From the IMG/VR virus record IMGVR_UViG_3300037067_001739, positions 32,001-96,000 of that record: a stretch of DNA of 64,000 bases. The stretch is one strand, 5' to 3'. This document shows, piece by piece, positions 1 through 64,000 of the stretch (positions are counted from its first letter, which is position 1; every line of letters starts with the position of its first letter). The position numbers were made by a program, and so were the translations under genes. The DNA comes from a virus. Its lineage: Duplodnaviria > Caudoviricetes. A model generated the notes under the pieces. That model had not been told where the DNA came from and made no database searches. It was given only the letters and a program-made list of their open reading frames with translations.

Positions 1-62
1 GGACAGTTTGCTAAACTGTTGGGCGTAATGTCCCGCAAGTTCGAATCTTGTCTGCTCCGCCA
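1..62 (+). tRNA. tRNA-Ser(GCT), 5' truncated by window edge
   Basis: ACAGT-TTGCTAA-ACTGT anticodon arm, long variable arm, GTTCGAATC T loop, ends GCCA. Confidence 0.9.
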
Positions 63-72
63 AATAAAGGGC

Positions 73-101
73 TTGACATTAAGTTTGGCTCGTGTTATAA
101 T
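73..101 (+). promoter_or_regulatory. sigma70-type promoter (element-specific family)
   Basis: TTGACA-17 bp-TATAAT with TG extended -10 and GGC in the spacer. Confidence 0.85.
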
Positions 102-110
102 GAAGATAAT

Positions 111-184
111 GGATGTGTAACTCGATTTGGCAGAGTAGCGGGCTTTTAACCCGAAAGGTGTGGGTTCGACTCCCATCACATCCA
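111..184 (+). tRNA. tRNA-Lys(TTT), no encoded CCA
   Basis: GGATGTG/CACATCC acceptor, loop CTTTTAA, GTTCGACTC. Confidence 0.95.
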
Positions 185-185
185 C

Positions 186-290
186 GTGGGGGATAGTTCA
201 ACTGGTAGAACAATAGGTTAAAGTTGAATGCGACTTTCCCTTGCTCCGTTTAGAGTGAAGATATAGGTTCAATTCCTATTCCCTCACCCA
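186..290 (+). ncRNA. tRNA-like RNA with expanded, non-canonical anticodon region
   Basis: TGGGGGA/TCCCTCA acceptor with G-1, C73 and CCA; normal D and T arms; about 50 nt between the D and T arms. Confidence 0.65.
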
Positions 291-291
291 T

Positions 292-369
292 GCTTGCGTA
301 ACTCAATTAGGCTAGAGTAAACGGCTCTTAACCGTGAGGTTGTGGGTTCGAGTCCCTCCGCAAGCACCA
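292..369 (+). tRNA. tRNA-Lys(CTT)
   Basis: cloverleaf, loop CTCTTAA, CCA end. Confidence 0.95.
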
Positions 370-394
370 CGCACCCCTTTTGTGCGTTTTGATT

Positions 395-599
395 TGTTAG
401 TCTGCTGAGATATGCAGTAATCAGGTCTAGGAGAACTTACTCAGTAGTTATGTTGTAAGGGCAACACAACGACACGATACGGTATGGGTAAGACTAGCCA
501 GATGAGTATGGTAAGCTGGTTGGGTAAGACGTAAAACGAGGCGTTACTAACGGCACGCCTATCCTAGCACCAGTGGGACACCCAAGTCCCATACTGACA
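395..599 (+). ncRNA. unclassified structured RNA candidate
   Basis: nested helices CTAGGA/TCCTAG, CTTACTCAGT/GTTGGGTAAG, AGGCGT/ACGCCT, TGGGAC/GTCCCA between two tRNAs. Confidence 0.5.
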
Positions 600-603
600 A
601 CAT

Positions 604-678
604 GGGGTTATCGTCTAAGGGTCAGGACGGCACTCCCTCGAAGTGCGAATATCGGTTCGAATCCGTTTAACCCTACCA
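604..678 (+). tRNA. tRNA-Glu(CTC)
   Basis: GCACT-CCCTCGA-AGTGC (C33), CCA end. Confidence 0.9.
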
Positions 679-680
679 AA

Positions 681-866
681 ATGGATAATGATAAACTTAT
701 AGAAGAAGTGTGCAAGGTTGAAAATCCTTATGAGTATTCTCAAGGAATGTGGTATGAACCACTACAAGGTTATTTGATGACTCATGAGACAGCAGAAGAG
801 AATTCGGCACATATTGCTTTTGAAGAGTGTCGAGATTTGATTTTGCTTTTGTTAGCGGGAGCGTAG
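681..866 (+). CDS. hypothetical protein (61 aa)
   Basis: ATG 2 nt after tRNA-Glu CCA; stop TAG lies inside tRNA-Ile. Confidence 0.6.
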   Translation: MDNDKLIEEVCKVENPYEYSQGMWYEPLQGYLMTHETAEENSAHIAFEECRDLILLLLAGA

Positions 867-952
867 CACAATTGGCAGTGCAACCGTCTTATAAGCGGTA
901 TTAGGGGCTGATTTCCCCAAGGTTATAGGTTCGAGTCCTATCGCTCCTACCA
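857..952 (+). tRNA. tRNA-Ile(TAT) with long variable arm
   Basis: ACCGT-CTTATAA-GCGGT, extra arm GGGG..CCCC, CCA end. Confidence 0.88.
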
Positions 953-953
953 G

Positions 954-1208
954 ATGAAAGTGACACTTGATTTTCCTGTAATGCACGACAGATGTAACAC
1001 TTGTGAGCACAGATTTGCGTGCTGGACAAGGAAAGTACATGTGGAATTGGATTTAACATATGGAGATGGAAGTTATCATACAATGATACAACCCTTCATC
1101 TTCGGTTTGGATTGCTTTAGACTAGAACCTTGGTCAAGGGTCAGAAATATAAAGCTTGACATCCTTCCAGACGGTACTTCGATGGTGTTAGATTTGTTTG
1201 CAGTATAA
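954..1208 (+). CDS. Cys-motif protein, unknown function
   Basis: CNTCEHRFACWT. Confidence 0.75.
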   Translation: MKVTLDFPVMHDRCNTCEHRFACWTRKVHVELDLTYGDGSYHTMIQPFIFGLDCFRLEPWSRVRNIKLDILPDGTSMVLDLFAV

Positions 1209-1286
1209 CTCCCTATAGCTCAATTGGACAAGAGCGTGTGGCTACGAACCACAAGGTTGCGGGTTCAAGTCCTGCTAGGGAGACCA
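1209..1286 (+). tRNA. tRNA-Arg(ACG)
   Basis: TGTGG-CTACGAA-CCACA, CCA end. Confidence 0.95.
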
Positions 1287-1738
1287 TGAGTGCTAAATCA
1301 AAAGCTAATGGTCATGATATAGTTTACAATGGCAAGGATTGGGTTTACTTGGATAACGGTGAAGTTGTTGACGTAAGACCGTGTGCTCGTTGTGGTGCTA
1401 AACCAGTAGCAGTTAAGGTCAAAATACCAGCCGATTTATCACACACTGGAAAAGAGTTTTGGAAGTACGCTCAAATAGACGCTTGTATTGCTCCCATCGT
1501 TAAAGCGTTACAAGATGCTGGTATAGATATGAGAGGTTCTTGTTGTGGACATGGTAGGGGAGTTGGTGATATAGAACTTCAAGATGGTCGTGCTGTTGTT
1601 ATCCTCAATCCAGAGCAAGCACATACTTTTTATGTTAAGAATGCCCTCGTAGCTGAATTGGAACAGCCGCTCGCTTCTAACGAGAAGAATGAGAGTTCGA
1701 GTCTCTCCGAGGGTGCCAGGGTGGAACTTCGTAGCTGA
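1286..1738 (+). CDS. hypothetical Cys-rich protein; reads through tRNA-Arg(TCT)
   Basis: ATG overlaps the A of the tRNA CCA; CARC and IDACIAPIVKAL..GSCCGHG motifs. Confidence 0.7.
   Translation: MSAKSKANGHDIVYNGKDWVYLDNGEVVDVRPCARCGAKPVAVKVKIPADLSHTGKEFWKYAQIDACIAPIVKALQDAGIDMRGSCCGHGRGVGDIELQDGRAVVILNPEQAHTFYVKNALVAELEQPLASNEKNESSSLSEGARVELRS
1643..1718 (+). tRNA. tRNA-Arg(TCT)
   Basis: loop CTTCTAA, GTTCGAGTC, GCCA end. Confidence 0.9.
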
Positions 1739-1836
1739 CCCGCAACGTGTTGTACGCACGTTTGTTTACGGCACGTGAACATAGTGAAAAAAGTATTAAC
1801 GAATGTGTTAATACGAGGTCAGAGCGTTAAGTACCC
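1719..1836 (+). ncRNA. unclassified multi-hairpin RNA candidate
   Basis: CTGACC/GGTCAG closing three hairpins (AACGTG/CACGTT, TGTTTACG/CGTGAACA, GTATTAAC/GTTAATAC). Confidence 0.45.
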
Positions 1837-1841
1837 TTTAT

Positions 1842-1921
1842 CTCGCTGTAGTCGGGGGAATTTCCTAAATTCTCATCCGTAAGTGGAACTGTAAATGCGA
1901 GTTCAAGCCTCGCCAGCGAGT
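1842..1921 (+). ncRNA. D-armless tRNA-like RNA, apparent anticodon CCT
   Basis: CTCGCTG/CAGCGAG acceptor, GGGAAT-TTCCTAA-ATTCTC arm, T arm GCGAG-TTCAAGC-CTCGC. Confidence 0.55.
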
Positions 1922-2032
1922 CGGGGGATGGGTACAGCCGATGAAAAGGTAAAAAACGGCAATTGATGAATGTCATGCAATACGGGTACGCCTCCACCAT
2001 CGGACTAAGTATGAAATTGGAATAGATTTTTT

Positions 2033-2109
2033 GCGGGTGTAGCCGAATTGGCATAGGCAACAGGTTTAGACCCTGAAATCTGGAAGTTCGAGTCTTCCCA
2101 CCCGCACCA
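2033..2109 (+). tRNA. tRNA-Leu(TAG), short variable loop
   Basis: loop TTTAGAC, A73, CCA end. Confidence 0.9.
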
Positions 2110-2115
2110 TATGAT

Positions 2116-2517
2116 ATGTTTCTGTACATTGCAGTTGATGACAGGACGATAAAAAGCACTTGGAATTGGGACTTTGAGGGTTGCAATTCTTGTCCGCATA
2201 GATTTGAGTGCTACACAGAAGACAGTGCTACTATAAAGCCTGTCAAAGTAGATGAGTGGGAAGCAGATAGCTACCTATATTCTCGCAATTATAAGGCTGA
2301 GTTTCATCTACCAAAATGTATACGAGCAGGGCTATTTAAGCAGATAGCGGATACTGGATATTGGAAAAGCAGTTATCCAACGGATTTCGGTGACGGCTTC
2401 AAGTTAGGTGGAGTGTTTAGTGATGAAGGTGAGCACGTTACAGTTGAGCGTGCGTGGGTAAAGTTTCCTAGCACTCTTTATGTCACTGGCTTAAAGAGAA
2501 AGGTGCGTTGGTGTTAA
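2116..2517 (+). CDS. Cys-motif protein, unknown function
   Basis: CNSCPHRFECYT; stop inside tRNA-Asp. Confidence 0.75.
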   Translation: MFLYIAVDDRTIKSTWNWDFEGCNSCPHRFECYTEDSATIKPVKVDEWEADSYLYSRNYKAEFHLPKCIRAGLFKQIADTGYWKSSYPTDFGDGFKLGGVFSDEGEHVTVERAWVKFPSTLYVTGLKRKVRWC

Positions 2518-2577
2518 TGGTGAGCATACTACCCTGTCAAGGTTGAGGGAGGGGTTCGTGTCCCCTACGCACCGCCA
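2502..2577 (+). tRNA. tRNA-Asp(GTC)
   Basis: loop CTGTCAA, GCCA end. Confidence 0.92.
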
Positions 2578-2870
2578 TGAAAAAGATAATAGCGTATACT
2601 GATGACGACAAACCCTTTGGTGATAGTCCAGAGGATTATCTAGACTATGAGCTACGTGTCATAGACAGAAGGGTAAGGATTGAAAACAAAGAGCGCAAAG
2701 ATAAAGCAACTACTACTATAGAAGGTGCTGTACAAGCGGCTCAGAGATACATGTTTTCGAGTCCTAAAGAATTCCCTATGACTGATACTCTGTTTATGGC
2801 GGAATGCAAACGAAGAAAGGTCGGTGATTGTAGTATCTGTAAACTCAGATTTAGGTGTTGGACAGAATGA
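2577..2870 (+). CDS. Cys-motif protein, unknown function
   Basis: C-terminal CSICKLRFRCWT; ATG overlaps tRNA CCA. Confidence 0.75.
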   Translation: MKKIIAYTDDDKPFGDSPEDYLDYELRVIDRRVRIENKERKDKATTTIEGAVQAAQRYMFSSPKEFPMTDTLFMAECKRRKVGDCSICKLRFRCWTE

Positions 2871-2953
2871 TTATTGATGTTCTTGTAGTGTCGTTATTTT
2901 TATTAATGCTTGGTGGTTCTGTTTGGTGTGCAACAAAATGGGATGTGCATTAA

Positions 2954-3026
2954 GGCATCGTGGTCGAGTGGCTAAGGCGAGCGTCTGCAAAACGCTTTTA
3001 CGTGGGTTCAATTCCCACCGATGCCT
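2954..3026 (+). tRNA. tRNA-Cys(GCA), no encoded CCA
   Basis: AGCGT-CTGCAAA-ACGCT, U73. Confidence 0.95.
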
Positions 3027-3027
3027 C

Positions 3028-3429
3028 ATGAATACAAAAGATATAGGTGATATTACTCAAGCTAAACTAGAACTAAAATTGTTGCTACAAGGTTACGTAG
3101 TATTGACCCCACGTGGTGATAATCTTAGATACGACTTTGTTATTGAGCGTAATGGTAACTTTGATAGAGTTCAGTGTAAGACTGGACGTTACAGAAAAGG
3201 ATGTGTGGTATTTGATACTCGTTCTTCTAGTTGGCACAGAGACGGTAAGAAAGAACCGTATAATAAATATCAGATAGATTTCTTTGGAGTATATTGTCCT
3301 CAGTTGGATAGTTATTACTTGATACCTGTTGAGGATATTGGTGATAAATACCAGTGTAACTTGCGGGTTGATGAACCGAGGAAGAAAAATAATCGTTATA
3401 TTTGGGCAAAAAATTATATTCTGGTGTAG
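3028..3429 (+). CDS. PD-(D/E)XK endonuclease, I-Ssp6803I / group I intron-associated type, free-standing
   Basis: GDITQ..PRGDNLRYDFVIE..RVQCKTG..IDFFGVY pattern. Confidence 0.8.
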   Translation: MNTKDIGDITQAKLELKLLLQGYVVLTPRGDNLRYDFVIERNGNFDRVQCKTGRYRKGCVVFDTRSSSWHRDGKKEPYNKYQIDFFGVYCPQLDSYYLIPVEDIGDKYQCNLRVDEPRKKNNRYIWAKNYILV

Positions 3430-3495
3430 TTCAATCGGTAGAGCAGGCGGCTGTTAACCGTCAAGTTGATGGTTCGAGACCATCCACCAGAGCCA
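3420..3495 (+). tRNA. tRNA-Asn(GTT)
   Basis: loop CTGTTAA, GCCA end. Confidence 0.95.
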
Positions 3496-3665
3496 TGCAG
3501 AGAATAAAGATTCCTGAGTCTAGCTACTTTGTCTATTGTAATGACAAGTGCGAGACGTGCGAGGTCAGATTCAGGTGTTTCACCAGTCGTGAAATGCTTG
3601 TTGTTGATTTACCTACAGCAAAAAGGATAGTCGAGTCTGAATATATGGATTGGTTAATTAGGTAG
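3495..3665 (+). CDS. Cys-motif protein (56 aa)
   Basis: CNDKCETCEVRFRCFT; ATG overlaps tRNA CCA. Confidence 0.72.
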   Translation: MQRIKIPESSYFVYCNDKCETCEVRFRCFTSREMLVVDLPTAKRIVESEYMDWLIR

Positions 3666-3668
3666 TAT

Positions 3669-3743
3669 GGCGGTATCTGCTAATGGTCAGGCAAGCAGGC
3701 TTTCAACCTGGAAACGGGGGTTCAATTCCCCCTACCGCTACCA
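3669..3743 (+). tRNA. tRNA-Glu(TTC)
   Basis: loop CTTTCAA, CCA end. Confidence 0.92.
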
Positions 3744-3744
3744 T

Positions 3745-3862
3745 GCTGTCGTTAATTGGGCAAAGCTAAAGATATTGACGTTACGCTCTTTGCATATGAG
3801 GCTGTACACTGATTATGTAAAGCTGAATATCTTGGTAATTGGGTTCGACTCCCAACGGCGGA
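3745..3862 (+). ncRNA. tRNA-like RNA with a long helix and insert replacing the anticodon arm
   Basis: T arm TTGGG-TTCGACT-CCCAA, CTGTCG/CGGCGG acceptor, AAGATATT/AATATCTT helix around about 50 nt. Confidence 0.55.
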
Positions 3863-3864
3863 AC

Positions 3865-3938
3865 AGCGGTGGAGAATCGGTATTCAAGATGCTCTCATAA
3901 GGCATCCTTCGAGGGTTCGACTCCCTTCCCCGCAACCA
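3865..3938 (+). tRNA. tRNA-Met(CAT), initiator-like
   Basis: loop CTCATAA, 1:72 mismatch, CCCGCAACCA end; lacks the three G-C anticodon-stem pairs. Confidence 0.8.
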
Positions 3939-3939
3939 T

Positions 3940-4013
3940 TTCCCTGTAGTGTAGTGGTAGCACGCAACGCTCTGAACGTTGTAATTCTGGTTCGAGTCCA
4001 GACAGGGGAGCCA
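3940..4013 (+). tRNA. tRNA-Gln(CTG)
   Basis: CAACG-CTCTGAA-CGTTG, GCCA end. Confidence 0.93.
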
Positions 4014-4015
4014 AG

Positions 4016-4333
4016 ATGATACCAAGAAGGATAATGCTAAAAGGCAAAACTGGACACAACGAATATATGTGTTCGGGGTCTTCTTGTGATACTTGTAAAC
4101 TCAGATTTGAATGCTTTACTGAGGATAGAGAACATATACTTTGGTTAGAGTGGGATGAGCTTCACGCAAAGTATAGAGGAATCAGTCCTTCAAGAGTATT
4201 GAGAGACATAATCGGTAGTAAAGTTTGGGTTGAGGGTAGCAGAAGGTTCAGAGAAAATATGGAAAAGGCAAGGAGCTTGCTTCCATCTGAACAGCGTGAT
4301 ATTAGAGTTCAACATTTATTAAGGGAGCTATAG
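4016..4333 (+). CDS. Cys-motif protein, unknown function
   Basis: CSGSSCDTCKLRFECFT; stop inside tRNA-Leu(AAG). Confidence 0.75.
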   Translation: MIPRRIMLKGKTGHNEYMCSGSSCDTCKLRFECFTEDREHILWLEWDELHAKYRGISPSRVLRDIIGSKVWVEGSRRFRENMEKARSLLPSEQRDIRVQHLLREL

Positions 4334-4397
4334 CCCAACTGGCAGAGGTAACTGGCTAAGAACCAGTACAGTAAGAGTTCGAATCTCTTTAGCTCCA
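4324..4397 (+). tRNA. tRNA-Leu(AAG), short variable loop, no CCA
   Basis: ACTGG-CTAAGAA-CCAGT. Confidence 0.9.
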
Positions 4398-4399
4398 CA

Positions 4400-4821
4400 A
4401 GCAAGCAGGACGAGTGAACGCTCTACGGAGAGGAAAGTCCGAACACCTTTGAGCAAGATGCAGGGTAACACCCTGGCAGAGTAATCTGACGATTAGAGCA
4501 ACAGAGACGAGTTGAGATGGACGAAAAAGAGTTAGAAGAAGAACTTCGTAAGCGTAGTGCGTTTTATGAATTGGGATACCAAATTGAACAGTTCAAAAAC
4601 ACACTTCGTAGCGAGTTTGAAAAACTCTTTAAGTTTATACTCAAGTGAAACGGGCAATCTCCATCTGGTGCAACACCAAACAGAAGGCGATGCTAGGTCG
4701 TAATGGACTAAGCGGGATGCGCTCAACGTAGTCTTCGGGTAGGTGGCAAGGAACTTAGCAGTAATGTTAAGTCAAGTCAAATGTTCACATAGACAGAATT
4801 CGGCTTACAGTCCAGCTTGCT
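4400..4821 (+). ncRNA. rnpB: RNase P RNA (bacterial type, lacking P13/P14, enlarged P12)
   Basis: GAGGAAAGTCCG and ACAGAATTCGGCTTA P4 signatures, P1 AGCAAGC/GCTTGCT, GCAACAGAGA, GTGAAACGG, P18 with GTAA loop. Confidence 0.95.
4517..4648 (+). CDS. putative 43-aa ORF embedded in RNase P RNA P12
   Basis: ATG..TGA, MDEKELEEELRKRSAFYELGYQIEQFKNTLRSEFEKLFKFILK, spans the P12 insert. Confidence 0.5.
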   Translation: MDEKELEEELRKRSAFYELGYQIEQFKNTLRSEFEKLFKFILK

Positions 4822-4825
4822 ACAT

Positions 4826-4900
4826 GGTGGTGTTGGTCTATAGGTATGACGGTTGGTTGTGACCCAGCCAAAATGGGTTCGATTCCCATACACCACCCCA
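4826..4900 (+). tRNA. tRNA-His(GTG)
   Basis: G-1, C73, loop TTGTGAC, CCA. Confidence 0.93.
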
Positions 4901-4902
4901 TA

Positions 4903-5346
4903 ATGATAAAAGAATTTCAGAGTGAGAATAGGTTTCTCTCCAATTTTTGGTTCTGCAATGGTGTAACTCTTGATGGTAAGAATTACCCATCTGTAGAGCA
5001 CGCATACCAAGCGGCAAAGACACTTGACGATAAGCAGAGAGAGGCAATTCGAACTGCGAAAACACCAGGAGAAGCCAAGAAGCTTGGCAAATCAGTAACG
5101 ATACGACCTGATTGGGAAGACGTAAAGATTGATGTAATGTACGGTTTGCTTAAACAGAAATTTAGCGAGAGCAACCCATTGTTACTGAAAAAGCTGAAGG
5201 ACACTGGCAATCAGGTGTTGCAAGAGGGTAATTATTGGTATGATACCTTTTGGGGAGTTGACCTAAGAACTGGTAAGGGACAAAATAACTTGGGTAAATT
5301 GCTCATGAAAGTAAGGGATTCATATGAGAATAATGCTCAAAAGTAA
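4903..5346 (+). CDS. NADAR (YbiA-like) family protein
   Basis: FLSNFW, SVEHAYQAAK, WEDVKIDVM, DTFWG, GQNNLGKLLMKVR. Confidence 0.92.
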   Translation: MIKEFQSENRFLSNFWFCNGVTLDGKNYPSVEHAYQAAKTLDDKQREAIRTAKTPGEAKKLGKSVTIRPDWEDVKIDVMYGLLKQKFSESNPLLLKKLKDTGNQVLQEGNYWYDTFWGVDLRTGKGQNNLGKLLMKVRDSYENNAQK

Positions 5347-5647
5347 AATTCACCATATCAAAGTTACTAACGTAGCACCGAATTACGAAGGTAGCATAGC
5401 TATTGACGGTGGGCTTCTTTCCAGAGCCGATATTCTTGAGTACGAACAGGTTCATGTTCTTGACCTGACTAATGGCAACCGCTTCATAACCTACGCTATT
5501 GAAGGTGATAAAGATGAGTGTAGCGTTAATGGTGCGGCGGCTCGATTGGTGAATGTTGGTGATGTTCTAATAATTATGGCATTCTCTATACTAAATGATG
5601 GGGCATCATACGAATTGAAACCCCGCATTGTGGTGTGCGATGGATAA
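5324..5647 (+). CDS. panD: aspartate 1-decarboxylase
   Basis: MLKSKIH..YEGSIAID..NGNRFITYAI..NGAAAR. Confidence 0.93.
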   Translation: MRIMLKSKIHHIKVTNVAPNYEGSIAIDGGLLSRADILEYEQVHVLDLTNGNRFITYAIEGDKDECSVNGAAARLVNVGDVLIIMAFSILNDGASYELKPRIVVCDG

Positions 5648-5819
5648 CCAACTACAGTCTCACCTGTTAAAAGCTTCTATTCAGATGGAAGTAGAAGAAC
5701 TTCTAGAGGGAAAATCAGAGGAATTTAAGGAAGCTTTCTACTTGGGGTTACAATACGGTGTAGAGATACAGAAGGCTTTTCTTGATTTATACTTCGGTAA
5801 AAGCGGGCGAAATTCATAA
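5640..5819 (+). CDS. hypothetical protein
   Basis: overlaps the panD stop; stop inside tRNA-Gly. Confidence 0.55.
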   Translation: MDNQLQSHLLKASIQMEVEELLEGKSEEFKEAFYLGLQYGVEIQKAFLDLYFGKSGRNS

Positions 5820-5878
5820 GGTTGAATGCTGGCTTGCCAAGTCAGACGTAGCGAGTTCAAATCTCGCCGCTCGCTCCA
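5803..5878 (+). tRNA. tRNA-Gly(GCC)
   Basis: CTGGC-TTGCCAA-GTCAG, TCCA end. Confidence 0.92.
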
Positions 5879-5897
5879 AATGGCAATTTACTTAGGC

Positions 5898-5926
5898 TTG
5901 ACTTTGTAAGTGGCATTGTGTATAAT
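5898..5926 (+). promoter_or_regulatory. sigma70-type promoter
   Basis: GGC-TTGACT-17 bp-TATAAT. Confidence 0.75.
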
Positions 5927-6299
5927 AAGGGTGACAGTGGATATAATTGTTGACCAGAATGATGTAGTTTATCGGTACAGGTGCAACGAACAATGTGACG
6001 CTTGTTCAATTAGATACATATGTTATACGAACAAGAATGTAAATGGTGTGGTGCATCTGAGAGGGCAATCCTATTCTGACCTGTTAATGCTTCGTACCAG
6101 ATTGGATTCTCTGATAACTTCACAAGAAGTGTTGTGCTCCTTGTGTTACAGACATGAGCATAAGATAGTGGCACGACCATTAGGTGAGAAGTGTCCAGAG
6201 TGTGGTCACTATATCACTTGTGAAAAGTGTGAAGCTAGTAATTGCAGTTTTCGTGGTGATGGATATAACACAAGCGGAGATTGCATAATGGAAAAGTAA
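5910..6299 (+). CDS. Cys-motif / zinc-finger protein (true start probably downstream of the promoter)
   Basis: CNEQCDACSIRYICYT plus CPEC and CEKC. Confidence 0.7.
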   Translation: MALCIIRVTVDIIVDQNDVVYRYRCNEQCDACSIRYICYTNKNVNGVVHLRGQSYSDLLMLRTRLDSLITSQEVLCSLCYRHEHKIVARPLGEKCPECGHYITCEKCEASNCSFRGDGYNTSGDCIMEK

Positions 6300-6301
6300 T
6301 T

Positions 6302-6378
6302 GCTGGTATAGCCCAATAGGCAGAGGTATCAAGCTCAAACCTTGATTAGTGCTAGTTCGAATCTAGCTACCAGCACCA
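6302..6378 (+). tRNA. tRNA-Leu(CAA), short variable loop
   Basis: TCAAG-CTCAAAC-CTTGA, CCA. Confidence 0.9.
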
Positions 6379-6400
6379 ATGAGATATATTACGGTATAAT

Positions 6401-6478
6401 GGGAGTGTAGCTTAACGGTATTAGAGCCTCCGTCTCCAAAACGGCAAGATGAGAGTTCGAATCTTTCCACTCCTGCCA
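6401..6478 (+). tRNA. tRNA-Trp(CCA)
   Basis: loop CTCCAAA, GCCA end. Confidence 0.93.
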
Positions 6479-6514
6479 AATCTCCAGTCTTCAAATATAA
6501 TTAGAGGGGATGTT

Positions 6515-6835
6515 ATGCGTGGTGCTAGACTTTGGCGAGCTATTAGAAAAGCGGAACGTGTTTTTAAGAAGTATGAAGGTTTTAATCCACGAAATGAAAA
6601 ACAAAGTGGATTTTATCGTAGCAATAGATGGACAAAGGACGAGATAAATAGAATCGTAGGAATCTACCGCAAAACAAAAGTTCCATGTTCTTGTTTTATG
6701 TGCGGTAATCCTAGAAGACATTGGGGATATTTACCAATAAGAGAGGTACGACAGCACTTGAACGCCGATTCGCAGTATGATGAAATCGGTTGGAATCATA
6801 GAAAACATAGATGGTTAAGAGGATGGTTAGAATAG
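6515..6835 (+). CDS. basic hypothetical protein
   Basis: SD GAGGGG upstream; CSCFMCGNPRR motif. Confidence 0.65.
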   Translation: MRGARLWRAIRKAERVFKKYEGFNPRNEKQSGFYRSNRWTKDEINRIVGIYRKTKVPCSCFMCGNPRRHWGYLPIREVRQHLNADSQYDEIGWNHRKHRWLRGWLE

Positions 6836-7179
6836 CAGAGGTTGATTTGAGTAAAGAGTATGCTCATAAGTATTATCTAGAACATAAAGAAAAGATAATA
6901 GCAAATGCACGTAAGAATGAAAGAATTTATGAGACAAGAGTGCGTGGGTTTATACGAGATTATTTATCAGCACATCCTTGTGTAGATTGCGGCGAGGCAG
7001 ACATAGTTGTCCTTGATTTTGACCACATTGATGGCACTAAAGAAATGTCTGTTTCTCAGATGATTAGATGGGGGTTTTCATTAGACAGGATAAAAGCTGA
7101 GATTGCTAAATGTGAGGTTCGTTGCTCTAACTGTCATAGAAAACGGCACGCAATTGAACGAGGTTTTTGGCGAGTATGA
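6811..7179 (+). CDS. HNH-type endonuclease
   Basis: CVDCGE..LDFDH..CEVRCSNCHRKRH. Confidence 0.8.
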   Translation: MVKRMVRIAEVDLSKEYAHKYYLEHKEKIIANARKNERIYETRVRGFIRDYLSAHPCVDCGEADIVVLDFDHIDGTKEMSVSQMIRWGFSLDRIKAEIAKCEVRCSNCHRKRHAIERGFWRV

Positions 7180-7245
7180 TGCAACATAGGCAGACATACC
7201 TCTCTTAAAAAGAGGTTTTTGGAAGTTCGAATCTTCTTGCTCGCA
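7170..7245 (+). tRNA. tRNA-Leu(TAA), short variable loop, no CCA
   Basis: CCTCT-CTTAAAA-AGAGG. Confidence 0.88.
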
Positions 7246-7267
7246 CAATTATAGCCATAGAAAAGGC

Positions 7268-7296
7268 TTGACATTAGGTTAGGCTCATGCTATAAT
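7268..7296 (+). promoter_or_regulatory. sigma70-type promoter
   Basis: TTGACA-17 bp (GGCTCATGC)-TATAAT. Confidence 0.85.
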
Positions 7297-7333
7297 AGGT
7301 ATAGTTAGAAACTATAGAAGGAAAGGAAAGGAC

Positions 7334-7708
7334 ATGACTGCTAAAAAATTCGGACTTGAGGAACTTGGGAAGTATGAAGCTGAGGTCGGGTTTAAGAAGA
7401 GTGATGTACGCACGATTAAAGGGGTCTGCGCTATTGTAGACCTTCCGATGACAGTCGTACCAGAAGCAAAGGAAATCATTTCTACGCTGAATGGTAACGT
7501 TGTTGCGGCACAGGGTAAGATTGCGGAAATCGAGACTGCTGAAGCAAAAGCGGAGCAAGTCCTGAAGGAGAGCATCGCAAAGATGAAGTCCGACAGAGAG
7601 ACTGCTAAAGCAACCAATAAGCTTGAAATCAACACGCAGAAGAAAGTACAAGGTAGCTTCAATAGCGAAGTAGCACGCTTGGAAAAACTTCTAAAGAATT
7701 TTTCCTAA
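7334..7708 (+). CDS. coiled-coil hypothetical protein
   Basis: SD AAGGA, own promoter, E/K/A-rich helical C-terminal half. Confidence 0.75.
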   Translation: MTAKKFGLEELGKYEAEVGFKKSDVRTIKGVCAIVDLPMTVVPEAKEIISTLNGNVVAAQGKIAEIETAEAKAEQVLKESIAKMKSDRETAKATNKLEINTQKKVQGSFNSEVARLEKLLKNFS

Positions 7709-7714
7709 CATCGG

Positions 7715-7874
7715 CTGAGTACGGTGGATTTGCCTAACTAGCCCTTGGGAGTATCCTTGAGGCTAAAGGGATAACTAGGCAGAAGGGGGAAAATCTAACC
7801 AGTTTGAGTGAACTGTGACCATCCCTTAGTGGCATGGTATCCGCTGTGGAAGGTAGACAGTCAACTGTACTCAG
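7715..7874 (+). ncRNA. unclassified structured RNA candidate (160 nt)
   Basis: terminal helix CTGAGTACGGT/ACTGTACTCAG, inner TAGCC/GGCTA and AAGGGAT/ATCCCTT. Confidence 0.55.
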
Positions 7875-7878
7875 AAAT

Positions 7879-7951
7879 GCCGAGGTAGCTCCAACGGTAG
7901 AGCGACAGATTGAAACTCTGTGCGTTAGAAGTTCAAATCTTCTTCTCGGCA
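7879..7951 (+). tRNA. tRNA-Phe(GAA), no full CCA
   Basis: ACAGA-TTGAAAC-TCTGT. Confidence 0.93.
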
Positions 7952-7952
7952 C

Positions 7953-8306
7953 ATGGAATGTAAACTCTGTGGAAGAGTATTAAAAGGTAGTAGAAGAAAA
8001 CGCTGTAATTCTTGTAACACTAAGATAAGAAGATACAGAGCAAAGAAAGCCGCCGTTGCTTACTTGGGTAGTAAATGTAACAGGTGCGGTTGGTGTGGTA
8101 ATATTGCGGGATTTGACTTTCATCACAGAGGTGATAAAGATTTTAATATCGGTAATGTAGCTAATAAGAGTTGGGAAATTATAAAACAAGAATTGGATAA
8201 GTGTGAGTTATTGTGTGCTAATTGCCATAGGATAGAACACTCAGACAATTCTTCTGAAGCATTTCTAATTGAGGTAAACAACTATAAAGGTAAACTATTA
8301 GTATAA
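7953..8306 (+). CDS. HNH-type endonuclease
   Basis: CNRCGW..FDFHH..CELLCANCHRIEH. Confidence 0.8.
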   Translation: MECKLCGRVLKGSRRKRCNSCNTKIRRYRAKKAAVAYLGSKCNRCGWCGNIAGFDFHHRGDKDFNIGNVANKSWEIIKQELDKCELLCANCHRIEHSDNSSEAFLIEVNNYKGKLLV

Positions 8307-8307
8307 T

Positions 8308-8396
8308 GGGTTAGCGGCAAAGTTGGAGAGTTGCCCTCGTCTGTAAAACGAGTGTCCTTAGCGGCTGAGTAGGTTCGACTCCTATCTAACCCACCA
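8308..8396 (+). tRNA. tRNA-Tyr(GTA)
   Basis: CTCGT-CTGTAAA-ACGAG, long variable arm, CCA. Confidence 0.95.
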
Positions 8397-8527
8397 TGAA
8401 ATGTAGCTGTGGTGAAGAAGCAAAATATGTAAAGAAACCGCTAATCGGCAAGAAGCAGTATCTATGTATTTATTGTGTGGTTGCTTCTTTGAATGGTTGT
8501 GCTTTAATAGAGCCAATAGATGATTGA
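8396..8527 (+). CDS. small zinc-finger-like protein (43 aa)
   Basis: ATG overlaps tRNA CCA; MKCSCG..LCIYC. Confidence 0.5.
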   Translation: MKCSCGEEAKYVKKPLIGKKQYLCIYCVVASLNGCALIEPIDD

Positions 8528-8795
8528 TAAACTAATACAACCGAAGCGACTATATTGTACCGTTTGTGACGTATTATTATTGCCAGACTTCAATTTGAGT
8601 TGTCCAGTGTGCGGCACAACATTGACTACTTGTTGGTGGGCTTTGTTGAATAGAAAAACCAAGGTCAAAGAGCATTGTAAGGATTGTCAGAATAGATTCT
8701 GGTGTTGGACACATAAAGCGGGTGACGAAAAGCGACTCCCGACAGTCACACAGGCACAGATAGTCCAGAATGCTAAATTTGGTGAAAAACAATGA
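8520..8795 (+). CDS. zinc ribbon + Cys-motif protein
   Basis: CTVC..CPVC, CKDCQNRFWCWT. Confidence 0.75.
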   Translation: MIDKLIQPKRLYCTVCDVLLLPDFNLSCPVCGTTLTTCWWALLNRKTKVKEHCKDCQNRFWCWTHKAGDEKRLPTVTQAQIVQNAKFGEKQ

Positions 8796-8965
8796 GCGAA
8801 GAAACAGTAGGCATGAAGAAAGTGAACGGAGAATGGATTAAGATTGTCCGTGTGTTTTGCCCCAAGTGTGGAAAAGAAAGACTAGAGATAACTGCCGATG
8901 GTAAATATAAATGTGTAGCTTGTGGTACTGAATTTACTAAAGGTAGAGAAAGACTAGAAAACTAA
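8792..8965 (+). CDS. small zinc-ribbon protein (57 aa)
   Basis: ATGA overlap; CPKCG..YKCVACG. Confidence 0.6.
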   Translation: MSEETVGMKKVNGEWIKIVRVFCPKCGKERLEITADGKYKCVACGTEFTKGRERLEN

Positions 8966-8967
8966 TT

Positions 8968-9041
8968 GGGGGCTTAGTTCAGTGGGAGAACAATTCCCCT
9001 GCAAGGAATAAAGACGAGTTCGAGTCTCGTAGCCTCCACCA
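8968..9041 (+). tRNA. tRNA-Ala(TGC)
   Basis: G3:U70, loop CCTGCAA, ACCA. Confidence 0.92.
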
Positions 9042-9081
9042 AGTGACAGAGTTCAGAGGTTTCTGAGTGATGCACAATTTT

Positions 9082-9154
9082 ACGGGAATAGCTCAGTGCA
9101 GAGCGTCAGATAGTGCTTCTGAAGGCAGTGGTTGAACTCCACTTTCCCGTACCA
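9082..9154 (+). tRNA. atypical tRNA (loop TAGTGCT, nominal anticodon GTG)
   Basis: all four stems intact plus ACCA, but A33 and T loop TTGAACT. Confidence 0.55.
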
Positions 9155-9226
9155 TGAAGAACGAGGCGTCATTACACGCCTACAAGTCACTTATACTTCC
9201 ACAGTCACCTTCGGGTGCTGTGCGGT

Positions 9227-9304
9227 GCAGTAAAGACGGTGGAATTCCGTATAGTAGACAAGCGCATCTACTGTGAGTTAGAGCTTCACATTCTCACATA
9301 CTGC
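9227..9304 (+). ncRNA. four-way-junction RNA candidate
   Basis: GCAGTA/TACTGC closing ACGG/CCGT, AGTAGA/TCTACT and GTGAG/CTCAC. Confidence 0.4.
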
Positions 9305-9309
9305 GTCAT

Positions 9310-9385
9310 CGGAGTGTAGCTCAGTTGGTTCTAGAGCACATCGTTTGGGGCGATGGGGTCGGTGGTTCAAGTCCACTCACTCCGA
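9310..9385 (+). tRNA. tRNA-Pro(TGG), no CCA
   Basis: CATCG-TTTGGGG-CGATG. Confidence 0.95.
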
Positions 9386-9387
9386 CA

Positions 9388-9472
9388 GGGTTGAGCGTGG
9401 TAAGTAGGAAAGCCCGAATAAGAGACCGAAAGGTTTCGGAATGCTGAAAACGGCATTCAACCATAGCAACCC
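9388..9472 (+). ncRNA. unclassified structured RNA candidate
   Basis: GGGTTG/CAACCC closing a GAAA-tetraloop hairpin and GAATGCTG/CGGCATTC. Confidence 0.45.
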
Positions 9473-9478
9473 ACTTCT

Positions 9479-9536
9479 TGGGCTGTACCTATGGTTAGGT
9501 GATGCGCATAACGGGTTCGAATCCCGTACAGTCCAC
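9479..9536 (+). ncRNA. anticodon-less mini tRNA-like RNA
   Basis: TGGGCTGT/ACAGTCCA stem, ACCT/AGGT D-like arm, ACGGG-TTCGAAT-CCCGT; only 10 nt where the anticodon arm should be. Confidence 0.6.
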
Positions 9537-9669
9537 ACACTTAGTAGGCTTTGGGGAAAAGTGTTGCGAAGATTGATGTATAGATAGAAGATATTTTTCT
9601 GTCTGAGTCTTCAATCGAATGTATTACGATTTTTAAGGGATAATACCCAAAGATATTACTCCCTTATTT

Positions 9670-9746
9670 CAGGGTGTATTGTCAATTGGTAGACGGCGTG
9701 CTTTGGAGGCATGAGGTTACGAGTTCGACTCTCGTCACCCTGACCA
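9670..9746 (+). tRNA. tRNA-Pro(TGG), second divergent copy
   Basis: CGTGC-TTTGGAG-GCATG, CCA. Confidence 0.9.
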
Positions 9747-9970
9747 TGAAATATTACTGCTTTGAATGCCAGACGGTATTCGCACATGGCAGTGAAACTA
9801 GGGTTGTTGGGTCTGGTGTCCAGACACGACACTATTGTCCCACTTGCGGCGCACTTGTTCGTAGTTGCGTAAACATCATACGAAGCATTGGTAAATTTCC
9901 ACCAGAATTTGATGCGGCAGATTGCGATAAGTGTCACTGGAGATTTAGGTGTTTCACTGGTGGATGGTAA
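9746..9970 (+). CDS. zinc ribbon + Cys-motif protein
   Basis: ATG overlaps CCA; CFEC..CPTC; C-terminal CDKCHWRFRCFT. Confidence 0.75.
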   Translation: MKYYCFECQTVFAHGSETRVVGSGVQTRHYCPTCGALVRSCVNIIRSIGKFPPEFDAADCDKCHWRFRCFTGGW

Positions 9971-10402
9971 ATTTGAGTATTGGGGGTTAACATGATTATT
10001 ATATGGGAACAGAATGACGCTGAAAAAATTACTCCTGGCGTAGTGCTCGGATTTGTTGAAACTGATGAAGAATTTAAGATAGCCGCTCTAGAGCTTATGA
10101 GTCAGGGCAAAAAGATACTAGCTGGTGACGTGACTCCTATTACTATAAAATACGTTCCCGCAGACGTAACGCTAGATAGACTTATAACGAAGGTTTAATA
10201 TGGAACGTTACGAGAGGCGTGAAAAGAAGCTTGAGTCCAAACGTAATAAGATGAAGAAACATGGCAGAAACATCGGAATCATTTACAAAAACGCTCTTGA
10301 CAAAAGAGCCACTAATTAGAAAAGCTTATCGTAGCCTTAATAAAAAGTACAAGATTATAAAGCGTGAAATTAGAGAACGTATTAAACATGACCACGCTAC
10401 AT

Positions 10403-10475
10403 GCCGCTGAAGCTCATCAGGATGAGCGATGGTTTTGTAAACCATAGGCAACGGGTTCGAATCCTGTCAGCGGCT
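10403..10475 (+). tRNA. tRNA-Thr(TGT), no CCA
   Basis: ATGGT-TTTGTAA-ACCAT. Confidence 0.92.
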
Positions 10476-10489
10476 CGTAAGGGGGATAA

Positions 10490-10693
10490 ATGGAAGAAGA
10501 TTACATGAATGTCTGCTGTCCTTTCCTTGACATAGCTGATTGTGAAGACACTGATGAGCATGGTCACCTTTATTGTACAACAAATGGTGACTTTATGAAT
10601 TTTGGTATGACACACAAGTATTGCGTTTCGGAAGATTGGGAGAAGTGTCCTCATTTCATGGCTTACCCCATTCAAATCCCCTTTACAGAATAG
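10490..10693 (+). CDS. small Cys-rich protein
   Basis: SD AAGGGGG; CCPF..YC..YC..KCPHF. Confidence 0.6.
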   Translation: MEEDYMNVCCPFLDIADCEDTDEHGHLYCTTNGDFMNFGMTHKYCVSEDWEKCPHFMAYPIQIPFTE

Positions 10694-10765
10694 CCACCAA
10701 AGCTTATGAGGATAAGCAGTTGTTTCGTAAACAACAGATAGTGAGTTCGAATCTCGCTGGTGGCT
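10693..10765 (+). tRNA. tRNA-Thr(CGT), no full CCA
   Basis: GTTGT-TTCGTAA-ACAAC. Confidence 0.9.
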
Positions 10766-10766
10766 C

Positions 10767-11234
10767 ATGAATAAAGGTTGGGTTGAACCAGAGAAGTATA
10801 ACGAAATTTGTAAACTGATTCCTATTGTTGCCGTAGATGTTGCGGTATTTCATGGCGACAGGTTGCTCTTACTAAAGAGACAGATGCCACCGATACAAGA
10901 TACTTGGTGTCTTCCAGGTGGCGGAATTAGGTTAGGTGAGAATCCGTACATGACGGCTTCACGTGAGCTTGAAGAAGAGACTGGCATCAAAACTCTTAAT
11001 TTCGTTCAGGTTGGCAGTGCAGTCACGTACCTATTTGACTTCAAACAGAATGTCGGACTTGGTATGATAACCAAGGTGGATAACCCAACTGAAGTTATCA
11101 TGGATGGTGAGCACAGTGATTATGGTTGGTTCAATATTTTCGACCTTCCAGAACCGATAGACGAGCAGATGATGGCTCAAATCAAGAGTTGTATTTGCGC
11201 ATATCATGAAAAAGGGTGGATGTTGGATGCTTGA
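10767..11234 (+). CDS. NUDIX hydrolase (GDP-mannose hydrolase-like N-terminus)
   Basis: PGGGIRLGENPYMTASRELEEETGI Nudix box. Confidence 0.9.
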   Translation: MNKGWVEPEKYNEICKLIPIVAVDVAVFHGDRLLLLKRQMPPIQDTWCLPGGGIRLGENPYMTASRELEEETGIKTLNFVQVGSAVTYLFDFKQNVGLGMITKVDNPTEVIMDGEHSDYGWFNIFDLPEPIDEQMMAQIKSCICAYHEKGWMLDA

Positions 11235-11459
11235 ATTTGTCGTGCTAGGCGTTAGTTTGAGTCTAGTTGAGATTCTGATACATATAGTAATTGACTTATG
11301 TATTTGCATTCCTATCTGTATGCACTTCTGTAAAAGAGCTTGCAGAGCAGATGCTAAAAAACATAGACACGAAAATTAACACAAGTTTAACGTGACTGTA
11401 ATCTGATTGTAATACGACTGTGCTATAATGTAACTGAGAGTATATTCTCAGGAGGCATT

Positions 11460-11549
11460 ATGGAAGTTGTATTAGCTGTAGTAGCTTTTATCGTTTTGTT
11501 TGGTGCTTGGGTAATTGTTCCTACCATCATAAAAAAGCGGAAGAAGTAA
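11460..11549 (+). CDS. 29-aa single-TM membrane peptide
   Basis: SD GGAGG; MEVVLAVVAFIVLFGAWVIVPTIIKKRKK. Confidence 0.65.
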   Translation: MEVVLAVVAFIVLFGAWVIVPTIIKKRKK

Positions 11550-11550
11550 T

Positions 11551-11636
11551 GGAGAGTTGGCAGAGCGGCTTATTGCGGTTGTCTAGAAAACAATTGAGCG
11601 AAAGCTCCAGAGGTTCAAATCCTCTACTCTCCGCCA
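11551..11636 (+). tRNA. tRNA-Ser(AGA)
   Basis: loop CTAGAAA, long variable arm, GCCA. Confidence 0.92.
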
Positions 11637-11729
11637 TAGTAGAGTTGCCTCAGTGATAAGGGCGAAGTCTGGAGACACGGTTTGTCATGTTGGTTCGAGT
11701 CCAACTCAGATGGTATCATAACTCTACTA
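11637..11729 (+). ncRNA. tRNA-like RNA with 10-bp closing stem
   Basis: TAGTAGAGTT/AACTCTACTA, GCCT/GGGC D-like arm, GTTGG-TTCGAGT-CCAAC. Confidence 0.5.
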
Positions 11730-11732
11730 CTT

Positions 11733-11819
11733 GGAAGGTTGGCTGAGTGGGTTAAAGCGGGCGTCTTGAAAACGTCAGGGTCAACAGCCCCGTGAGTTCG
11801 AATCTCACACCTTCCGCCA
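11733..11819 (+). tRNA. tRNA-Ser(TGA)
   Basis: loop CTTGAAA, long variable arm, GCCA. Confidence 0.95.
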
Positions 11820-11923
11820 CACCAGCACTTTTCGTAAGCAAGAGGCAGGGTAGTAAGCGAAAGCTGAAATCCCTGATGCTGGTGTATAAAGGTATGGTAT
11901 GGTTCAGATAGAGAGGTTGAATC

Positions 11924-12514
11924 ATGTCATACGAAGTTAGCAGAGACGAGATAAAAGAAGGCACGAATGTAGCGTTCCCACAGGATGGTTGCATTAGTCC
12001 ATTTTTGAGCACTATCCTCAGTTGGTTTGAGCCAGATTGGAAGAACGTAAATCCAAAGTTCTGGCACGTTGGTTTCATCGTTCACAAAGATACGATTGAG
12101 TCAGCTATAAAGAGAAACTACTTGGTTGAGGACTTTGTAGCACCTGACCCAAATGACGATGAATGGTGGGTATGTGAATCTATAACTAATGGTGTTTCAT
12201 TAACCCCTCTAAGCAAGTACGATGACACAGAGTTGAGGTTCTTTAATATCATACAGAATCAACCAACCAGAAGTAAAGTAGCGGATTATCTAGCATTCTT
12301 TGTTGGTAGACCATATGATGGTTTGGTCTATGTGTGGACGGTAGCCGCTGAGTTGCTAGAAAAAGTACGCATTCATTTAGGTAATTGGAATAACCTTTCC
12401 TTTACATGTTGGGAGAACCTAGAAGCATTCATGGACTTTATTGGTGAAGGAATGGTTAAAGATTACGACCACATTATGTGTACTGATTTCGCAAGAGCTT
12501 GGGGACTCGTTTAA
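11924..12514 (+). CDS. permuted papain-like (NlpC/P60 YiiX-like) protein
   Basis: FWHVGFI..GRPYD..FTCWE order (His before Cys). Confidence 0.55.
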   Translation: MSYEVSRDEIKEGTNVAFPQDGCISPFLSTILSWFEPDWKNVNPKFWHVGFIVHKDTIESAIKRNYLVEDFVAPDPNDDEWWVCESITNGVSLTPLSKYDDTELRFFNIIQNQPTRSKVADYLAFFVGRPYDGLVYVWTVAAELLEKVRIHLGNWNNLSFTCWENLEAFMDFIGEGMVKDYDHIMCTDFARAWGLV

Positions 12515-12524
12515 TCCCCACCAT

Positions 12525-12599
12525 TGCCGAGTCGTCTAAAGGTAGGACGGTGGTCTTTGAAGCCATCTACGAGAGGTTCGAGTCCTCCCTCGGCAGCCA
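12525..12599 (+). tRNA. tRNA-Gln(TTG)
   Basis: loop CTTTGAA, GCCA. Confidence 0.93.
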
Positions 12600-12613
12600 A
12601 TTTTGGCAATAGT

Positions 12614-12648
12614 AAACCCCACCTGTTAATTCAGATGGGGTTTCTTTG
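12614..12648 (+). terminator. intrinsic terminator ending the tRNA array
   Basis: AAACCCCACCTG/CAGATGGGGTTT hairpin plus T-rich tail at the convergent strand switch. Confidence 0.7.
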
Positions 12649-12734
12649 TGCCTAAAATTTGCGTCTTGGTTTCTTTAGACTAATTAAAAAAGCCAGAACT
12701 AGCACCGAAATTAACCAAATCCAAAACACTCACT

Positions 12735-13070
12735 TTACTCCTCCACGCAATACTTAGGTAACTTGGTCTTCTTGTTCTTGATACGTATGACTTCATCAAT
12801 CTCAGCATATATCTTGTCTACGTTTACAATCTTTTTTGGCATGTACTCGTCACAGGCAGTAGAAAATTTGTGGACAATTTGTCTGGTCTTTTCGCAATAA
12901 CCGACAGGACGTGCTGTAGTTGTGTAACCTTTCGCCCTAGTTCCGAATTCGACTTCCTTACAATTGCCACAAGTATTTGTTATTTTCCAGTTTACCTTCA
13001 CCCTCTTAGGTCTTTCAACATTAGCCAGGGTAAAACATACAAATCTATATTCACATTCTTCACATTTCAT
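12735..13070 (-). CDS. Cys-motif protein
   Basis: N-terminal CEECEYRFVCFT. Confidence 0.75.
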   Translation of the reverse strand: MKCEECEYRFVCFTLANVERPKRVKVNWKITNTCGNCKEVEFGTRAKGYTTTARPVGYCEKTRQIVHKFSTACDEYMPKKIVNVDKIYAEIDEVIRIKNKKTKLPKYCVEE

Positions 13071-13399
13071 GTCAACAAATCTAATTCAATATCATCTTCC
13101 CACTCAAAGCAAGCTGGATAGTCCTCTTTGTGTGGGCAGGTTTCTAATAGTTCCCCTTCAACATAGTGCTTACAGTGAGAACACATTACGTCTGGTGTTG
13201 CCTCGTGCCACACTGTTCTTATATCTGATTCACACACCTCACAGATAGCGCACATGATGTCGTAGTCGTTGGGGAAGCTGACATCCAATTCGGCTGTTTC
13301 GCCAAATTCTATAGAAGTGCTGGCGTACTGTAGTTCTACGTCAACTCTAAACTTCTCTGTGTTCCCGCACTTCGGGCAAATCAACCTTTTTGTTTTCAT
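13067..13399 (-). CDS. zinc-ribbon hypothetical protein
   Basis: CPKCGN..CEVC..CSHC. Confidence 0.65.
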   Translation of the reverse strand: MKTKRLICPKCGNTEKFRVDVELQYASTSIEFGETAELDVSFPNDYDIMCAICEVCESDIRTVWHEATPDVMCSHCKHYVEGELLETCPHKEDYPACFEWEDDIELDLLT

Positions 13400-13494
13400 G
13401 CTTTCCCTTTTTTGTTATCCTCGGTGCGTTCCGCTTTATCTTTTCTATCTGCTCTGGTGTTAATACAGGTTGTGGTTGAGGTACAGGAGCAGGT

Positions 13495-13740
13495 TTATTT
13501 AATGGTTGAGGTTTTATCCTCTGGGGGACTGCATCTTTCTTTCTCATCAACTTCCTCTTTTACTACACCGTAATAACGTTTAGCCCATGCTTGCTCTGTT
13601 GTCATAGCACGTTTGACCTCATCAAAGGAAGTCGCTTTCTTTATACTGTTCCTCAGTTCGAGTAACCTGTCTAAAGAAGAATCAACGTATCCCTTGATGA
13701 AGTCGTTCTTGAACTGCTCTAACGCCTTATCGTCTGCCAT
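13495..13740 (-). CDS. hypothetical protein
   Basis: ORF coupled to the CCA enzyme gene. Confidence 0.55.
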   Translation of the reverse strand: MADDKALEQFKNDFIKGYVDSSLDRLLELRNSIKKATSFDEVKRAMTTEQAWAKRYYGVVKEEVDEKERCSPPEDKTSTIK

Positions 13741-15076
13741 CTATGTACTCCCTTGCCTTAGCGAAAGCACCCTCTCTGTCATCCTTATCCAACTTGTCAT
13801 CAATGACCAGATTGGTCAGGTGATTCTTGATTTCACCAACAAACTTTCCAGGCTTTAGTGAGAATTCGTTCATGATTTCATTACCGTCAATAGGGGAAGC
13901 TAGAGACTCTGGTTCTTCCGCCAAGCACTCGCTCACCATCTTGGTTAGGATGGTCATGAACTTATAGCGTGGGTTCTTAGAAGAGCGAATATCACACTTT
14001 ACCAAGTCCATTAGTAGTCCGATATTATCTTCACCAACTCTACGTACTAGACGCATGATGATTCTCTTCTTAATCTTACCCCTGACAATTTCTCTCTGTA
14101 GAACGATAGGAGTCATGTGATACTTAATCAAATGACAAACGCTCTGAACAGTTTCATTATCGTAACGTAGTCTGCGTAGAAGCTTTCTAGCCTTTCTAGC
14201 ACCCACGTTGTGGTGGGAGTAGAAATGAACACCACTCTCATCTTCTATCTTGGTTTCAGGCTTACCGATGTCGTGCAAGATACAAGCTAGACGGAAGATT
14301 AGGTTTCTGTCACCCTGCTCAATCTTAGAACCCTTGTGTAGAACCAACAGAGAATGCTCGTAAGCATCCTTGATGTGATTCTTACCCTGCTGGATGTTCT
14401 TCAAGTCCATGAACTCAGGTACGATGTAGTAAATCAGTCCAGTCTGACACAACTTTCTCCAACCGTAAGAAGCTCTGCTAGACAACAGGATTCTGTTCAG
14501 TTCCTCACGGATTCTTTCCTTAGATACTATCTGTAGTCTCTCAGGATGTTCAATCTTTACGTCAAGAGTGAAGCCAAGCTCGCAGGCAAAACGTACTGCA
14601 CGAAGCATTCTTAGAGGGTCTTCGTCAAATCTTTCGTTTCCACCTACTACCTTAATCAATCTATTGTTCATATCAATCAAACCACCAAACGGGTCAACTA
14701 CAGTTCCAGTCAATGGGTCACGAGCGATGGCATTGATAGTGAAGTCTCTGCGAGACAAGTCCTCTACCAAGCTATCACCAAACACGACCTCTGGCTTACG
14801 AGAATTGGAAGGGTAAACTTCCTTTCTGTAAGAAGTCACTTCAACGGTGACACCCTTAACGTTAAGACCAATAGTACCAAATGCTTCACCCATTGCATAG
14901 ATAGCACCCAAGTCATTTAGAAGTTCCTTTATCTTAGTTGGGTGGGCATTAGTTGCTAGGTCAATATCGTGAGACTTTCTATTAAGGAAAGAATCACGGA
15001 CATGACCACCAACTTCGTACAGTTCAAGTCCTTCGTTCTTGAATCTTTCAGCTATAGTCTTTATCAATTCTTCCAT
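13727..15076 (-). CDS. cca: CCA tRNA nucleotidyltransferase with HD domain
   Basis: VGGHVRD, DIDLAT, DLSRRDFTINA, EDPLRMLRAVRF, LHDIGKP. Confidence 0.95.
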   Translation of the reverse strand: MEELIKTIAERFKNEGLELYEVGGHVRDSFLNRKSHDIDLATNAHPTKIKELLNDLGAIYAMGEAFGTIGLNVKGVTVEVTSYRKEVYPSNSRKPEVVFGDSLVEDLSRRDFTINAIARDPLTGTVVDPFGGLIDMNNRLIKVVGGNERFDEDPLRMLRAVRFACELGFTLDVKIEHPERLQIVSKERIREELNRILLSSRASYGWRKLCQTGLIYYIVPEFMDLKNIQQGKNHIKDAYEHSLLVLHKGSKIEQGDRNLIFRLACILHDIGKPETKIEDESGVHFYSHHNVGARKARKLLRRLRYDNETVQSVCHLIKYHMTPIVLQREIVRGKIKKRIIMRLVRRVGEDNIGLLMDLVKCDIRSSKNPRYKFMTILTKMVSECLAEEPESLASPIDGNEIMNEFSLKPGKFVGEIKNHLTNLVIDDKLDKDDREGAFAKAREYIDGRR

Positions 15077-15082
15077 ACCTCT

Positions 15083-15111
15083 ATATTAGCACATTTCCTT
15101 TCATTTGTCAA
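15083..15111 (-). promoter_or_regulatory. sigma70-type promoter, leaderless geometry for cca
   Basis: TTGACA-17-TAATAT, 6 nt to ATG. Confidence 0.7.
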
Positions 15112-15472
15112 GTCTGCCATAGTCAATTATTTCGTATTTATCAGGCTGAGGTAGTCGTGTGAAAGTCACCACAGCGATTTCATTGGGATTAAAATTACAA
15201 TAGATACGGCTCAAGGTTTCGCTCAAGCACTTCATTGTTTTTGTGGTGAGAAAGCACGCCAGATTGTCTATTTCCTTTTGAGTCACACCACTTAGTTTGG
15301 TATGACGAATCTTCTGTATGATGCCGAAACCTAATATGTTACTATCCATGTCACAAAGACAAATTGGGTCACTAACTTTAGCTACGGCTAACCATTTACC
15401 TCTACGTATTGTGGTATTTATGCCCTTGTGGAGATTGGGTGCTACGAATTTCATTCTATAGAACTTTTGCAT
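15101..15472 (-). CDS. ASCH/PUA-like protein (start uncertain)
   Basis: GINTTIRRG motif. Confidence 0.5.
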   Translation of the reverse strand: MQKFYRMKFVAPNLHKGINTTIRRGKWLAVAKVSDPICLCDMDSNILGFGIIQKIRHTKLSGVTQKEIDNLACFLTTKTMKCLSETLSRIYCNFNPNEIAVVTFTRLPQPDKYEIIDYGRLDK

Positions 15473-15959
15473 CTTCCCAATTATACCACGAACTAGAGTG
15501 TGTTTTGCTATCTCTAGCACCACCAACTCCGCAGATAATCTCGCAACCAATCTCTTTGCACACGTCAAGTTCTTCTTGAGGAATGTTGGTCATGTCTCTG
15601 TCGCCACCTTTAGCAAATATGTGCGGCTTTATAGCCCTAATAGTTGCAGATATGCTTTGGTCACAGTCTACACTACCAGCCACAACATTGACCGTCTTGA
15701 ACTCATTAACGATAAAAGCCCTGTCTAGGAAAGGATAACGAATCCTGCCCTCAAGCGGAGTCCCTCTGCGTTTCATGAGTAGTTGCTCGTCAGTATTCAG
15801 CATGACGACTAAGAAGTCTCCTAAGTCTTTTGCCGCTCTGAAATAAATAAGGTGTGTCGGTGTAGGTGGGTCAAAGTAACCAGACACCGCAACGACCTTA
15901 CCCTGTTGTTTTAAGCTTTCGAAAAATTGGGTATATTCATTTGTGTGTAGTATTATCAT
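15456..15959 (-). CDS. cytidylyl/adenylyltransferase family (TagD/RfaE-like)
   Basis: VSGYFDPPTPTH, LVVMLNTD, KPHIFAKGGDR. Confidence 0.85.
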   Translation of the reverse strand: MIILHTNEYTQFFESLKQQGKVVAVSGYFDPPTPTHLIYFRAAKDLGDFLVVMLNTDEQLLMKRRGTPLEGRIRYPFLDRAFIVNEFKTVNVVAGSVDCDQSISATIRAIKPHIFAKGGDRDMTNIPQEELDVCKEIGCEIICGVGGARDSKTHSSSWYNWEDAKVL

Positions 15960-16287
15960 ATTTACCTACCACTTCAAAATCTAGTAGATATACTGGTGAT
16001 ATGTACCACATACCTACCTTGTAATCTGCATAGTCTACTTTTTTAATCTGATGGTAAACTTTGACACCATCCTCAGTTTCCCACCATCCATAGTAAGGGG
16101 TATAAGAAGATTCTAGTCTCCATTTCTGTGCCTCTGGTACGTGCAGTTTATCAAGGTATAAATCTTCCTCGTCAAACTCTACGTATGCACCACGTCCACC
16201 ATGTACAATACGAGTAAACTTATCAGCTACAAGAATGCCACTTTTGGTAAATACTGGTAGGACTCCTGTAAAGTCATACTTATTCAT
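15937..16287 (-). CDS. hypothetical protein
   Basis: RIVHGGRGAYVEF..VDYADYKVG; operonic overlap. Confidence 0.65.
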   Translation of the reverse strand: MNKYDFTGVLPVFTKSGILVADKFTRIVHGGRGAYVEFDEEDLYLDKLHVPEAQKWRLESSYTPYYGWWETEDGVKVYHQIKKVDYADYKVGMWYISPVYLLDFEVVGKYDNTTHK

Positions 16288-16681
16288 AGTGGCAAACCGT
16301 TTACTATCTTCCTAACTTTCATAATTTCTGAGTCATGGATGTGAATTCCTAATTCATAAAGTGAAACAAAGACTGGCAGAAATTCCTCAATGCACTCTCG
16401 TCTGGTGTTATTCAGTATAGGACTATTGCTGTAAAAGTCCATGAACGCATCCACGTACTCGTCAAGTTGCTCGTCTGTATAGACGATATGGTGCATTAAC
16501 TCATGTACTCGTTCTCTATTCAGCATTCTCATTCTCCAAGCAACCGTCATTTTCCTCAGCCCATTGAGCGAGTTTCTTCTCGCTGTCAAAAGTGCCGATG
16601 GTGCAGACATCAATAAACATTGTCACCTTGGAATCCTTGGAATCAGCGTAGTGCTCGGTTCTTTCTTCTACCATTGTAAGC

Positions 16682-17095
16682 TTATACTTTACAGTCATCT
16701 GCATTCCTCCATCCGTCAGGAAATAATTTTATCTGCTTCTTATAGCATTCGAGACATAATACTTTGTCTTGTAGTGGTGGGATTACGTACTTTTCCCAAT
16801 CTTCATCTATAAACATATCAGGAAATACTTCGCCACAAAGAGCACACAACACAGGTATCTGAACCCAAGGAATTCTGCCCTTACGTTCTAGCATTTCTTC
16901 CCATTGTTCCTCTTGTCTCTCAGTTAAGCCATGCTCGTATGCCCAAGTTCCCTCGGACACATCAACATTTAGTAGTTCGTAGCAACAACCACAGCTTATG
17001 AGTTGCCCACCACAGAAGGGACAACGTTCCATATCACAGCCTAGAGCATGATACTCACCCTCTTTTGCACCACAATCATGACATGTCTTATCCAA
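16682..17095 (-). CDS. Cys-rich hypothetical protein
   Basis: [27 protein letters not shown]. Confidence 0.7.
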
Positions 17096-17564
17096 AGGCT
17101 AAGTTCCCCTTTTCTGACGCTGTGCTTACTTTAGGACTTACAAGTATCCCTTTCTTATCAATAAGGATACCGTCAAGGTGGTCTACTTCATGCTCTGCCA
17201 CGCTAGATTCCTCTGGTGTTTTGCACTTTAATTTGACAGGTCTACCATGAGAGTCAGTTCCAAAGAGCGTTAATGTCTGCGGTCTGGTTACTTGATAAAC
17301 ACCATCTACACTCAGACAACCCTCGAACATCTTTACTGCACCTTTCTTGTGCTGGATGTAGGGATTGAATATTGTATACTCTTTGCCACGATATACGATG
17401 TTTATAATCCTCACAGACTGACCTATCTGTGGTGCGGCAAGACCGATACCACCATTCTCCTGTCTGACCCTTGACATTTCCTCAGTAATATTGGTCAGGT
17501 CAAGTTTGGTGGTGGCGGGTACTGCTTTCTGTCTTAATCTTTTATCTGGTAATTTAATTAACAT
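17088..17564 (-). CDS. def: peptide deformylase
   Basis: [23 protein letters not shown]. Confidence 0.95.
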
Positions 17565-17808
17565 CTAATATCTTCCCCAATTTTATAGAATAAAGAGCCT
17601 CTCCCTTGTCCATCCCTAACCACTCCACTCTCATAGTAGGAGAGGTCTTTGAATACCCATTCTTGAATACGATTACATCGAAAGTCTTACCTTCCAATCT
17701 CTTTGTCCAGTAGGGTTTTATCTCACGAAACTCTACTTTTTTAGTGCCATCTAGTATCGCATCAAAGTAGCATTTCTTTAGTGTCAAGTATAAGACTTTT
17801 ATCCCCAT
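17554..17808 (-). CDS. ASCH domain protein
   Basis: YFDAILDGTKKVEFREIKPYW. Confidence 0.85.
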   Translation of the reverse strand: MGIKVLYLTLKKCYFDAILDGTKKVEFREIKPYWTKRLEGKTFDVIVFKNGYSKTSPTMRVEWLGMDKGEALYSIKLGKILDVN

Positions 17809-18347
17809 TGTTCCGCCATTGCCTCAGCTATTCCAGTGTAAGTCGTACTTCTTAACTTCCACCTATCAGGTGATGGTGGTAAATGATGTACTCTTGGTGT
17901 CCGACCCTCGACAATGTTTGTCGGTTTCAACAGTGGTAGATTCTTTAACCACAAACATGTAGCTTTAGTTTCACCGTGTCCAAACTGCCAAGGTTGGATT
18001 ATCTGGTCTGGTTTACGAATCTTGGACGATATTATACTGATAGGATTCTCCAAAGCTATCTTTGGTATGTCAGCATTAAGCAAAAGCCATACAAAGTCTA
18101 GAGCTTCCTGTTGTTCCTGTTGCTTATTTTTGAACCATCGAGCACCAGAAACCGCAAGATGTGTACAAGGTGGGTGGGCTATCATTAAGTCCCACTTGAA
18201 CCCCAATATGTCTCTCACATCACCTTGGTAATGATACTCACTGCCATCATCAGCAGGAAGTAAGTCACAGGATAACGCATCGTGACCTCTAAGTCTGAAA
18301 GCTTCTCTGACTACCCCGCTATATTCGCAAGCTACTAATATCTTCAT
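17799..18347 (-). CDS. phage-type DNA cytosine methyltransferase-like protein
   Basis: ILVACEYSG, DLMIAHPPCT, ENP motifs. Confidence 0.75.
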   Translation of the reverse strand: MKILVACEYSGVVREAFRLRGHDALSCDLLPADDGSEYHYQGDVRDILGFKWDLMIAHPPCTHLAVSGARWFKNKQQEQQEALDFVWLLLNADIPKIALENPISIISSKIRKPDQIIQPWQFGHGETKATCLWLKNLPLLKPTNIVEGRTPRVHHLPPSPDRWKLRSTTYTGIAEAMAEQWG

Positions 18348-19654
18348 TTTCCGTTTATTGCGTCCGCCGCAATTATACCACTTGCTACTGCTTGGATGAT
18401 GCCTCTTGATACACCACTTCCATCACCCACACAATACAAATTAGGTATTGATGTCTGCATATTTTTTAGTTCAATGACGTTAGAGTAGAACTTGACTTCG
18501 ATGCCATAGAGCAAGTTGCTTCCAGCCATCATGCCAGGAGCTATCTTATCCATCGTCTGTATCATTTCCGTTAAGTCACACAGGTAACGATATGGAAGTA
18601 CGAGGCTCAAGTCCCCTGGAAACGCATCCAGTGTTGGCTTCACATTACTCTTTACTATTCGTTCCTTGGTTGAGCGTCTACCGTCCAGCAGGTCACCAAG
18701 TCTCTGTACTATCACTCCACCCTCAGCGATGTTGTTTGCTAAGGAGACGATTGACCTCCCGAACTCATTAGGACGAATAGGAGAACCGAATGGGATGCTT
18801 ACAAGGAGAGCAAAGTTGGTATTAGTTGTCACTCCCTGTTTGAAGCTATGCCCGTTGCAGGTGGTCAGGTCATCAAATTGTTCCCGTACCACTTCACCAT
18901 GTGGACATACGCAGAATGTTCTTACCATGTCATCAAAACACTTGGTATAGTAGTGTATCTTGAAGTCATGACTAAACTTTACTAACTCTGCGGCAACAGC
19001 ATCAGGTACTTCCATTCTGACACCCAAATCTACTTTGTTACCACCAACCTTAACATTCAAAACAGATAGCTGGTCAGCTAACCATTTAGAACCCTCTCGA
19101 CCAGTGGCGAGCACTACGGTCTTTGCTCGGTATGTCTCGCTGTCAAGACCGAACTCACCAGCACTTAGATGGAACTCGTCTCCCACAATCTCGATGTCAT
19201 GGATGTCTGTGCAGAGTCTTACCTCACACTTCTTGTCCAATTCCTTGTACATCTTCTCGGTAAAAATTCGGCTACCATCAGTCCCAAGATGAATGGTGTT
19301 CGTTGCGAGTAACTCCATTCCCTCTCTAGATGCCCTGTCAGCAAGTGATTGTTGAGCATCGTCAAGGTGAGGTTGTAAAGTCGTTAAATCGGCATCAGCA
19401 CCGAACATCTTAGCGGCTCGGCACAGGTAATAGCTAGGTTGATATGTATGTTCCTTGATGTTTCCACCAACGACATCAGACATAACTAGCTTGCCATCAG
19501 AGAATAAACCAGCACCACCGAAGCCAGAGGTGATTGAGGTGCGTTCCATTACTCCCTTACCTTTGTCTATTAAAACGACTTTTAATTTTGGGTCGAGTGT
19601 CTTGGCTACTGCCATTCCAGCAGGTCCAGCACCAACTATTGCCACATCATACAT
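18344..19654 (-). CDS. FAD/NAD(P)-dependent oxidoreductase
   Basis: GAGPAG, GFGGAGLFSDGKL, RTFCVCPHG, VGDGSGVSRG. Confidence 0.88.
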   Translation of the reverse strand: MYDVAIVGAGPAGMAVAKTLDPKLKVVLIDKGKGVMERTSITSGFGGAGLFSDGKLVMSDVVGGNIKEHTYQPSYYLCRAAKMFGADADLTTLQPHLDDAQQSLADRASREGMELLATNTIHLGTDGSRIFTEKMYKELDKKCEVRLCTDIHDIEIVGDEFHLSAGEFGLDSETYRAKTVVLATGREGSKWLADQLSVLNVKVGGNKVDLGVRMEVPDAVAAELVKFSHDFKIHYYTKCFDDMVRTFCVCPHGEVVREQFDDLTTCNGHSFKQGVTTNTNFALLVSIPFGSPIRPNEFGRSIVSLANNIAEGGVIVQRLGDLLDGRRSTKERIVKSNVKPTLDAFPGDLSLVLPYRYLCDLTEMIQTMDKIAPGMMAGSNLLYGIEVKFYSNVIELKNMQTSIPNLYCVGDGSGVSRGIIQAVASGIIAADAINGK

Positions 19655-20163
19655 TACTTTGTCTCCAACAGTTGCAATACCATTTTCCTGAAATACTCTT
19701 GACCATCTGGATATAAATACCCATCTGTAGTCTCATCTTCACAACTCTTTATATTTTGTCTATAATCTTCTGCATGTTTGACTTCCATCAGTACCTTGTT
19801 CATACGAGCCTGTATCTGCTTGTAGTCCATTTCTACTGCTATCCATTCGGCATCAGGTTGAGGATTACCAGCAGTCCAGCATTTGAACCTTTGGTTACAC
19901 TTATCACAGTTCTTAAACTCGACTTCCTTTTCCTTTATTCGGCACTGCTCAAATTTCCATTCGTCAGTATTCTTTTTTATAAAGTAATCTCTAGCTGTAC
20001 CTTTTGGTACATTAGAGATATTCGGATGCTTGCCAGAAAGTCTACCAGTTACCGTTCCTACGTGAGTATCGGACAGTACAAGTATAGTATTTTCTGGAAT
20101 GTCCTCACTTACCAATATCGGTAAATTTTTTATCACAAGAGCGTTCTCCGAATGACTCAACAA
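19654..20163 (-). CDS. Cys-motif protein
   Basis: CDKCNQRFKCWT; start uncertain. Confidence 0.65.
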   Translation of the reverse strand: MLSHSENALVIKNLPILVSEDIPENTILVLSDTHVGTVTGRLSGKHPNISNVPKGTARDYFIKKNTDEWKFEQCRIKEKEVEFKNCDKCNQRFKCWTAGNPQPDAEWIAVEMDYKQIQARMNKVLMEVKHAEDYRQNIKSCEDETTDGYLYPDGQEYFRKMVLQLLETK

Positions 20164-21319
20164 TTACAGGTAAGCACAACCTTTCACTAACCTCTTGAAC
20201 AAGGTTATCACTTACCACGACATGTGGTTTACATTTGAACAGTGTATCAGTTAATTTTGATTGTTCATCAAGACCAAATGGAGTTCTAAGTTCAGTAACA
20301 AACCCACGTGTAGGTGGTAGATGGTAGCTGTCACACAGCTTCGAGCAGTTTTCGTCAATATGCGTGACCGCTAAAGCATTCACCCCACCGTTCACCTTGA
20401 GTGCATACTTAGTTGCCACAAGGTCAAGTACACCAGTTCTAAAACCACCCTGCCACTCGTTAGTCACGTTATATTTATCAACAAACGGCAAATCAGTTTC
20501 GGTCACAAATGGTCCGTTGCCATGACGAGTCGAGTACGTTCTGATAACACCAATCTCGGTTGCTTCCTGATACCACAATTTCCAGGCATTCTTTGTAGTG
20601 GTTGTAGTCCACATAGTGTGCGGATGGAAACCATAGTTCTCGTCAAGCAAAACGCCACCAGCACCCTCAAATATTACTTGGTCGAATCCATGAGTATCAA
20701 GGTTCTCTACTATCTTAATGTTCTGAGCTAGTAGGAACTCATAAATACCCATACAGAGTTCTGGTGCTTTGGGGTCGTCCAGAATTGCATCTGCTACTCC
20801 CACTTCTGCTCGTTTCTTCTCTTGTATGGTCTTTAGCTTTGTCATAGCAGTCTCATGGTCTAGCAAGTCTCTTACTCTTAAAACCAGACCATCTAACGAG
20901 TCTGCGACAGCGTTGCCCATACCCATCCCACAGCTACCATGCCTGTTCTTTGTCTCAAGTACCCTATTTGCTACCTTGTGGAAAGGTGTTACAATCGGTG
21001 TTTCGACATTGATAGACAGTCTAGATAGTGCATCATTCACATCAATATTGCACAGCCCCTCATTCTCACGTAGCATGGAAAGAGGGTCTATCCACACATA
21101 TTCAGACAGATATGTTTTAACTGTAGGAACGAGTGTGCCACTACCAAACTGAGCAAACGTGTGGTGGACTCCCTTTGCAGTCACAACATTGTGTGCGGCT
21201 TGAGGTCCACCATTGTACCTTACAATCAAGGTGTTTGGGGTGAGACAGGAAAGATAATCAATGACTGTTCCCTTTCCTGCGTCACCAAAGCCTAAGTCTA
21301 CGACTATATAAGCTTTCAT
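20105..21319 (-). CDS. adenylosuccinate synthetase-like protein (divergent PurA family)
   Basis: DLGFGDAGKG, RYNGGPQAAH, FEGAGGVLLD, TRHGNGPF. Confidence 0.85.
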   Translation of the reverse strand: MKAYIVVDLGFGDAGKGTVIDYLSCLTPNTLIVRYNGGPQAAHNVVTAKGVHHTFAQFGSGTLVPTVKTYLSEYVWIDPLSMLRENEGLCNIDVNDALSRLSINVETPIVTPFHKVANRVLETKNRHGSCGMGMGNAVADSLDGLVLRVRDLLDHETAMTKLKTIQEKKRAEVGVADAILDDPKAPELCMGIYEFLLAQNIKIVENLDTHGFDQVIFEGAGGVLLDENYGFHPHTMWTTTTTKNAWKLWYQEATEIGVIRTYSTRHGNGPFVTETDLPFVDKYNVTNEWQGGFRTGVLDLVATKYALKVNGGVNALAVTHIDENCSKLCDSYHLPPTRGFVTELRTPFGLDEQSKLTDTLFKCKPHVVVSDNLVQEVSERLCLPVIVESFGERSCDKKFTDIGK

Positions 21320-21630
21320 TAGTTGTCCTCGGCTTCCGTAAAACATTTGAACCTAGTTCTACATTTATCACATATGGCTAGTCGCTTATCCAAAGGAAGC
21401 TTTTTGCTACAACAAAAATGCAGGTCAACCCTATCACGAGAGTTGATTGTACCATACTTTGTCCTGTATGCGCTATATCCGTAACTACCATCTTTGTTAC
21501 GTTTAGCCCTTGGTGTACAGTCTATACACCATGTAAAGTGTCTACCGTACTTCCTGAAACACTTAGGACATATTTTGTAGTAACCATTACTTGCCATAAT
21601 ATTATTCGGTGGCGTGACCAAGCATTTCAC
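21319..21630 (-). CDS. Cys-motif protein
   Basis: CPKC..CIDC; C-terminal CDKCRTRFKCFT. Confidence 0.7.
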   Translation of the reverse strand: MKCLVTPPNNIMASNGYYKICPKCFRKYGRHFTWCIDCTPRAKRNKDGSYGYSAYRTKYGTINSRDRVDLHFCCSKKLPLDKRLAICDKCRTRFKCFTEAEDN

Positions 21631-21727
21631 TTGGGAGGTTATTTTCCCATCTACTTCACGGTAACGTTAACTCCGCTATCTACTGGTATCTTCACCCTTT
21701 ACTATTTGTTACGCACGCCATGTAAAC

Positions 21728-22657
21728 TTATTTTACTGCCGCTAACGTTTTCTCTACGGATTTCCTAGCTTTAGCTGTCGTTCCAGCTTTCGTCAGGTTC
21801 TCCATGATTTCCTTGAGTTCGATACCTTCCTCAGCGGCTACCGTTGAAGCTATCAACTCACAGACTGCGCTCTCATCGTCAAGACGAAGAACGTTCTGAC
21901 CAAGCAACTCGTTCCAGCGTTTCTGTAGTCTAGGGTCGCTTGCGTGGTAAGTATGTTCAGGTATAATGAAGTACACTTCCCACTTCTCACGGACTTCTTT
22001 GATGATGTCCTCAATGAGAATGTCTGCTTCCTCGCCAGCACCAAATATCCTGTTCACTTCGGATTTCTTGACCACAGGATAAGGCATCTCGTCACCACTC
22101 AGGAACAGGTAACCTTTCTGCCCTCTCTTGTTGTAGCAGTCAAGGTCGGTAAAACGTGCCATAGCGTATAACGCTAATTCGTAGGACTCTGTGAACTGTC
22201 CGCCGCCGCCACCTTCAAGGACAATCTTGCGAATGTGCTCGTCAATCAGATTGTTGCTTTCAAACTGAGAAATCTGTAACGGAATCGCATCGCAGGTAGC
22301 GTCACCGACTGCACCGACAAGAATTTGAGGGTGCTCGATTTTACCTTTGAGAACGACTAGAGACATCAGTTTATTCAGGTTTTTCTGGAACACCTGCGGT
22401 ACAGTCTCCATCGAACCCGTAACATCGAAAAATACGGCGATTGCTCTGGATTCAGGATGGTCGTCAGAATCATGGCACTCCCTGACGTGGTTCACCGAAT
22501 CTTTAATTGATTTCGGTTCAAGGTCTGCGTGAGCCTTTCTCTCACTTTTTGCTCTGGACATTACATCATCACTGTGTGCAAAGTCCCTGATACCACTCTT
22601 AGCTCTGTAAGTGGCTGAGGATGAATAAAGTTTGCTATCCCAATGTCCGCCGCCCAT
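21728..22657 (-). CDS. vWA-domain protein
   Basis: MIDAS-like FDVTGSM, EGGGGGQFTESYELA, SGDE. Confidence 0.82.
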   Translation of the reverse strand: MGGGHWDSKLYSSSATYRAKSGIRDFAHSDDVMSRAKSERKAHADLEPKSIKDSVNHVRECHDSDDHPESRAIAVFFDVTGSMETVPQVFQKNLNKLMSLVVLKGKIEHPQILVGAVGDATCDAIPLQISQFESNNLIDEHIRKIVLEGGGGGQFTESYELALYAMARFTDLDCYNKRGQKGYLFLSGDEMPYPVVKKSEVNRIFGAGEEADILIEDIIKEVREKWEVYFIIPEHTYHASDPRLQKRWNELLGQNVLRLDDESAVCELIASTVAAEEGIELKEIMENLTKAGTTAKARKSVEKTLAAVK

Positions 22658-22740
22658 TATTTAGTCTCCTTTTCTTCTGATTTTTCTTTTTCCTCGATTG
22701 GTTCATCTGTTAATGGTGTATCCCATTTATTGCCACCCAT
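22657..22740 (-). CDS. 27-aa peptide resembling the vWA N-terminus
   Basis: MGGNKWDTPLTDEPIEEKEKSEEKETK; GGAG SD; TAATG coupling. Confidence 0.5.
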   Translation of the reverse strand: MGGNKWDTPLTDEPIEEKEKSEEKETK

Positions 22741-22923
22741 TTATTTTATCTCCTTTTTTGTTTCTTTCAAGTATTCAACCACTAATCTTGGTACTACAAA
22801 GTAGTGCTTAGGGTTGGTTATGCACTTATATACAACACCCTCTATAAAGTTCTGGCTTTCGGGTGTCTGCTCTGCTTTATTACCGCAGAAAGGACAATCT
22901 AATGTAAACATATAGCTTAACTC

Positions 22924-23709
22924 CTATACCTTAAATGGTCTAAAGACTGAACCGTAAAGTTTCTTGACAACCTTATCCAGTTGTTCGTGCAATTCTCGTG
23001 CATCTGTCATGCCCATAGAACCAGCACGCATAATGATACGAATGTCTTTACTAACATTATCAATACCACCCATCAACTTCGTCATGAGAATAGTTGCCAT
23101 ATGAATATCAAGAGCAGTTCCATTCTCTACTGTCAAAGCATATTCAGGGTAATAGTCTTTAATGTGTACCTCAAACTTTGGTTTTTTACCAACCTGATTC
23201 ACGTGCATCCAGTCTATCAACCAGATGCCGTGAGTTTTCAGGTTCAGTAACACGTGCTCTGGAAGCACAGCCGAGTGTATGTAACCAAGTGAATGAGCAG
23301 TCCAAATTGCCGCAAGCAATCTCTTATACATCCAAACCATATCTCGCTCGTCTATACCATTCGGATATACTTTTAACACCTTCTCCAAGCTTGGCATATC
23401 CTTGTCGTATCTGTATGCTACGGCATTATTCTTCATGCTACAATTAAAGTTCTTTGCTGACGTGAAACACTTGAACCTCTCAGGACAACTATCACATACT
23501 TTAAGTCCTGCTGTTTCGTCAAGAATGTCTGGAAACAGGTCAGCTAAGTTGGTTTTCTTCAACTTGCTAACAATCTCTACCTCTTTCTTGAGTCGGGGTT
23601 CATCCTTTGGGTCTCTTACAACCTTGAGTAATGTAACCCCATCGTCACAGAGTAGAGCATCTGTGTACGTTCCAGTTGCTATCTTTTTTGCGTTATCGTA
23701 TACACTCAT
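22924..23709 (-). CDS. protein kinase-like (pseudokinase) protein with inserted Cys motif
   Basis: IATGTY..LLKVV..IHSAVLPEHVLL..LIDW; CDSCPERFKCFT. Confidence 0.75.
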   Translation of the reverse strand: MSVYDNAKKIATGTYTDALLCDDGVTLLKVVRDPKDEPRLKKEVEIVSKLKKTNLADLFPDILDETAGLKVCDSCPERFKCFTSAKNFNCSMKNNAVAYRYDKDMPSLEKVLKVYPNGIDERDMVWMYKRLLAAIWTAHSLGYIHSAVLPEHVLLNLKTHGIWLIDWMHVNQVGKKPKFEVHIKDYYPEYALTVENGTALDIHMATILMTKLMGGIDNVSKDIRIIMRAGSMGMTDARELHEQLDKVVKKLYGSVFRPFKV

Positions 23710-23960
23710 ATCTTTGCCAGTATCTCACCGATTTCGTGTGCTACTTCGGGTTTGATTATGATGTTCTGACCCTTAGCCGCAAACTTCTTCTCATTCTCAT
23801 TCTTCCATACCTGTAGCTGGATAAACTCTGCACCCCAACACTTCACCTTTGCTACACGTACAGTAGAGAATTTATTTTTCGTGACCTCACCAAGAACTTC
23901 AAGAAGCTGAAACTTCCCATTCTTCTTGTCATATTTAGTATCTACTTCTGAAAAAGACAT
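23706..23960 (-). CDS. possible PC4/YdbC-like ssDNA-binding protein
   Basis: VRVAKV..FIQLQVW..KG pattern. Confidence 0.45.
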   Translation of the reverse strand: MSFSEVDTKYDKKNGKFQLLEVLGEVTKNKFSTVRVAKVKCWGAEFIQLQVWKNENEKKFAAKGQNIIIKPEVAHEIGEILAKI

Positions 23961-23978
23961 TTCTCACTCTCCACTTAC

Positions 23979-24007
23979 ATTATAACACATTCGCTTCTCA
24001 AAGTCAA
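23979..24007 (-). promoter_or_regulatory. sigma70-type promoter
   Basis: TTGACT-17-TATAAT, TG extension. Confidence 0.8.
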
Positions 24008-24024
24008 GCCTAGCTGTGGCGATG

Positions 24025-25035
24025 CTAATTGTGTGCTCCATCACCAATCGTTTGCCCACCTGAGTTGTCGGAGAAGCGGTGAGCACCATATATCTTATCT
24101 GACTCTATGCCAAGGGTTAGTTCAAAGTAATCACCCTCAACAATTCCCCAAGCACCTTTGTTATCTGTAGTTTCAAACGTGTACTTGTAATCAGTAAGGT
24201 CGTAGTCTTTTATTGTCGTGCGGTTGATGTAATCAGTGTGCGGTACAGTTATAGTTGTAGTTGTCTTACCTGTGCTGATTACCCTCGTTTCTACCCAATG
24301 GTGCGTGTCATGTTGAGTAGATGTAACCACACCATATCCACTATAGGTTGTTGCCTCCATGTTAGCACTTGCCGCACTTATCCCCACAAAGATTCCCAAA
24401 AGCACTATTAGGACTATAGGTACAATTAAATCATGTTTCTGGAAACCGTCACGCTGTTGCCACAGGAACACAGCAAGAGATAGAACCAATACCCATAGCA
24501 ATATAGGTACAATCATCGGTTGGAATTTGTCCCAAAATGGGACTTTGTATTCTTCGCTGACAGCACCATCAATCTGTGTCTTTAGTGCCTCAATGTAGCG
24601 TATTAGAGTTAGAGATAGGTCGCTGTCCATGTTCTCTTTAGTAAGGATTTTGTCACCGTATGTTTTAGAGAATGGAACTGAAACCACATCGTTACCACTA
24701 CCGATTGAAACAAACCAAGAGTTATCGGGGAAGATGAAAATTGCCGCACCATTATTTCTCTCAGCTTTACCGATACCCATGTCATTGAATGTGGTTATTA
24801 TTTCATCTTCTTCAAGGGTAGCATCAGGAAGTACAACGACTATCTCATAATGAGACTTTGTATCTACTTGCCACAGTCTTGACGCTAGTGCAAGTTCACT
24901 TTCCAGGCTTAACCTATCGGCTGTATCGTAGACATATTTGCCACGAATGTCCTCTTTTGGTGCTCCACCACATGCTGACAATACGAGGACACCTAACAGT
25001 AATACCGCAAGAGCGATTCTCTTAATCATTTTCAC
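24025..25035 (-). CDS. TPM-domain lipoprotein / membrane protein
   Basis: lipobox LSAC, VYDTADRLS..GIGKAERNNGA, two TM helices; adjacent to LemA. Confidence 0.8.
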   Translation of the reverse strand: MKMIKRIALAVLLLGVLVLSACGGAPKEDIRGKYVYDTADRLSLESELALASRLWQVDTKSHYEIVVVLPDATLEEDEIITTFNDMGIGKAERNNGAAIFIFPDNSWFVSIGSGNDVVSVPFSKTYGDKILTKENMDSDLSLTLIRYIEALKTQIDGAVSEEYKVPFWDKFQPMIVPILLWVLVLSLAVFLWQQRDGFQKHDLIVPIVLIVLLGIFVGISAASANMEATTYSGYGVVTSTQHDTHHWVETRVISTGKTTTTITVPHTDYINRTTIKDYDLTDYKYTFETTDNKGAWGIVEGDYFELTLGIESDKIYGAHRFSDNSGGQTIGDGAHN

Positions 25036-25783
25036 CCCCGAACCACTTGTTTACAAGTTCCTCGTATTCGTCTGTACCCATCAAGCTGTTTACAAGTGGT
25101 AACAATCCCTTTGGGTCACCCTTTTGTACAGCTACTCCATATACTTCACCAGTCTCGATGTTACCAATTACAATTATGTCAACGTCACGACTGGCGAAGG
25201 CATCTGCTACAGGTTTGTCCACAAGGATAACGTCAACATTACCAAGCTTTAGGTACTGGATACCCAAGCTAAGTTCACCAAACGTCACGCTATCAGATAC
25301 GGCGAGGTTTGCTTTCACCCATTCCTCGCTTGTAGTCCCCTCTTGATACCCCACGATTAGCCCATTCAGGTTGTTAGCGTCAATAGTAGTTCCAACTTTT
25401 GCTAATATGGCTTGTGACGTGGAGAAGTATGGTTGGGAGAAGCTGACAATTTCCTCACGTTCTGGCGTGATGCTCACAGCAGAGATTACCATGTCCAGCT
25501 TACCCGCCACCAACGCTGGTAGCAAAGCATAGAAGTCTTGGAAGTCCTTGATTACGAGAGTTTTTCCAGCCTCTCGTGCAACCAACTTCACCACATCTAT
25601 ATCAAACCCCACCACTTCTTCACCTTTTCTGTCCTCAAAGGGTGGGAATGGAGTATTGACACCAACAACTATGGTACTTTCGTCTCTCGGTGTTGCCACT
25701 AAATCTTTCGTGGTTAGAATACCAAAGATTGTAGCAGTCACCAGAGCTACTGCGGCTATGATTACTGCTATTTTATTGACCAT
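25022..25783 (-). CDS. amino-acid ABC transporter substrate-binding protein (family 3)
   Basis: PFPPFE, VGFDID, ITPEREEIVSFSQPYF. Confidence 0.9.
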   Translation of the reverse strand: MVNKIAVIIAAVALVTATIFGILTTKDLVATPRDESTIVVGVNTPFPPFEDRKGEEVVGFDIDVVKLVAREAGKTLVIKDFQDFYALLPALVAGKLDMVISAVSITPEREEIVSFSQPYFSTSQAILAKVGTTIDANNLNGLIVGYQEGTTSEEWVKANLAVSDSVTFGELSLGIQYLKLGNVDVILVDKPVADAFASRDVDIIVIGNIETGEVYGVAVQKGDPKGLLPLVNSLMGTDEYEELVNKWFGGEND

Positions 25784-26353
25784 TTACTTCTCCAAACCTA
25801 AGTTAATGTCAGGTGCTTTTTCTGCGCCAGCCTCAGCTTGGAAACCTTCACGTGGCTCAAAGTTGAACCAACCAGCTATGAGACTGCCAGGGAACGTCTT
25901 AACCTTGTTGTTATAGGTAAGAACGGCTGTATTGAATGCTTTACGTTCATTGTTAATGACACGTTCCACGTTGTCAATAGACGCATTCAACTCGGTAAGT
26001 TGCGCTGTATCAAGAACTGGAACAGCCTCAGCCCTAACATTAGCATAAATACCAGTTACTTCTTGGTTTACGTTGTCAAGTTCATCAGGTGTAGTTGCCT
26101 TATCGTAACCCTCACGAAGTCGGGCTACCTCTGTGTTCAGTTCTATCTGAGCGTCCACAGAAAATTGAGCGACTTCTGCAATACGTGGTATCACATCGAG
26201 TCGTCTCTGGTAAGCGGCTTGAACATCTTCCCATGTCTTGTCAATTGTGTTCCCTGCTGTTACCATGCCGTTGTACGTTACCCACACTGGAAGAACGAAG
26301 AATAGGATTACTGCCACAACGACACCGATTAAAATTCCCCACACTTTATTCAT
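25784..26353 (-). CDS. lemA: LemA family protein
   Basis: N-terminal TM, YQRRLDVIP, FNTAVLTYNNKVKTFPG. Confidence 0.9.
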   Translation of the reverse strand: MNKVWGILIGVVVAVILFFVLPVWVTYNGMVTAGNTIDKTWEDVQAAYQRRLDVIPRIAEVAQFSVDAQIELNTEVARLREGYDKATTPDELDNVNQEVTGIYANVRAEAVPVLDTAQLTELNASIDNVERVINNERKAFNTAVLTYNNKVKTFPGSLIAGWFNFEPREGFQAEAGAEKAPDINLGLEK

Positions 26354-27393
26354 TGTTTCCCCTTTCCATTAAAATTTCAGCCACTATGTCTTGCGTTTCT
26401 AGGAGATAAGCCTCCCCGTTCTTGAACTCAAGAACTAATCCCGTTCCATCCGTAAGCAGGGACATGACAAATACCGTTCCATCACTTCCCTCACCACGAG
26501 CCATAGGAATTCGTAGCTGTCCATTGTCCTCAAATTTACTGATTCGCACGTATTGCCTCCAATAGAGCACACCTTTCTTTCTCTACTTTATTCAAGTCAA
26601 TGTTGAAATACTTGGCGAACAATTTCTCATAAGGTTCACGGTGCGGAATGAATTGCTCTTTTGGGTATCCATCCGTTTCCTCAAGAGTACAGATAGTATA
26701 TCCATTCTCATTGAGCCAGTCCACGAAAGCTGATAAGGTATTACTCTGGTCTTGAACCTCAATCATCTTGTCACATTCAGGACACGCTGGCATCTCTTTT
26801 TCCATTGATTTCCTCCTGTTTTTTCGTTGCTTCCTCACAAGTTAAGCCAACTGGAAAGCGTTCATTTGGTGACTTGAACTTAATCCACATATCAACTCGT
26901 TTGTAACAATGCGGACACCAATTCCAGCACACTACTGTATCGTTTCTGCCATCGTCACAGAACACTTCGAAATCTTCGTTACAGTTGGGACACATCCATA
27001 TGATGCCTGTGCGCCTCATTCTTTCAGCCACTCTCGGATACGCTTGATAGCGTCTGGATTATACCCCTTCTTCTCAACTTCATCTAGCTGTGCTGGCAAA
27101 CAATCCACACAGCATCCCTCGCTTAAACCTGTGTTATGCGGAACACCGAAGTAACAAAGGCTCACAACACCCATCTTCTTTCCGCACTTACTACACTTGA
27201 TTGTGTAATCAATTACGTTCATCTTTTGCTTCCTCGATAAACATTAAGATTGCCTCGTACAGACTACCGAAATCCATTTCCTCTACCTTGGTAGCTACCG
27301 CTTCGACAAGTTCATCGGTTAGTTCTATATTCTCAGCTTCGGCTACGTCATAGATGTCTTGGATGTTTAATTCATAGATTCGTCTATTCTTTA

Positions 27394-27930
27394 TCAAATC
27401 TCACCCCTTTTGCTTCTGCCGTAGTAGCAGTACCAGACTTTATTCTCCACATCGTATTTCATGTAAGAGCAACGTCTGTAGGGAGAACCTTTGTAGTTTT
27501 GCCGCATCCAGCTATGATTACAGTCGTCTCGCTCTTTGTATGCACAATAGACTTCATCCATTTCCAATTTGTTGTTATAGATGCCAGTATAGGAGCGCAC
27601 TCCATCAATATGCCTAGTATCAATAACGTTAGGAACACTCTTAATTTCGTGTGCCTTTACGTTCAGTAATTCTCGTTCAATTATTGCGTCTGCTCTAGTG
27701 ATGCACCTGAATCTATCTGAACAAGTGTCACAATACTGGTAACCATGCAGTCTTGCCGCATGATTGACAAGAAAACAATCTACGACCTCAGTCATACAGT
27801 CAGTGCAAACAACTGTCATGAAACGGTCACGGACTACCTTGACCACTCCGATTTTGTCCACGTCTTTGTGGGATTCACAAGTGGGACAATACCATCCATA
27901 ACCTCTAACTTTTGTGAGTAGCTTTTTCAT
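27394..27930 (-). CDS. Cys-motif protein
   Basis: CDTCSDRFRCIT plus zinc ribbon. Confidence 0.7.
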   Translation of the reverse strand: MKKLLTKVRGYGWYCPTCESHKDVDKIGVVKVVRDRFMTVVCTDCMTEVVDCFLVNHAARLHGYQYCDTCSDRFRCITRADAIIERELLNVKAHEIKSVPNVIDTRHIDGVRSYTGIYNNKLEMDEVYCAYKERDDCNHSWMRQNYKGSPYRRCSYMKYDVENKVWYCYYGRSKRGEI

Positions 27931-28090
27931 TTGCTAACTTGTCCTTAGCCCAATCATAGAGAAGGAACACATGCCACAGTTCACCACGCCCTGACGCATT
28001 CCAAAGTGCCTCTGGTGTTACTGGTGTGTCAGGATTATCAAGCTTCATTGCTTTGACAATAATCTCGCACATTTCTTTTCCAGTTGGCAT

Positions 28091-28309
28091 TTATTTCTCC
28101 TTTGGTTTTCTTCCCCTGCCTTCCCACTTACCGCTTGTTTCATGTTCTTTTATCCATTTTAGAACACTATCTGCAAGAAATACACAACTGTTCCCAAGAC
28201 GGATTACAGGAAAATTCTTCTCTCTAACCAATCTTGCTAATTGACTTTTATCAATTTTTAAGAGTTCAAGGATACGTTCCTCGCTCCATACTTCTTGTTC
28301 TAAGACCAT
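28091..28309 (-). CDS. excisionase-like helix-turn-helix protein
   Basis: LLKIDKSQLARLVREKNFPVIRLG..LKWI. Confidence 0.7.
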   Translation of the reverse strand: MVLEQEVWSEERILELLKIDKSQLARLVREKNFPVIRLGNSCVFLADSVLKWIKEHETSGKWEGRGRKPKEK

Positions 28310-28654
28310 TTATATAGCCTTTAGTAATTTCTGGCAGGATTTTGACTTGAGACAATTTCCACCAGATTTTTGAAGCTGAACTATCAGCTTTTGTAACGAT
28401 ATTTTTACTTCTTTGGGGAAGTAGAGGTCCACTGCCACCCTCTTTGCTTTGGCTGGGTCGCAGTCTTTCCAGATTTCGTAGAAGACTTTTTGGTCGGCTT
28501 TGTCTTTGAGAGCTTGGTAGATTTCGTTTTCCGTTGTGTAGAGGACGATGGTTTTTCTGTCACCGTACTCTCGGATTTCTGTTCTACCTTTTCTTTCTGG
28601 TTTAACAGTCCCTCTATTCCTGACTTTATTGGGTGCTTTTTGTATTCTTCCCAT
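28310..28654 (-). CDS. hypothetical protein (overlaps the upstream ORF)
   Basis: 114-aa ORF abutting the HTH gene. Confidence 0.55.
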   Translation of the reverse strand: MGRIQKAPNKVRNRGTVKPERKGRTEIREYGDRKTIVLYTTENEIYQALKDKADQKVFYEIWKDCDPAKAKRVAVDLYFPKEVKISLQKLIVQLQKSGGNCLKSKSCQKLLKAI

Positions 28655-28923
28655 TGTTTCTCATCCAATCCTATAGGATATGCGTCAAGAGTGCCAGGTT
28701 CACGACCTTGCTTGAACATCGTAAGCCAGTAAATCTTACCATCAAAAAACACTTCACCTTGATTCCCCCACTCATCTGTTATCCACCTTGTAGATGAACG
28801 GTCTTTGGTTTCACCGTCATGGGTAACCTTGCGTCTCTTTTTGGATTGCTTTTTGAAAGCTTCCTTACGGGCTACCTTCTCAGCTTTTTCAATTTCCTTT
28901 TTGACTTTTTTGCTGTATCGCAT
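28405..28923 (-). CDS. hypothetical basic protein
   Basis: 172-aa ORF; low-complexity K/S/T tail in the overlap. Confidence 0.5.
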   Translation of the reverse strand: MRYSKKVKKEIEKAEKVARKEAFKKQSKKRRKVTHDGETKDRSSTRWITDEWGNQGEVFFDGKIYWLTMFKQGREPGTLDAYPIGLDEKQWEEYKKHPIKSGIEGLLNQKEKVEQKSESTVTEKPSSSTQRKTKSTKLSKTKPTKKSSTKSGKTATQPKQRGWQWTSTSPKK

Positions 28924-29179
28924 ATTCTTCTACCAACCTATCAGCTATTCTCGCAAGAAGTGATTCATCGAATTTGCCCAAGTTTTTATTGATTTCTACT
29001 CGTGTCCCAAAGCACTTCATGAACAGATGATTGTCACCCATTTCTTCACGCATTATCCGTACTGCATGTAGCGGGCAACAACTACTCTGTGATGTATAAC
29101 AACCGAATCGGAAGTCACAAGCACTACAGGGTGGGGCTTTGAATGTAAAGATGTCCTCGGTAACTTGAGTTATCTCCAT
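28889..29179 (-). CDS. Cys-motif protein
   Basis: CSACDFRFGCYT. Confidence 0.72.
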   Translation of the reverse strand: MEITQVTEDIFTFKAPPCSACDFRFGCYTSQSSCCPLHAVRIMREEMGDNHLFMKCFGTRVEINKNLGKFDESLLARIADRLVEEYAIQQKSQKGN

Positions 29180-29550
29180 GACACACCCTCTATCCATTCA
29201 ACGCCCTTTATCTTTAGTCGCATCGGTTCGTTACCCTCAGCAGACAAAAACTGAGCCAAGATAACTCCATGAAAGATGTGAAACATACCATCATGCTCGG
29301 CATGTATTGTAACCTTGCTACCTACCATATTTCCACACTTAAAACACTTCGGGCAGACAGCATCAAGTTCAAATCCATCCTGTCCAGCCAACTGTCGGTT
29401 CATACTTAAATGAACTATCTGGAATGTGGAACGTCTGCTTGTCCAGCATTTGAATCGTTCATCGCATACTTGGCATTTGCTTTCATCTTTCTCGACACAC
29501 TCGTACTCAAGTTCTGCGTACATGAGCATTTCCTCAGTCGGTATTGCCAA
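29170..29550 (-). CDS. Cys-motif protein
   Basis: CQVCDERFKCWT. Confidence 0.72.
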   Translation of the reverse strand: MAIPTEEMLMYAELEYECVEKDESKCQVCDERFKCWTSRRSTFQIVHLSMNRQLAGQDGFELDAVCPKCFKCGNMVGSKVTIHAEHDGMFHIFHGVILAQFLSAEGNEPMRLKIKGVEWIEGVSWR

Positions 29551-29749
29551 TGTCGTCTACCACCTTGAGCAAGTCACTCAGTCTAGGGATTTCCCCCGAC
29601 TTGACTTTTACAGGATTGTGTTTTACACGTTCTGTAAAGCACTGAAACCTATTTTTACATGCGTTACAACAAGTGGGGTCAGTTTTCATTTTGTCACATT
29701 GACTTATTACTAGCTGACCCTCGACCCATTCAAAATGCACTTTTCCCAT
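29534..29749 (-). CDS. Cys-motif protein
   Basis: CNACKNRFQCFT. Confidence 0.72.
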   Translation of the reverse strand: MGKVHFEWVEGQLVISQCDKMKTDPTCCNACKNRFQCFTERVKHNPVKVKSGEIPRLSDLLKVVDDIGNTD

Positions 29750-29758
29750 TACACTTAC

Positions 29759-29787
29759 ACTATAGCACAAGCCACGTGCATAGTCAA
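29759..29787 (-). promoter_or_regulatory. sigma70-type promoter
   Basis: TTGACT-17 (GGCTTGTGC)-TATAGT. Confidence 0.75.
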
Positions 29788-29800
29788 GCCTGGACGTTGG

Positions 29801-30181
29801 CTATTGCTTTATGTAATCTCGAAAGTCCTTATATGTCGGGAATTTCTCCCGCATAAGCTTTGCCACACCTTCACGGTCAAGACCTTGCTCTTTCATGAGG
29901 TAATTCACAATGTCACTTTCTGACGCTCTTTGGAAGGTGCAACAAGGGCAGTATTTTGCATCCAGTTCGTAGTAATCAAATTCCTCATCTTCTTCCATCT
30001 TGTCCTCAACCGCTTCCCTACCACCTACTGTGTGGTCACGGCAGAATGTGTGTCCGTTTTCGCACTGGAACATATCAGCATCATCAAGACCCATGTCCCA
30101 TCCACTGGCATCCTCTCCGCACACATCGCAGATGAATGACGTGGAACTACTGTTACTTATAAAACCATGTCTTACTTTCAT
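29801..30181 (-). CDS. SNSSS-family protein 11
   Basis: MKVRHGFISNSSSTSF. Confidence 0.8.
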   Translation of the reverse strand: MKVRHGFISNSSSTSFICDVCGEDASGWDMGLDDADMFQCENGHTFCRDHTVGGREAVEDKMEEDEEFDYYELDAKYCPCCTFQRASESDIVNYLMKEQGLDREGVAKLMREKFPTYKDFRDYIKQ

Positions 30182-30194
30182 TATAAACTCTCCA

Positions 30195-30524
30195 TTATTT
30201 TCTTAAAGTTTCCCACAAAGATACAATTATCACATGTGAGGCATCATCTGGATGAATCACGAAATCATCAGTCTCTAATGGGGTAAGCTTCATTCCCCTC
30301 TCTATGGCTACTCGTTTGCAGTCAACAAGTAGCTCGGTTTTCTTATCCCACAACTTATAGTAATTCCGTATATGAGTGCCAAAACCATGATGATACAAGT
30401 ACAATTCATGCTCTCTTAGGACACTCTTTATATTGTTTTTAGATGATTCCTCAAGTCTGGATATGATGTCCTTGACCGCCGCATCAACGGTTAGTATCCT
30501 GTCCTCAACGATGAAATCTTCCAT
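30195..30524 (-). CDS. hypothetical protein (possibly DUF6794-like)
   Basis: HHGFGTHIRNYYKLW..HPDDASHVII. Confidence 0.6.
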   Translation of the reverse strand: MEDFIVEDRILTVDAAVKDIISRLEESSKNNIKSVLREHELYLYHHGFGTHIRNYYKLWDKKTELLVDCKRVAIERGMKLTPLETDDFVIHPDDASHVIIVSLWETLRK

Positions 30525-30525
30525 G

Positions 30526-30915
30526 CTACTCTGAGCTTACTTCGCCATAGTGCAGGTCTACTTCATTTTCCGTGTACGTTACCCCAAGTTTCTTTGCCGC
30601 CTCGATGAATTCTTTCTTCAATTCGAGAACGGTCTTACCAGCTTTCAACGCTTCCTCAGCGTAGATGCCGACATAATAAGGTTCGTAGCTGTCACGCATA
30701 ACCTCTGCATCCTCGGTGTCCCAATCAAATTCTCCACCTAAGAATACCAAAGATTTGCCATTGTACTCACCACCAAACCCATCTTCAAGACTAACCTTGT
30801 CAGCAACAGCTAACTGGTTGCCACGTCTGTCTGACGACCTGTAGCTACAGGATGCACCGACAATAAGGAAACTGGAAGAACTGGAGTTACTTACAAACCC
30901 AAACCTTAACTTCAT
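30526..30915 (-). CDS. SNSSS-family protein 10
   Basis: MKLRFGFVSNSSSSSF. Confidence 0.8.
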   Translation of the reverse strand: MKLRFGFVSNSSSSSFLIVGASCSYRSSDRRGNQLAVADKVSLEDGFGGEYNGKSLVFLGGEFDWDTEDAEVMRDSYEPYYVGIYAEEALKAGKTVLELKKEFIEAAKKLGVTYTENEVDLHYGEVSSE

Positions 30916-30930
30916 TTGCCTCTCCTTTAC

Positions 30931-31314
30931 TTAGCAGGACTCAGTGCCACCGACTAATTTTACTTCAACGTCAGGTTCACCTATCCCTGCAAAAAGTTCC
31001 TTTAATTTCTTGACATATTCTGCAACTTCATCCATAGATAATGAGAACGTGTCCATATAGGAATCTTCGACAGATGCAAGCCGATACCCGAAGTATCTTC
31101 CTTCGTCAGCATCGTCAAGAGGTTCATCTGCATCTTCTACGATTTCGCTCAGACACACATCCTCAAAACCATCTGCCCACTCAGGTAACTCAAAGCTGAA
31201 CCTCTCTGCCAGCTTTTTCTTGAGTGCTTCCTCGTCTATCTGGCTGACATCTACGGCAACCATGACGAAGCTTTGCGAACTGCTGTTTGAAACAAACCCA
31301 ATTCTTACTTTCAT
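30931..31314 (-). CDS. SNSSS-family protein 9
   Basis: MKVRIGFVSNSSSQSF. Confidence 0.8.
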   Translation of the reverse strand: MKVRIGFVSNSSSQSFVMVAVDVSQIDEEALKKKLAERFSFELPEWADGFEDVCLSEIVEDADEPLDDADEGRYFGYRLASVEDSYMDTFSLSMDEVAEYVKKLKELFAGIGEPDVEVKLVGGTESC

Positions 31315-31323
31315 TTTTATCTC

Positions 31324-31878
31324 CTAATGATAACTTATTTGCTCGTGTGGCAATTTATTGAATATTCCACCATGTTCAAGTGTAGAATAGTAAGCACCAC
31401 TTTCATCACCATAATGGAATACATAGATAACCCTATCTTTCCACTTCTCAAGCAAAGCATCTACGACCTTCTCAGCCGTCTCTGCATGTGCTTTCTCATA
31501 AGCCTTCCAGTCATAATCCTCTTTTAATTCGGCTTTAAGAATAGTGCTTCCTTTGAATTCCAAGGTAGTTATCTGCTTTGGGATTATCTTGAAATCTTCG
31601 TATTCAGGTTTGCCATCAAACCAACCATTGGCGATTGTATCAAAGACTTTCTGGTTACGGTATTTTTTCGTCCAGCGTCTTTGACCCCTCAAGTCGTTCC
31701 ACACTGTCTTAGCAATGTCCTTGGTGCTGGTAACACCCTCGTCATAAGGGTTACCCATTTCGAGGGCATCACCGAACAGCATCTTCTGGACTTCCCTATA
31801 ACCCTTTGGTACGCTAGGAAAAGCCACCACGAACATTGAGCTAGAACTATTGCTTACAAAACCTGCTCTGATTTTCAT
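31324..31878 (-). CDS. SNSSS-family protein 8
   Basis: MKIRAGFVSNSSSSMF. Confidence 0.8.
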   Translation of the reverse strand: MKIRAGFVSNSSSSMFVVAFPSVPKGYREVQKMLFGDALEMGNPYDEGVTSTKDIAKTVWNDLRGQRRWTKKYRNQKVFDTIANGWFDGKPEYEDFKIIPKQITTLEFKGSTILKAELKEDYDWKAYEKAHAETAEKVVDALLEKWKDRVIYVFHYGDESGAYYSTLEHGGIFNKLPHEQISYH

Positions 31879-32447
31879 TAAGTTGTCTCCTGCTTCAATA
31901 CGATGGCATCTCCTGTTTTAACCAAGTCATTAACCATCTGCTTGAGAGTTCCCCACATCGCATCTTCCTCAAAGGACACAAAGACCCAATCCTTGTTGCC
32001 AGCAATCTTTAGGATTTCCTGCTCACATTTGGCTCGGTCTTCCTGTAAGTCTTCCTTGAGTCTGCGTATATCTCCAAGAAAATCCCCCTTATCCCTCGCA
32101 CCACGCATTTTGGCAGGAAGTGGATACTTTCTATCTGACCTTATTGCCTCTTTACGTAGCATATGAAACGTGGAATACTTTTGTAGGAGTTCGTGGTCTA
32201 TAAAGGACTGGTTTGGTATCACATCTATTCTAGCATAAATGCCATCCAGATACACAATATCCTTGTCAATATCCTTTATCTCGGTCTTGAGTTCCTTTAT
32301 GCGCTCAGGCACAGTAGGACATGGGTTATCCATAGGGTGTTTCAGATGTTTCAGGATAAACTCCACCGACTGAACTTTGTCAGGTTTTACAAGAATGACA
32401 AAGCTTGTGCTCGAACTGTTACTTACAAATCCACTTCTCGTTTTCAT
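31878..32447 (-). CDS. SNSSS-family protein 7
   Basis: MKTRSGFVSNSSSTSF; SD GAGGT before the ATG at 32447. Confidence 0.8.
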   Translation of the reverse strand: MKTRSGFVSNSSSTSFVILVKPDKVQSVEFILKHLKHPMDNPCPTVPERIKELKTEIKDIDKDIVYLDGIYARIDVIPNQSFIDHELLQKYSTFHMLRKEAIRSDRKYPLPAKMRGARDKGDFLGDIRRLKEDLQEDRAKCEQEILKIAGNKDWVFVSFEEDAMWGTLKQMVNDLVKTGDAIVLKQETT

Positions 32448-32618
32448 AATTACCTCGTATAGCAGACAAATCTGATTCTGCACCTAGCACATTTGCTATT
32501 CCCCAATCCTCTACCACATCTTCTCGGTTTAAGTGGGCAATTTTCAGGGTCAAATGAACTACCTGGCTTAATACAGTAGTCTCTGCATAGAAGCCAACAA
32601 TATTTCTTAGCACCCACC

Positions 32619-32987
32619 TTAGTAATCTACGTTTTGTATGATTTCGATACCATCAGTTTCAGGGATACCTTTTTCATACAAGACGTATTCTTCTGGTGTA
32701 TCCTCGTTAGATACAGTACCAAAGAGAATAACTTTGCCCGCTTTGATAGCCGCAAGTGCTTTGTGGTACTTTTCAGCTATATCTGAATCTTCTTCAAGTT
32801 CCTCGTCTCCCCAATAGTCCTTGAAAGCTTTGACTAAGGCTTCCTCTGTGCTGATAACCTCATCACAGAAGTCTGCCAAGTTTACTTTGACGGCGACCTC
32901 GGTTATACCATTTGACTTATTCTTGTCAACGGCAACGATGAAACTACTGGAGCTTGAGTTGCTTACGAAGCCTATTCTAGCTTTCAT
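32619..32987 (-). CDS. SNSSS-family protein 6 (paralog of 5)
   Basis: MKARIGFVSNSSSSSF. Confidence 0.8.
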   Translation of the reverse strand: MKARIGFVSNSSSSSFIVAVDKNKSNGITEVAVKVNLADFCDEVISTEEALVKAFKDYWGDEELEEDSDIAEKYHKALAAIKAGKVILFGTVSNEDTPEEYVLYEKGIPETDGIEIIQNVDY

Positions 32988-33346
32988 TAGTAACCACCAT
33001 CACCTTGAATGACTTCAATATCGGGTGAGTCGGGAATACCTGTCTCGCAAAGGAACTGTTCAAGTGCCTCACCATCGGAGTCACAGCTACCGAAGATAAC
33101 TTTATTACCTGCTTCAATGGCTCTCAGACAATCCTTGAACTTATCTGCCGCCCAACTATCCTCCAGATAGTCGTCACCATATTCGTACTCAAAGTAGTCC
33201 TTGAGTTCCTGCTCTGTGGCGATTATCTTGTCTGCGTAGTCCGCAAGGTCAACGTCAATCTCTAACTTGATTTTTGTCGTGTCTTTGACGGCAACCACGA
33301 AGCTACTTGAACTTGAATTGCTAACAAAACCGTTTCTTATTTTCAT
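32987..33346 (-). CDS. SNSSS-family protein 5
   Basis: MKIRNGFVSNSSSSSF. Confidence 0.8.
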   Translation of the reverse strand: MKIRNGFVSNSSSSSFVVAVKDTTKIKLEIDVDLADYADKIIATEQELKDYFEYEYGDDYLEDSWAADKFKDCLRAIEAGNKVIFGSCDSDGEALEQFLCETGIPDSPDIEVIQGDGGY

Positions 33347-33712
33347 TTTCTACCTCATTCTACCGCAAGTAGGACACCTTTTCAGTGACCAATATTTATC
33401 TTGCCATTCTTTTAAGATTTCAGGATGCCCGTTGTTCATGAATTTAACACAAGCCCAACGTAAATCATCCATTTCATTGACACAGCTTGCGTCTGCTATC
33501 AGTTGCCGCATCTTGTCAACTGTCTCGACTTCAACGTTCTTATACTGTTTCATTTTAATCCTCGAAGTGGCGAATGTTTCCTGTGTCGGTAAATGCTGGT
33601 TTAATCGTGTCCCTTATATGTTTCAAATCTGACGTGGGAAGATTATTATACTCAGCATCTTTTATCTCGGCATCCAGAGCTTCTGTTAATCTCTGACGTG
33701 CCTGTTCATCTG

Positions 33713-33928
33713 CTATTTCTTCTCTAAAGCCCATTCTCCCTCTCCATGTAGCGGACAGTCTCCGCTAATCCAGAACATCTTTTCGCTGTTCGGTTTATCA
33801 TGTGTACCCCAAGCACCTCTGCCGTGTGCGTTGTCCAATACAGGACATGTACAGCCAGCTTTAATAGCCTTGTCGCTTCCTGGCGGTGCTTGTATTGTTA
33901 ATCGTTTTACTACGCTCTTACTTGGCAT
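33713..33928 (-). CDS. small Cys/His protein
   Basis: PGSDKAIKAGCTCPVLDNAHGRG..CPLHG. Confidence 0.65.
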   Translation of the reverse strand: MPSKSVVKRLTIQAPPGSDKAIKAGCTCPVLDNAHGRGAWGTHDKPNSEKMFWISGDCPLHGEGEWALEKK

Positions 33929-34210
33929 TTAGTAATCCACCACGATATATTTCGGGTCAACCCCGATACGCTCAAGAAATTCCCTGACCTGTGATTCGTG
34001 TTGGCTCATTTCACCAATGAAGTAGTAGTCATACTCATTGATATAAGTCTCATAGAGAGGTTTAACATTGGTGCCAGGAATTTCCACCACGTCACGCATC
34101 TTTGATAGCCAGTCACTAAATGCTTCTATCTGTTCGTCTGTCATGTAGCATTTAGCTATGCAAAAAGAACATGACGAAGAGTTGCTGACGAAACCTGTTC
34201 TTAGTTTCAT
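33929..34210 (-). CDS. SNSSS-family protein 4
   Basis: MKLRTGFVSNSSSCSF. Confidence 0.8.
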   Translation of the reverse strand: MKLRTGFVSNSSSCSFCIAKCYMTDEQIEAFSDWLSKMRDVVEIPGTNVKPLYETYINEYDYYFIGEMSQHESQVREFLERIGVDPKYIVVDY

Positions 34211-34527
34211 TTCTTCCTCTTCCCCAATGTTATTCTGCCCTCACCATCGTTACCATGCAGTTCTGCAACAACATAGTCACCGAGGATTTCTACGAGCCTG
34301 TAGTAAGCGTCATTGTAAGGTTCTTCCTCGGAATCCTGATGGCTGTCCCAATAATCCTCATCTTTCTGACCCATTTCTTCCTGCCACAGTTCACCCTCAG
34401 TCAACAGGATATGAAATACCTCTTTCACTTGGTCAGTCTCGGCTTCAGGTACGTTGTACCCTTCGGGAAGCATTACGACAAAAGAACTGCTGGAACTGTT
34501 GCTTACGAATCCTTGCCTGATTTTCAT
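34207..34527 (-). CDS. SNSSS-family protein 3
   Basis: MKIRQGFVSNSSSSSF. Confidence 0.8.
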   Translation of the reverse strand: MKIRQGFVSNSSSSSFVVMLPEGYNVPEAETDQVKEVFHILLTEGELWQEEMGQKDEDYWDSHQDSEEEPYNDAYYRLVEILGDYVVAELHGNDGEGRITLGKRKK

Positions 34528-34902
34528 TTAGTCCTCCGTTAGACCGAAAGCACTAGCAATATCTCTGCTGTGTTCAGTATCGAAAACGACCTTTACTTCA
34601 GCTATTCTGCCCTCTTTGTTGCGCTTGATTAGCACAGGATACGTGCCATCACCCCAACCTGTGGAGACTGTGACACCAAGTCCTGCGTGACCAAGCTTGT
34701 ACTCCCATTGAGCGTAATCCTTTTTCGTGTTGCCGTTTTTGTCGAGTCCTTCTTTTTCCCACAGCTTGTCACAAAACTCAGACCACGTTTTCGCTGGCTT
34801 TTCGCTTGCATCATCACCGATTATATAGCAAGGGTCACCGAGCCAGCATAGACCTGCGTCTACTCCGATTACTCCGATTTCTTCCCATTTTTCTTTATTC
34901 AT
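34528..34902 (-). CDS. DUF4241-like protein
   Basis: GVDAGLCWLGDPCY..STGWGDGTYPV. Confidence 0.6.
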   Translation of the reverse strand: MNKEKWEEIGVIGVDAGLCWLGDPCYIIGDDASEKPAKTWSEFCDKLWEKEGLDKNGNTKKDYAQWEYKLGHAGLGVTVSTGWGDGTYPVLIKRNKEGRIAEVKVVFDTEHSRDIASAFGLTED

Positions 34903-35282
34903 TCTATTGTCTCCCTATTCGTATAACATATAAATCTCATGTGACAATCATCGCAGTCAGGGTCACATGAGTCTGGTTTCTCATCTGTAATACCCTCATC
35001 GTCATATCCGCCACGTTCACCCCACATTATAGCATCTGGATTGACACCAATCTTCTCCATGAGTTTACCCATATCGAAGTTATCCATAAAAGTTTCGCCA
35101 TAGAGAACACCCTTGCGAACCTCAATATCCCAAGCTTCTTGGTCATAGTATTCTATACCAAGCTTCTTGCCCCACTTACGGTAGTTTATGATTTTGCAAA
35201 GCTGTTCAAGTGATAGTCTCCGTAGCGATATGGCAAATGAAGCACTACTACTATTACTAACGAAACCAATCCGTATCTTCAT
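34899..35282 (-). CDS. SNSSS-family protein 2 with Cys motif
   Basis: MKIRIGFVSNSSSASF; CDDCHMRFICYT. Confidence 0.8.
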   Translation of the reverse strand: MKIRIGFVSNSSSASFAISLRRLSLEQLCKIINYRKWGKKLGIEYYDQEAWDIEVRKGVLYGETFMDNFDMGKLMEKIGVNPDAIMWGERGGYDDEGITDEKPDSCDPDCDDCHMRFICYTNRETIE

Positions 35283-35761
35283 TCCCATACCTCGACTGGA
35301 AGCCTACCACACCATTCACCCTTACGCATATCTGCTTCTGTCTGACAACTGCAACCCTCTCCCCAATCGGCTATGCGAAAGCAATATGCTACCATTCCTT
35401 TGTTAGCTTTGAGGAATTTCTCCGCCATTTCCAGTGACCACGTAGTGTATTCATCATCCTCGTATTCTTCCATATCATCATCGCTTCTCCAGCCACCACT
35501 ACGTATCAACCTTGCAAGTTCCTCTAAAGCACCCCCACCTGTGTAACAACGAAAACGTTCCTTACACTCTGCACAATTAGTGTGCGGCGGGACACACAGA
35601 TAAAGACCTTTCTGCTCTTTCATCCATTCGAGTAGTAGTTTAGCTTGGTCTCTATTGCCTATGAACTTCTGCACATCGGCAAGCCTTTCTGGTCGCTTAT
35701 CCCACGCAACGAGAAAGCTGGTCGAACTGCTGTTGCTCACAAAACCATTTCGTATCTTCAT
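35279..35761 (-). CDS. SNSSS-family protein 1 with Cys motif
   Basis: MKIRNGFVSNSSSTSF; CAECKERFRCYT. Confidence 0.8.
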   Translation of the reverse strand: MKIRNGFVSNSSSTSFLVAWDKRPERLADVQKFIGNRDQAKLLLEWMKEQKGLYLCVPPHTNCAECKERFRCYTGGGALEELARLIRSGGWRSDDDMEEYEDDEYTTWSLEMAEKFLKANKGMVAYCFRIADWGEGCSCQTEADMRKGEWCGRLPVEVWE

Positions 35762-35930
35762 TAACGCAACCTGTGTGATTCCACCACTTTACTACAGTTG
35801 GGGCAGATGTAAGTCACCACATCTGCACCACGCCAATCTTCCTCTATCCCTAATTCCTCTACTTCTAATTCGTCAACTCGTGTAGAGCAGTTGGGGCATT
35901 CAAGGTAGACTGGAAATTCATAATCTGTTT

Positions 35931-36986
35931 TCATTTTGCTATTACTTCTACAGAATGTTCACTTACTGGTTCATCAAGTTTAAGATTGTAAATCGGGCAC
36001 ATCCTGCAATCGTTACAATCCTTATTTCCCATGACACGAGTGCGGAATTTTTTTGTCTCCTCTGCATTCCACACGTCACGAAGGAAATCATCGCATCCAA
36101 CTACATCCACTCCTCTATATTCTGGAGTTCCTTCCGAAAAACTGCAAGGAAACCCTATACCATCAACATTGATGTAGTAAGAAAACAGCGTTGATTCGCA
36201 AGGTTCTGACATAGTTTTGTAAAGCTTAAAGTTCTTGTCACCCTCAACCGCTTTAAGAAAGTTGGAAGCGGTACAGCTATCGAACCCAAACTTGCCACCA
36301 GTTTCCATTGCAGTCTCAATGAGGTCTTTGAATTTACCCATAGACCCAAGCTGGTGTAGTTCGTTACGTTCCCCCTTTGGTTTCAGCCACAGGAAAACAA
36401 TAGCGTTCAGATTTGCGAGACGAGGGTCAATCACTCTATCCAGATTCGCTGTATAGCACTTCATGTACGTCTCTTTTGAAAGGAGAGAGTGTATGTTTAC
36501 CTGCTTCATTCCTCTATCTGTTAATTCTTTAACAGCATTGTAACAGGTGTCCTTATCATACAAGGAGACGGCGACTGCACCACAGGTTTTTACCAATCTG
36601 TCATACAGCGCATCCGTCATACGTTCACCATTGATGGTGACATTGGGGATTACTCCGTTCTCACGGCAGTAGTCCATGATTTTCCACATATCAGGATTGC
36701 CGTCAATATCACCGATACCGAAAGCAATCTGAGTTAAATGCTTGGGAAACTTATCGAACATGGTCTTAAATGTATCGAAACTCATGTTCTTGCCACACCG
36801 TCTGTTAGATTTATAACACCAAGGGCATTCCCTTGAACAGACAGTGCTGATTTCAATGTCCAGAATCTCAGGTCCGAATGGAGAGTATTCGGGGTCGTCA
36901 TTTTCATCCTTACCCCAACGGGCAAAGAATCCATTCCTCATGTCAAATACGAAATTGTAATTTGGTGACCTAAATTCTTTATACAT
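35931..36986 (-). CDS. radical SAM enzyme with SPASM/twitch-like C-terminus
   Basis: CSRECPWC (CxxxCxxC); CESTLFSYYINVDGIGFPCSF..CNDCRMC. Confidence 0.9.
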   Translation of the reverse strand: MYKEFRSPNYNFVFDMRNGFFARWGKDENDDPEYSPFGPEILDIEISTVCSRECPWCYKSNRRCGKNMSFDTFKTMFDKFPKHLTQIAFGIGDIDGNPDMWKIMDYCRENGVIPNVTINGERMTDALYDRLVKTCGAVAVSLYDKDTCYNAVKELTDRGMKQVNIHSLLSKETYMKCYTANLDRVIDPRLANLNAIVFLWLKPKGERNELHQLGSMGKFKDLIETAMETGGKFGFDSCTASNFLKAVEGDKNFKLYKTMSEPCESTLFSYYINVDGIGFPCSFSEGTPEYRGVDVVGCDDFLRDVWNAEETKKFRTRVMGNKDCNDCRMCPIYNLKLDEPVSEHSVEVIAK

Positions 36987-36988
36987 TC

Positions 36989-37303
36989 TTACCTCTGCGT
37001 ATAGCAATAAAATCTATAATTACAGGACACACAATATTGTTCCCGCAACGTTCCTAATTTCCTTGTGCATCTACCAAAATGACAACGAGAACACCACAGC
37101 TTACCAAACTTGCCGAAGTCAATCAGGTACTTGTGGACTTTTCCCTTTGTTACATGTTTCTCAAGAACCCCAATCGTATCTGACGGTACTCCTACCAAGG
37201 CTCTACCATAAAAACTTTTTGGTACTTTAATGGAGTAGAAAACTCTTACAGCATCACCAGCGACTACGCCATAGTGATACGAGTGTTCTCTAAGCCTAGT
37301 CAT
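36989..37303 (-). CDS. Cys-motif protein
   Basis: C-terminal CVSCNYRFYCYT. Confidence 0.72.
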   Translation of the reverse strand: MTRLREHSYHYGVVAGDAVRVFYSIKVPKSFYGRALVGVPSDTIGVLEKHVTKGKVHKYLIDFGKFGKLWCSRCHFGRCTRKLGTLREQYCVSCNYRFYCYTQR

Positions 37304-37544
37304 AGTGAAATGCTCTGTACTCGCTTAACTGCTTCTCGATGTCCATGTTAAGGGAGTAGACTTCCATGACTCTCTGCATATTCGTACCATCGAATTTGGA
37401 TTCGACTTCACGGACATTCTCACTCTCGGAAACAAAGACAGGGTAATCTTCGTAGTCAAACGTATCGCACACAACAAGCATGTGCGTGGCATTTTCTTGT
37501 TTCGCTCTTTCTAACCAGCTTCTAATCTTGTCTTTTGTAGTCAT
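37296..37544 (-). CDS. hypothetical protein
   Basis: ATHMLVVCDTFDYEDYPVFV..MQRVMEVYSL; SD GAGG. Confidence 0.7.
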   Translation of the reverse strand: MTTKDKIRSWLERAKQENATHMLVVCDTFDYEDYPVFVSESENVREVESKFDGTNMQRVMEVYSLNMDIEKQLSEYRAFHYD

Positions 37545-37563
37545 ACTTCCTCACTCTCATACT

Positions 37564-37592
37564 ATTCTAGCACATGCCTTGATGAGAGTCAA
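37564..37592 (-). promoter_or_regulatory. sigma70-type promoter heading the radical SAM / SNSSS unit
   Basis: TTGACT-17 (GGCATGTGC)-TAGAAT. Confidence 0.78.
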
Positions 37593-37605
37593 GCCTGGAT
37601 TCAGG

Positions 37606-37983
37606 CTATGTGTGACGGAACTTCTTTTCCGTGTAACACTGGAATCTATCATAACAATCATCGCATGACTTTACCTTGAAAGTAGCTTTCAAGAACTCAA
37701 AACACTCATCATCCCCATTCTCTGCCCTTTTTGCAATGAACTCAAGCATTCTTGGGGAAGCACAGATAACGTCAGCATTGGCTTGGTCTTCCACTTCGCA
37801 ATTCAGACCATGCGTGTAACCTATGCTATTACCCTCTGTATGGAGGGTGGCTATGGACAAGTCCTCATCTTCATCGTGCGTCTTAGACCCACGAATACAA
37901 ATGTCTTTACAGCCATTATCATCTGATGGATACCAGTCACCTTGTGTGTACCTCGGTAACCTGATTATCTTTCTGTCAGACAT
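37606..37983 (-). CDS. Cys-motif protein
   Basis: CDDCYDRFQCYT. Confidence 0.72.
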   Translation of the reverse strand: MSDRKIIRLPRYTQGDWYPSDDNGCKDICIRGSKTHDEDEDLSIATLHTEGNSIGYTHGLNCEVEDQANADVICASPRMLEFIAKRAENGDDECFEFLKATFKVKSCDDCYDRFQCYTEKKFRHT

Positions 37984-38249
37984 AGAAACCTATCCTTACA
38001 ATGGTTACATAACTCACGGAAGCCGAAACTTTTACAAGTTTGCATGAACGTCTCGATTCTGTAGTCGTCCATAAGAGCCATTATCTTCTCTACCTGAGCG
38101 TCAATCATTTTGACGCTAGTGTCAATTTCAATGGTATGATTATGCCCAACGCTCAAGTCTACTTTCTGACAGGCATCTTCAATAACCTCGTATATCTTGT
38201 CAGAATACTTGTCGTAGCATTCTTCTGGTGTTTTTAACTGCCTGTCCAA
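37965..38249 (-). CDS. Cys-motif protein
   Basis: CNHCKDRFLCLT. Confidence 0.72.
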   Translation of the reverse strand: MDRQLKTPEECYDKYSDKIYEVIEDACQKVDLSVGHNHTIEIDTSVKMIDAQVEKIMALMDDYRIETFMQTCKSFGFRELCNHCKDRFLCLTER

Positions 38250-38962
38250 CTTCTTACACCCTCGATGTAAGTCCTACCCTCAACAATAAAGTCCTCAAGG
38301 TCGTGGTCATTGAGCCACTTCTTGATACGGTCAACTCTACCTTTTCTGGTAGTCTCACGTACCACCGTTATCTGGTCACTGAGTTGTGGATTGGTAGCAA
38401 GTTCCTCAAAACTCTGCCGCACCACTCCAAGGTAGTTGAAGTTTTTCTCGCACCACTTTGCAGGAATACCCTCTCTCCAACGTTCCTCAATTCGCTCTAT
38501 ATTCCAATCCATAGGCGGAAGAAGAACAATGAACCTTTCTGGTTTTGGTGTCAAGGACATGGTGTACTGGTATTCCGCATTGTCAAAAATGCCCTTACGA
38601 TATTCAGGTGCTAACCAACCCATTTCAACACACGTATTCACGTATGCCATATCATCAAGGAAACACCTGTCACCAATGACAACAGATTTAGGTGATTGGG
38701 TCATTGCGTATGCCAAGTTCTCTCTGTGCTCTACGCAATGCAGAGCGTTTCGCCAGACCTGACGGCTGACGTTATCGGTAAGACCTTCCATGTGGGCAAT
38801 CTGCTCCTTGACTCTCCCCATATCGAACTGCTTCAAGTCCTCAATCAGAGTAGATTTTCCCACGCCATGAGGTCCACACAGATACACGACCTGCTTGTTG
38901 GCTTCTTTCGCTTTCTCAGTTGTAAAGTCAAATACTACTGGCGGGTTGTATTCACATGTCAT
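38234..38962 (-). CDS. P-loop nucleotide kinase (dNMP/thymidylate kinase-like)
   Basis: GPHGVGKST, VIGDRCFLD. Confidence 0.78.
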   Translation of the reverse strand: MTCEYNPPVVFDFTTEKAKEANKQVVYLCGPHGVGKSTLIEDLKQFDMGRVKEQIAHMEGLTDNVSRQVWRNALHCVEHRENLAYAMTQSPKSVVIGDRCFLDDMAYVNTCVEMGWLAPEYRKGIFDNAEYQYTMSLTPKPERFIVLLPPMDWNIERIEERWREGIPAKWCEKNFNYLGVVRQSFEELATNPQLSDQITVVRETTRKGRVDRIKKWLNDHDLEDFIVEGRTYIEGVRSWTGS

Positions 38963-39297
38963 TTTTCTACCACCTCACTAAAGTTAAGTTTGGCGTGCCC
39001 TCTCCCATCTTTATCCTTAGAGTAGACAACACCACTTGCGAGTATATCCTCTGCAAGCTTCTTAACAATATCTTTTACGGTAACATTCCTAAGAGTACGT
39101 TTACGTAATTCGGAAATAGGAATTTCAATGTACTCTCGGTCAGTAAAGCACCTAAACCTTAGCTTACAATTGCCGCAGACATCATCTATGTTTGTCCTAC
39201 CAAAGCAATGAAAGTCTTTATAGTGCTCAATTTCACGGTCTCGCTCTTTACCACTGCCGAGAACTCGTATTATTCTTTCGTTATCGTTATTTTCCAT
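38959..39297 (-). CDS. Cys-motif protein
   Basis: CGNCKLRFRCFT. Confidence 0.72.
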   Translation of the reverse strand: MENNDNERIIRVLGSGKERDREIEHYKDFHCFGRTNIDDVCGNCKLRFRCFTDREYIEIPISELRKRTLRNVTVKDIVKKLAEDILASGVVYSKDKDGRGHAKLNFSEVVEK

Positions 39298-39298
39298 C

Positions 39299-40042
39299 TT
39301 ATTCTTCGTAACAATAAAATTTTTGTTTGCAATTCTTACACTTGCTATCGTCTTTCCACCATGCTTCACAGACAGCTTTGAAGCTATTCATTTCTGCCAG
39401 TATGGGTTGGATATTGGCATCTTTCTTTACAGGAGTTGCGATAGCCAAGGTCAACTGCTTGTCAACATGCTTATGGGACAAAGCTTTGGTGACCACTTCT
39501 TTGATTTTATCCCGAATCTCTTTGCCTCTCGGAGTATTTTTTCCTCCGCTATGAGCAATTGCCGCTGGATGATAGGTGATGATTACGTCATATTTGCCCC
39601 TGAAAGTAAAGCCAGTTCCAACAATATCTTTCATTGCAACTGACTTCTCACCCCCAAGAGCTATGTACGGAACTTTGCCCATACAGACAATAATGCTTGG
39701 GTCAAGATTCTCAATCTCGGTTATCAATCTCTCATTACACCATTTGATTTCTGCGTCTGTCGGTGTACGATTGTATGTCTTGCCTTCGACCACCTTAGTA
39801 GGTCTACAAGTAACAGCGTTGATGTAATTCCCATCGTCTCTAGTGCCACCACATTCCTCAACGATTTCGTTAAAGTCCTGCCCTGCAACACCAACCAACG
39901 GTTTGCCATCCTGAGCTTCATGATAGCCTGGAGCTTCGGCAAGATAGAGAATCTTGGAACTTTCGTGCAACTCCGATGGAACAAATACCGCTTTGACTAG
40001 CGTACACTCGTCACATTTTCCATTAGGTGCTTTACTTGTCAT
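39299..40042 (-). CDS. uracil-DNA glycosylase family 4, with C-terminal Cys motif
   Basis: AEAPGYHE..GKPLVG, NAVTCRP..NRTPT, TYHPAA; CKNCKQKFYCY. Confidence 0.88.
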   Translation of the reverse strand: MTSKAPNGKCDECTLVKAVFVPSELHESSKILYLAEAPGYHEAQDGKPLVGVAGQDFNEIVEECGGTRDDGNYINAVTCRPTKVVEGKTYNRTPTDAEIKWCNERLITEIENLDPSIIVCMGKVPYIALGGEKSVAMKDIVGTGFTFRGKYDVIITYHPAAIAHSGGKNTPRGKEIRDKIKEVVTKALSHKHVDKQLTLAIATPVKKDANIQPILAEMNSFKAVCEAWWKDDSKCKNCKQKFYCYEE

Positions 40043-40470
40043 TTCTTACCCTTGATTATATCTTGGAAGTATTTCTGTAGGTCTTTTATACCTTTCTGAG
40101 CCTCGTCAAGACCAACCTGCTTCCATTCAGGTGTGTGGCTGTCCCATTTTATTATCTTGGGGATAGACTTGTCGTAATATTCATCGTTCCAATCTCTGCG
40201 TTTCTTATAAATATCTCGTTCCAAGTCCCACTGGTGTTTTTCCATCTGGTCACGCATAGCCGCTTGCATGATAGCACGTTCAAGAATTTCCTTAACCTCT
40301 TGAATTGCTTCCTTGTGTGGCAATCCCTCAGCTACGTAAGCTTCGTATAAAGCTTGCTGTGTCGGGTCACTAAAGACACGTTTAGTTGTCCAGCAAACAA
40401 AACGCCGCTCGCAACCGTCACAGATACACTCCCCTTTATGACATTTTTCGAGTATCTCGTTATCCTTCAT
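40039..40470 (-). CDS. Cys-motif protein
   Basis: CDGCERRFVCWT. Confidence 0.72.
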   Translation of the reverse strand: MKDNEILEKCHKGECICDGCERRFVCWTTKRVFSDPTQQALYEAYVAEGLPHKEAIQEVKEILERAIMQAAMRDQMEKHQWDLERDIYKKRRDWNDEYYDKSIPKIIKWDSHTPEWKQVGLDEAQKGIKDLQKYFQDIIKGKK

Positions 40471-40741
40471 TTTTCACCCGCATAACTAATTTAGTAGTGC
40501 CGAAGGAAGGATGTTCATTGACTTCGTAATTGACCCTTCCCTCTCCGAACATGTACAGTGCCAAACTCTTTAGGTCACCTATTTTGTGCTTCTTGATAAC
40601 GTCAAGAGGAATCATTATCTCATTTCTTTCAGATAAACACATAAAGCGTAATCTGCAACCATCGCACAGATGCTTGTGGCGACCTCGACAATCGAATCCT
40701 CTAAAGTCACTCTTGCCCTCTAATCTAATCGTGACTACCAT
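40460..40741 (-). CDS. Cys-motif protein
   Basis: CDGCRLRFMCLS. Confidence 0.72.
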   Translation of the reverse strand: MVVTIRLEGKSDFRGFDCRGRHKHLCDGCRLRFMCLSERNEIMIPLDVIKKHKIGDLKSLALYMFGEGRVNYEVNEHPSFGTTKLVMRVKNEG

Positions 40742-40900
40742 TTGATGATTCCCTTACCACGTAGGAAATTACTATCGGGGGAATGTGTCTCAAGATGGCA
40801 TGGAAAATGAGGAACGTCTACAGCATAGATGCACTTCCTCTTAAAGATTCCTAGTATTCTCGGCATTGCAGAGCAACGCTCTTTATGACAATGAATGCAC

Positions 40901-41896
40901 TTATTTTCCATTCTCCCAAATTCCTATCGGTTTTCTGTCTCCTAATATTCTACCCCTTGGCGTCCTCTTGATGAAACCGTGTGTTAATAAATAGGGTTCT
41001 ATAGTTTCTTCAAGTGTAATTCTATCTAAACCAGTCATGGCTGAAAGATTCTGCACACCAACTGGTTTATCTGACAGACAGCTTAGATACGCTCTATCTG
41101 CGTTATCCAAACCGTCAGGGTCAATCTTCATTTCTGCGAACCATTGCTCAAGTAACTCAGGAGTCACTTTGCCATCGTTCAAAATTAACCTATCGTAAAC
41201 TCTCTTGAATAAGAACAATCCAATTCTGGCAACTGTCTTACCACGTCTCGCTACTGCGTAACTTACATAGTCAGGACAATCGTACTTCAGATTCTTAGCC
41301 GCACTCTTAACCATAACCTGTAGTTCATCCACAGTGTAGGGTTGTAGTACCAGCGAAACGAAACGGGAACGAAGAGGTCCACTCAGACTACCTGCCGTTG
41401 TAGTAGCTCCAAGTATTGTTTGCGTGCCTCTATCCATTATAGTAAGCAACCATTCTTCATCCCGAATTGTATGGATTTCATCTACGACCACAACTTGAGA
41501 TTTCGGGAAATCTTTCTCATCCCGAATGTTTACGGCAGTAGTGTACTGGTTGTCTCCAATCATACCCGCAAAAATGCGAGCAAGAGTTGTCTTACCTAAA
41601 CCAAAACTACCACTGAAAAGCACGTGCTGTACTGGAATTCCGTGTACCTTGGTGGCTTTCAGGATAGTGTTTAATTCCTGTTTAATGGGTTCTTGCCCGA
41701 TAAAACTCTTGAAGTCATGCGGGCTAATGAGGTCATTCCAACCTCTTTTGCCACGTTTATTTTCGTTGCGCTTCTCTTTTCTTTCCTGCTTTTTTATACA
41801 TTCCTCACAAATGAAATGGTCTACGTCTATCTGACGTAGTTTTCCGCCGCTACCACACAGGTAGCACTTATCGAATATATCAAACCAATTCTTCAT
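40901..41896 (-). CDS. ruvB: RuvB-like branch migration ATPase with N-terminal zinc finger
   Basis: GLGKTTLA, VDEIH, GATT..LSGPLRSRF, IEPYLL..RTPRGR. Confidence 0.85.
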   Translation of the reverse strand: MKNWFDIFDKCYLCGSGGKLRQIDVDHFICEECIKKQERKEKRNENKRGKRGWNDLISPHDFKSFIGQEPIKQELNTILKATKVHGIPVQHVLFSGSFGLGKTTLARIFAGMIGDNQYTTAVNIRDEKDFPKSQVVVVDEIHTIRDEEWLLTIMDRGTQTILGATTTAGSLSGPLRSRFVSLVLQPYTVDELQVMVKSAAKNLKYDCPDYVSYAVARRGKTVARIGLFLFKRVYDRLILNDGKVTPELLEQWFAEMKIDPDGLDNADRAYLSCLSDKPVGVQNLSAMTGLDRITLEETIEPYLLTHGFIKRTPRGRILGDRKPIGIWENGK

Positions 41897-42227
41897 ATCT
41901 TCCTCAAATGTGGGGGGCTACCAAGGGGAGAATGACCTGACCAACTCTTAGTAGCCCCCATCCAATACTAGCGTTTGCTGATTCTACAGCGTCTATAGAG
42001 GAAACTTTCTTTTCACCATTTCCACCTACTCAAGTTTAGTAACAATTTAACAACTAATCCTATTAAGTTCTTGGTGACCATTCACCAAATGTGTAACCAA
42101 CTCATAATCTTAATTAAAAAATAATTAAGGTATCTTTGCGTGACATTCACCAAAGACTGCATCTAAGTAACAATAAAAAATTTTATACTTTACGTTTTCA
42201 GGTCATTCTTTCACCCCTTTCAAGAGA

Positions 42228-42256
42228 ATTATAGCACGAGCCAATGTTATAGTCAA
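42228..42256 (-). promoter_or_regulatory. sigma70-type promoter
   Basis: TTGACT-17 (GGCTCGTGC)-TATAAT. Confidence 0.82.
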
Positions 42257-42270
42257 GCCTAGTAATCGGC

Positions 42271-42651
42271 TTATTTTTCCTTATGCCACCCCAAATCTTT
42301 TAGACCAAACTCATCAATGACTTTATTAGCCTCTGGTTTACCCCACCCTCTAGCTATTGCGCCGAGTGCTAGAGATATTATGTTATGGGAATATGGTTTT
42401 ATGTCAACATATGCAATCTCTTTTAAGATAGACTGCTTCCACCCACCAAGACACTTTCCAGTATCTTTAGTTACCTCTTTACTTTTATGCCCTTTGCGTG
42501 TCGTAAAGCATACGAATCTTTCAGGACAATCCTCACACTCAGGGTATGCCATAGGTTTCGGTACAGAGGTCTGGTTTTCAGCCTCCATCATGAGGTATTC
42601 GTCTCTAGCTTCTAGTGCCGCTTCTGCACGTGGGTCTATTCTTTTGGTCAT
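42271..42651 (-). CDS. Cys-motif protein
   Basis: CEDCPERFVCFT. Confidence 0.72.
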   Translation of the reverse strand: MTKRIDPRAEAALEARDEYLMMEAENQTSVPKPMAYPECEDCPERFVCFTTRKGHKSKEVTKDTGKCLGGWKQSILKEIAYVDIKPYSHNIISLALGAIARGWGKPEANKVIDEFGLKDLGWHKEK

Positions 42652-43019
42652 TGTCTTACACTCGGTACTTTCAATGGAACATACCTCATATACTTTGGCA
42701 TCTCATAATTAGGGAGCACCCGTGTTCTGTCCTCAACAGTAATGAAGTGTTCCTCTTTGGTTATCTCTCGGAAAGTCATTTCAATCAAATCCGCCCTGCA
42801 AACCTTCTTTGTCCATTCCGAATGCCAGAGGTCAAGCAGTTTATTTCCAGCAATCTGCGTTAGAGACGCATCATAAATTTCCTCGGCTGTCAGAACGAAC
42901 AAGTCTCCCTCAGTAAAACATTTGAAGCGGAAGATGCACAAACGGCAAGACTTGGCGAGACAATAGATTGTCTTGATACCTGTTCCATTTGTCTCAACTA
43001 ATGTTACCTGTCTTACCAT
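42648..43019 (-). CDS. Cys-motif protein
   Basis: CRLCIFRFKCFT. Confidence 0.72.
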   Translation of the reverse strand: MVRQVTLVETNGTGIKTIYCLAKSCRLCIFRFKCFTEGDLFVLTAEEIYDASLTQIAGNKLLDLWHSEWTKKVCRADLIEMTFREITKEEHFITVEDRTRVLPNYEMPKYMRYVPLKVPSVRQ

Positions 43020-43719
43020 TTTTATCCAGCCACCTTGCAAAGATTAACTTTTGGTTTCCCTTGCCCCACTCTTTGTTCAACCACTTAGCATGGTCACCAG
43101 AGCGTCTACAAGTAATTCCCTGTGTCATTCCAAGGTAATCCCAATTATCTGCCTTGTAAATCGCACCGTCTCTAGGTGGTTCGACAAAAGTGACCAACCC
43201 GACCAACGGTAAATCATATTTAGTTTCATAGTCCTTCTTCACAGTCTGGCGAAACAATTTCAACGTTTTCGTTCCTAGATTTTTAATGTCATGCTTTATG
43301 AGATTGTAAACGTTGTTATTCATCCAGTTATCTTCTGTAAAGCCAGGAAAATACTCGGTGAATTTTTTGTAGTGAATCGGTGGAGAGTTAGCTCCCACAA
43401 TTCCTGCCACTTCTCCCTTGTACCAAACCAAGTAATGACATTGCCGACCAAGCACTCCCTTACTCTTAGGATAGTGCGTGAGAAACAGGTTTGCGTATAC
43501 TGGATTGCTTTTCTTGACAAGTTCTAACTCCAAATCCGCATCCCAAGTCTCATGTACTGGCATTACAAGATTCGGGGTCATTGTCATTCCACCATGTCCA
43601 TGACTACGATGTGGTTTGGCATCCCAACAAGAACGGCAGTAATACTTTCCCCAAGTCTCGATTACTGTGCCTTGAACACCGCAGACCGAACAGATTTTAT
43701 CTTTATAAACTTTTCCCAT
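42994..43719 (-). CDS. Mom/DUF4338-like GNAT-fold putative DNA-modification protein
   Basis: THY..GRQCHYLVW, LVTFVE..GAIYKADNWDYLGMTQG. Confidence 0.6.
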   Translation of the reverse strand: MGKVYKDKICSVCGVQGTVIETWGKYYCRSCWDAKPHRSHGHGGMTMTPNLVMPVHETWDADLELELVKKSNPVYANLFLTHYPKSKGVLGRQCHYLVWYKGEVAGIVGANSPPIHYKKFTEYFPGFTEDNWMNNNVYNLIKHDIKNLGTKTLKLFRQTVKKDYETKYDLPLVGLVTFVEPPRDGAIYKADNWDYLGMTQGITCRRSGDHAKWLNKEWGKGNQKLIFARWLDKNGKTGNIS

Positions 43720-43960
43720 GAGTTATATACCTAAAAAGTTCCTTGTAATATCGAAATCCTCGCCAGTTTCCATGTCTTACGTGCAGTTCTGCTACAGTAT
43801 TATCTGGAATGTAAAACAAGGACAAGTCCTCAAGTTCGGCTGGACTTACCTCTGGTTCTCTGTCTGTAAAACACCTAAACCTGAAATGACAGTCAGTACA
43901 ATGCTCTGCCTCGCACTCAAGAGGTGCATACATTGTATCTTTTAGCTTAATGCTTACCAC
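43703..43960 (-). CDS. Cys-motif protein
   Basis: CTDCHFRFRCFT. Confidence 0.72.
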   Translation of the reverse strand: MVSIKLKDTMYAPLECEAEHCTDCHFRFRCFTDREPEVSPAELEDLSLFYIPDNTVAELHVRHGNWRGFRYYKELFRYITHGKSL

Positions 43961-44524
43961 TCTACTGCAACTTTGGCTTTCTTTAAGACTGCCATGACTC
44001 GTTCCATTTCGGGTGCAACGGACTTTTCATCCCAAACAGGATAATCTTCGCCGTCACCCCGTTCCGTGTAACGAGATGTGGAGATGATTGTGTTGACGAT
44101 GGTGTCCAAATCTCCCGCCATATATGCTTTCTTATCTCCGTAACCCTTGTTGCTTTCATTCTCCAAGCACAGTCTCCACACGATGTGCCTGACAAATGCT
44201 GTCATGTTATAACGGAGGGCGGAATCGTGAGCATCTAACACATTCTCCAATTTGTCCAGTAAATCTTTACTTGCTTCTGACAGACTTACGAGTTCGCTTC
44301 TTTTCACCATCTGGTTTGCCATCCTTATCTGTGCGTGGTAGATTCCATATACTCCCGAATGGTTTATTTACTTCAAGATAGCGGATGAAATGCCCCCAAT
44401 CGGTAGTATCTTCTCCCCAACCCATGAATTTCTTGAGGTCATTCTTTGCCTTGGTATAATCGTCATAGATACCAAGGATTTCGCCACCCTGAGACATTGT
44501 TATGTTATGTGCTACGTACATTTT

Positions 44525-45547
44525 TTACCCAAAAGAGTTACAAAATATTTGCATCACTTTATCTGAATAGGTATAATGTGGTATGGTTATCTTATCAAAT
44601 GTACCAATATTGTGCTTGCTTACAACAACCAGTGCTTCTTCTTCGGAATTGCCATATGGTACTACCTTACAAGGATACTTACAAGTTCCCACAAAATCGT
44701 CAATTTTTGTTGCCAGTGAGATTGAAGTTCTGGTATGTTTCGGTTTGGTTATGGTAACTACCAAGTCAGAGTTTGGGTTATACCGCTTAAACCTATTGAC
44801 AAAATCAGCAGTTTGAAATCGTATGCTGTAACCGTCTACTATGGCAACACTTTTGTCAGTTGACCCAAATTTTGTCTTTGCACCATCTTCTAACCATTCT
44901 AGCACTTTGATACCCAAGCTTTTACCATACTCTGAGACCTGTTTAAGCTGTGCATCATCAATAGTGTTTGCTTCAACAAACTCTATATCAGCTTTTTTGC
45001 AGTAGTCTAGAAATACCTTAGTATTTAAGTCTTTCAGTTCGTTCCCTAGCAATCCTATGATTGCCCCGATTGATATAAGGTATCCCTTATTTGCCCTTGG
45101 AAGTCTGGTCAATATCTCGGATAACCTGACAGCTTTCTCCACTTCTCCTTTGCCACATATAAATGGGTGACTCAATCTGTTTGGTGTCTTTGTATACGTG
45201 GACATATGAAAATCTGTGAGCCTACTAACTATCTGGTAATCCTTTAATTCACTTGGAAAATGATTCCTGACGATGAAGTATTCATCCACTATACGCTCTA
45301 ATAGTGGTATAATTTGTGTCCACTTTGTTGCGTATTGAGTACCATTCGTCTTATATTGCCGCTTTTCGGTTTCAATACCATCAATGAGCAGTATAAAAGA
45401 TGTAATCACTGGTGTTTGCAATTCTACAGGAACAATATCCTCTAATCGAGCAAGCCGATTGAGGTCATGCTTCGACACTGCCTCACCTGTCAATGGTACT
45501 GACTTTTTATTGTATAGGTCTGAAATAAATGTTGAAAAATAAGCCAT
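44525..45547 (-). CDS. hypothetical protein (340 aa)
   Basis: long ORF in the operon, no motif recognised. Confidence 0.7.
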   Translation of the reverse strand: MAYFSTFISDLYNKKSVPLTGEAVSKHDLNRLARLEDIVPVELQTPVITSFILLIDGIETEKRQYKTNGTQYATKWTQIIPLLERIVDEYFIVRNHFPSELKDYQIVSRLTDFHMSTYTKTPNRLSHPFICGKGEVEKAVRLSEILTRLPRANKGYLISIGAIIGLLGNELKDLNTKVFLDYCKKADIEFVEANTIDDAQLKQVSEYGKSLGIKVLEWLEDGAKTKFGSTDKSVAIVDGYSIRFQTADFVNRFKRYNPNSDLVVTITKPKHTRTSISLATKIDDFVGTCKYPCKVVPYGNSEEEALVVVSKHNIGTFDKITIPHYTYSDKVMQIFCNSFG

Positions 45548-46429
45548 TTAATCCTCGAATTGCTGGTATAGGTCTTTTGACACTTCCTCACATTCCCCAA
45601 TATACCTACTATCATCAGCTATGTGCCGTATCGTGCGTTTTCGTTCATTATTCCTGTCGAATACATACATAGCTTGAGCAAACAATTCTCTTTTTGATTG
45701 ACGACCACTTGGAGCACGTTGCCCGCAACCATAGTCCTCAACGAACACGTCCTGTATAAAAGCCCTTGCTATGGGTGGTAGGTTTCTCAAGTCAACGTTG
45801 TTACTGTTCTTTGCGTACATTACCAGAGCCTCGTAAAGCTCAATAATATACTCTTTATTTTTGGGGTCTTTCAGCATCGAAAGAAGTGCCGCTTTTTTAA
45901 TATAAGCATTACCCATAATAGGTGGTTGCTTGCCTTTCAAGATAAGTAAATCAACATCTTCTCCCAATGTTGCTTCCATTTTCCTAATAATGGTGGGACT
46001 TACTCTGAACCTTGATTTCAAATCATTATAGATACTGTTATAAACTTCACAATGTTGGCGGTTAATTCGTGTTCTAACACTAGGACTTCTAGGAATGCCA
46101 CTATCAACATAGTCGAATGCGTCTAATGGAACATTCCTTTGTACCAAGCACCGCACCTTAATGCGTGGATTTGTTTTTGACGCAATAACCACACCTTTCA
46201 TTCTATGCTGTCCGTCTTGAAGTCTGCCGTTTACATCAAACATTATGGGGTCTGCGACATATGGATTCCACCGACCCTTTACCATATCCTCGGCAAGAGA
46301 CTTCGCAAGACTATCATTCTTCCTTCGGCAATTTACGCTTTTGCCGTTTTCACCGATAGCTGACGCTAGATACCTAGAAGCCAACTCTGCGTCAATGTCC
46401 TCTACTGAAAAATTATCTATGTTAAGCAT
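45548..46429 (-). CDS. ParB/sulfiredoxin-like N-terminal domain protein
   Basis: DMVKGRW..PIMFDVNGRLQDGQHRM. Confidence 0.7.
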   Translation of the reverse strand: MLNIDNFSVEDIDAELASRYLASAIGENGKSVNCRRKNDSLAKSLAEDMVKGRWNPYVADPIMFDVNGRLQDGQHRMKGVVIASKTNPRIKVRCLVQRNVPLDAFDYVDSGIPRSPSVRTRINRQHCEVYNSIYNDLKSRFRVSPTIIRKMEATLGEDVDLLILKGKQPPIMGNAYIKKAALLSMLKDPKNKEYIIELYEALVMYAKNSNNVDLRNLPPIARAFIQDVFVEDYGCGQRAPSGRQSKRELFAQAMYVFDRNNERKRTIRHIADDSRYIGECEEVSKDLYQQFED

Positions 46430-46434
46430 TCTTC

Positions 46435-46884
46435 CTACCTTTCTGTAAAACAACGAAATCTTAATTCACAAGTATCGCAATGCTTTCCGATTACCAACTG
46501 AGCCTTTCCACCAGCTTCGTTAATGTTCTTTACGAGCTTGGACAATGTTGGTTTGGAAAGTCCGTCTTTCGGCGTTAAAGTGTGCGGTATAGCTTCCACC
46601 CAATCTTTGCTCTCTTTCAAACCCCATGCGGTGGCATCTCTTACCGCTTTGATAACGTTTATTTTGTTCACACCCATGTCGAGAATCCTAGCGAGGCAAA
46701 CTTGCTGTTCTGCTACTTCAGTGTTCTGAAGAATCATGACCTCTAGAATCTTCGGATACTCGCCATCGGATTTGATAAGCACAGCCTCAAGCCCTTCTAC
46801 TTTGTTACCCACGACATCGTAGGAGTGCCAACCATTACCTACTGTGGTTTCGGTATGTGCTAACGTAAGCTTGAGTAAATCCAT
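46435..46884 (-). CDS. ribosomal L7/L12 C-terminal-domain protein with Cys motif
   Basis: NKINVIKAVRDATAWGLKESKDWVEA..EAGGKA; CDTCELRFRCFT. Confidence 0.8.
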   Translation of the reverse strand: MDLLKLTLAHTETTVGNGWHSYDVVGNKVEGLEAVLIKSDGEYPKILEVMILQNTEVAEQQVCLARILDMGVNKINVIKAVRDATAWGLKESKDWVEAIPHTLTPKDGLSKPTLSKLVKNINEAGGKAQLVIGKHCDTCELRFRCFTER

Positions 46885-47065
46885 AAAAGTCCAACCTTTT
46901 CTAAAACTCAAAAACGGTTCGGGCAAAATTTGGGGAAACAAATTTTTGAAACTTCATTCTCCCCTGCGGAAGCAACCAAACTCGGTGTACTTTGACGTTG
47001 ATGCCATTCACCAACATCCCACCTGACCAAATTTTGGTTGCCCAATCTTTGGAGTGACCGTAATG

Positions 47066-47479
47066 CTAGGCAGACATTTCGGTGTCAGTTGCTTCCGCTT
47101 TCTCAGTCCAACGCTTTGCAAGCTTGTCCACTAGAGCCTTATCCATGCAGATAAAGTATTTGTCTCTACAGTCAAGAATGTCATAATAGCGTCTGGTTTT
47201 CCACTCGCTCATTGAACCAACTATCTTGACGGCGGGGCATTTCCTGCAAGCGTAGAAAACACCACTTATTCTATCCCGATACGTGTCGCTATCTTTGGTA
47301 TAACATTCGAATCTGGTTAAACATGTAGCGCACCCCTCTGGATGATATTTGCAAGGATGCCTACCTAGTGCGTCTTTGCACTTACCGACCTCGTACCAAT
47401 CATGCTCGTCCTCGTGGCATAACTTGACTTCTTTCGGTTTCTGCTCTTTCTCTTTCTTTTTACCGAACATGAATCTCAC
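47066..47479 (-). CDS. Cys-motif protein
   Basis: CATCLTRFECYT. Confidence 0.7.
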   Translation of the reverse strand: MRFMFGKKKEKEQKPKEVKLCHEDEHDWYEVGKCKDALGRHPCKYHPEGCATCLTRFECYTKDSDTYRDRISGVFYACRKCPAVKIVGSMSEWKTRRYYDILDCRDKYFICMDKALVDKLAKRWTEKAEATDTEMSA

Positions 47480-47490
47480 CCATCATACTC

Positions 47491-47519
47491 ATTATAGCAT
47501 GAGCCTCACTCAGAGTCAA
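47491..47519 (-). promoter_or_regulatory. sigma70-type promoter
   Basis: TTGACT-17 (GGCTCATGC)-TATAAT. Confidence 0.82.
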
Positions 47520-47913
47520 GCCCGTTTATTGCGCCCTTTCTTTCCGTGAAGCACTTAAATCTGTCATCACAAGAATCACAAAAAGTGGGTTTTTCACACT
47601 TATTTGTAATGCGTGGGTCATCCTTTGTTGCCTTGGTAAACCCCATGCAGTTATCTAACCACACAGGGTCAAAGTTGAAGGGATAGTTAAACCACCCACT
47701 CCTAATCCCATGTTCGTTTGCCTCTATTTTGAGTCGCTTGTCGAACATAATTGGTAGTGCTTCTTTTCTTCCACCAGCCAGCATACCAATTAGACTCAAC
47801 ATTGGATTGTTGAGTAACGGTGCGTTATAGGGGTGGCAACATTTGCTGTGAGCGTCTCCTGGCACTTCCCCTCTCCATCTACATTCATAGCAATTCGGTT
47901 TATTCTTCTTCAT
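47506..47913 (-). CDS. Cys-motif protein
   Basis: CDSCDDRFKCFT after a CYEC..GWFNYPFNFDPVWL domain. Confidence 0.72.
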   Translation of the reverse strand: MKKNKPNCYECRWRGEVPGDAHSKCCHPYNAPLLNNPMLSLIGMLAGGRKEALPIMFDKRLKIEANEHGIRSGWFNYPFNFDPVWLDNCMGFTKATKDDPRITNKCEKPTFCDSCDDRFKCFTERKGAINGLDSE

Positions 47914-48219
47914 CGAAAAAATTTCTCCATACAGCATTACTCGGAGTCACTGGTTCGCCACACATACATGGTTTACCAGCACTAATTTCATAGTCAACAA
48001 TAGAATCACATCTAGGACAATAGGGAACGTACTGCTCACAATCTGCCACACAGACACGTAACTCATCATTTGTGACGTATCTCCATTTGCATGTTCCATG
48101 TCCAGTATTGTCAAGGATACCATCATATCGCCACAAGTCTACGTACTCTTGACAATCCTCACAGAATATGAAGTCTTTACAAGTCATACCTCGAACTTCA
48201 ATTTCTGTGTTGCCCTCAA

Positions 48220-48765
48220 TTAAGAAATCAGCACCCAATCGTCACCTTTGCCAATCTTAATACCACGAACAACAGGAACTTCCTCGATAACAGCGTCTTT
48301 GCCAAGTGGAAGTGCGACTCCCCACTGTTCAAATTCGTACCAGCTTGCGAGACCATAGCTGTCAAAATTGCCCTGCATCTTTTCGTAGATTTCCATGCCA
48401 GAATCTTCGCTGTTATCAGGGTCTTTGAGTACGATTAAGTTGATTGCTGATTCATCATTTGCCCACGCTCTTATTTCCATGTTATGCTCACGAGCGTAGT
48501 CTATGAGAATCTTTGCCTTGTCTGCTGTCCAGTTTCCTCTTAGATTTCCGAAAGCATGGTATGTGTATTGTGCAGGTGGATAGGTGCGAAACTGGTGCAT
48601 CCTAGCCATAAATTTTTCGATACAATCCTTACCAGTATCAATCTCGACCATTCCCATATCTGCTCTGCCATCCTTTTCGATGGTGGGTTCGAGTTCGGGC
48701 GGAATTGGTTTCTCTGCAAGGACTATATCGTCATTATGGAGTATTTTAACTTTTTCAACTGACAT
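48220..48765 (-). CDS. hypothetical protein
   Basis: 181-aa ORF. Confidence 0.65.
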   Translation of the reverse strand: MSVEKVKILHNDDIVLAEKPIPPELEPTIEKDGRADMGMVEIDTGKDCIEKFMARMHQFRTYPPAQYTYHAFGNLRGNWTADKAKILIDYAREHNMEIRAWANDESAINLIVLKDPDNSEDSGMEIYEKMQGNFDSYGLASWYEFEQWGVALPLGKDAVIEEVPVVRGIKIGKGDDWVLIS

Positions 48766-49307
48766 TTTTTACTTCCTATAGGTCGTCTCTCATAGAGATA
48801 CACGCACCAAACTGTCTTGCACATGACAAGACAAATTCCTCAAAGGAGATTCCGTCTTTTATTTTATCAGTGTAACCAGTAGGCATTAGCTATAAGCCTT
48901 TCCCTCTTGGTCAACTAACCAGCCACAATCAGGACATTTGACATATCCCATTTTAACTTCTGGTTCTTCGACCCAATCGAACCTCATACCACAGTTTGAA
49001 CAGGTGACAGTGTTGTCGGATTCCTCTATTAGAGTTCCTTTGCCTTCTTTGTCCACCATGTAACCCATGTTGAAGTTTCGCTGTTTCATGTAAGGCAATA
49101 ATTCTGTATCATCGTCATAAGAAACAACTTCAAGTAATGTGTCACTGTCAAGCAAAGCCAGTTTCTTGTCGGAGTATCCCATTGCATACATAGCCCTGCA
49201 CAAAGTCATACCCAAGAAAAGTGACTCTGTGAGCACAGGAACTATTCCGTACTCTCGGCAGATAAATAGCATTTCAGGTATGTTAGTAGCACATTTAAGT
49301 GTCGTTA

Positions 49308-49607
49308 TCATCTTATTCGAACAAACTCCGCTTTCATTATATTATCCATCAATTGCCAATTTTTCATAGCAAACTTTGCAAATTTTGCAGGTGGTACTTC
49401 CCCAAAGTCATATGTTAAGAGGTTGGGACAAGTCAACTCAAAGGTAGCCTCTACCAGAACTATGCTATTGTAAACATTTGAGATGTACCGAGATGTTACC
49501 CTAAAAACCTTACTGGTTATGCACTGAAACCTCTTTGGGCATTCATTACAATTATCATTTATAAGATTTTTTATGGGTATTTGAATTACAATTCTCATGT
49601 ATCTCAA
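49308..49607 (-). CDS. Cys-motif protein
   Basis: CNECPKRFQCIT. Confidence 0.7.
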   Translation of the reverse strand: MRYMRIVIQIPIKNLINDNCNECPKRFQCITSKVFRVTSRYISNVYNSIVLVEATFELTCPNLLTYDFGEVPPAKFAKFAMKNWQLMDNIMKAEFVRIR

Positions 49608-49803
49608 CCAGTTCTCTTTGTATCTGTCTATGGGCTAACTCAGTGTTGACGCTACGCTCTAGGGCGGGATAGTCCTCTTTCCATCTGCGGAGAACATCAT
49701 CAGAATATGGAGCGGCACATTTGTAATGTCTATCTGTCCAGCAAATGAATCGCTGTTCACAGGTGTTGCATACTTCTGGTGTGCCAACTAATTGCCTATC
49801 TAT
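49555..49803 (-). CDS. Cys-motif ORF without a canonical start (possible ATA start)
   Basis: open frame IDRQLVGTPEVCNTCEQRFICWTDRH..; absent from the ORF track. Confidence 0.5.
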   Translation of the reverse strand: MDRQLVGTPEVCNTCEQRFICWTDRHYKCAAPYSDDVLRRWKEDYPALERSVNTELAHRQIQRELVEIHENCNSNTHKKSYK

Positions 49804-50164
49804 CTTTGTAAATCCCCGCTTGTCTTAACTGGTTCAGGTCAAACTCTGCCTCACGATTAGTCCAGCAGATAAACCGCATATTGCAAGCATCGCACTGTGT
49901 TGGATAATTCTTGCACAGGATGGGGACTTTATTACCCCATTCTTTACTGCCGTCTACACCTGTAATAAGCCGACCCACACCGTCAACGGTTAGTCCCTCT
50001 CTCCGCAGAGCGTCAATATGCTTACATGTTCTATTGCCACGCTGGTTGAATATCCAACTTGGACAGTTACAGGAGAATAAGCCCTTCTCATCAACCTTTA
50101 TCTTGTAGGTTCTCCTGCCATTGGAAGATGGGACTTCTGCAAAGAAATTGTATGTTTTGCTCAT
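49796..50164 (-). CDS. SWIM zinc-finger protein with Cys motif
   Basis: SCNCPSW..CKHI; CDACNMRFICWT. Confidence 0.78.
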   Translation of the reverse strand: MSKTYNFFAEVPSSNGRRTYKIKVDEKGLFSCNCPSWIFNQRGNRTCKHIDALRREGLTVDGVGRLITGVDGSKEWGNKVPILCKNYPTQCDACNMRFICWTNREAEFDLNQLRQAGIYKDR

Positions 50165-50165
50165 T

Positions 50166-50528
50166 TTAGTGCCTCACCAAATTATCGAATGGGCATCCAA
50201 TCAGGACTCCCCAATCATCTGCCTCGTGTGACCCATAGTTATACTTGCCACAAGCTTTACATCTGAACTTCTCATTGAATGACACCTGTTGCCACTTCAC
50301 CATAAAGACCTCTTTACAGTGCGGACAAAGCATAAGTTGGGTCTTATCTCGTTTGTAAAGTTCATCAACTACGAAATGTCGCCCCAACTCGCTAGGGTTC
50401 ATCGTTACTTGTAGTGTGTCCTCTCTGACAGTATAACAAGCGTAACGCCACCTACACGTACCGCATTGTTCGTCACAATACGTGCTGGTGGCGTACTGTC
50501 CTGCTAGATAAACCTCTAGTTTCTTCAT
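50166..50528 (-). CDS. Cys-motif / zinc-ribbon protein
   Basis: CGTCRWRYACYT; CPHC..CKAC. Confidence 0.72.
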   Translation of the reverse strand: MKKLEVYLAGQYATSTYCDEQCGTCRWRYACYTVREDTLQVTMNPSELGRHFVVDELYKRDKTQLMLCPHCKEVFMVKWQQVSFNEKFRCKACGKYNYGSHEADDWGVLIGCPFDNLVRH

Positions 50529-50537
50529 TCTGCTATA

Positions 50538-50566
50538 ATTATAGCACGTGCCGCTTATGTTGTCAA
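50538..50566 (-). promoter_or_regulatory. sigma70-type promoter
   Basis: TTGACA-17 (GGCACGTGC)-TATAAT. Confidence 0.85.
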
Positions 50567-50569
50567 GGT

Positions 50570-50866
50570 TTACTTTCTGTCGGTAAAACACTTAAAGCGA
50601 TTGGAGCAGTAGTCACAAGCGGAGTCAAGTTTGTTGTGGTAGGCTTCATTACAGAATTGAGCAATCAACTCGGTGTTGCCACTACCATTGCTTCCATGTG
50701 TCTTGTAGACTTTGACAATATCCTTGCCAGTCTCATCATCGTAGTAGCACTCAACCCTTGCACCCACACTCCATCCCCGAATGTGACCTGAGATGCCGCT
50801 GTCTTTACTACCACCCCTAGTTGCCGCACCACGATTACCCTGAATTTCCGCATAAAAGTGTGACAT
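50570..50866 (-). CDS. Cys-motif protein
   Basis: MSHFYAEIQGNRGAATRGG..; C-terminal CDYCSNRFKCFT. Confidence 0.72.
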   Translation of the reverse strand: MSHFYAEIQGNRGAATRGGSKDSGISGHIRGWSVGARVECYYDDETGKDIVKVYKTHGSNGSGNTELIAQFCNEAYHNKLDSACDYCSNRFKCFTDRK

Positions 50867-51033
50867 TAAATGTTTTTACCTCGCTTCAAAGTTTGGTGCG
50901 GCAGGAAGTTTTAATTCCAGTTCCGCTAACCGTTGCTTGTCTTGCGGCGACATGGTAAGAGTACCCATTGTCTCTACGACTTTGAAATACTTCTTGTATA
51001 TCGCCACCATTTCGAGCAAAATTTCTTCCTTTG

Positions 51034-51543
51034 TCATCGCCAGAACCTCTTTGTTATTTTAGGATTTCTGTGGAACTTCTGAGGGTCTTGCTCGTACACT
51101 CGGCTTTCCTCTGGTTTGCCATGTTGGGAAGTGTAACACTTAAACCTATCAGGACAAGTGCCACAGATTTTCTCAACCTCTGCGTTGAGCTTTTCCCTGA
51201 TTTCTGAATGGGGCTTACTCCTACAATCTTTACACAGGGGAATGATGAAATTGCAGGTATTCACTCCTTCGAATGTAAGCCGTTCAATGGTGGTAGCATA
51301 GAGATTATCTCCCTTTACTAACCCACAAATAGCACACACTACCATACGTGACCGTTCACGTTCTTTCTTTCGGCATGACTCACATATCGGTTTGATAACG
51401 GTATAGCCATTCTCTACCATCGTGTATGGTCTGACATTCTCGTGTACGAATCCGCAGGTAGAACACCAACCGATACGATGCTTGATAGCTTTCTTGCCGT
51501 CACGCAGGGGTTGTCCGCTGTTCCTTGACCAGTTGTTCATCAT
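51034..51543 (-). CDS. multi zinc-finger Cys-motif protein
   Basis: CGTCPDRFKCYT. Confidence 0.72.
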   Translation of the reverse strand: MMNNWSRNSGQPLRDGKKAIKHRIGWCSTCGFVHENVRPYTMVENGYTVIKPICESCRKKERERSRMVVCAICGLVKGDNLYATTIERLTFEGVNTCNFIIPLCKDCRSKPHSEIREKLNAEVEKICGTCPDRFKCYTSQHGKPEESRVYEQDPQKFHRNPKITKRFWR

Positions 51544-52037
51544 GCTATCACCTTCGTTGTTAAGCACTTGAATCTGTTGTCACAATTGCCGCAATGGTTT
51601 CCCTCCCCAAGCGGCACTTCCTCGATACTGACTTTGATAAATTTGCCTGCGTGCATTTTGAAAATCTCCGTCAAGTCCTTGAATTTATCGTACTGAACCA
51701 CACCATAATGGCGGTTGTGTTCAGTCGGGAATACAGGACAACCAAGATAGTGAAACACTTCCATTATCCTGCCATGTTCATCATGGTCAACCTCTTCTTC
51801 GTCCTCGCCAACATAACCTTCGAGTGTAAGAGGTAATCCAGTTGCAAGCTGACTCTCAACGCCAAGCTTGGTACGCTTTACTAACTGGATATGCTTCCTA
51901 ATCTCATCAATAGGTGGTTTTGAGTTGGTAAAATCACGCTGATACCCATAGGTAGTCAGCCACTTTTCAACCTTACTGATGGTTTCTTGCAATTCCGCAA
52001 GCTTGGTGATGAAGTATTCCCGTTCTGTTCCGTTCAT
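51540..52037 (-). CDS. Cys-motif protein
   Basis: C-terminal CGNCDNRFKCLT. Confidence 0.72.
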   Translation of the reverse strand: MNGTEREYFITKLAELQETISKVEKWLTTYGYQRDFTNSKPPIDEIRKHIQLVKRTKLGVESQLATGLPLTLEGYVGEDEEEVDHDEHGRIMEVFHYLGCPVFPTEHNRHYGVVQYDKFKDLTEIFKMHAGKFIKVSIEEVPLGEGNHCGNCDNRFKCLTTKVIA

Positions 52038-52429
52038 GTTATTCACTCTTTTTGACGTAGTTAAACCCTTTGAGGACGCCACTGACAATCCATAGACCGA
52101 GTTCAACGGAGAGTGCCTGAGCGTAAGTGATGGTCATGAAGCCGAAGATACTCGCAATTCCACCCCAAGCGAGCATAACCAACCATGCACCGAAAGCAAA
52201 GCAAGCCGCCACCAGTATAGCTACTAGCAGGACAATGCCCACCCATCCGAAGAAGCCTATGTCGTTCTTCCTCATTCCGTACATTTTGTTCTCCCTTCTT
52301 AGAGAAGTAATAGCAGTAAGAGCCACCAAGGACTGTACTGCACCGCAAGGTACACGGACAATCCTACGATGAACACGCACCACAGAAATGCCACCCATAT
52401 GTACTGCTTGAACAGTTTTTCAATCGTCA

Positions 52430-54373
52430 TTAGTCATTCTCCATAACAATTACTTTACCCAACTTGGGACTCCAGCCGTTGGTGTAATGCTCAGGTGTCA
52501 TAACCCAAATCGTAGGACAAGGAATCTTCTTGGGATAGTCGCCAGCTCCATCGGTCAGATAGATGATACCGTCAATCTTACCCTTGAGCTTGAACTTTTC
52601 GCCATTGCTATTCTTGTATATCTTTTTCTCTACGAATTTGAACACAGGTACGAAGCTTGTACCACCGTAACCGTACCTCTTGATGCCCTGACCCTTGGGT
52701 GGTTTCTTCTTGTACTCTTGAACATGGGTTATATCCATATCGCACTCAACGTGCGTGATACCTACCCCTGCGGAGAACATAGCCCCGATTTCTTTCCAGA
52801 ACATCGCAAATTCTTTGTCGTCAACGCTACCAGAGCTATCAGTCGCCACCACGAAATGTGCTTTCCTCTTGACCTTATAGCCAGGGAATGTGACAGGGAA
52901 TCTTCGATTTAGCCTCTTTCGAGTGCTCTCGAATTTGGCGAACTCACGGAATCCATAGAACCTGCGGAGTTCGGATTTCCACGTGATAGTCTTGTGCTCA
53001 AGGCATTCATCCACAAGACCTTTCAACCATCCAGGCATATTTCCTTGAGACTTCTCACTAGCTTTATGGACAGCTTTCTTGACCATTTCCTTGATTTTCT
53101 CGTGAGCCATTTCACGATTATCACTACCTGCCGCCCACACTTCGTGATTGTCCATCGGCATCGGGATGTCAATTCCATTTACCCGAACATTGCAACCGCT
53201 ACCAGTCTGCGGCGATTCTTTCTGTTCCTGCTCACCCTGACCATCGCCAGAACCTTGACCCTCGTCTTGTTTCTGCTCGTACTCTCCGTGACCGCTTCCA
53301 CCTTTGCCCAATGACTGCTCATTAGCTTGTCCTTGAGAGCCAAGACTACCTTGGTCTTTAGCTTGACCTTTACCATTCTGACCATTGCCAGAGTCCTGTC
53401 CACCACCCTGCTGACTGCCATCAGCACCTTGTCCAGTCTGCTGACCTTGACCACCACCAGAGCCGCTCTGCTGTTGACCCTGTTGGTCGCCACCTTGTCC
53501 CTGTCCCTGTCCCTGTTGGTTTCCAGACTGACCTTGCTGACCACCCTGTCCGCCACCTTGCTGAGACTGCTGACCCTGTTTACCAGCCTGACCACTTTGT
53601 CCTTGTGACTGCCCCTGCCCCTGCTGGTTTTGCTGTCCCTGTTGCTGTTGTCCTTGCTGACCATTGCCATTCTGGTCAGACTTACCCTGACCCATCTGTT
53701 GCTTCGCCGCACTCTCTTGCTTACCAGTGATAGAGCTACCGATTTCAATGACCATCTTCGGAACTTTCGCCCAAAGAACATCATAGTATAACTCGGAAGC
53801 TTTTTCCTTGTCGAGAGTTATCTTGTTATTGCCGACTCGGAAGTTATTGTAGTCCAACGTCTCGAATTTATGAGCCTTCGGGTCAAGGTCTTTATTACAA
53901 AGCGGGCAATTCTTACGGAACTGTCCCGTTGCGGTTTTACGTACAAAGACGTTACAGTCTGGACACATTAGCCCACTCGGTAACCCCTTAATGTACTGGT
54001 TGATTGCAATATCATTAGCCAGATTCCAGACATAGTGATTACGCCCCTCAACCCTAAGCAAGTGTTTGTTAAGAATGTGAAGAATCTCATGCTCAAGGCA
54101 CGCAATCTTTTCCTCTTGGGTCAGTCCCCAAGAATGTGCGGAGGGGTTTGCTTTGTCGTAGTCGCCAGAATTGTAGAAGTCAGTATTGATAAACAAATGA
54201 GGTTGTAACTCATTGCTTACCATAACTGCCATTGTGCGGACAATCTTACCAGCACCATCTACGCAATTTTTTCCGCTTACGCTGTGCCTGCGGAACTGCT
54301 GGAGAAGATGCCCATAAAAATGCTTATGTTGTAGAAGCAATTCAATTACTTCGGGTTCGATAAGTTCAGCCAT
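52430..54373 (-). CDS. DUF2201-type metallopeptidase + vWA protein with long Q/G-rich linker
   Basis: HEILH (HExxH), DSSGS MIDAS, GGTSF, YLTDG. Confidence 0.85.
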   Translation of the reverse strand: MAELIEPEVIELLLQHKHFYGHLLQQFRRHSVSGKNCVDGAGKIVRTMAVMVSNELQPHLFINTDFYNSGDYDKANPSAHSWGLTQEEKIACLEHEILHILNKHLLRVEGRNHYVWNLANDIAINQYIKGLPSGLMCPDCNVFVRKTATGQFRKNCPLCNKDLDPKAHKFETLDYNNFRVGNNKITLDKEKASELYYDVLWAKVPKMVIEIGSSITGKQESAAKQQMGQGKSDQNGNGQQGQQQQGQQNQQGQGQSQGQSGQAGKQGQQSQQGGGQGGQQGQSGNQQGQGQGQGGDQQGQQQSGSGGGQGQQTGQGADGSQQGGGQDSGNGQNGKGQAKDQGSLGSQGQANEQSLGKGGSGHGEYEQKQDEGQGSGDGQGEQEQKESPQTGSGCNVRVNGIDIPMPMDNHEVWAAGSDNREMAHEKIKEMVKKAVHKASEKSQGNMPGWLKGLVDECLEHKTITWKSELRRFYGFREFAKFESTRKRLNRRFPVTFPGYKVKRKAHFVVATDSSGSVDDKEFAMFWKEIGAMFSAGVGITHVECDMDITHVQEYKKKPPKGQGIKRYGYGGTSFVPVFKFVEKKIYKNSNGEKFKLKGKIDGIIYLTDGAGDYPKKIPCPTIWVMTPEHYTNGWSPKLGKVIVMEND

Positions 54374-54433
54374 AACACTCCTTATTTGATGGGTGCAGGA
54401 ATGACGTTTGCCACTCCCGCACCCTGATAAATT

Positions 54434-55609
54434 CTAGCCGATGTCACCCTTGCGTGCATGTTTGAGGATTGCGAACAGGTCGTCACGGTGGAGTAAAAGC
54501 CTGTCATTAACCGCAGGATTTAACGCAAGGTCTTTCAGAACGGAGAAAGCCAAGTCCTCTGGAAGCATGATGAAGAAGTCACCGACATTGTTTAACTGCT
54601 TATCCGTGTACTTCTCCGCCTTTGTGCCAGAGAGACAATCGTTGATTTCATCGAGCGTAATCCTGAGCAGGTCAAATCTGGTATTGCCCTCGCCAGCTTC
54701 GATTTGAGAGACAACCCTGTCACGCACCTTAGCGAAGTTGTTGAAGATTTCCTGTGCCTTTATCGGTTTGTCAAGGTCGGTCTTGAGGGAATTGACGAAG
54801 CTGATTGCCGCAGTCGCACCAATTACCGTCTCCGCAACCTCTGCCCAATATTTGCGAGGTATGGTGTCACCGCTTAACAGTTTGTGCAGGAACTCGTATG
54901 CACGAGGCGTTGGTGCGATTTCAATAGGAATGTCAATCGCATCATTGCCGAGGAATTTTTCTTCCATTGAAATAAAGTCTATAATATCCTGCATGACTTT
55001 CTTTTCACGTGCCCACTTTAACCAGTTGCTCGTGGTCATAGCAAACTTGATATGCACGAACCTGTTCATCAAAGCGGGGTCAATTTCCTCGACATTGTAT
55101 TCCTGTCCAGTGCCAGCATCGGAACTTGGGGGATTACAAGCGCAGACAATCGGACAGTTATCGGGAATTTTGTGCGTGTGTATTCTACGGTCAAGCACAA
55201 TCTGGAATGCCGCTTGCTGTACGTCAAGTCTCCCACGATTAAACTCGTCAAAGAACAGAGCACGTTTCTCGCCGTCAGTCGGAAACCATGATGGGGGTAA
55301 CCACACCATTTTACCGACTATAGGAATCTTTGCCCCCTCTTGCTCACACATCGGACAGTGAGTGAAGCGAGCCGAGAACCCATACTCCGTATGACATTTT
55401 GGACAATAGAAGCTTGACGCAGGATGCCCGATTAAGTCACCGACTTCCATCTGACCGAGACGAAGGTCTATGACTTCGTAGCCAAGTTTCTCGTACACAT
55501 CACGGACAACTTGACTTTTACCGATACCATGCTTGCCCCATAGCATCGGTGTGAGTCCAACTTCGCCACAACGCTTTAAGATAAGCTGGACAAGTTCAAG
55601 ATTTTCCAT
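54434..55609 (-). CDS. MoxR-like AAA+ ATPase
   Basis: GKHGIGKS, FFDEFNRG, DPALMNRF, TPRAYE; zinc-ribbon insert CPKC..CPMC. Confidence 0.88.
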   Translation of the reverse strand: MENLELVQLILKRCGEVGLTPMLWGKHGIGKSQVVRDVYEKLGYEVIDLRLGQMEVGDLIGHPASSFYCPKCHTEYGFSARFTHCPMCEQEGAKIPIVGKMVWLPPSWFPTDGEKRALFFDEFNRGRLDVQQAAFQIVLDRRIHTHKIPDNCPIVCACNPPSSDAGTGQEYNVEEIDPALMNRFVHIKFAMTTSNWLKWAREKKVMQDIIDFISMEEKFLGNDAIDIPIEIAPTPRAYEFLHKLLSGDTIPRKYWAEVAETVIGATAAISFVNSLKTDLDKPIKAQEIFNNFAKVRDRVVSQIEAGEGNTRFDLLRITLDEINDCLSGTKAEKYTDKQLNNVGDFFIMLPEDLAFSVLKDLALNPAVNDRLLLHRDDLFAILKHARKGDIG

Positions 55610-55637
55610 ATAAACCTCTCTTTATCATGATACTATA

Positions 55638-55666
55638 ATTCTATCACAAGCCGCCATTATTGTCAA
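55638..55666 (-). promoter_or_regulatory. sigma70-type promoter
   Basis: TTGACA-17 (GGCTTGTGA)-TAGAAT. Confidence 0.78.
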
Positions 55667-56201
55667 CCTGTGCATCTGGCGTAATTTTGAACCACCCATC
55701 AAAAGTCTCACCATCAATGAGTTTGGGGACTTTCATTAGGTTGAGTCTTTGCCTCTTTGCGATGTTTTGAAACGCTCTGATTTGTGCCAGGGTAAATGCT
55801 CTTGAGTCTGTACGATACATAATATCTGACACAAGCTGTTGAACCCTGCCGAGATTTAACTCCATCAGACGGTAGCCAAGTTTCCTAGCTTCTCTCTGCT
55901 CGAAAATTTTATCATCGGTAGTAATACAAGCATCGAGATATAGGCTCGTTGCAAGTGACCTCTGCTTATCACTTAACATTCCCTTATGGATGATTTGACT
56001 TTGCAGGCTTTCAACAAGATACCGCACCCAAGGTAAACGCTCTTTTGTTTCGTTTAGTCTGTTCCACAGGGTGGCATTTTCAGGTTTAGACTTGAACTCA
56101 TTTATTGCCGTGTCCCTGTCCTTACCTGTGAAGCTATTTGCAGGTGCGGTCTGTTGCCACTGAACTTTTCTGGATACCGCACCCCAATATCTACTTTTCA
56201 T
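55644..56201 (-). CDS. hypothetical protein
   Basis: 185-aa ORF. Confidence 0.65.
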   Translation of the reverse strand: MKSRYWGAVSRKVQWQQTAPANSFTGKDRDTAINEFKSKPENATLWNRLNETKERLPWVRYLVESLQSQIIHKGMLSDKQRSLATSLYLDACITTDDKIFEQREARKLGYRLMELNLGRVQQLVSDIMYRTDSRAFTLAQIRAFQNIAKRQRLNLMKVPKLIDGETFDGWFKITPDAQVDNNGGL

Positions 56202-56562
56202 TGCCGAGTCCGTTTAGTCCTTTAAGTTCGTCATTGCCAAACCAGTTGGTCATCATATCAGTAAATTTTCCTAAGCCGAGCATATCCCCTATGCTGGTGT
56301 TGAGAATCTTGAGCAAAATAAGGTATTCTAATGCCATTGAGATTGCAACTGCTTGAGGGTCACCAGACATTAAAGCCCCCATCGCAAATTTATTTGCCCT
56401 CTCTGTGACGAAGTGGTACAGAACAGGGTTACTGTCATGGAGACTTTGAAGCTCGGTATCCAGCCATTTCTGGACTTCACCAGCAACAATGTGCTTATTA
56501 AGAGCCTTGAATTGCTCTTTTATATGGTTTTCGGCTACCTTTGGTAGATTATCCATCATCAT
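56191..56562 (-). CDS. hypothetical protein
   Basis: 123-aa ORF, coupled overlap. Confidence 0.6.
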   Translation of the reverse strand: MMMDNLPKVAENHIKEQFKALNKHIVAGEVQKWLDTELQSLHDSNPVLYHFVTERANKFAMGALMSGDPQAVAISMALEYLILLKILNTSIGDMLGLGKFTDMMTNWFGNDELKGLNGLGNEK

Positions 56563-56774
56563 GAGACAAACCTCATAATTGCCATCATCACAGCAAACTG
56601 GATATTCGGGTCAAATGGTAGCCATAATGGTACATGTTTGAGTAAAAATTCGTACATAACACTCCTAATTAAAACAGAGTCGGGCAGGTGAAGGAAACGG
56701 TACTTACACTAATCTTGTCGAAATTCGACTGTGCCCTCGCCTAGTTTCCAATCACCTGCGCCGCAACCCCCAAA

Positions 56775-57143
56775 TTAAGACTTATTGCGGAAGTGCCGAA
56801 GAATATCGGGTGGTTCTTTTGGTTGACCTTGGTCTGCCGCTTTCTCCATCGCTTCTGCCATGTCCTTCATCGCTTTCATAGCGACTACCATCTGCATCTT
56901 TTGTGTATAGGCTTTAATCGCTGTGGTAACCAAGTTTATCGAGGTCAATAGCGCAAGAAGGATGCCGACACCCTTGAGCATTGTCAAGAATGTTACTGAC
57001 GTTGCAACGGACAGCATAGCCACTCCGACTACATTCCATCCGAGAGTGAGCAATCCTGCCGCAATGCACGCAAGACCACCCAAGATTACGAGTGCCAGAA
57101 GCACTCCGAGGAATACGGAAAGCACTTTTGATTTAATGTTCAT
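56775..57143 (-). CDS. membrane protein
   Basis: 2-3 hydrophobic segments. Confidence 0.65.
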   Translation of the reverse strand: MNIKSKVLSVFLGVLLALVILGGLACIAAGLLTLGWNVVGVAMLSVATSVTFLTMLKGVGILLALLTSINLVTTAIKAYTQKMQMVVAMKAMKDMAEAMEKAADQGQPKEPPDILRHFRNKS

Positions 57144-57905
57144 TTACTTCTCCACCAGAGCCTTTAACGCATCCTCAAGGTTCTGTTGCGGTTGAGCCGC
57201 AGGTGTCGCAACGGTAACCGTCTTACCAGACAGTTTGTCCTGAGCCATCTGGTTGAGCGCATCGAGGTATTTGTCGGAATAGTCCTCATGGGTGAACGGT
57301 TTGGAGAACTTGCCGATAACCTGCGTAATCAGGTCAAGCTGAACGCTGGAAACCTCGGATTTCGGCACTTGCGGTGCGTCTTTCATTTCGTTTGACCAGT
57401 ACAAGGTGGACATAACCAGTCCCCCGTTGAGAGGGCGAATAACGCAGAGACTTTCTCTCTGACGAACTGCCACCTTTCCGATTGCTACCTTGTTCAGTTT
57501 CTTCAGACCTTCAGCAAAGAGATTGAAAGCCTGAACACCGACTTCATCAGGTGCAACGTAATAGGTAGTCTCGAAAAGCAGGGGATTGATTTCCTGTGCC
57601 TGTACGAAGCGGTCAACCTCGATGTTTTTTGTAGTAGCCAACGGTAGACTGGCAAGTTCATCGTTGGAGAACGTGACCACCTGTCCCTTGCTAACCTCAA
57701 GCCCTTTCACGATGTCGTCTTTGGAAAGTTCTTTATTGCAGGTCTTACAATAAGCTTTCCTGCCACCCGCACCCATATCATCTTTATGGTATTCGTGCAG
57801 GTTGCTCTTGGCTTCTCTCGCTATCCCATCCAGTCGAACAGGAATGAGAAAAGCACCGCCGATGGAGATTGCCATTTTCCATCCACGACTTTGACCCTTA
57901 GCCAT
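57144..57905 (-). CDS. ku: Ku DNA end-binding protein
   Basis: WKMAISIG..IPVRL, DIVKGLEV, IEVDRFV..ETTYYVAPD, RQRE, TLYWSNE. Confidence 0.92.
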   Translation of the reverse strand: MAKGQSRGWKMAISIGGAFLIPVRLDGIAREAKSNLHEYHKDDMGAGGRKAYCKTCNKELSKDDIVKGLEVSKGQVVTFSNDELASLPLATTKNIEVDRFVQAQEINPLLFETTYYVAPDEVGVQAFNLFAEGLKKLNKVAIGKVAVRQRESLCVIRPLNGGLVMSTLYWSNEMKDAPQVPKSEVSSVQLDLITQVIGKFSKPFTHEDYSDKYLDALNQMAQDKLSGKTVTVATPAAQPQQNLEDALKALVEK

Positions 57906-58239
57906 TTTTCACCTCGCATAAAGCTATTGTATTTATAGGTATCTTTTGTAACACTGACCAACACAAGAACCTGTCCAAACATTCGCCACAGCTCCGAGTA
58001 CAGGTGATGAAAGCTTCGGCAAATTCTTCGGACTGTCCACATTCGGGACAAAAGTCCATAGGTTCGCAGTCATAGTTGCCACCGATGTTGAAGTGCTGGT
58101 AGTCGTGCTTCATTTGTGCCGACCAACCTTCCCATCCGCACTTGCCGCACTTCACGTAGTGCTCGTAGTCTGTATGTCTGCTAAACACTATAGAATTCCC
58201 CACATTTATAATTGTACCACGTGCCACCGTCATTGTCAA
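57898..58239 (-). CDS. Cys-motif / zinc-ribbon protein
   Basis: CGECLDRFLCWS. Confidence 0.7.
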   Translation of the reverse strand: MTMTVARGTIINVGNSIVFSRHTDYEHYVKCGKCGWEGWSAQMKHDYQHFNIGGNYDCEPMDFCPECGQSEEFAEAFITCTRSCGECLDRFLCWSVLQKIPINTIALCEVKNG

Positions 58240-58907
58240 GTACCCTTAGAGAGTGCAAGTTCAGCATGGAGTAGAATACGTGCCAAAGCTGGATTGACTC
58301 CCCTCTTTCTAAATGTACGGTATATCACGATTGTCTGCGCCCCATCCCAAGTATTCTTGAGAATTGACTCAACATCTTTTTCACTTAGTACCCAAACAGT
58401 ACCACCATAGCGAGCATACACTCCCTTTGGCTTGAACTCGTACCCGAAACCGATTTTGCCCAACCTTGCTCGGAGATTTTCGAGTGCCTTTTGAGCATCA
58501 TCCTTCCGCTTCTTTTCCATGTAAGCCTTAGCATCTTTGACTTGCTCTTCTCGGCTCTTTTCTATGGGTACTTGGTAATCTCCATCATCTACGTTGCCTG
58601 TCCAGCAGTTGAAGAAACTCTTGCAGGCTTTCGTGCAATTACAGGAGATTCCTTCTGGACTTAGAAGATTACCACCAATGAAGGGGCGGCACTGAGGGTG
58701 AACGATAATAGCAGGCTCATTAACATCGCTCATTTCTCGGCTAAACGGATTCCACTTACCACCACTTCGGTAACCCCAATTAGACGCACCGCAATGGGGG
58801 CATTTCATCTTGTCGAGAATAAGGTGATGAATGCCAAACTTCCTGTCCTTGTCTCTTTCAGACAGGGTAGTGAAGTCTTTGCCGCATCTGTTACAATGGA
58901 GTTTCAT
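58236..58907 (-). CDS. zinc-ribbon protein with variant Cys motif
   Basis: CNRC..CPHC; CTKACKSFFNCWT. Confidence 0.68.
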   Translation of the reverse strand: MKLHCNRCGKDFTTLSERDKDRKFGIHHLILDKMKCPHCGASNWGYRSGGKWNPFSREMSDVNEPAIIVHPQCRPFIGGNLLSPEGISCNCTKACKSFFNCWTGNVDDGDYQVPIEKSREEQVKDAKAYMEKKRKDDAQKALENLRARLGKIGFGYEFKPKGVYARYGGTVWVLSEKDVESILKNTWDGAQTIVIYRTFRKRGVNPALARILLHAELALSKGT

Positions 58908-59290
58908 TTATCGGCTCTTTTTTCCTCACGCTTTCGCTCATTCTCTATTATTTTAGCACGAGCCGCACATTTAGTCAAGTCCACACCACTACGAGCCAAG
59001 AACGCTTCCAGCAGTTCAGTGATGGTGGGTTCTTGGTCAAACGGTATCTTTGCCAAATCATCTTCCAAGTTTACCCTCAAGCCGTCACTCGTAAAGCAAC
59101 GGAACTTGAGTTTACAGGATTTACAGATGTTTTCTTCGTCAGTGTTGCCGAGACACCGCTTATCCATTAGGAGCTGGTATGGTTTATCCTTGAAGGTCAG
59201 GTAAATGGGCTTTCCAGGCTCTTCCTTGACCTCTCGGATTTTAACTGTGATGATAGCATCATCCTCAAGATTCACAGCCACTCGCTTCAT
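58904..59290 (-). CDS. Cys-motif protein
   Basis: CKSCKLKFRCFT. Confidence 0.72.
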   Translation of the reverse strand: MKRVAVNLEDDAIITVKIREVKEEPGKPIYLTFKDKPYQLLMDKRCLGNTDEENICKSCKLKFRCFTSDGLRVNLEDDLAKIPFDQEPTITELLEAFLARSGVDLTKCAARAKIIENERKREEKRADK

Positions 59291-59636
59291 AATCGCTTCT
59301 CCCTTTCTTGTTTAGATATATTACAAACCACTCGGCATCTTTCATTTTTATGTCTCTACAATGGTTTCCGTATGGTAAGTCCTTACGATTCGTATTCCTG
59401 CCACGTGGATGTATACTCCACATGGTTTTGTTGAGGAACTTTTTGCACAACTCCAGAAACAGTTGCCCTTCTTCGTTGTTGGGTACATCAAAAGCATATC
59501 TGAATCTACCAGTCTGTACTTTCCTCAGCTTGCCAGTAGTAAAGCATTCGAACTTATATTTACACTTGCCGCAGACACCGCTAGTTATATCTGGTGTCAT
59601 TGTCAATCTACACTTTGCTATTAAATGCTGATTCAT
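59265..59636 (-). CDS. Cys-motif protein
   Basis: CGKCKYKFECFT. Confidence 0.72.
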   Translation of the reverse strand: MNQHLIAKCRLTMTPDITSGVCGKCKYKFECFTTGKLRKVQTGRFRYAFDVPNNEEGQLFLELCKKFLNKTMWSIHPRGRNTNRKDLPYGNHCRDIKMKDAEWFVIYLNKKGRSDYEASGCES

Positions 59637-59854
59637 TTTTCTTTATGTCGAATTGTAAAGCAACGGAAACGATACGCACACGTGAGACAAGCCTTTCTTG
59701 AGTGGGTAAATCTTGGTGGGTGAACCTGCTCTTTTACTTTACCCCAAATCAAGTTCCAGCATTGCCCCATTATCTTATCCACAAAATCTTGTGGTGGTGT
59801 CTCTCCATTTGCTTTCCATATACTTTCAGTACGTTGAATCTTGGTGGGCTTCAT
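59633..59854 (-). CDS. Cys-motif protein
   Basis: CLTCAYRFRCFT. Confidence 0.72.
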   Translation of the reverse strand: MKPTKIQRTESIWKANGETPPQDFVDKIMGQCWNLIWGKVKEQVHPPRFTHSRKACLTCAYRFRCFTIRHKEK

Positions 59855-60129
59855 TTCTTTATCGTATAGCAGAGGAATCTATCTTCGCAGTCTCCGCACA
59901 TGTCCAGTGCCTTGAACATCTTACAGTTACGAATATCTGCTAATTCTCTTAATTCATCCTCATGTAATGCCCAAAACTGACCATTTTCAAATTGAAGATG
60001 ATATTTCCTCACCTTGTAGTCAATGGCGAACACCCAACCGAACAACCCTAAGAATGTTTCCTCGCCAATTCTACCAGTTTCTTTTATCTTAATCCTGTCG
60101 CCAAGATTGATAGCGTTTTCTAACTTCAT
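59851..60129 (-). CDS. Cys-motif protein
   Basis: CGDCEDRFLCYT. Confidence 0.72.
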   Translation of the reverse strand: MKLENAINLGDRIKIKETGRIGEETFLGLFGWVFAIDYKVRKYHLQFENGQFWALHEDELRELADIRNCKMFKALDMCGDCEDRFLCYTIKK

Positions 60130-61046
60130 ACGATTGTGTCAATCTGATGTACTGCCTTGTCGAAGCGGATACACTTGAACTGAGGATGCCTCAATGAATT
60201 GACAGTACCATCTGCATTCCGAATCGCACCATAATGCTTTACAGTGACCACAATTTTTGGTGTAACGTAGAACTCATCGCCCTTGTTCCCTGTGGTTATT
60301 GATTGCAGGATTGGAAGCAATGTTTCCTTGGGTACGGTATTTGCACCGAAGCCACCACCCACGTATGTCAAGCGTTGAAGCTTGTTATCAACCCTGTGTC
60401 CAACAAGGATTGAGAGGGTCTTTGCCCTGCGAGAGCCTGACTGATAACCCATGATTACAAAGTCATTGTCAGCCATGAACTTCCGCTTCGCCCACCGACC
60501 AGTTTGCCCATCAATATACTTGGACAGTGGGTCTTTAATTACGATGCCCTCGAATCCCATGCTGACTACACGGTTAAAAAACGCATCCAACTCCTGCTGA
60601 TTCCGACAAATTGCCTTGGGTACAAGACTGACTTTCTTGTTGTAGAACGTCAGACTTTCCAGAAGCTTTCGGGTGGCAATGTGGTCGTTGTCCTTCCAGA
60701 CTTCTTGACCATCGTACTTGAGACACCCAAAGATTGCCAAATTCAAATCGGGGTCAAGTTTGTGAGCGAGGAAGTCATAGAAATTAGTGCCAGCTCCATA
60801 GACTAACTCCCCCAAGAACACGCTATCATCGGGAATATCTATCTTGGTCACTGGCATGTCAGTCCTTATACGACCATGTTCGGGTTTGTTGGCAAGAAAG
60901 ATGTCACCATGTTTCTTGATTACGTACTGGAACTCTCCATCCATCTTGACCTCGGCAAGACAAGGGAAGGGAATGTGCTCTCCCTCAATTTCCATGAAAG
61001 GGAGTCCGTTGTAAAGCGGGCTTGTCTTATCCTGATATGTCCTCAT
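60126..61046 (-). CDS. ATP-dependent DNA ligase
   Basis: EVKMDGE, LGELV, FEGIVIKD, WAKRK, VGGGF, SLRHPQF..RFDK. Confidence 0.9.
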   Translation of the reverse strand: MRTYQDKTSPLYNGLPFMEIEGEHIPFPCLAEVKMDGEFQYVIKKHGDIFLANKPEHGRIRTDMPVTKIDIPDDSVFLGELVYGAGTNFYDFLAHKLDPDLNLAIFGCLKYDGQEVWKDNDHIATRKLLESLTFYNKKVSLVPKAICRNQQELDAFFNRVVSMGFEGIVIKDPLSKYIDGQTGRWAKRKFMADNDFVIMGYQSGSRRAKTLSILVGHRVDNKLQRLTYVGGGFGANTVPKETLLPILQSITTGNKGDEFYVTPKIVVTVKHYGAIRNADGTVNSLRHPQFKCIRFDKAVHQIDTIV

Positions 61047-61278
61047 AGTCTACCTTCCTATTTGGGTCTGTCAACCAGTGCCAGAACGAATGACATTCCC
61101 TACAAAAGATTACAATATCAAACAACCAACTGTCGCCGCAATGGTGAACAGTCAGGTTTGTTGTTGTATCGCAATTCTCGCAATGACCTACCCATTCCCT
61201 TACTGCCCTGAGTATTTGGGTTTTTATTTTGCCAGTACGAGCTTTCTCGTCTGCCCAAACTATCAGTGCTGTTGTCAT
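61027..61278 (-). CDS. small HNH-like protein
   Basis: CENC..LTVHH..FCRECHSFWH. Confidence 0.55.
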   Translation of the reverse strand: MTTALIVWADEKARTGKIKTQILRAVREWVGHCENCDTTTNLTVHHCGDSWLFDIVIFCRECHSFWHWLTDPNRKVDYEDISG

Positions 61279-61593
61279 GCTGGTAGCTTTGCCCTAACCT
61301 CAAGCTTCGTGTCGCAACGTGGACAGGTTATCCTGTGCCATTCTCGGTCTATGGACATTATGACATTAAACATCTTGACACCATCCACGTGAATGCCAAG
61401 CTTCGCATTGCATTTGGGACATTTACCTTTGACTAGAATTTCGGATGGCATATCCACATTTCCCCACAATTCGGGCAGAGTACAGGAATTTCACTATCGT
61501 ATTCTATGATTATCAGCCACTTTCTATGGTAGTTTACTGGTATTCTAAGTAACTGACCGCAATCTGGACAGTTGGCTTCATATATCTGTTGGG

Positions 61594-62751
61594 TCATTCT
61601 CCACCTGCCTTAAAGTTGTACACAGGTTTCATCATGAAGTCAATTTCCACTGTCTCCCCGATTGCCTCTACGATTACGTCTTTGTCCTTATATGCCATCG
61701 GAGATTCGTCTATTGTGTCAATCGTTGCGGTTGTGGTATAGATACCTTCCATTTCGGATTTGAATTCATCCATCGAGAGTGTCTCTTTGGCTTTCCTTCT
61801 GGACAGTATCCTACCTGCACCATGCGGTGCGGATTCGTTCCACTTAGTATTTCCCTTGCCAGTACAGACTGCAACACCGTCTCGCATATTGAACGGAATC
61901 ACTAACCGTTCTCCATAGTGTGCCGATACCGCACCTTTCCTGACAATTTTATCCTCAAAATTGATGTAGTTATGGACTGTTTCAATGGCGTTGGAATCCC
62001 AGGCAGACTGTCCGAAGTAACTCAGGATAACTTCTGCCATGACTCCCCTGTTCATCTTTGCGTAAAGCTGTGCTATCTTCATTGCCTCAAGATAACTTTC
62101 AGCTCCGAAGCCAATCGGTAGATACTCAAGGTTCTTGTAAGCGTCAGCCCCAACGAACATGGTCTTGAGCAATTCTTTAGCTTTGCTTTGGTAGTGGTTT
62201 GCTACCCGCAACCCGAAATTCCTGCTACCCGAATGGATGAGAAGCCAGTATTCTCCCTCATCCGTCTGGTCTATTTCGATGAAATGATTACCACCACCGA
62301 GTGTCCCGATTGAGCCAACAACCTTGGACTGGTCTTGACCTGTGACTCCTGCCAATCCGATAACATCGGACATTCCTTTGCCAAAGTAATCCTTGGGTTT
62401 CTTACCAGTCACCATTTTTTCATCGGTGCTTCTAATGTTGAAGCCACTCGGAACATTCTTCTTGATAAAAGTATCCAGTGCCTTGAAGTCAATGCTCTCT
62501 GCTTTCAATGGGTAAGCAAGCACTCCACAGCCAATGTCTACCCCCACAACGTTAGGGATAACGTACTCATTCATCTTGGCAGTAAAACCTATTACCGCAC
62601 CAGCACCAGCATGACAATCTGGCATGATAGCGATGTAGGTATGAGCAAACGCTGGATGATTGAGGAACGAGTAGATTTGGCTAATTGTTTCTTGGTCTAG
62701 TTCGTCAATCATGACGTTTGCCGAATTGTATTTTCCTCTAAATGTCTGCAA
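61594..62751 (-). CDS. rtcB: RtcB RNA ligase
   Basis: MPDCHAG, VGVDIGCG, GTLGGGNHFIE, HSGSR, HNY, SAPHGAGR, DESPMAYK. Confidence 0.95.
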   Translation of the reverse strand: MQTFRGKYNSANVMIDELDQETISQIYSFLNHPAFAHTYIAIMPDCHAGAGAVIGFTAKMNEYVIPNVVGVDIGCGVLAYPLKAESIDFKALDTFIKKNVPSGFNIRSTDEKMVTGKKPKDYFGKGMSDVIGLAGVTGQDQSKVVGSIGTLGGGNHFIEIDQTDEGEYWLLIHSGSRNFGLRVANHYQSKAKELLKTMFVGADAYKNLEYLPIGFGAESYLEAMKIAQLYAKMNRGVMAEVILSYFGQSAWDSNAIETVHNYINFEDKIVRKGAVSAHYGERLVIPFNMRDGVAVCTGKGNTKWNESAPHGAGRILSRRKAKETLSMDEFKSEMEGIYTTTATIDTIDESPMAYKDKDVIVEAIGETVEIDFMMKPVYNFKAGGE

Positions 62752-63873
62752 TTTTTATTTCCTTTTTGAAGCTAAATAAAATGCCAGAAAATGCACTTTT
62801 ATGCACTATTGAGCGTGGGAAAAACGCCATTTATAATCTTTTTTAACGGGTTTTTCCTCGGTCTGAACGGGTGGTTTAGCTTCAGATTCATTGGTTTTTC
62901 TGGACTTTTTCGGCTTATTTTCTGAAATTTTATTTTGTCGTATCTCTTTACCGCAGAGAATACACTTCAAATAATGAGGCTCTTCCTGTTTACCCTTCTC
63001 CCATGCCATCGTTCCATTGATGCACCGAGGACAGGTATAAGCCCAATAATTTACCGCAACTGTTCTTGTCTTTATTTCCATTCTTCTTCCAGTGCGGCTA
63101 ACTCCGCCGCCCTCTCCTTTGCTTCACGACATTGAGGGCAACAACCTTCGAGAATGTTGGTATGAGTCTCTGATTGAATGTCTGTATATATCTCAACCAG
63201 CCCACCCTCAACCATTTCCTCAAAGGGCTTACCACAATCGAGACAGGTGAACTTGAAGTTTCGCCTCATACCGAACTCTTCGAGGACGGCATTGTGGATG
63301 CTTTGCTTTACATCGGGAGGTAGATTAGCGAAGTCCATCTTGTATTCCTTGCGAGCCAGTTCATCTTCTCGCTTGTCCTGTTGTGATTGACTGACTTTAG
63401 CCATGTTTTTCTCCGTCTTTTTGTCCCATAGCTTTGAGTTGCATCTCTGCATACTCCGAAGCCATGCGGTACAGATTATCATTGTTATAAATTTCTTCCA
63501 GTGTCCATTGAGGATGGAGTCTTTGCCATTCCTCAATCTTGTCCATCAGGAAGCGTTTCATCATTCCCATTATTTGTGCCGTCCTACATCATTGATTGGT
63601 GCTTCGGTTGTTATCTCTGGTTTGGGTCTTTTAGGGCGCCCGTTAGCTTCAAGCTGTTCTAGCGCACGTTTAGCCGTTTCATCTATCTTATCTATCCTGT
63701 CTTTAGCATTCTTTTTGATATACTTGATTTCAGATGCCACAGCCTTGCAGGATTCCTTTTCGGGATAGTGACAATAAAACACGTGCGGACACCTGCCACC
63801 CAACCAGCGTTTCGGTGACCAGCAGTTGTTGCCGACTTGACTTGAACTTACTGCAATACTATTCATTATCTTT

Positions 63874-63902
63874 ATTCTACCACAAGCCGCTTTCGATGTC
63901 AA
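63874..63902 (-). promoter_or_regulatory. sigma70-type promoter, leaderless geometry
   Basis: TTGACA-17 (GGCTTGTGG)-TAGAAT, 7 nt to the ATG at 63866. Confidence 0.78.
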
Positions 63903-64000
63903 GCTTGCTCATTCCAGTCATCAAGTACGATGACCTGACCATTGGGGCAGTGAAGATAGTATCCCCACCCATGCTCAACACGGTAACCATCTTTGACAAG

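Follow-up and report, generated by a model that had tools for sequence, protein, structure and literature searches.

Animal mitochondrial transcripts are reportedly punctuated by tRNAs, a principle credited to Ojala, Montoya and Attardi in 1981. In these organelles (reviewed in PMC4394434, PMC3790967), coding regions lie flush with tRNA genes in polycistronic units without 5′ UTRs or Shine-Dalgarno (SD) sequences, RNase P and RNase Z set the ends of leaderless mRNAs by excising the tRNAs, CCA is added after transcription, and U or UA stops are completed by poly(A). In plant mitochondria, tRNA-shaped t-elements act in cis to direct RNase Z or RNase P, whose cuts then form 5′ or 3′ ends of mRNAs (Forner et al. 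2007, PMC1920247). Bacterial leaderless mRNAs, such as those of lambda cI, Caulobacter, Actinobacteria and Deinococcus, have no SD, strongly prefer AUG and begin at a 5′-terminal AUG (PMC8459731, PMC9031893, PMC3848588). Their 5′ ends arise from transcription initiation; for leaderless mRNAs made by cleavage, the only proposed source is MazF, and this is disputed (PMC9031893).

Phages T5 and T4 have small ORFs, including genes for homing and HNH nucleases, among their clustered tRNAs. CCA-less tRNAs of T4 require RNase BN and CCA addition. In T5, ORF stops (hegC, hegD, T5.069, T5.057) fall within the 5′ portion of the tRNA that follows, and each ORF that follows a tRNA starts 13-34 nt on, most behind an SD-like motif.

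The array of 37 tRNAs described here belongs to an uncultured phage with a 134-kb genome, of which the window analysed is a stretch of 64,000 nucleotides, and was compared with five relatives. It shares with T5 and T4 the small ORFs between tRNAs and with T5 the overlapping stops, but unlike in T5 many of its ORFs begin directly at tRNA 3′ ends. No published description of such tRNA-ATG junctions in phages was found in the literature. With animal mitochondria it shares flush coding regions, polycistronic units, the lack of a 5′ UTR or SD and, by our proposal, CCA addition after transcription and leaderless mRNAs whose ends would be set by tRNA excision. Unlike in mitochondria, most of the tRNA genes encode CCA, its A often shared with the ATG, and the array also holds SD-led genes in a phage of an SD-using bacterium. 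Whereas t-elements are non-functional tRNA mimics and their mRNAs keep leaders, the phage tRNAs are genuine decoding tRNAs with a start codon at the proposed cut.

Start codons at tRNA 3′ ends

tRNA genes were called with ARAGORN, RNA families with Rfam, and protein domains with Pfam and NCBIfam. The distance d was taken from the tRNA discriminator base to the start codon, with d of 1-7 termed abutting, and an ATG opening an ORF of at least 40 aa at d=1-7 was counted as a hit. Fifteen of the 37 tRNAs are followed by such an ATG, 2-6 nt past the discriminator, against a background rate of 0.0056 for each position (binomial p = 3e-12). When five phages are pooled, 65 of 153 tRNAs (about four in ten) have an abutting ATG and ORF where about 6 are expected (p = 1e-49), and the same count found no such starts inside tRNAs. 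The earlier note on this DNA had proposed comparing ATG frequency at tRNA 3′ ends with a null and with other phage arrays; the excess above emerges, while none of 23 tRNAs in T5 (ORFs at d=15-38) and none of 26 in phiCbK is abutting.

The spacing of starts is bimodal. They lie either 1-7 nt from the discriminator without an SD, clustering at d=2-6, or at 11-23 nt, where about half (~45%) have an SD motif; d=8-10 is avoided, and there are 22 junctions with d=8-25, of which 10 have an SD by motif. At d of 7 or less, 65 of the 66 start codons are ATG and one is GTG, which is consistent with leaderless initiation, as this strongly favours AUG (PMC8459731).

All junctions located below within the window are on the + strand. 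In the CCATG class, the ATG shares the A of the encoded CCA. This arrangement joins tRNA-Arg(ACG) (1209-1286) to a 150-aa ORF (1286-1738) whose frame runs through the entire tRNA-Arg(UCU) (1643-1718), tRNA-Asp (2502-2577) to a 97-aa ORF (2577-2870), tRNA-Asn (3420-3495) to a 56-aa ORF (3495-3665), tRNA-Tyr (8308-8396) to a Cys-rich 43-aa ORF (8396-8527), and tRNA-Pro (9670-9746) to a zinc-ribbon-like 74-aa ORF (9746-9970) with CxxC at residues 5-8. The coordinates that the earlier note gave for these ATGs all hold by ARAGORN, Rfam and sequence check, as do its coordinates for the two classes that follow. Further shared-A cases absent from that note are found at 9154, where the second tRNA-His (9082-9154) meets a 40-aa ORF (9154-9276) that is doubtful as a gene, and at -5854 and -328, both upstream of the window.

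CCA is not encoded in 8 of the 37 tRNA genes (about one in five), and three of these show discriminator + C + ATG. tRNA-Cys (2954-3027) precedes a PD-(D/E)XK nuclease gene (3028-3429), tRNA-Phe (7879-7952) a 117-aa ORF (7953-8306) with CxxC at residues 3-6, and tRNA-Thr(CGU) (10693-10766) a Nudix hydrolase gene (10767-11234; Pfam NUDIX, E 1.4e-17). The 117-aa product appears HNH-like by eye; Pfam gave no match.

In the remaining class, the ATG lies 1-2 nt past CCA. tRNA-Glu(CUC) (604-678) is followed after 2 nt (d=6) by a 61-aa ORF (681-866) whose stop forms positions 8-10 of the next tRNA. This is tRNA-Ile(UAU) (857-952), 96 nt in length with a long extra arm, followed after 1 nt by an 84-aa ORF (954-1208) with a Cys motif and a stop that abuts the next tRNA. 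A spacing of 2 nt separates tRNA-Gln(CUG) (3940-4013) from a 105-aa ORF (4016-4333) and tRNA-His (4827-4900) from a NADAR-domain gene (4903-5346). By happenstance, the acceptor stem of tRNA-Gln(CUG) carries GGGGAG ahead of the 105-aa ORF. An intermediate case is the 133-aa ORF at 2116-2517, which lies at d=10 from tRNA-Leu(UAG) (2033-2109) without an SD and has orthologues at d=14-16. In contrast, the 67-aa ORF at 10490-10693 is SD-led at d=15, with a 13-nt spacer containing AAGGGGGA after tRNA-Thr(UGU) (10403-10476).

Authenticity and turnover of the junction genes

The abutting ATGs are true start codons. In the 3028-3429 product, the match to Pfam PDDEXK_5 spans residues 1-130 (profile 1-135, E 1.4e-37), and in the 4903-5346 product the match to NADAR spans residues 6-140 (profile 7-161, E 8.5e-27), so that both profiles align from the first residues of junction ORFs. 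Orthologues likewise align from residue 1, as in G005 for the 84-aa ORF and over 1-74 in G003 for the 74-aa ORF, where the junction type is identical and identity is 72%. This is true even of pairs with one SD-led copy (Met at d=21 in G000 and d=1 in G001; Cys at d=2 in G000 and Arg at d=15 in G003), and a gene can change spacing class from phage to phage. Frame-specific Cys motifs and orthologues of 46-72% identity indicate that the junction proteins are under selection.

The earlier note had named downstream SD-led starts as the observation that would count against it. A search of the first third of each of the 65 abutting ORFs found an in-frame SD-like start in just six, all weak candidates, and none in the other 59. 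It is very improbable that the proteins begin at such codons and that the abutting ATGs arose by coincidence, since profiles and orthologues align from residue 1, CxxC pairs fall at residues 3-8 of two ORFs, and ORF-opening ATGs account for the whole ATG excess at d=1-7. The ATGs at 3743, 5880 and 6379 abut tRNAs yet open no ORF, and their number is about that of the chance background.

The earlier note saw no room for an SD outside the tRNA, and the tRNA bases upstream of abutting starts carry no SD signal, with a motif at 12% of these starts, compared with 60% of phage genes of at least 100 aa and 8% of tRNA ends that no ORF follows. None of the 65 junctions has a T5-type spacer, in which about 13-35 nt and in most cases an SD-like motif separate tRNA and ORF start. 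Over their first 30 nt, abutting ORFs show no significant reduction in structure relative to SD-led genes (mean MFE from +1 to +30, -2.0 versus -2.3 kcal/mol; p = 0.59).

The abutting layout is kept or recreated across the phage clade. One gene abuts different tRNAs in different phages (Met at d=3 in G004, Asn at d=6 in G005), and at one tRNA-Trp/ORF pair G003 has G-CC-ATG where G004 has G-C-ATG, indicating that adjacency to the ATG is kept and CCA is not. An alternative is that genes come to abut tRNAs only through the turnover and close packing of cassettes. Conserved tRNA genes would act as recombination anchors, and ORFs, with selfish nuclease genes and small accessory genes well represented among them, would be exchanged flush with the tRNAs and expressed weakly and incidentally by no dedicated mechanism. 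Among the phages compared, the tRNA order is conserved and the intervening ORFs differ, the 88 junction ORFs falling into 68 families with 54 singletons. In related strains, cassettes are deleted or replaced exactly between tRNAs (joints 3495/3667, where the 56-aa ORF is missing, 3027/3399, 4014/4324 and 6747/7169), and the junction ORFs include HNH-like and PD-(D/E)XK nucleases. However, turnover alone leaves unexplained the pile-up at d=2-6, the gap at d=8-10 and the use of ATG. Housekeeping-type enzymes (Nudix, NADAR) have the same junction, the frame-specific Cys motifs and the orthologues speak for selection on the proteins, and T5 carries nuclease cassettes in its tRNA region yet retains its spacers. 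We therefore regard turnover without a dedicated mechanism as quite unlikely.

Transcription of the array and its proposed processing and translation

A consensus sigma-70-type promoter (73-101, + strand) lies just upstream of tRNA-Lys, and the remaining strong promoters of the array span 5898-5926 and 7268-7296. Within 604-5878 there is no strong (11-12 of 12) + strand match, and no sigma-70-type promoter ends at any tRNA-ORF junction, so the ORFs must be co-transcribed with tRNA. Two promoters that the earlier note described as leaderless in geometry do have it: at 15083, TTGACA-17-TAATAT is followed after 6 nt by the ATG at 15076 (- strand), and at 63874, TTGACA-17-TAGAAT is followed after 7 nt by an ATG near 63866 (- strand). 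In total, eight strong promoters have an ATG 4-9 nt past the -10 box, where about 1.5 are expected, which suggests that the host translates leaderless mRNAs.

Genes for RNA maturation accompany the array. A CCA-adding enzyme with a nucleotidyltransferase head and an HD domain (13727-15076, - strand; Pfam, NCBIfam and synteny) is encoded next to the tRNAs in all six of six phages; the leaderless promoter geometry of this gene is not kept in relatives. A bacterial class A RNase P RNA (4402-4823, + strand; Rfam RF00010, 175.6 bits, E 1.1e-55) sits between tRNA-Leu(AAG) and tRNA-His and is also present in relatives G001 and G003. Neither RNase Z (PF12706) nor RnpA is encoded by the phage.

The reading we favour, to which we give an even chance, is that tRNA and ORF are co-transcribed and that the mRNA, which lacks an SD, gains its 5′ end when the tRNA is excised. 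The array would yield long tRNA-ORF-tRNA precursors, and a host endonuclease that reads the tRNA fold would cut at or just past the discriminator, or inside or after CCA. The candidate is an RNase Z/BN-like enzyme or an activity that cuts within the encoded CCA, for which P. acnes provides a precedent (PMC3848588). A single cut would free the tRNA and create the 5′-monophosphate end of the downstream mRNA, 0-5 nt before the AUG, and translation would follow a leaderless, 5′-end-dependent route. Phage RNase P RNA would assist the 5′ cuts. The phage CCA-adding enzyme, which could repair tRNAs cut before A76, would complete any tRNA whose CCA is partly or wholly removed or is not encoded.

Several observations complicate this proposal. 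A hypothetical cut after N73 would give leaders of 0-6 nt and one after CCA leaders of 0-3 nt; because d spans 1-7, no one cut position gives a 0-nt leader everywhere, which counts against our favoured reading. Leaderless translation is about halved per extra 5′ nucleotide in Caulobacter, and even one extra nucleotide inhibits it in E. coli (PMC8459731). Another concerns the 29 gaps in which the abutting ORF runs up to the following tRNA or ends no more than 30 nt from it; in 17 of them the stop lies inside that tRNA, often at positions 8-10. The stops are complete codons, and the incomplete stops typical of mitochondria are not seen; the sole stop that would be left as UA is at 10691-10693, and a cut at 856/857 would leave ...GC and no stop. 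An RNase P cut would thus yield non-stop mRNAs wherever the stop is inside the next tRNA, and normal termination could occur only before it, requiring some translation of the precursor. Also counting against the proposal are the absence of RNase Z and RnpA genes from the phage, the leaderless promoter geometry of the CCA-enzyme gene, which relatives do not keep, and the folding of the first 30 nt, where leaderless mRNAs typically have little structure.

The short leaders and the stops inside tRNAs favour the alternative that the uncut tRNA-mRNA precursor is translated. Between a very stable tRNA and the coding region, the AUG would occupy the sole unpaired segment, and this accessibility would let ribosomes choose it without an SD. 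In a variant, the tRNA might protect the 5′ end or sterically replace the SD helix. Because stops sit in downstream tRNAs and one ORF runs through tRNA-Arg(UCU), the translated RNA must be at least partly unprocessed. T5 has borrowed stops of the same kind, short leaders make poor leaderless substrates, and SD-independent selection by accessibility is already an established idea (PMC8459731). However, as judged from the known 30S structure, a folded tRNA 1-6 nt before the AUG would fill space in the E site and mRNA exit channel. The near-exclusive use of ATG and the two spacing classes better match 5′-end-dependent initiation, and the clade devotes a gene to CCA repair. As an explanation of the junctions, translation of the uncut precursor is rather improbable.

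The claim of the earlier note that tRNA processing releases near-leaderless mRNAs consequently stands in part. It agrees with the real starts, the missing SD, the absence of junction promoters, conservation in the clade and the CCA-adding enzyme, but the complete stops, often inside the next tRNA, and the leader penalty (PMC8459731) speak against a full mitochondrial analogy. The processing-dependent switch of the same note is hypothetical, and its logic holds for the CCATG class alone. A broader version, which we consider unlikely, holds that the clade carries a self-contained mitochondrion-style system. A 3′ endonuclease of the host would act together with the phage-encoded RNase P RNA and CCA-adding enzyme to produce tRNAs and leaderless mRNAs from one precursor. 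At the dominant CCATG junctions, a cut before or after A76 would then decide between message and finished tRNA.

Implications for phage tRNA arrays

Gene callers that require an SD or bar overlap with tRNAs will miss or truncate genes of this type. If tRNA excision does make mRNAs that are leaderless and translatable, the array would be a natural bacterial case of processing-generated leaderless mRNAs, for which MazF is so far the only, contested, proposal. It would also give large phage tRNA arrays a second role and provide a reason for phages to carry CCA-adding enzymes and RNase P RNA. On the same condition, tRNA punctuation would no longer be an organelle peculiarity, but a general route to gene expression without promoters or ribosome-binding sites. 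Were the system self-contained as well, expression of accessory genes would be tied to tRNA-processing capacity.

tRNA gene array and flush start codons

The phage is represented by a single contig of 134,397 bp, of which the window is bases 32001-96000, and it is a tailed phage by its DNA polymerase, primase, helicase and tail genes. Window DNA is present in groundwater and landfill metagenomes as DNA contigs. A megablast search of deposited and cultured phages yielded no near-identical match to the window, and at the protein level the matches to the CCA-adding enzyme in cultured phages are all below 38% identity, with no close relative found.

All 37 tRNA genes of the genome share one strand and lie between window positions -5927 and 12599. 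Eight have no encoded CCA, and 28 are followed by a gap able to hold an ORF of at least 40 amino acids. Within the array, the gap between tRNA-Leu(AAG) and tRNA-His contains an RNase P RNA of bacterial class A (4402-4823; 175.6 bits). This RNA exceeds the model by about 55 nucleotides and has a 43-amino-acid ORF inside it (4517-4648); the related phages G001 and G003 also have an RNase P RNA, as does G005 with a weak match. Adjoining the array on the opposite strand is a gene (13727-15076, minus strand) for a CCA-adding enzyme that includes an HD domain. Among NCBIfam models the enzyme scores best with TIGR02692, the actinobacterial type (327.8 bits, under the cut-off of 438.8), a match that is a possible lead to the origin of the enzyme or to the phage host. 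Genes for peptide deformylase (17088-17564), adenylosuccinate synthetase (20105-21346) and RtcB (61594-62751) are likewise on the minus strand. Several elements in the array are unusual. The 101-nucleotide element at 187-287, between two tRNA-Lys genes, is a tRNA by Rfam (41.6 bits) with no ARAGORN call and looks like a tRNA carrying an insertion of about 28 nucleotides. The tRNA-Ile(UAU) gene (857-952) measures 96 nucleotides, about 20 of them in an extra arm; its length is equal in G001, and G004 has a 74-nucleotide form. Three segments without a tRNA call (3744-3864, 9429-9535 and 11640-11715) end in T-arm-like GGTTCGA..TCC sequences and may be degenerate tRNAs or tRNA mimics.

For each tRNA, the discriminator base (N73) was fixed by the 7-bp acceptor pairing, and the distance d was measured from there to the first base of the start codon. 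Downstream of 15 of the 37 tRNAs, an ORF of at least 40 amino acids begins with an ATG at d=2 (n=3), 3 (n=8), 5 (n=1) or 6 (n=3). The junction coordinates in the earlier note were all correct by tRNA calls, Rfam and inspection of the sequence, and the frequency of ATG at tRNA 3' ends to which it drew attention far exceeds chance (background for such ORFs in the arrays, 0.0056 per position; binomial p = 3e-12). Abutting ATGs without an ORF number three (3743, 5880 and 6379), the level expected by chance.

A search with the CCA-adding enzyme recovered five related IMG/VR phages (G001-G005; 63-79% identity), in each of which the enzyme gene adjoins a tRNA array of matching gene order. G002 nearly duplicates G004 and was not counted; the 153 tRNAs of the five remaining phages, the window's phage included, give 1, 8, 28, 6, 9, 12 and 1 such ORFs at d=1 through d=7, a total of 65 abutting junctions versus about 6 expected. 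None starts inside a tRNA and almost none at d=8-10. A second spacing class occupies d=11-23, and about half of its members have a clear Shine-Dalgarno (SD) sequence such as AAGGAG or AGGAGG. These counts confirm that flush tRNA-ORF starts are highly non-random and clade-wide. In the tRNA arrays of phages T5 and phiCbK, 0 of 23 and 0 of 26 tRNAs abut an ORF, and the feature is therefore confined to some lineages. The ORFs of T5 differ in that they begin 13-34 nucleotides past the tRNA end (d=15-38), most with an SD-like motif upstream, although they resemble those of the window's phage in borrowing stop codons from the next tRNA. We found no description of the flush layout in phages in open-access papers and preprints.

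Authenticity of the starts and absence of SD sequences

Several lines of evidence show that the abutting ATGs are true starts. Positions 1-135 of the PD-(D/E)XK profile match residues 1-130 of the ORF at 3028, and positions 7-161 of the NADAR profile match residues 6-140 of the ORF at 4903. In two abutting ORFs a CxxC pair falls at residues 3-8, and in alignments with orthologues from the related phages the match begins at residue 1. A CxxCxxRFxC[WFY]T motif is common to eight inter-tRNA ORFs with varying codons, and these frames are therefore coding. These ORFs (954, 2116, 2577, 3495, 4016, 5937, 8520 and 9746) each have one copy of the form CxxCxx(R)(F/Y)xC[WFY]T, located N-terminally, internally or C-terminally, and are otherwise unrelated. 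The earlier note had considered that the proteins might instead start at downstream SD-led codons; an in-frame SD-like start occurs in the first third of only 6 of the 65 abutting ORFs.

An SD motif precedes the first ATG of 60% of 161 strand-coherent ORFs of at least 100 amino acids, compared with 18% of internal control ATGs, and thus the phage and its host use SD sequences. The abutting starts (n=65) have the motif in 12% of cases, the same level as at tRNA 3' ends without an ORF (8%). The positive cases follow tRNAs for Arg and Gln, which have acceptor stems rich in G; apart from this exception, the motif rates reject an SD sequence concealed within the tRNA. No special 5' coding signature, such as low structure or A-richness, was found in the abutting ORFs, which are not unusually unstructured.

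Re-creation of the junctions among relatives

The 88 junction ORFs represent 68 families, of which 54 have a single member. One gene lies after tRNA-Met at d=3 in G004 and after tRNA-Asn at d=6 in G005, with residues 1-118 aligned to 1-117. A gene after tRNA-Met has a 20-nucleotide spacer with an SD sequence in the window's phage and no spacer in G001 (d=1), and the PD-(D/E)XK gene, at d=2 in the window's phage, is SD-led at d=15 after a different tRNA in G003. Inheritance does not explain the flush-start pattern.

In landfill metagenome contigs from related strains, inter-tRNA ORF cassettes are missing or exchanged for others, and the breakpoints coincide exactly with tRNA borders (3495/3667, 3027/3399, 4014/4324, 6747/7169 and 11373/11548), and the joint of 3495 to 3667 has 9 other bases in between. 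These DNA contigs are fragmentary, and the differences they reveal are cassette indels at tRNA borders. Such exchange raises the possibility that flush starts are an incidental product of the tight packing of mobile cassettes, which we consider improbable. For one tRNA-Trp/ORF pair, the G003 junction is G-CC-ATG and that of G004 is G-C-ATG; the ATG adjacency is maintained and the encoded CCA is not.

Transcription, processing and translation

Strong sigma-70-type promoters in the array are located at 73-101, 5898-5926 and 7268-7296. Between 604 and 5878 there is no sigma-70-type match with a score of 11-12 of 12, and at no tRNA-ORF junction does such a match end; the abutting ORFs must therefore be co-transcribed with their tRNAs. 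The same lack of matches at junctions rejects a promoter within the tRNA that initiates at the ATG, as does the T-loop, which at about 15 nucleotides upstream is too far away.

Established ribosome structure implies that a folded tRNA 1-6 nucleotides before the AUG would leave the 30S subunit no space for the mRNA path upstream, and the simplest route to translation would therefore be cleavage at the tRNA 3' end. Excision of the tRNA would release a near-leaderless mRNA lacking an SD sequence. A cut after N73 would leave 0-6 nucleotides before the AUG, and a cut after CCA, possible only at d>=4, would leave 0-3. At CCATG junctions, where the ATG shares the A of the encoded CCA and which form the commonest class, only a cut before A76 would preserve the AUG. 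The tRNA would then require CCA repair, which the phage CCA-adding enzyme could supply. Mapping in P. acnes has located cuts between the two Cs of an encoded CCA (PMC3848588).

Other observations complicate this picture. Leaderless translation is roughly halved by each added 5' nucleotide (PMC8459731), which counts against excision, and neither RNase Z nor RnpA was found encoded in the phage. Among 29 gaps in which an abutting ORF reaches the next tRNA, the stop codon lies inside that tRNA in 17, seven of them at positions 8-10. The ORF at 1286-1738 (150 amino acids, after tRNA-Arg(ACG)) is open through the whole of tRNA-Arg(UCU) (1643-1718), so that roughly its final 30 codons are read from tRNA sequence. 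RNase P cleavage of such a tRNA would yield a message with no stop codon, and translation must therefore precede the downstream cut. Translation of the ORFs from an uncut precursor would accommodate this order of events, but ribosomes would have to initiate with the folded tRNA just upstream of the AUG, and we regard it as rather unlikely. Stop completion by poly(A) is rejected by the anatomy of the stop codons. The likeness to mitochondrial tRNA punctuation proposed in the earlier note thus holds for the gene layout on the 5' side, where flush ATGs are true starts and SD sequences are absent; it fails on the 3' side, which has complete stops, often inside the next tRNA, and is ordinary tight packing.

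Genome-wide, eight consensus-like strong sigma-70 promoters have an ATG 4-9 nucleotides past the -10 box, where about 1.5 are expected. They include the two promoters to which leaderless geometry had previously been ascribed, and those in the window have -35 boxes at 15111, 29787, 50566 and 63902 on the minus strand. One serves the CCA-adding enzyme gene, although this geometry is not conserved in the relatives. The excess hints that the host handles leaderless mRNAs. AUG is strongly preferred in leaderless initiation (PMC8459731), and the dominance of ATG at the junctions (65 of 66 starts with d<=7) matches this preference. On the sequence evidence, excision of tRNAs to give near-leaderless mRNAs without SD sequences is the best-supported reading, with belief and doubt about equal, and at CCATG junctions only, the position of the cut might plausibly act as a switch.

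Follow-up and report, generated by a model that had tools for sequence, protein, structure and literature searches.

Four cysteines in the arrangement C...C-x2-C-x5-C bind a [4Fe-4S] cluster in the Cas4-like nuclease family (PMC3466216). In this "iron staple" of Cas4, AddB, Dna2 and Exo5 the C-x2-C-x5-C triad lies toward the C-terminus and one Cys lies further N-terminal, and the four cysteines clamp distant parts of the chain round one metal centre, which within the family is either a [4Fe-4S] cluster or zinc. Further publications describe CX2CX5C as the cluster-binding spacing in NUBP1, RseC, Dna2, WhiB and SPASM domains.

A sequence-only reading of a 64,000-nucleotide stretch of phage DNA (the window) had described a cysteine tag with this spacing in about 44 ORFs on both strands, about 14 times within about 10 residues of the C-terminus. 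The window consensus is C-x2-C-x2-[RK]-[FY]-x-C-[aromatic/aliphatic]-[T/S/E], i.e., 12 residues with three Cys. Six-frame translation revealed 44 copies, and none was found in 20 base-shuffled windows. The form C-x2-C-x5-C-[FWY]-T accounts for 37 copies, of which 35 show [RK]-F at positions 7-8; the other seven deviate by I/L at position 11 or by S/E at position 12. All but one of the copies (43/44) lie inside called ORFs, one in each, from ORF 954-1208 at one end to ORF 59851-60129 at the other. The tag is always on the coding strand, i.e., plus up to about 12.5 kb and minus beyond, and a stop codon follows within 10 residues in 14 cases and within 12 residues in 15, so that number, strands and C-terminal cases were all as described. 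The whole 134-kb virus has 50 copies, and 243 were found over five related genomes, at most one per ORF. All 243 have the C-x2-C-x5-C spacing, which had been recognized beforehand as that of known [4Fe-4S] sites. The window copies are listed below with coordinates, strand and carrier.

Tag copy 1: 993..1028 (+), ORF 954-1208 (84 aa), residues 14-25
Tag copy 2: 2182..2217 (+), ORF 2116-2517 (133 aa), residues 23-34
Tag copy 3: 2829..2864 (+), ORF 2577-2870 (97 aa), stop one residue on
Tag copy 4: 3549..3584 (+), ORF 3402-3665 (87 aa)
Tag copy 5: 4085..4120 (+), ORF 4016-4333 (105 aa)
Tag copy 6, R-Y variant: 5994..6029 (+), ORF 5910-6299 (129 aa)
Tag copy 7: 8676..8711 (+), ORF 8520-8795 (91 aa), CxxC...C also upstream
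Tag copy 8: 9923..9958 (+), ORF 9674-9970 (98 aa), stop 3 residues on
Tag copy 9: 13029..13064 (-), ORF 12735-13070 (111 aa), residues 3-14, five more conserved Cys downstream
Tag copy 10: 19873..19908 (-), within a PolA-like fragment (169 aa), ORF 19654-20163, which adjoins PurZ
Tag copy 11: 21337..21372 (-), ORF 21319-21630 (103 aa), stop 5 residues on
Tag copy 12: 23461..23496 (-), kinase-like protein, ORF 22924-23709 (261 aa), residues 72-83
Tag copy 13, C-I-T variant: 27697..27732 (-), ORF 27394-27930 (178 aa)
Tag copy 14: 29093..29128 (-), ORF 28889-29197 (102 aa)
Tag copy 15: 29440..29475 (-), ORF 29170-29550 (126 aa)
Tag copy 16: 29633..29668 (-), ORF 29534-29770 (78 aa), fourth Cys immediately adjoining
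Tag copy 17: 32456..32491 (-), ORF 32450-32617 (55 aa), stop one residue on
Tag copy 18: 34920..34955 (-), ORF 34899-35288, radical-SAM-array family member, ~38 aa C-terminal add-on
Tag copy 19: 35540..35575 (-), ORF 35279-35761 (160 aa), radical-SAM-array family member
Tag copy 20: 36998..37033 (-), ORF 36989-37303 (104 aa), stop 2 residues on
Tag copy 21: 37630..37665 (-), ORF 37606-37983 (125 aa)
Tag copy 22, C-L-T variant: 37974..38009 (-), ORF 37965-38249 (94 aa)
Tag copy 23: 39142..39177 (-), ORF 38959-39369 (136 aa)
Tag copy 24, K-F ... Y-E variant: 39305..39340 (-), ORF 39299-40042 (247 aa), family-4-type UDG, at the end of a ~45-aa C-terminal extension
Tag copy 25: 40387..40422 (-), ORF 40039-40470 (143 aa), residues 17-28, C-x-C-x2-C-x5-C unchanged in 17 homologues
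Tag copy 26, C-L-S variant: 40631..40666 (-), ORF 40460-40741 (93 aa)
Tag copy 27: 42502..42537 (-), ORF 42271-42651 (126 aa)
Tag copy 28: 42912..42947 (-), ORF 42648-43040 (130 aa)
Tag copy 29: 43865..43900 (-), ORF 43703-43960 (85 aa)
Tag copy 30: 46444..46479 (-), ORF 46435-46941 (start at 46884 per gene callers elsewhere), immediately C-terminal to a ribosomal bL12 C-terminal domain, which has the distal fourth Cys at its N-edge
Tag copy 31: 47297..47332 (-), ORF 47066-47479 (137 aa)
Tag copy 32: 47545..47580 (-), ORF 47506-47937 (143 aa), degenerate C-A-T version in the G001 orthologue
Tag copy 33, C-I-T variant: 49515..49550 (-), ORF 49308-49607 (99 aa)
Tag copy 34: 49735..49770 (-), open frame of 89 codons lacking ATG/GTG/TTG upstream of the tag, uncertain whether expressed
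Tag copy 35: 49859..49894 (-), ORF 49796-50164 (122 aa), C-x6-C-x2-C-x5-C block after a SWIM zinc finger, tag found throughout the five genomes and in 35 homologues
Tag copy 36, R-Y variant: 50430..50465 (-), ORF 50166-50591 (141 aa)
Tag copy 37: 50582..50617 (-), ORF 50570-50866 (98 aa), stop 3 residues on
Tag copy 38: 51130..51165 (-), ORF 51034-51567 (177 aa)
Tag copy 39, C-L-T variant: 51558..51593 (-), ORF 51540-52106 (188 aa), closest other Cys ~48 residues upstream
Tag copy 40, C-W-S variant: 57955..57990 (-), ORF 57898-58239 (113 aa), its CxxC replaces the second knuckle of a C4 zinc ribbon found in the G002 orthologue
Tag copy 41, K-F variant: 59090..59125 (-), ORF 58904-59290 (128 aa)
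Tag copy 42, K-F variant: 59538..59573 (-), ORF 59265-59636 (123 aa)
Tag copy 43: 59654..59689 (-), ORF 59633-59854 (73 aa)
Tag copy 44: 59863..59898 (-), ORF 59851-60129 (92 aa), stop 3 residues on

The placement of the tag varies between N-terminal, internal and C-terminal sites; over the five genomes 40% of the 243 copies are at most 12 residues from the C-terminus, and some begin already at residue 3. The signal comprises 14 residues with sharp edges, and outside of it the information content of the 243 copies is at background. The residues conserved beyond the Cys are R-F between Cys 2 and Cys 3 and an aromatic residue plus Thr after Cys 3. On unrelated carriers hardly any variation is seen in these four non-ligand residues, in contrast to the freely varying positions between them; in addition, position 2 is often acidic and position 14 often basic. 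Orthologue identity is 88% at the seven fixed positions, 43% in the rest of the protein and 30% at the five free positions, and the tag is under strong purifying selection. Within the motif TGT and TGC both occur, Arg is encoded by all six and Thr by all four of its codons, and TTT and TTC are about equally frequent. The variation of codons between copies, from which conservation at the protein level had been proposed, is close to the genome background, showing that selection acts on the peptide.

The codon usage also bears on the possibility that the carriers descend from a single family and have diverged as paralogues, or that the motif is an in-frame DNA repeat or a mobile insert. Genome G001 has runs of 85-96-residue genes, about 250-300 bp apart, that all end in the tag, indicating some local paralogous expansion. 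As a general explanation, however, common descent or a repeat is highly improbable, because all synonymous codons are in use at background proportions, all window copies are in frame on the coding strand, and the tag occupies N-terminal, internal and C-terminal sites. Furthermore, an all-against-all BLASTP of the window carriers with the 12-mer masked yielded no pair at E<0.01 with one exception, and this sole pair shares a different N-terminal sequence. A family-4 UDG and a PolA fragment are among the carriers, together with a kinase-like protein, a SWIM finger and a bL12 C-terminal domain, and their Pfam domains differ accordingly (UDG, Ribosomal_L12, Pkinase, DNA_pol_A). No similarity was thus detectable among the masked carriers, in line with the sequence-only reading that the flanks look unrelated.

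Clean additions of the tag were seen in orthologue alignments. In two genomes the UDG has a C-terminal extension of ~45 residues that is missing from three others, and a radical-SAM-array protein provided a second clean C-terminal add-on. These comparisons support the view that the tag is a portable module, conserved at the protein level, on unrelated carriers. The tag-bearing clade consists of uncultivated phages of about 135-153 kb, and 11-17% of their ORFs are tagged. None of the carriers is a virion protein, and most are small; the virion module and the large replication enzymes are without the tag, and its use had thus been overstated as genome-wide. The motif was also looked for in cellular genomes and was absent. 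Within the clade the tag is inherited, gained and lost, and it is restricted to this clade. Spread of the module within one phage clade appears to be the best explanation of its distribution.

An upstream fourth Cys at variable spacing had been noticed for many copies, and it turned out to be strongly enriched. None of 208 tagged ORFs was without a further Cys, compared to 25.6 expected (P about 7e-12), and when the ORFs were cut to the last Met before the tag, the number without another Cys (33) was still below expectation (59). Exactly one extra Cys is present in 66 tagged ORFs, and it lies upstream of the tag in 60 of them. A Cys is found at most 20 residues upstream in 78% of the copies, in contrast to 24% for the same distance downstream, and the fourth Cys can be adjacent to the tag or more than 70 residues away. 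Of 27 families, 24 conserve the nearby extra Cys, and in both families with deeper alignments this Cys is invariant. Of 21 sequences of the bL12 family, 20 retain the distal Cys, which together with the tag brackets the whole domain. Two tags occur in each of two metagenomic proteins, and every tag there is matched by one extra Cys upstream. In a few families several other Cys are present, and the fourth ligand is ambiguous. The counts support the assignment of the fourth Cys to the tag module.

We infer from this layout that the tag binds metal. It probably represents the conserved half of a "clasp", a small and portable site for metal binding that is new to the literature searched. The 12-residue block would give three Cys ligands and the fixed residues around them, the carrier would give the fourth Cys, nearly always N-terminal to the block, and the four Cys together would hold one metal centre, fastening the tagged terminus or loop to the rest of the protein. 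Alternatively, the fourth Cys may travel with the tag, which would then be a self-contained mini-domain of about 20-45 residues. All tags seem to find the four ligands of their site within their own carrier, so that the cysteines can be explained without a partner. Sequence alone cannot tell the metal, but the layout shared with the Cas4/AddB/Dna2 iron staple and the WhiB, NUBP1 and EndoIII sites favours a [4Fe-4S] cluster, which is somewhat likely by analogy, over zinc, which is possible at a lower probability. Two zinc-finger Pfam matches were found among 43 tagged proteins, both weak and sub-threshold, and a CxxC is present at most 40 residues upstream in 41 of the 243 copies. The clasp could stabilise small, fast-evolving proteins, or it could make many early proteins dependent on the iron-sulfur supply or the redox state of the host.

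The Cys might also be thioether substrates instead of metal ligands, as in sactipeptides, ranthipeptides and the QhpC subunit, and the tag would then be the recognition or cross-linking site of the phage radical-SAM/SPASM enzyme (35931-37007). SPASM enzymes typically act on Cys-rich peptides, the gene is located among tagged genes, and the protein array downstream of it has two tagged members. However, G002, a complete genome with 35-49 tags depending on how they are counted, has no such enzyme. The enzyme is thus ruled out as an obligate partner of the tag, and the cross-link reading is close to refuted, with a very small remaining probability. G004 keeps only a 58-residue remnant of the enzyme, yet it has many tags. 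The array headed by the enzyme shares a different N-terminal sequence, which is a likelier recognition element, and the ever-present fourth Cys fits a metal site better than a cross-link.

An address label would be an addition to metal binding, not a substitute for it. The metal-bound tag would show a conserved face (R, F, aromatic, T) that is read by one common partner, which could be a protein of phage or host, a protease, a chaperone or a compartment, and about 40-50 different early proteins would be routed, assembled, timed or destroyed via one signal. The single copy per protein, the frequent terminal placement and the limitation to non-virion proteins all speak for a label. The near-invariance of the four non-ligand residues on unrelated carriers is not easily explained by a purely structural role, and the same is true for the complete UDG, which gained a self-contained tag while its orthologues are without. 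The AlphaFold confidence for the tag was low in one family (pLDDT 42-47) and only moderate in another (about 71), which speaks against the clasp; low values are, however, also typical of motifs that fold on binding. Conceivable partners common to the five genomes are a MoxR-type AAA+ ATPase beside a DUF2201 metallopeptidase/VWA protein and a ClpP-like protease. However, these are common phage genes that nothing ties to the tag, no partner was found, and an obligate role of the radical-SAM enzyme is excluded. The invariant residues could merely shield and tune a solvent-exposed cluster, and the four-Cys site of each tag needs no ligand from a partner. In addition, the absence of the motif from cellular genomes means that no host protein has the same label. 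Taken together, a label on top of the metal site is rather unlikely.

The tag matched no fitting family in Pfam, PHROG or PDB, and nothing resembling it was found among solved structures and families searched by sequence and fold. A literature search likewise found no description of such a tag, in agreement with the sequence-only reading, which had regarded it as undescribed. With the known sites it has the cysteines in common. The N-terminal CX13CX2CX5C [4Fe-4S] site of NUBP1/Nbp35 and the CX5CX2CX5C site of RseC are likewise short four-Cys stretches at a protein end that share the triad spacing and bind a cluster on an otherwise unrelated protein. Both are features of single families, whereas the tag is common to dozens of unrelated proteins, and only the Cys are similar.

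The Fe-S loop of EndoIII/MutY (C-x6-C-x2-C-x5-C) has its last three ligands spaced as in all tag copies, and its full spacing is identical to that of the SWIM-finger family (49796-50164); the x6 spacing is limited to some carriers such as this family, and the loop residues are dissimilar. No tagged protein has an HhH-GPD match in Pfam, and the tagged glycosylase is a UDG-superfamily enzyme.

The WhiB-like proteins of actinobacteria and actinophages (Wbl, PF02467) share C-Xn-C-X2-C-X5-C; as in the tag, Arg is the third residue past the second triad Cys, and the last Cys is followed by a hydrophobic residue. Wbl proteins are small. Their cluster pocket doubles as a protein-binding surface. Unlike them, the tag has no Wbl fold downstream, its carriers are diverse, and the genomes, with a GC content of 37-42%, are not actinobacterial in composition; the best PF02467 match in the five genomes was one local match of 14.1 bits to the Cys triad only (cut-off 23.6).

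The iron staple has the same layout as the tag, which could likewise hold either metal. The same phages encode a canonical staple in an untagged Cas4-like PD-(D/E)XK nuclease, which has exactly four Cys (C...C-x2-C-x5-C). This one untagged nuclease is the sole match to PF12705/PF01930 in each of the five genomes, and none of the tagged proteins matches either family. The residues differ as well, i.e., the tag has R-F at positions 7-8 and aromatic-T at positions 11-12, and the staple nuclease of the phage has an aromatic residue at position 6. In contrast to the staple, the tag is present on many unrelated carriers without a nuclease domain, its fourth Cys may adjoin it directly, and it is found on 11-17% of a proteome.

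The 12-residue cysteine tag was counted by six-frame translation of the window (bases 32001-96000 of a 134,397-bp IMG/VR virus record with an estimated completeness of about 90%). The pattern C-x2-C-x5-C-[FWY]-T was found in 37 copies, 35 of which had [RK]-F at positions 7-8. Seven further copies with I or L at position 11 or with S or E at position 12 brought the total to 44, and 20 base-shuffled control windows contained none. Every copy was read in frame from the coding strand, and this strand flips from plus to minus near 12.5 kb. As the sequence-only reading had stated for about 44 ORFs, the tag was never present twice, and 43 of the 44 copies were inside called ORFs, one copy per ORF. 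The 44th copy (49735-49770) lies in an 89-codon open frame (window 49555-49824, minus strand). This open frame lacks an ATG, GTG or TTG upstream of the tag, and four relatives have no orthologue of it. It runs, in a different frame, across the end of the gene for a SWIM zinc finger protein, and could have a rare start, be a frameshift product or be a dead copy. In the whole genome 50 copies were found, 45 of them in or immediately beside the window.

The codon usage within the motif verified that conservation is at the protein level and does not reflect a DNA repeat, as had been claimed from the sequence alone. TGT and TGC were mixed at all three cysteines, all six arginine and all four threonine codons were used, TTT and TTC were equally frequent, and the proportions were near those of the remaining coding sequence. 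Among 243 copies from five related genomes, the information content was high across about 14 residues only, with background on either side, and the consensus was C-[DEN]-x-C-x-x-R-F-x-C-[WFY]-T-x-[RK]. The N-terminal, internal and C-terminal placements noted before were all recovered, from residue 3 to one residue before the stop codon.

The carriers were compared with each other. With the 12-mer masked, all-against-all BLASTP at E<0.01 paired only two of the tagged proteins, through a different, N-terminal sequence that they have in common and that belongs to the radical-SAM array described below. Pfam and PHROGs searches with all 43 tagged ORFs revealed no family that covers the tag, and the domains differed from carrier to carrier, so the proposal that the carriers are unrelated was upheld. 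The recognizable carriers are:

39299-40042, UDG-superfamily glycosylase (UDG), tag at the extreme C-terminal end
46435-46941, protein with a ribosomal bL12 C-terminal domain, tag immediately after the domain
49796-50164, SWIM zinc finger protein, tag C-terminal to the finger
within 19654-21346, minus strand, 169-residue PolA-like fragment adjoining PurZ, tag within the matched stretch
kinase-like protein, tag N-terminal to the kinase region

The tagged proteins are small (median length about 94-119 residues). No tag is present at 0-25 kb or at 115-134 kb of the genome, where the terminase, portal, tail genes, DnaB and full-length PolA (genome 17390-19450) are encoded. The tag was also absent from the larger enzymes of the window, i.e., PurZ, the CCA-adding enzyme, RtcB, a clamp-loader-like protein, a MoxR-type ATPase and a DUF2201 protein. 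At 19654-21346 a homologue of the PurZ-type adenylosuccinate synthetase of the 2-aminoadenine DNA pathway adjoins the 169-residue fragment, which is conserved, resembles the PolA fingers and has the tag inserted.

Two further properties of the gene content were observed. At 111-12599 (plus strand) 30 tRNA genes are interspersed with small ORFs, eight of which are tagged. Together with a CCA-adding enzyme (13727-15076), RtcB (61594-62751), a peptide deformylase (17088-17564) and the bL12-type protein they form a marked translation-related set. In addition, the small ORFs of the five genomes are unusually rich in cysteine: untagged ORFs below 250 residues contain 2.2-2.6% cysteine compared to 1.1-1.5% in ORFs of at least 250 residues, and tagged proteins contain 3.0-3.8% outside the tag.

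The distribution of the tag was analyzed in viruses and cells. A degenerate DNA pattern scan of IMG/VR revealed many contigs with multiple copies; single matches elsewhere were regarded as chance matches, because they contained stop codons or lay in very short frames. Five complete or near-complete related genomes (134-153 kb, direct terminal repeats in three) had 16-41 exact pattern matches each, and the reversed pattern had none in the five genomes. Each genome encodes 25-48 tagged ORFs, equivalent to 11-17% of its ORFs, and at the protein level no ORF contained two tags. The terminases of the relatives are 70-78% identical to that of this phage; the remaining terminase relatives found had identities of 57%-98%, except for one 38% outlier fragment without tags. 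In one of the genomes, G001 (L123), runs of genes for 85-96 residues, about 250-300 bp apart and nearly all ending with C-W-T-x-stop, were observed at about 28000-35300. Here small proteins with a C-terminal tag have multiplied locally as paralogues, an expansion that is not present in the window.

A more distant, incomplete relative, G007, has a GC content of 34%, core proteins that are 30-57% identical, and only two variant tag copies with K-F and a final Ile. These are in two adjacent small ORFs at about 8200-8500 (L211, minus strand) with the pattern C-x3-C-x2-C-x2-K-F-x-C-[YW]-I, possibly an earlier or diverged version of the module. The 90 kb of G007 cover mostly modules that are tag-free also in this phage. 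G007 was rejected as a tag-less control, because it is distant and incomplete and contains the two variant copies.

Among deposited phages no close relative was detected with blastn and tblastn, and the best terminase match was 21% identical. In the genomes of 185,579 species a specific version of the pattern had 28 single matches, compared to an estimated chance level of about 20, and only two small sediment contigs among them resemble genuine fragments of the clade. The near-chance number shows that the tag does not characterize cellular proteomes but is specific for the viral clade. A profile search of 1.84 billion representatives yielded five proteins at E 0.001, a count that is uninformative on the spread of the tag, because the signal is too short. 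A literature search revealed no description of the motif or of a phage-wide cysteine tag.

Clustering of the proteins of the five genomes yielded 28 families that are fully tagged at an equivalent position and eight mixed families. In the mixed families the tag comes as a clean appendage. The first example is the UDG, which in this genome and in G003 has a C-terminal extension of about 45 residues, consisting of a helix-like segment with a cysteine, ten residues, and then the tag. In G001 and G002 the UDG ends just short of this extension, and the UDG homologue of G004 also lacks the tag. The second example is one member of a radical-SAM-array family, which has a C-terminal add-on of the same kind of about 38 residues. 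Several members that were scored as untagged contain decayed tags in which position 11 is A or H, position 12 is A, or one cysteine is substituted. Among orthologues, the identity was 88% at the seven fixed tag positions, 43% in the rest of the protein and 30% at the five free tag positions.

The main addition to the sequence-only reading is the fourth cysteine, which it had noted upstream of many copies at variable spacing. None of the 208 tagged ORFs of the five genomes lacked a further cysteine, compared to 25.6 expected from the cysteine frequency in untagged small ORFs (P ~7e-12). When the ORFs were trimmed to the last methionine before the tag, which is overly harsh, 33 lacked a further cysteine, compared to 59 expected. 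Exactly one further cysteine was present in 66 ORFs, and in 60 of these it was upstream, at a distance of 2 to 75 residues. Within 20 residues of the tag, a cysteine was found upstream of 78% of the copies, but downstream of only 24%. The nearby upstream cysteine was kept throughout 24 of 27 families and was invariant in two families for which 17 and 35 homologues were collected.

In the bL12-type family (21 sequences, identity down to 42%) the L12 domain is flanked by the single other conserved cysteine at its N-terminal edge and by the tag, about 72 residues further downstream, at its C-terminal edge. This cysteine was kept in 20 of the 21 sequences, and the exception has a cysteine eight residues further on. 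Two metagenomic proteins with two tags (P0053 and P0054) have one extra upstream cysteine for each tag; P0053 is an internal duplication of a unit of about 60 residues with C-x10-C-x2-C-x5-C. In the family whose tag begins at residue 3, five additional cysteines are conserved downstream, enough for two four-ligand sites.

HMMs of the tag (E up to 10) and of a 143-residue carrier family (40039-40470) had no match to any PDB sequence. AlphaFold predicted the tag with a pLDDT of 42-47 in the 143-residue family and of about 71 in the SWIM family. The latter model has a strand up to the fourth cysteine, then a tight little turn at CxxC, and a helix that spans R-F-x-C-W-T. Foldseek and VIA-align searches of the PDB revealed no meaningful neighbour, the returned rows spanning the SWIM half only, and a protein atlas search with the tag segment gave no usable match.

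Known cysteine sites were compared with the tag. In the iron staple of Cas4, AddB, Dna2 and Exo5, the domain is held together by a [4Fe-4S] cluster with four cysteine ligands (PMC3466216). Its layout, one N-terminal cysteine plus C-x2-C-x5-C, is that of the tagged proteins. In a related nuclease structure zinc is held by the same layout (PMC3466216), and therefore the metal cannot be read from the cysteine pattern. In NUBP1, RseC, WhiB and SPASM domains, too, clusters are bound through the C-x2-C-x5-C spacing. All five genomes encode one untagged PD-(D/E)XK nuclease, above the PF12705 and PF01930 thresholds, with exactly four cysteines in the canonical arrangement (residues 14 and 225, 228, 234). 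It has an aromatic residue at position 6 and Leu-Gly, whereas the tag has R-F at positions 7-8 and aromatic-Thr, and thus the tag is an architectural relative of the staple and not a copy. The x6 spacing of EndoIII was found only in the SWIM family. In one family an orthologue has an ordinary C4 zinc ribbon, and the first two cysteines of the tag align with its second knuckle; therefore zinc stays in play. Two candidates were rejected: the WhiB model was not matched (one local match, 14 bits compared to a cut-off of 23.6), and the SPASM auxiliary motif is not the source of the tag, because the phage enzyme has C-x2-C-x2-C at that site. An untagged 239-residue protein without Pfam match (genome 24122-24841; L139:4122-4838, plus strand) ends with C-x2-C-x5-C (C-A-H-C-P-L-G-N-V-C) and may be a further conventional cluster-binding protein.

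Phage proteins were also considered as partners of the tag. At 29801-37007 (minus strand) about 11 ORFs lie downstream of a radical-SAM/SPASM gene (35931-37007). They have only an N-terminus of about 20 residues in common (approximately M-K-I-R-x-G-F-V-S-N-S-S-S), a second, distinct shared peptide in this genome, and two of them are tagged as well. G001 and G003 encode the enzyme; G002, a complete genome, does not, and G004 has only a remnant of 58 residues. Both G002 and G004 are rich in tags, and thus the enzyme cannot be an obligate partner. The five genomes have only 36 families in common. Their non-virion part includes the MoxR-type AAA+ ATPase adjoining the DUF2201 metallopeptidase/VWA protein, the peptide deformylase and a ClpP-like protease, which are leads only. 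The DUF2201 protein, a putative metallopeptidase (647 aa), and the ATPase (391 aa) are neighbours at 52430-55609 (minus strand) in all five genomes. Such pairs are often metal-insertion or remodelling chaperones; nothing was seen that ties this pair to the tag. A phage-encoded IscU/NifU scaffold was not found.

Taken together, a portable metal clasp is the best-supported explanation, in which the 12-mer would give three ligands and a conserved shell, and the carrier would give the fourth ligand. We favour [4Fe-4S] over zinc, based on the spacing, the polarity and the company, since the same genomes encode a family-4-type UDG with an N-terminal CxxC, the staple nuclease and the radical-SAM enzyme. 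The address label proposed in the sequence-only reading would be a less probable, additional role. The four near-invariant non-ligand residues, the single tag per protein, the terminal positions and the self-contained copy on an already complete UDG suggest that the module acts beyond holding a fold together. A shared partner was not found, and none of these features demands one. It is possible, but in our view rather doubtful, that the tag is a proteome-wide control handle, either a small [4Fe-4S] or zinc site with a conserved exposed face that is read by one partner, or a cluster that senses iron, oxygen or redox state. A single signal would then set the folding, location or lifetime of about 40-50 unrelated early proteins, including a uracil-DNA glycosylase and a ribosomal bL12-like factor.

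If the clasp holds an Fe-S cluster, it would place an unusually heavy demand on the cluster-assembly machinery of the host and would tie much of the early programme to iron and redox state. Among the known transferable elements that bind a cluster, the tag would then be about the smallest, with a possible use in protein engineering. Should it serve as a recognition signal in addition, a virus would have a new means to address many proteins together; we know of no shared metal-dependent label of this type in any virus. To our knowledge, the known C-Xn-C-X2-C-X5-C sites are each confined to a single protein family; here, one viral lineage has put a 12-residue plug-in on about one in six of its proteins, on unrelated folds and under strong selection.

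Follow-up and report, generated by a model that had tools for sequence, protein, structure and literature searches.

A phage-borne RNase P RNA with a 133-nt P12 hairpin that contains a 43-codon open frame

We have identified a bacterial class-A RNase P RNA in an uncultured phage, where it lies within an array of tRNA genes and carries an enlarged P12 element. The phage ribozyme, its hairpin P12, and the exchange of cassettes in the specificity domain are the solid results of this study. P12 also contains a 43-codon open frame, and we consider that this frame is probably an incidental by-product of a structural or neutral hairpin, not a maintained gene. The phage carrier, the tRNA-array setting without rnpA, and the cassette behaviour of P12 set this RNA apart from known RNase P RNAs.

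Results

An RNase P RNA gene in a phage tRNA array

The window, a stretch of 64,000 nucleotides, belongs to a 134,397-nt IMG/VR virus record of an uncultured phage with an estimated completeness of 90%. ARAGORN located 30 tRNA genes at 111-12599, and these form an array that encloses the RNase P RNA gene. The features of this setting are given below in window coordinates.

4324..4398, + strand: tRNA-Leu(AAG), from ARAGORN and the Rfam tRNA model (57.3 bits); its 3' end lies 4 nt before the ribozyme
4402..4823, + strand: RNase P RNA, bacterial class A, without P13/P14 (Rfam RF00010, 175.6 bits)
4827..4900, + strand: tRNA-His(GTG), from ARAGORN and Rfam; it begins 4 nt past the ribozyme
13727-15076, - strand: tRNA nucleotidyltransferase (CCA-adding enzyme)
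20105-21346, - strand: PurZ-like adenylosuccinate synthetase, which hints at 2-aminoadenine DNA
61594-62751, - strand: RtcB-type tRNA ligase

A clamp loader is also encoded by the phage record. In public phage genomes, the flanking tRNA-Leu was the only match. A preliminary description of this DNA, made from its letters, had recognised an RNase P RNA and proposed an alignment to RNaseP_bact_a (RF00010) as a check. This alignment bears out the identification, as the match at 4402-4823 (+) covers model positions 1-367, the full model, at 175.6 bits, compared with a gathering score of 100.

A search of the whole 134-kb record with PF00825 gave no match for rnpA, indicating that the RnpA protein of the host would be needed. 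The RNase P RNA is of a working type by its sequence and would be transcribed within the tRNA array. The processing events that release the tRNAs on either side presumably also set this RNA free, which would presumably then join host RnpA.

Core structure and covariation

The elements of the ribozyme to which we refer below are as follows.

4431..4440, + strand: P4 5' strand / CR-I (AGGAAAGTCC), invariant in alignment A1 save for a G to C change in L062
4500..4511, + strand: J11/12 module (AACAGAGACGAG), kept in all relatives irrespective of P12
4512..4644, + strand: P12 expansion, a lineage-specific 133-nt imperfect hairpin (45 bp, 7 G.U, 15-nt loop)
4517..4648, + strand: 43-codon ATG-TGA frame from the ORF list, within P12; stop codon TGA at 4646-4648
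4645..4651, + strand: J12/13 GTGAAAC, invariant columns in alignment A1, and seen too in the Rfam covariance-model alignment
4793..4807, + strand: P4 3' strand / CR-V (ACAGAATTCGGCTTA)

The window RNA has all the conserved regions. Both strands of the P4 helix were found (CR-I, AGGAAAGUCC; CR-V, ACAGAAnnCGGCUUA), together with J11/12 ACAGAGA, J12/13 GUGAAA, the GGU of the P15 region, and P18. GTGAAAC directly adjoins the 3' strand of P11, both in the window and throughout the phage relatives. Accordingly, P13/P14 are absent, and P12 takes up the whole interval between J11/12 and J12/13. The specificity domain is reduced to P10/11, J11/12, P12, and J12/13. The placement of the insert in P12, made earlier from the letters, is confirmed by the covariance-model alignment and by the alignment of the relatives.

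Relatives were recovered by pattern scans of viral and metagenome contigs, and they score 171-209 bits against RF00010. All recovered phage RNase P RNAs lie in tRNA arrays, where most of them abut tRNAs. Matches to the J11/12-J12/13 motif came mostly from Burkholderiales, with some from CPR and other groups, and the best core identity was only about 72-82%, which is not informative on the host. For covariation, eight full-length phage RNase P RNAs (the window and seven others, alignment A1) were examined with RNAalifold. Changes on both sides were present in 40 of the 64 consensus pairs, and the covariation backs helices P1-P3, P5, P7-P11, P15, and P18. The G to C change of CR-I in L062 is also found in L063 and L064 and is compensated in the P4 3' strand. 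In these three RNAs, AGGAAACTCC is paired with CGGGTTA, which represents a compensated change from G-C to C-G in the catalytic P4. Judged by such sequence comparison, the members of this phage RNase P RNA family are ribozymes under selection.

The P12 hairpin

The base of P12 had been described as TTGAG and CTCAA enclosing about 120 nt with no obvious long helix. The first part is correct, since TTGAG (4512-4516) pairs with CTCAA (4640-4644). The second part is not, since 4512-4644 forms one continuous 45-bp hairpin. Its minimum free energy is -40.2 kcal/mol, compared with a mean of -22.8 for dinucleotide shuffles (z -5.31), and none of the 200 shuffles was equally stable. The same hairpin is obtained when the whole ribozyme is folded. 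When 133-nt windows of phage coding sequence were folded, 4.2% were at least as stable as P12, indicating that the hairpin is not extreme for the coding sequence of this phage.

The preliminary description had also held that a covarying helix in the insert would speak against a gene. The long helix is present, and covariation was seen at its base, the sole testable part, where three basal pairs show compensatory changes among the eight phage RNase P RNAs. Further, the stem has 7 G.U pairs versus 1 A.C mismatch. This excess is only suggestive, as it comprises 8 events, and it would fit pairing that is kept in the + strand RNA, not a neutral DNA palindrome.

In its own genome, no second copy of the P12 insert was found beyond a 17-nt match, which is described below. 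P12 as a repeated mobile hairpin (MITE-like) was rejected on this ground, and the inserts of L004 and L002 are likewise single-copy.

P12 in relatives

The length of P12 differs greatly among the phage RNAs. It is absent in L003 and measures 14 nt in L065, L069, and L007, 24 nt in L064, 38 nt in L031, 69 nt in L062, 96 nt in L002, 109 nt in L070, 120 nt in L004, and 133 nt in the window. The inserts are mutually unrelated in sequence and the base helix is conserved. The earlier remark that P12 is peripheral and length-variable therefore applies to this clade, with a range from 0 to 133 nt and unrelated sequences.

This phage occurs in groundwater and landfill studies (runs X1-X5). Metagenome contigs aligned to the window gave a depth several-fold higher over the core than over P12. 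In three metagenome runs, contig joints occur exactly at 4511->4645, and in some contigs of co-occurring relatives, 14 or 24 other letters replace the 133 (4512-4644). Considering that contigs skip or replace exactly 4512-4644, P12 behaves, at the level of the assembled contigs, as a cassette with fixed boundaries. Other copies of the window insert were found in three further assemblies, L066, L072, and L073, and in a contig of run X1, all of which are identical to the window across the ribozyme. The first three show 5 differences from the window, all at 5476-5544. No variants inside P12 were seen among the metagenome contigs, and no homologous insert was found in any relative. In the nearest relative of the same gene order, L062/L063, the flanks are about 78-84% identical and P12 is an unrelated 69-nt sequence.

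Open frames also occur in other inserts. In the 109-nt P12 of L070 (1339-1447, +), one + frame has no stop codon between a TTG in the opening bases of the insert and J12/13, through which it continues. The P12 of L062 has a fully open frame on the - strand, and the insert of L004 has a 38-codon open run. As the inserts of L070 and L062 are unrelated to that of the window, their open frames provide an empirical control for open frames in P12, and they count against a gene in the window insert. An ATG-to-stop frame that stays within P12 is found in none of the other four long inserts.

The RNase P RNA of L003 (461-767, -), wedged between tRNAs, scores 68.8 bits, which is under the gathering score. 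It has no P12 (GACGAGAAATGTGAAAC) and has extra sequence in the P5-P9 region.

HNH cassettes in the specificity domain of relatives

In L064, a 158-codon HNH ORF lies in an insert of about 490 nt between P10 and P11, with an 11-bp closing stem. Type-B RNase P RNAs have P10.1 between P10 and P11. In L005 (924-1797, -), an insert of about 530 nt with a 167-codon HNH ORF replaces J11/12, P12, and J12/13. This ORF passes the Pfam HNH cut-off (PF01844, 26.7 bits). As in L064, a stem of 11 bp closes the insert. L071 (-) is 88% identical to L005 over 607 nt and has the 5' junction in common with it; the L071 contig ends before the 3' junction of the HNH insert. GAGG precedes the HNH ORFs of L064 and L005 by 6-7 nt. 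These inserts leave no room for an intron core, and no intron family came up in L005, L064, or L071. P3 of L005 is also about 80 nt longer.

L064 (1550-2364, -) and L062 (3928-4286, +) are 99% identical on both sides, and the sole difference between them runs from GACGAT to the end of P12. The L064 allele consists of the HNH gene, AGTGACGAA (an altered J11/12), and a 24-nt P12, and the L062 allele has no HNH gene, AGAGACGAG, and a 69-nt P12. This difference looks like homing, with a flank that may have been co-converted from a donor of the L065/L069 type. From these alleles, we consider the specificity domain of these phage ribozymes to be a hot spot for cassette exchange. Such a hot spot raises the prior that the content of P12 is cargo, but it does not by itself establish this status for the window frame.

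The insert of the window shares with the HNH cassettes of L064 and L005/L071 a stem-closed form and a location in the specificity domain of one RNA family. The stem-closed HNH cassettes indicate that this site in the specificity domain accepts cargo. The HNH cassettes are, unlike the window insert, about 500 nt long, have GAGG ribosome-binding sites, and are paired only in the terminal 11-bp stem. The earlier suggestion of a gene sheltered inside a ribozyme is borne out in L064 and L005/L071 by their HNH ORFs; for the window frame itself, we judge it less likely than an incidental frame. The P12 insert as a relic of an HNH gene was rejected, since BLASTP gave no alignment to the HNH proteins of L064 and L005 (E up to 100) and Pfam gave no match.

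The 43-codon frame

Read from ATG 4517 to TGA 4646-4648, the frame translates to exactly the 43 residues quoted in the preliminary description. Its stop codon is supplied, as was noted there, by the conserved GTGAAA, with TGA falling inside GTGAAAC (4645-4651). Six other frames of 38-77 codons overlap the ribozyme gene and its immediate flanks.

A real micro-gene, for which the ribozyme RNA doubles as messenger, is in our view a rather unlikely explanation of this frame. In that case, ribosome loading on the nascent 5' arm would precede transcription of the 3' arm, and the UGA in J12/13 would end translation. The product would be a 43-residue helical peptide rich in Glu, Lys, Leu, and Phe, after which P12 would fold and the RNA would act as RNase P. 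P12 would then be a slot for small-gene cargo, as the specificity domain of relatives is for HNH genes, and the stem-closed inserts with ORFs of 158 (L064) and 167 codons (L005/L071) in the same domain favour this.

On the one hand, the frame is unusual for chance and gene-like in its codon usage. An ATG-to-TGA frame that fills the P12 slot is rare in shuffles: dinucleotide shuffling gave ATG frames of at least 43 codons in 0.06% of cases and hairpin-preserving shuffling in 0.2%, and frames of this length with any start arose in 0.9% and 0.6%, respectively. Codon usage was scored as log-odds trained on the 89 long ORFs of the phage. The frame scores 0.35, and the real genes of the phage have a mean of 0.29 (sd 0.14). 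It outscores the other two frames of the insert (0.35 versus 0.05 and -0.07) and is the top scorer among the 30 frames of five long P12 inserts. A score of 0.35 was reached by 1.2-1.5% of hairpin-preserving shuffles, by 2.5% of stop-free wrong-frame windows, and by 0.6% of frames in tRNAs and the ribozyme core.

On the other hand, the frame has neither a recognisable ribosome-binding site nor an accessible start codon. No Shine-Dalgarno core (GGAG, GAGG, or AGGA) is present in the 25 nt upstream of ATG 4517, and 54% of the long ORFs of the phage have such a core upstream. The would-be leader of the ORF is the conserved J11/12 module (4500-4511). The start codon (4517-4519) is paired with 4636-4638 in the 10-bp basal stem of P12. 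Also, base pairing extends over the entire insert, in contrast to the real HNH cargo, which is only closed by an 11-bp stem. No related insert was found in any relative, and no homologue of the peptide was found in a word-indexed search of 5.8 billion clusters. With phmmer over 1.84 billion representative proteins, only two repeat-rich coiled-coil proteins were obtained besides the window's own protein, and the 43-residue peptide matches no Pfam family. Of the runs listed for this stretch, none is an RNA run.

The composition of the peptide can be read in the same direction, because the translation of any hairpin with a purine arm and a pyrimidine arm would have it. Of the 45 pairs of P12, 24 are codon-in-phase, so that Glu/Lys codons are mirrored by Phe/Leu codons and stop codons are suppressed. 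This mirroring of the hairpin arms accounts for the amphipathic look of the peptide. AlphaFold2, run on the single sequence, predicted one helix at residues 3-42 with a pLDDT of 95.6, which is expected of any Glu/Lys/Leu-rich sequence. The codon score is 0.49 in the 5' half and 0.27 in the 3' half, and it comes mostly from GAA, AAA, AAG, and GAG of the purine-rich 5' arm.

The higher score of the 5' half could also be expected if the insert were a remnant of coding DNA that was captured and now yields no protein. A gene fragment would have been copied into P12, for example as filler during the repair of a nuclease cut in a region that is often targeted, and would then have been turned into a hairpin by inverted duplication or reshaping. 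The 5' arm would then owe its gene-like codons to this origin, with no need for translation today, and HNH cassettes with co-converted flanks do occur at this site in near-isogenic relatives. Two matches point to a possible source. Insert positions 8-24 (window 4519-4535) match genome positions 134264-134280 exactly over 17 nt (BLAST E 8e-4 within the genome), inside a real ORF near the end of the record and in the same frame (Asp-Glu-Lys-Glu-Leu). In addition, a metagenome contig of run X1 shares window 4513-4545 (33 nt) with flanks that differ on both sides, and these flanks are open in the frame of the ORF on the assumption that the shared 33 nt equal the window sequence. However, both matches are short and purine-rich and could be due to chance. 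The X1 flank is absent from the viral contigs searched and also from this genome, the insert has no similarity to the HNH genes of relatives, and the L004 and L002 inserts each occur only once in the genome that carries them. Considering both sides, we regard a captured relic as quite improbable.

Discussion

We consider an incidental frame in a P12 hairpin to be the best explanation of the data. In this phage clade, P12 would be a stem-closed site at which expansions are tolerated, and its content would be exchanged as a whole from one lineage to another. The purine-rich 5' arm would read as GAA, AAA, GAG, and AAG (Glu and Lys), and the pyrimidine-rich partner arm as TTT, CTT, and CTC (Phe and Leu). 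With about half of the pairs codon-in-phase, stop codons would be suppressed, and the open frame would happen to end at the fixed TGA of GTGAAAC. The lack of a homologue and of a Shine-Dalgarno core in our searches, the paired ATG, and the swapped P12 of relatives lead us to this explanation. Against it, such a frame is rarely expected by chance, and its codon usage is mid-range among the real genes of the phage. The HNH genes of relatives also count against it, since real genes can sit in this domain, as does the fact that the hairpin is not extreme for the coding sequence of the phage. We also weighed a specificity domain that is a swappable cargo slot, with the 43-codon frame as genuine cargo that ribosomes would translate during transcription, ahead of P12 folding; we judge this to be unlikely.

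The incidental frame and the translated frame have different consequences. If the frame in P12 were translated, the RNA would be a ribozyme and an mRNA; to our knowledge, a ribozyme that doubles as mRNA has not been described so far. If it is not translated, the window gives a caution that long hairpins with a purine arm generate gene-like open frames unaided.

RNAIII/hld of S. aureus, SgrS/SgrT of E. coli, and SR1/SR1P of B. subtilis are dual-function coding small RNAs. The ORFs of RNAIII, SgrS, and SR1 are conserved, have ribosome-binding sites, and were shown to be translated. The window RNA is similar to them in that a stable functional RNA, here a ribozyme, holds a short open frame. It differs from them in being a ribozyme, not a regulator, and in having a frame without the core of a ribosome-binding site.

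RNase P RNA counts as a housekeeping ribozyme of cells, and our literature search on virus-encoded RNase P RNA found no paper. The M1 RNA of E. coli (rnpB) is a bacterial class-A RNase P RNA, and P13/P14 are typical of class A. Unlike cellular class-A RNA, the window RNA is phage-borne, is flanked by tRNAs in a tRNA array, and comes from a record without rnpA. Also unlike cellular class-A RNA, its P12 is 133 nt long and is swapped between close relatives. Loss of P13/P14 is not unusual in bacteria and is common in the RNase P RNAs of CPR, together with large helix extensions, and loss of P12 has been termed highly unusual (PMC8172020). The window RNA is reduced and without P13/P14, like the CPR form of class-A RNase P RNA (PMC8172020).

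As for foreign sequence in P12, the present insert has a counterpart in cells. Vioque reportedly described, in 1997, insertions of STRR repeats in the P12 of heterocyst-forming cyanobacteria. In both cases, distal P12 tolerates foreign sequence and the helix base and junctions are kept. Unlike the STRR insertions, the window insert is a single unique hairpin and not a genomic repeat, and it has a full-length open frame. P12 contains no universally conserved nucleotide and is sometimes dispensable, for example in cyanobacteria (PMC2858038). In the phage clade, a peripheral ribozyme helix is rebuilt with great freedom, from nothing to a 133-nt hairpin and, in one relative, to a whole nuclease gene.

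The gene set of the phage suggests that some phages import a nearly complete line for tRNA production and repair. With 30 tRNAs, RNase P RNA, a CCA-adding enzyme, and RtcB, the window has an extensive kit for tRNA supply and repair. At window 4397-4401, the discriminator A4397 of tRNA-Leu(AAG) is followed by CAAG, not CCA. The CCA end of this tRNA is therefore not encoded by the gene, which fits the phage's own CCA-adding enzyme.
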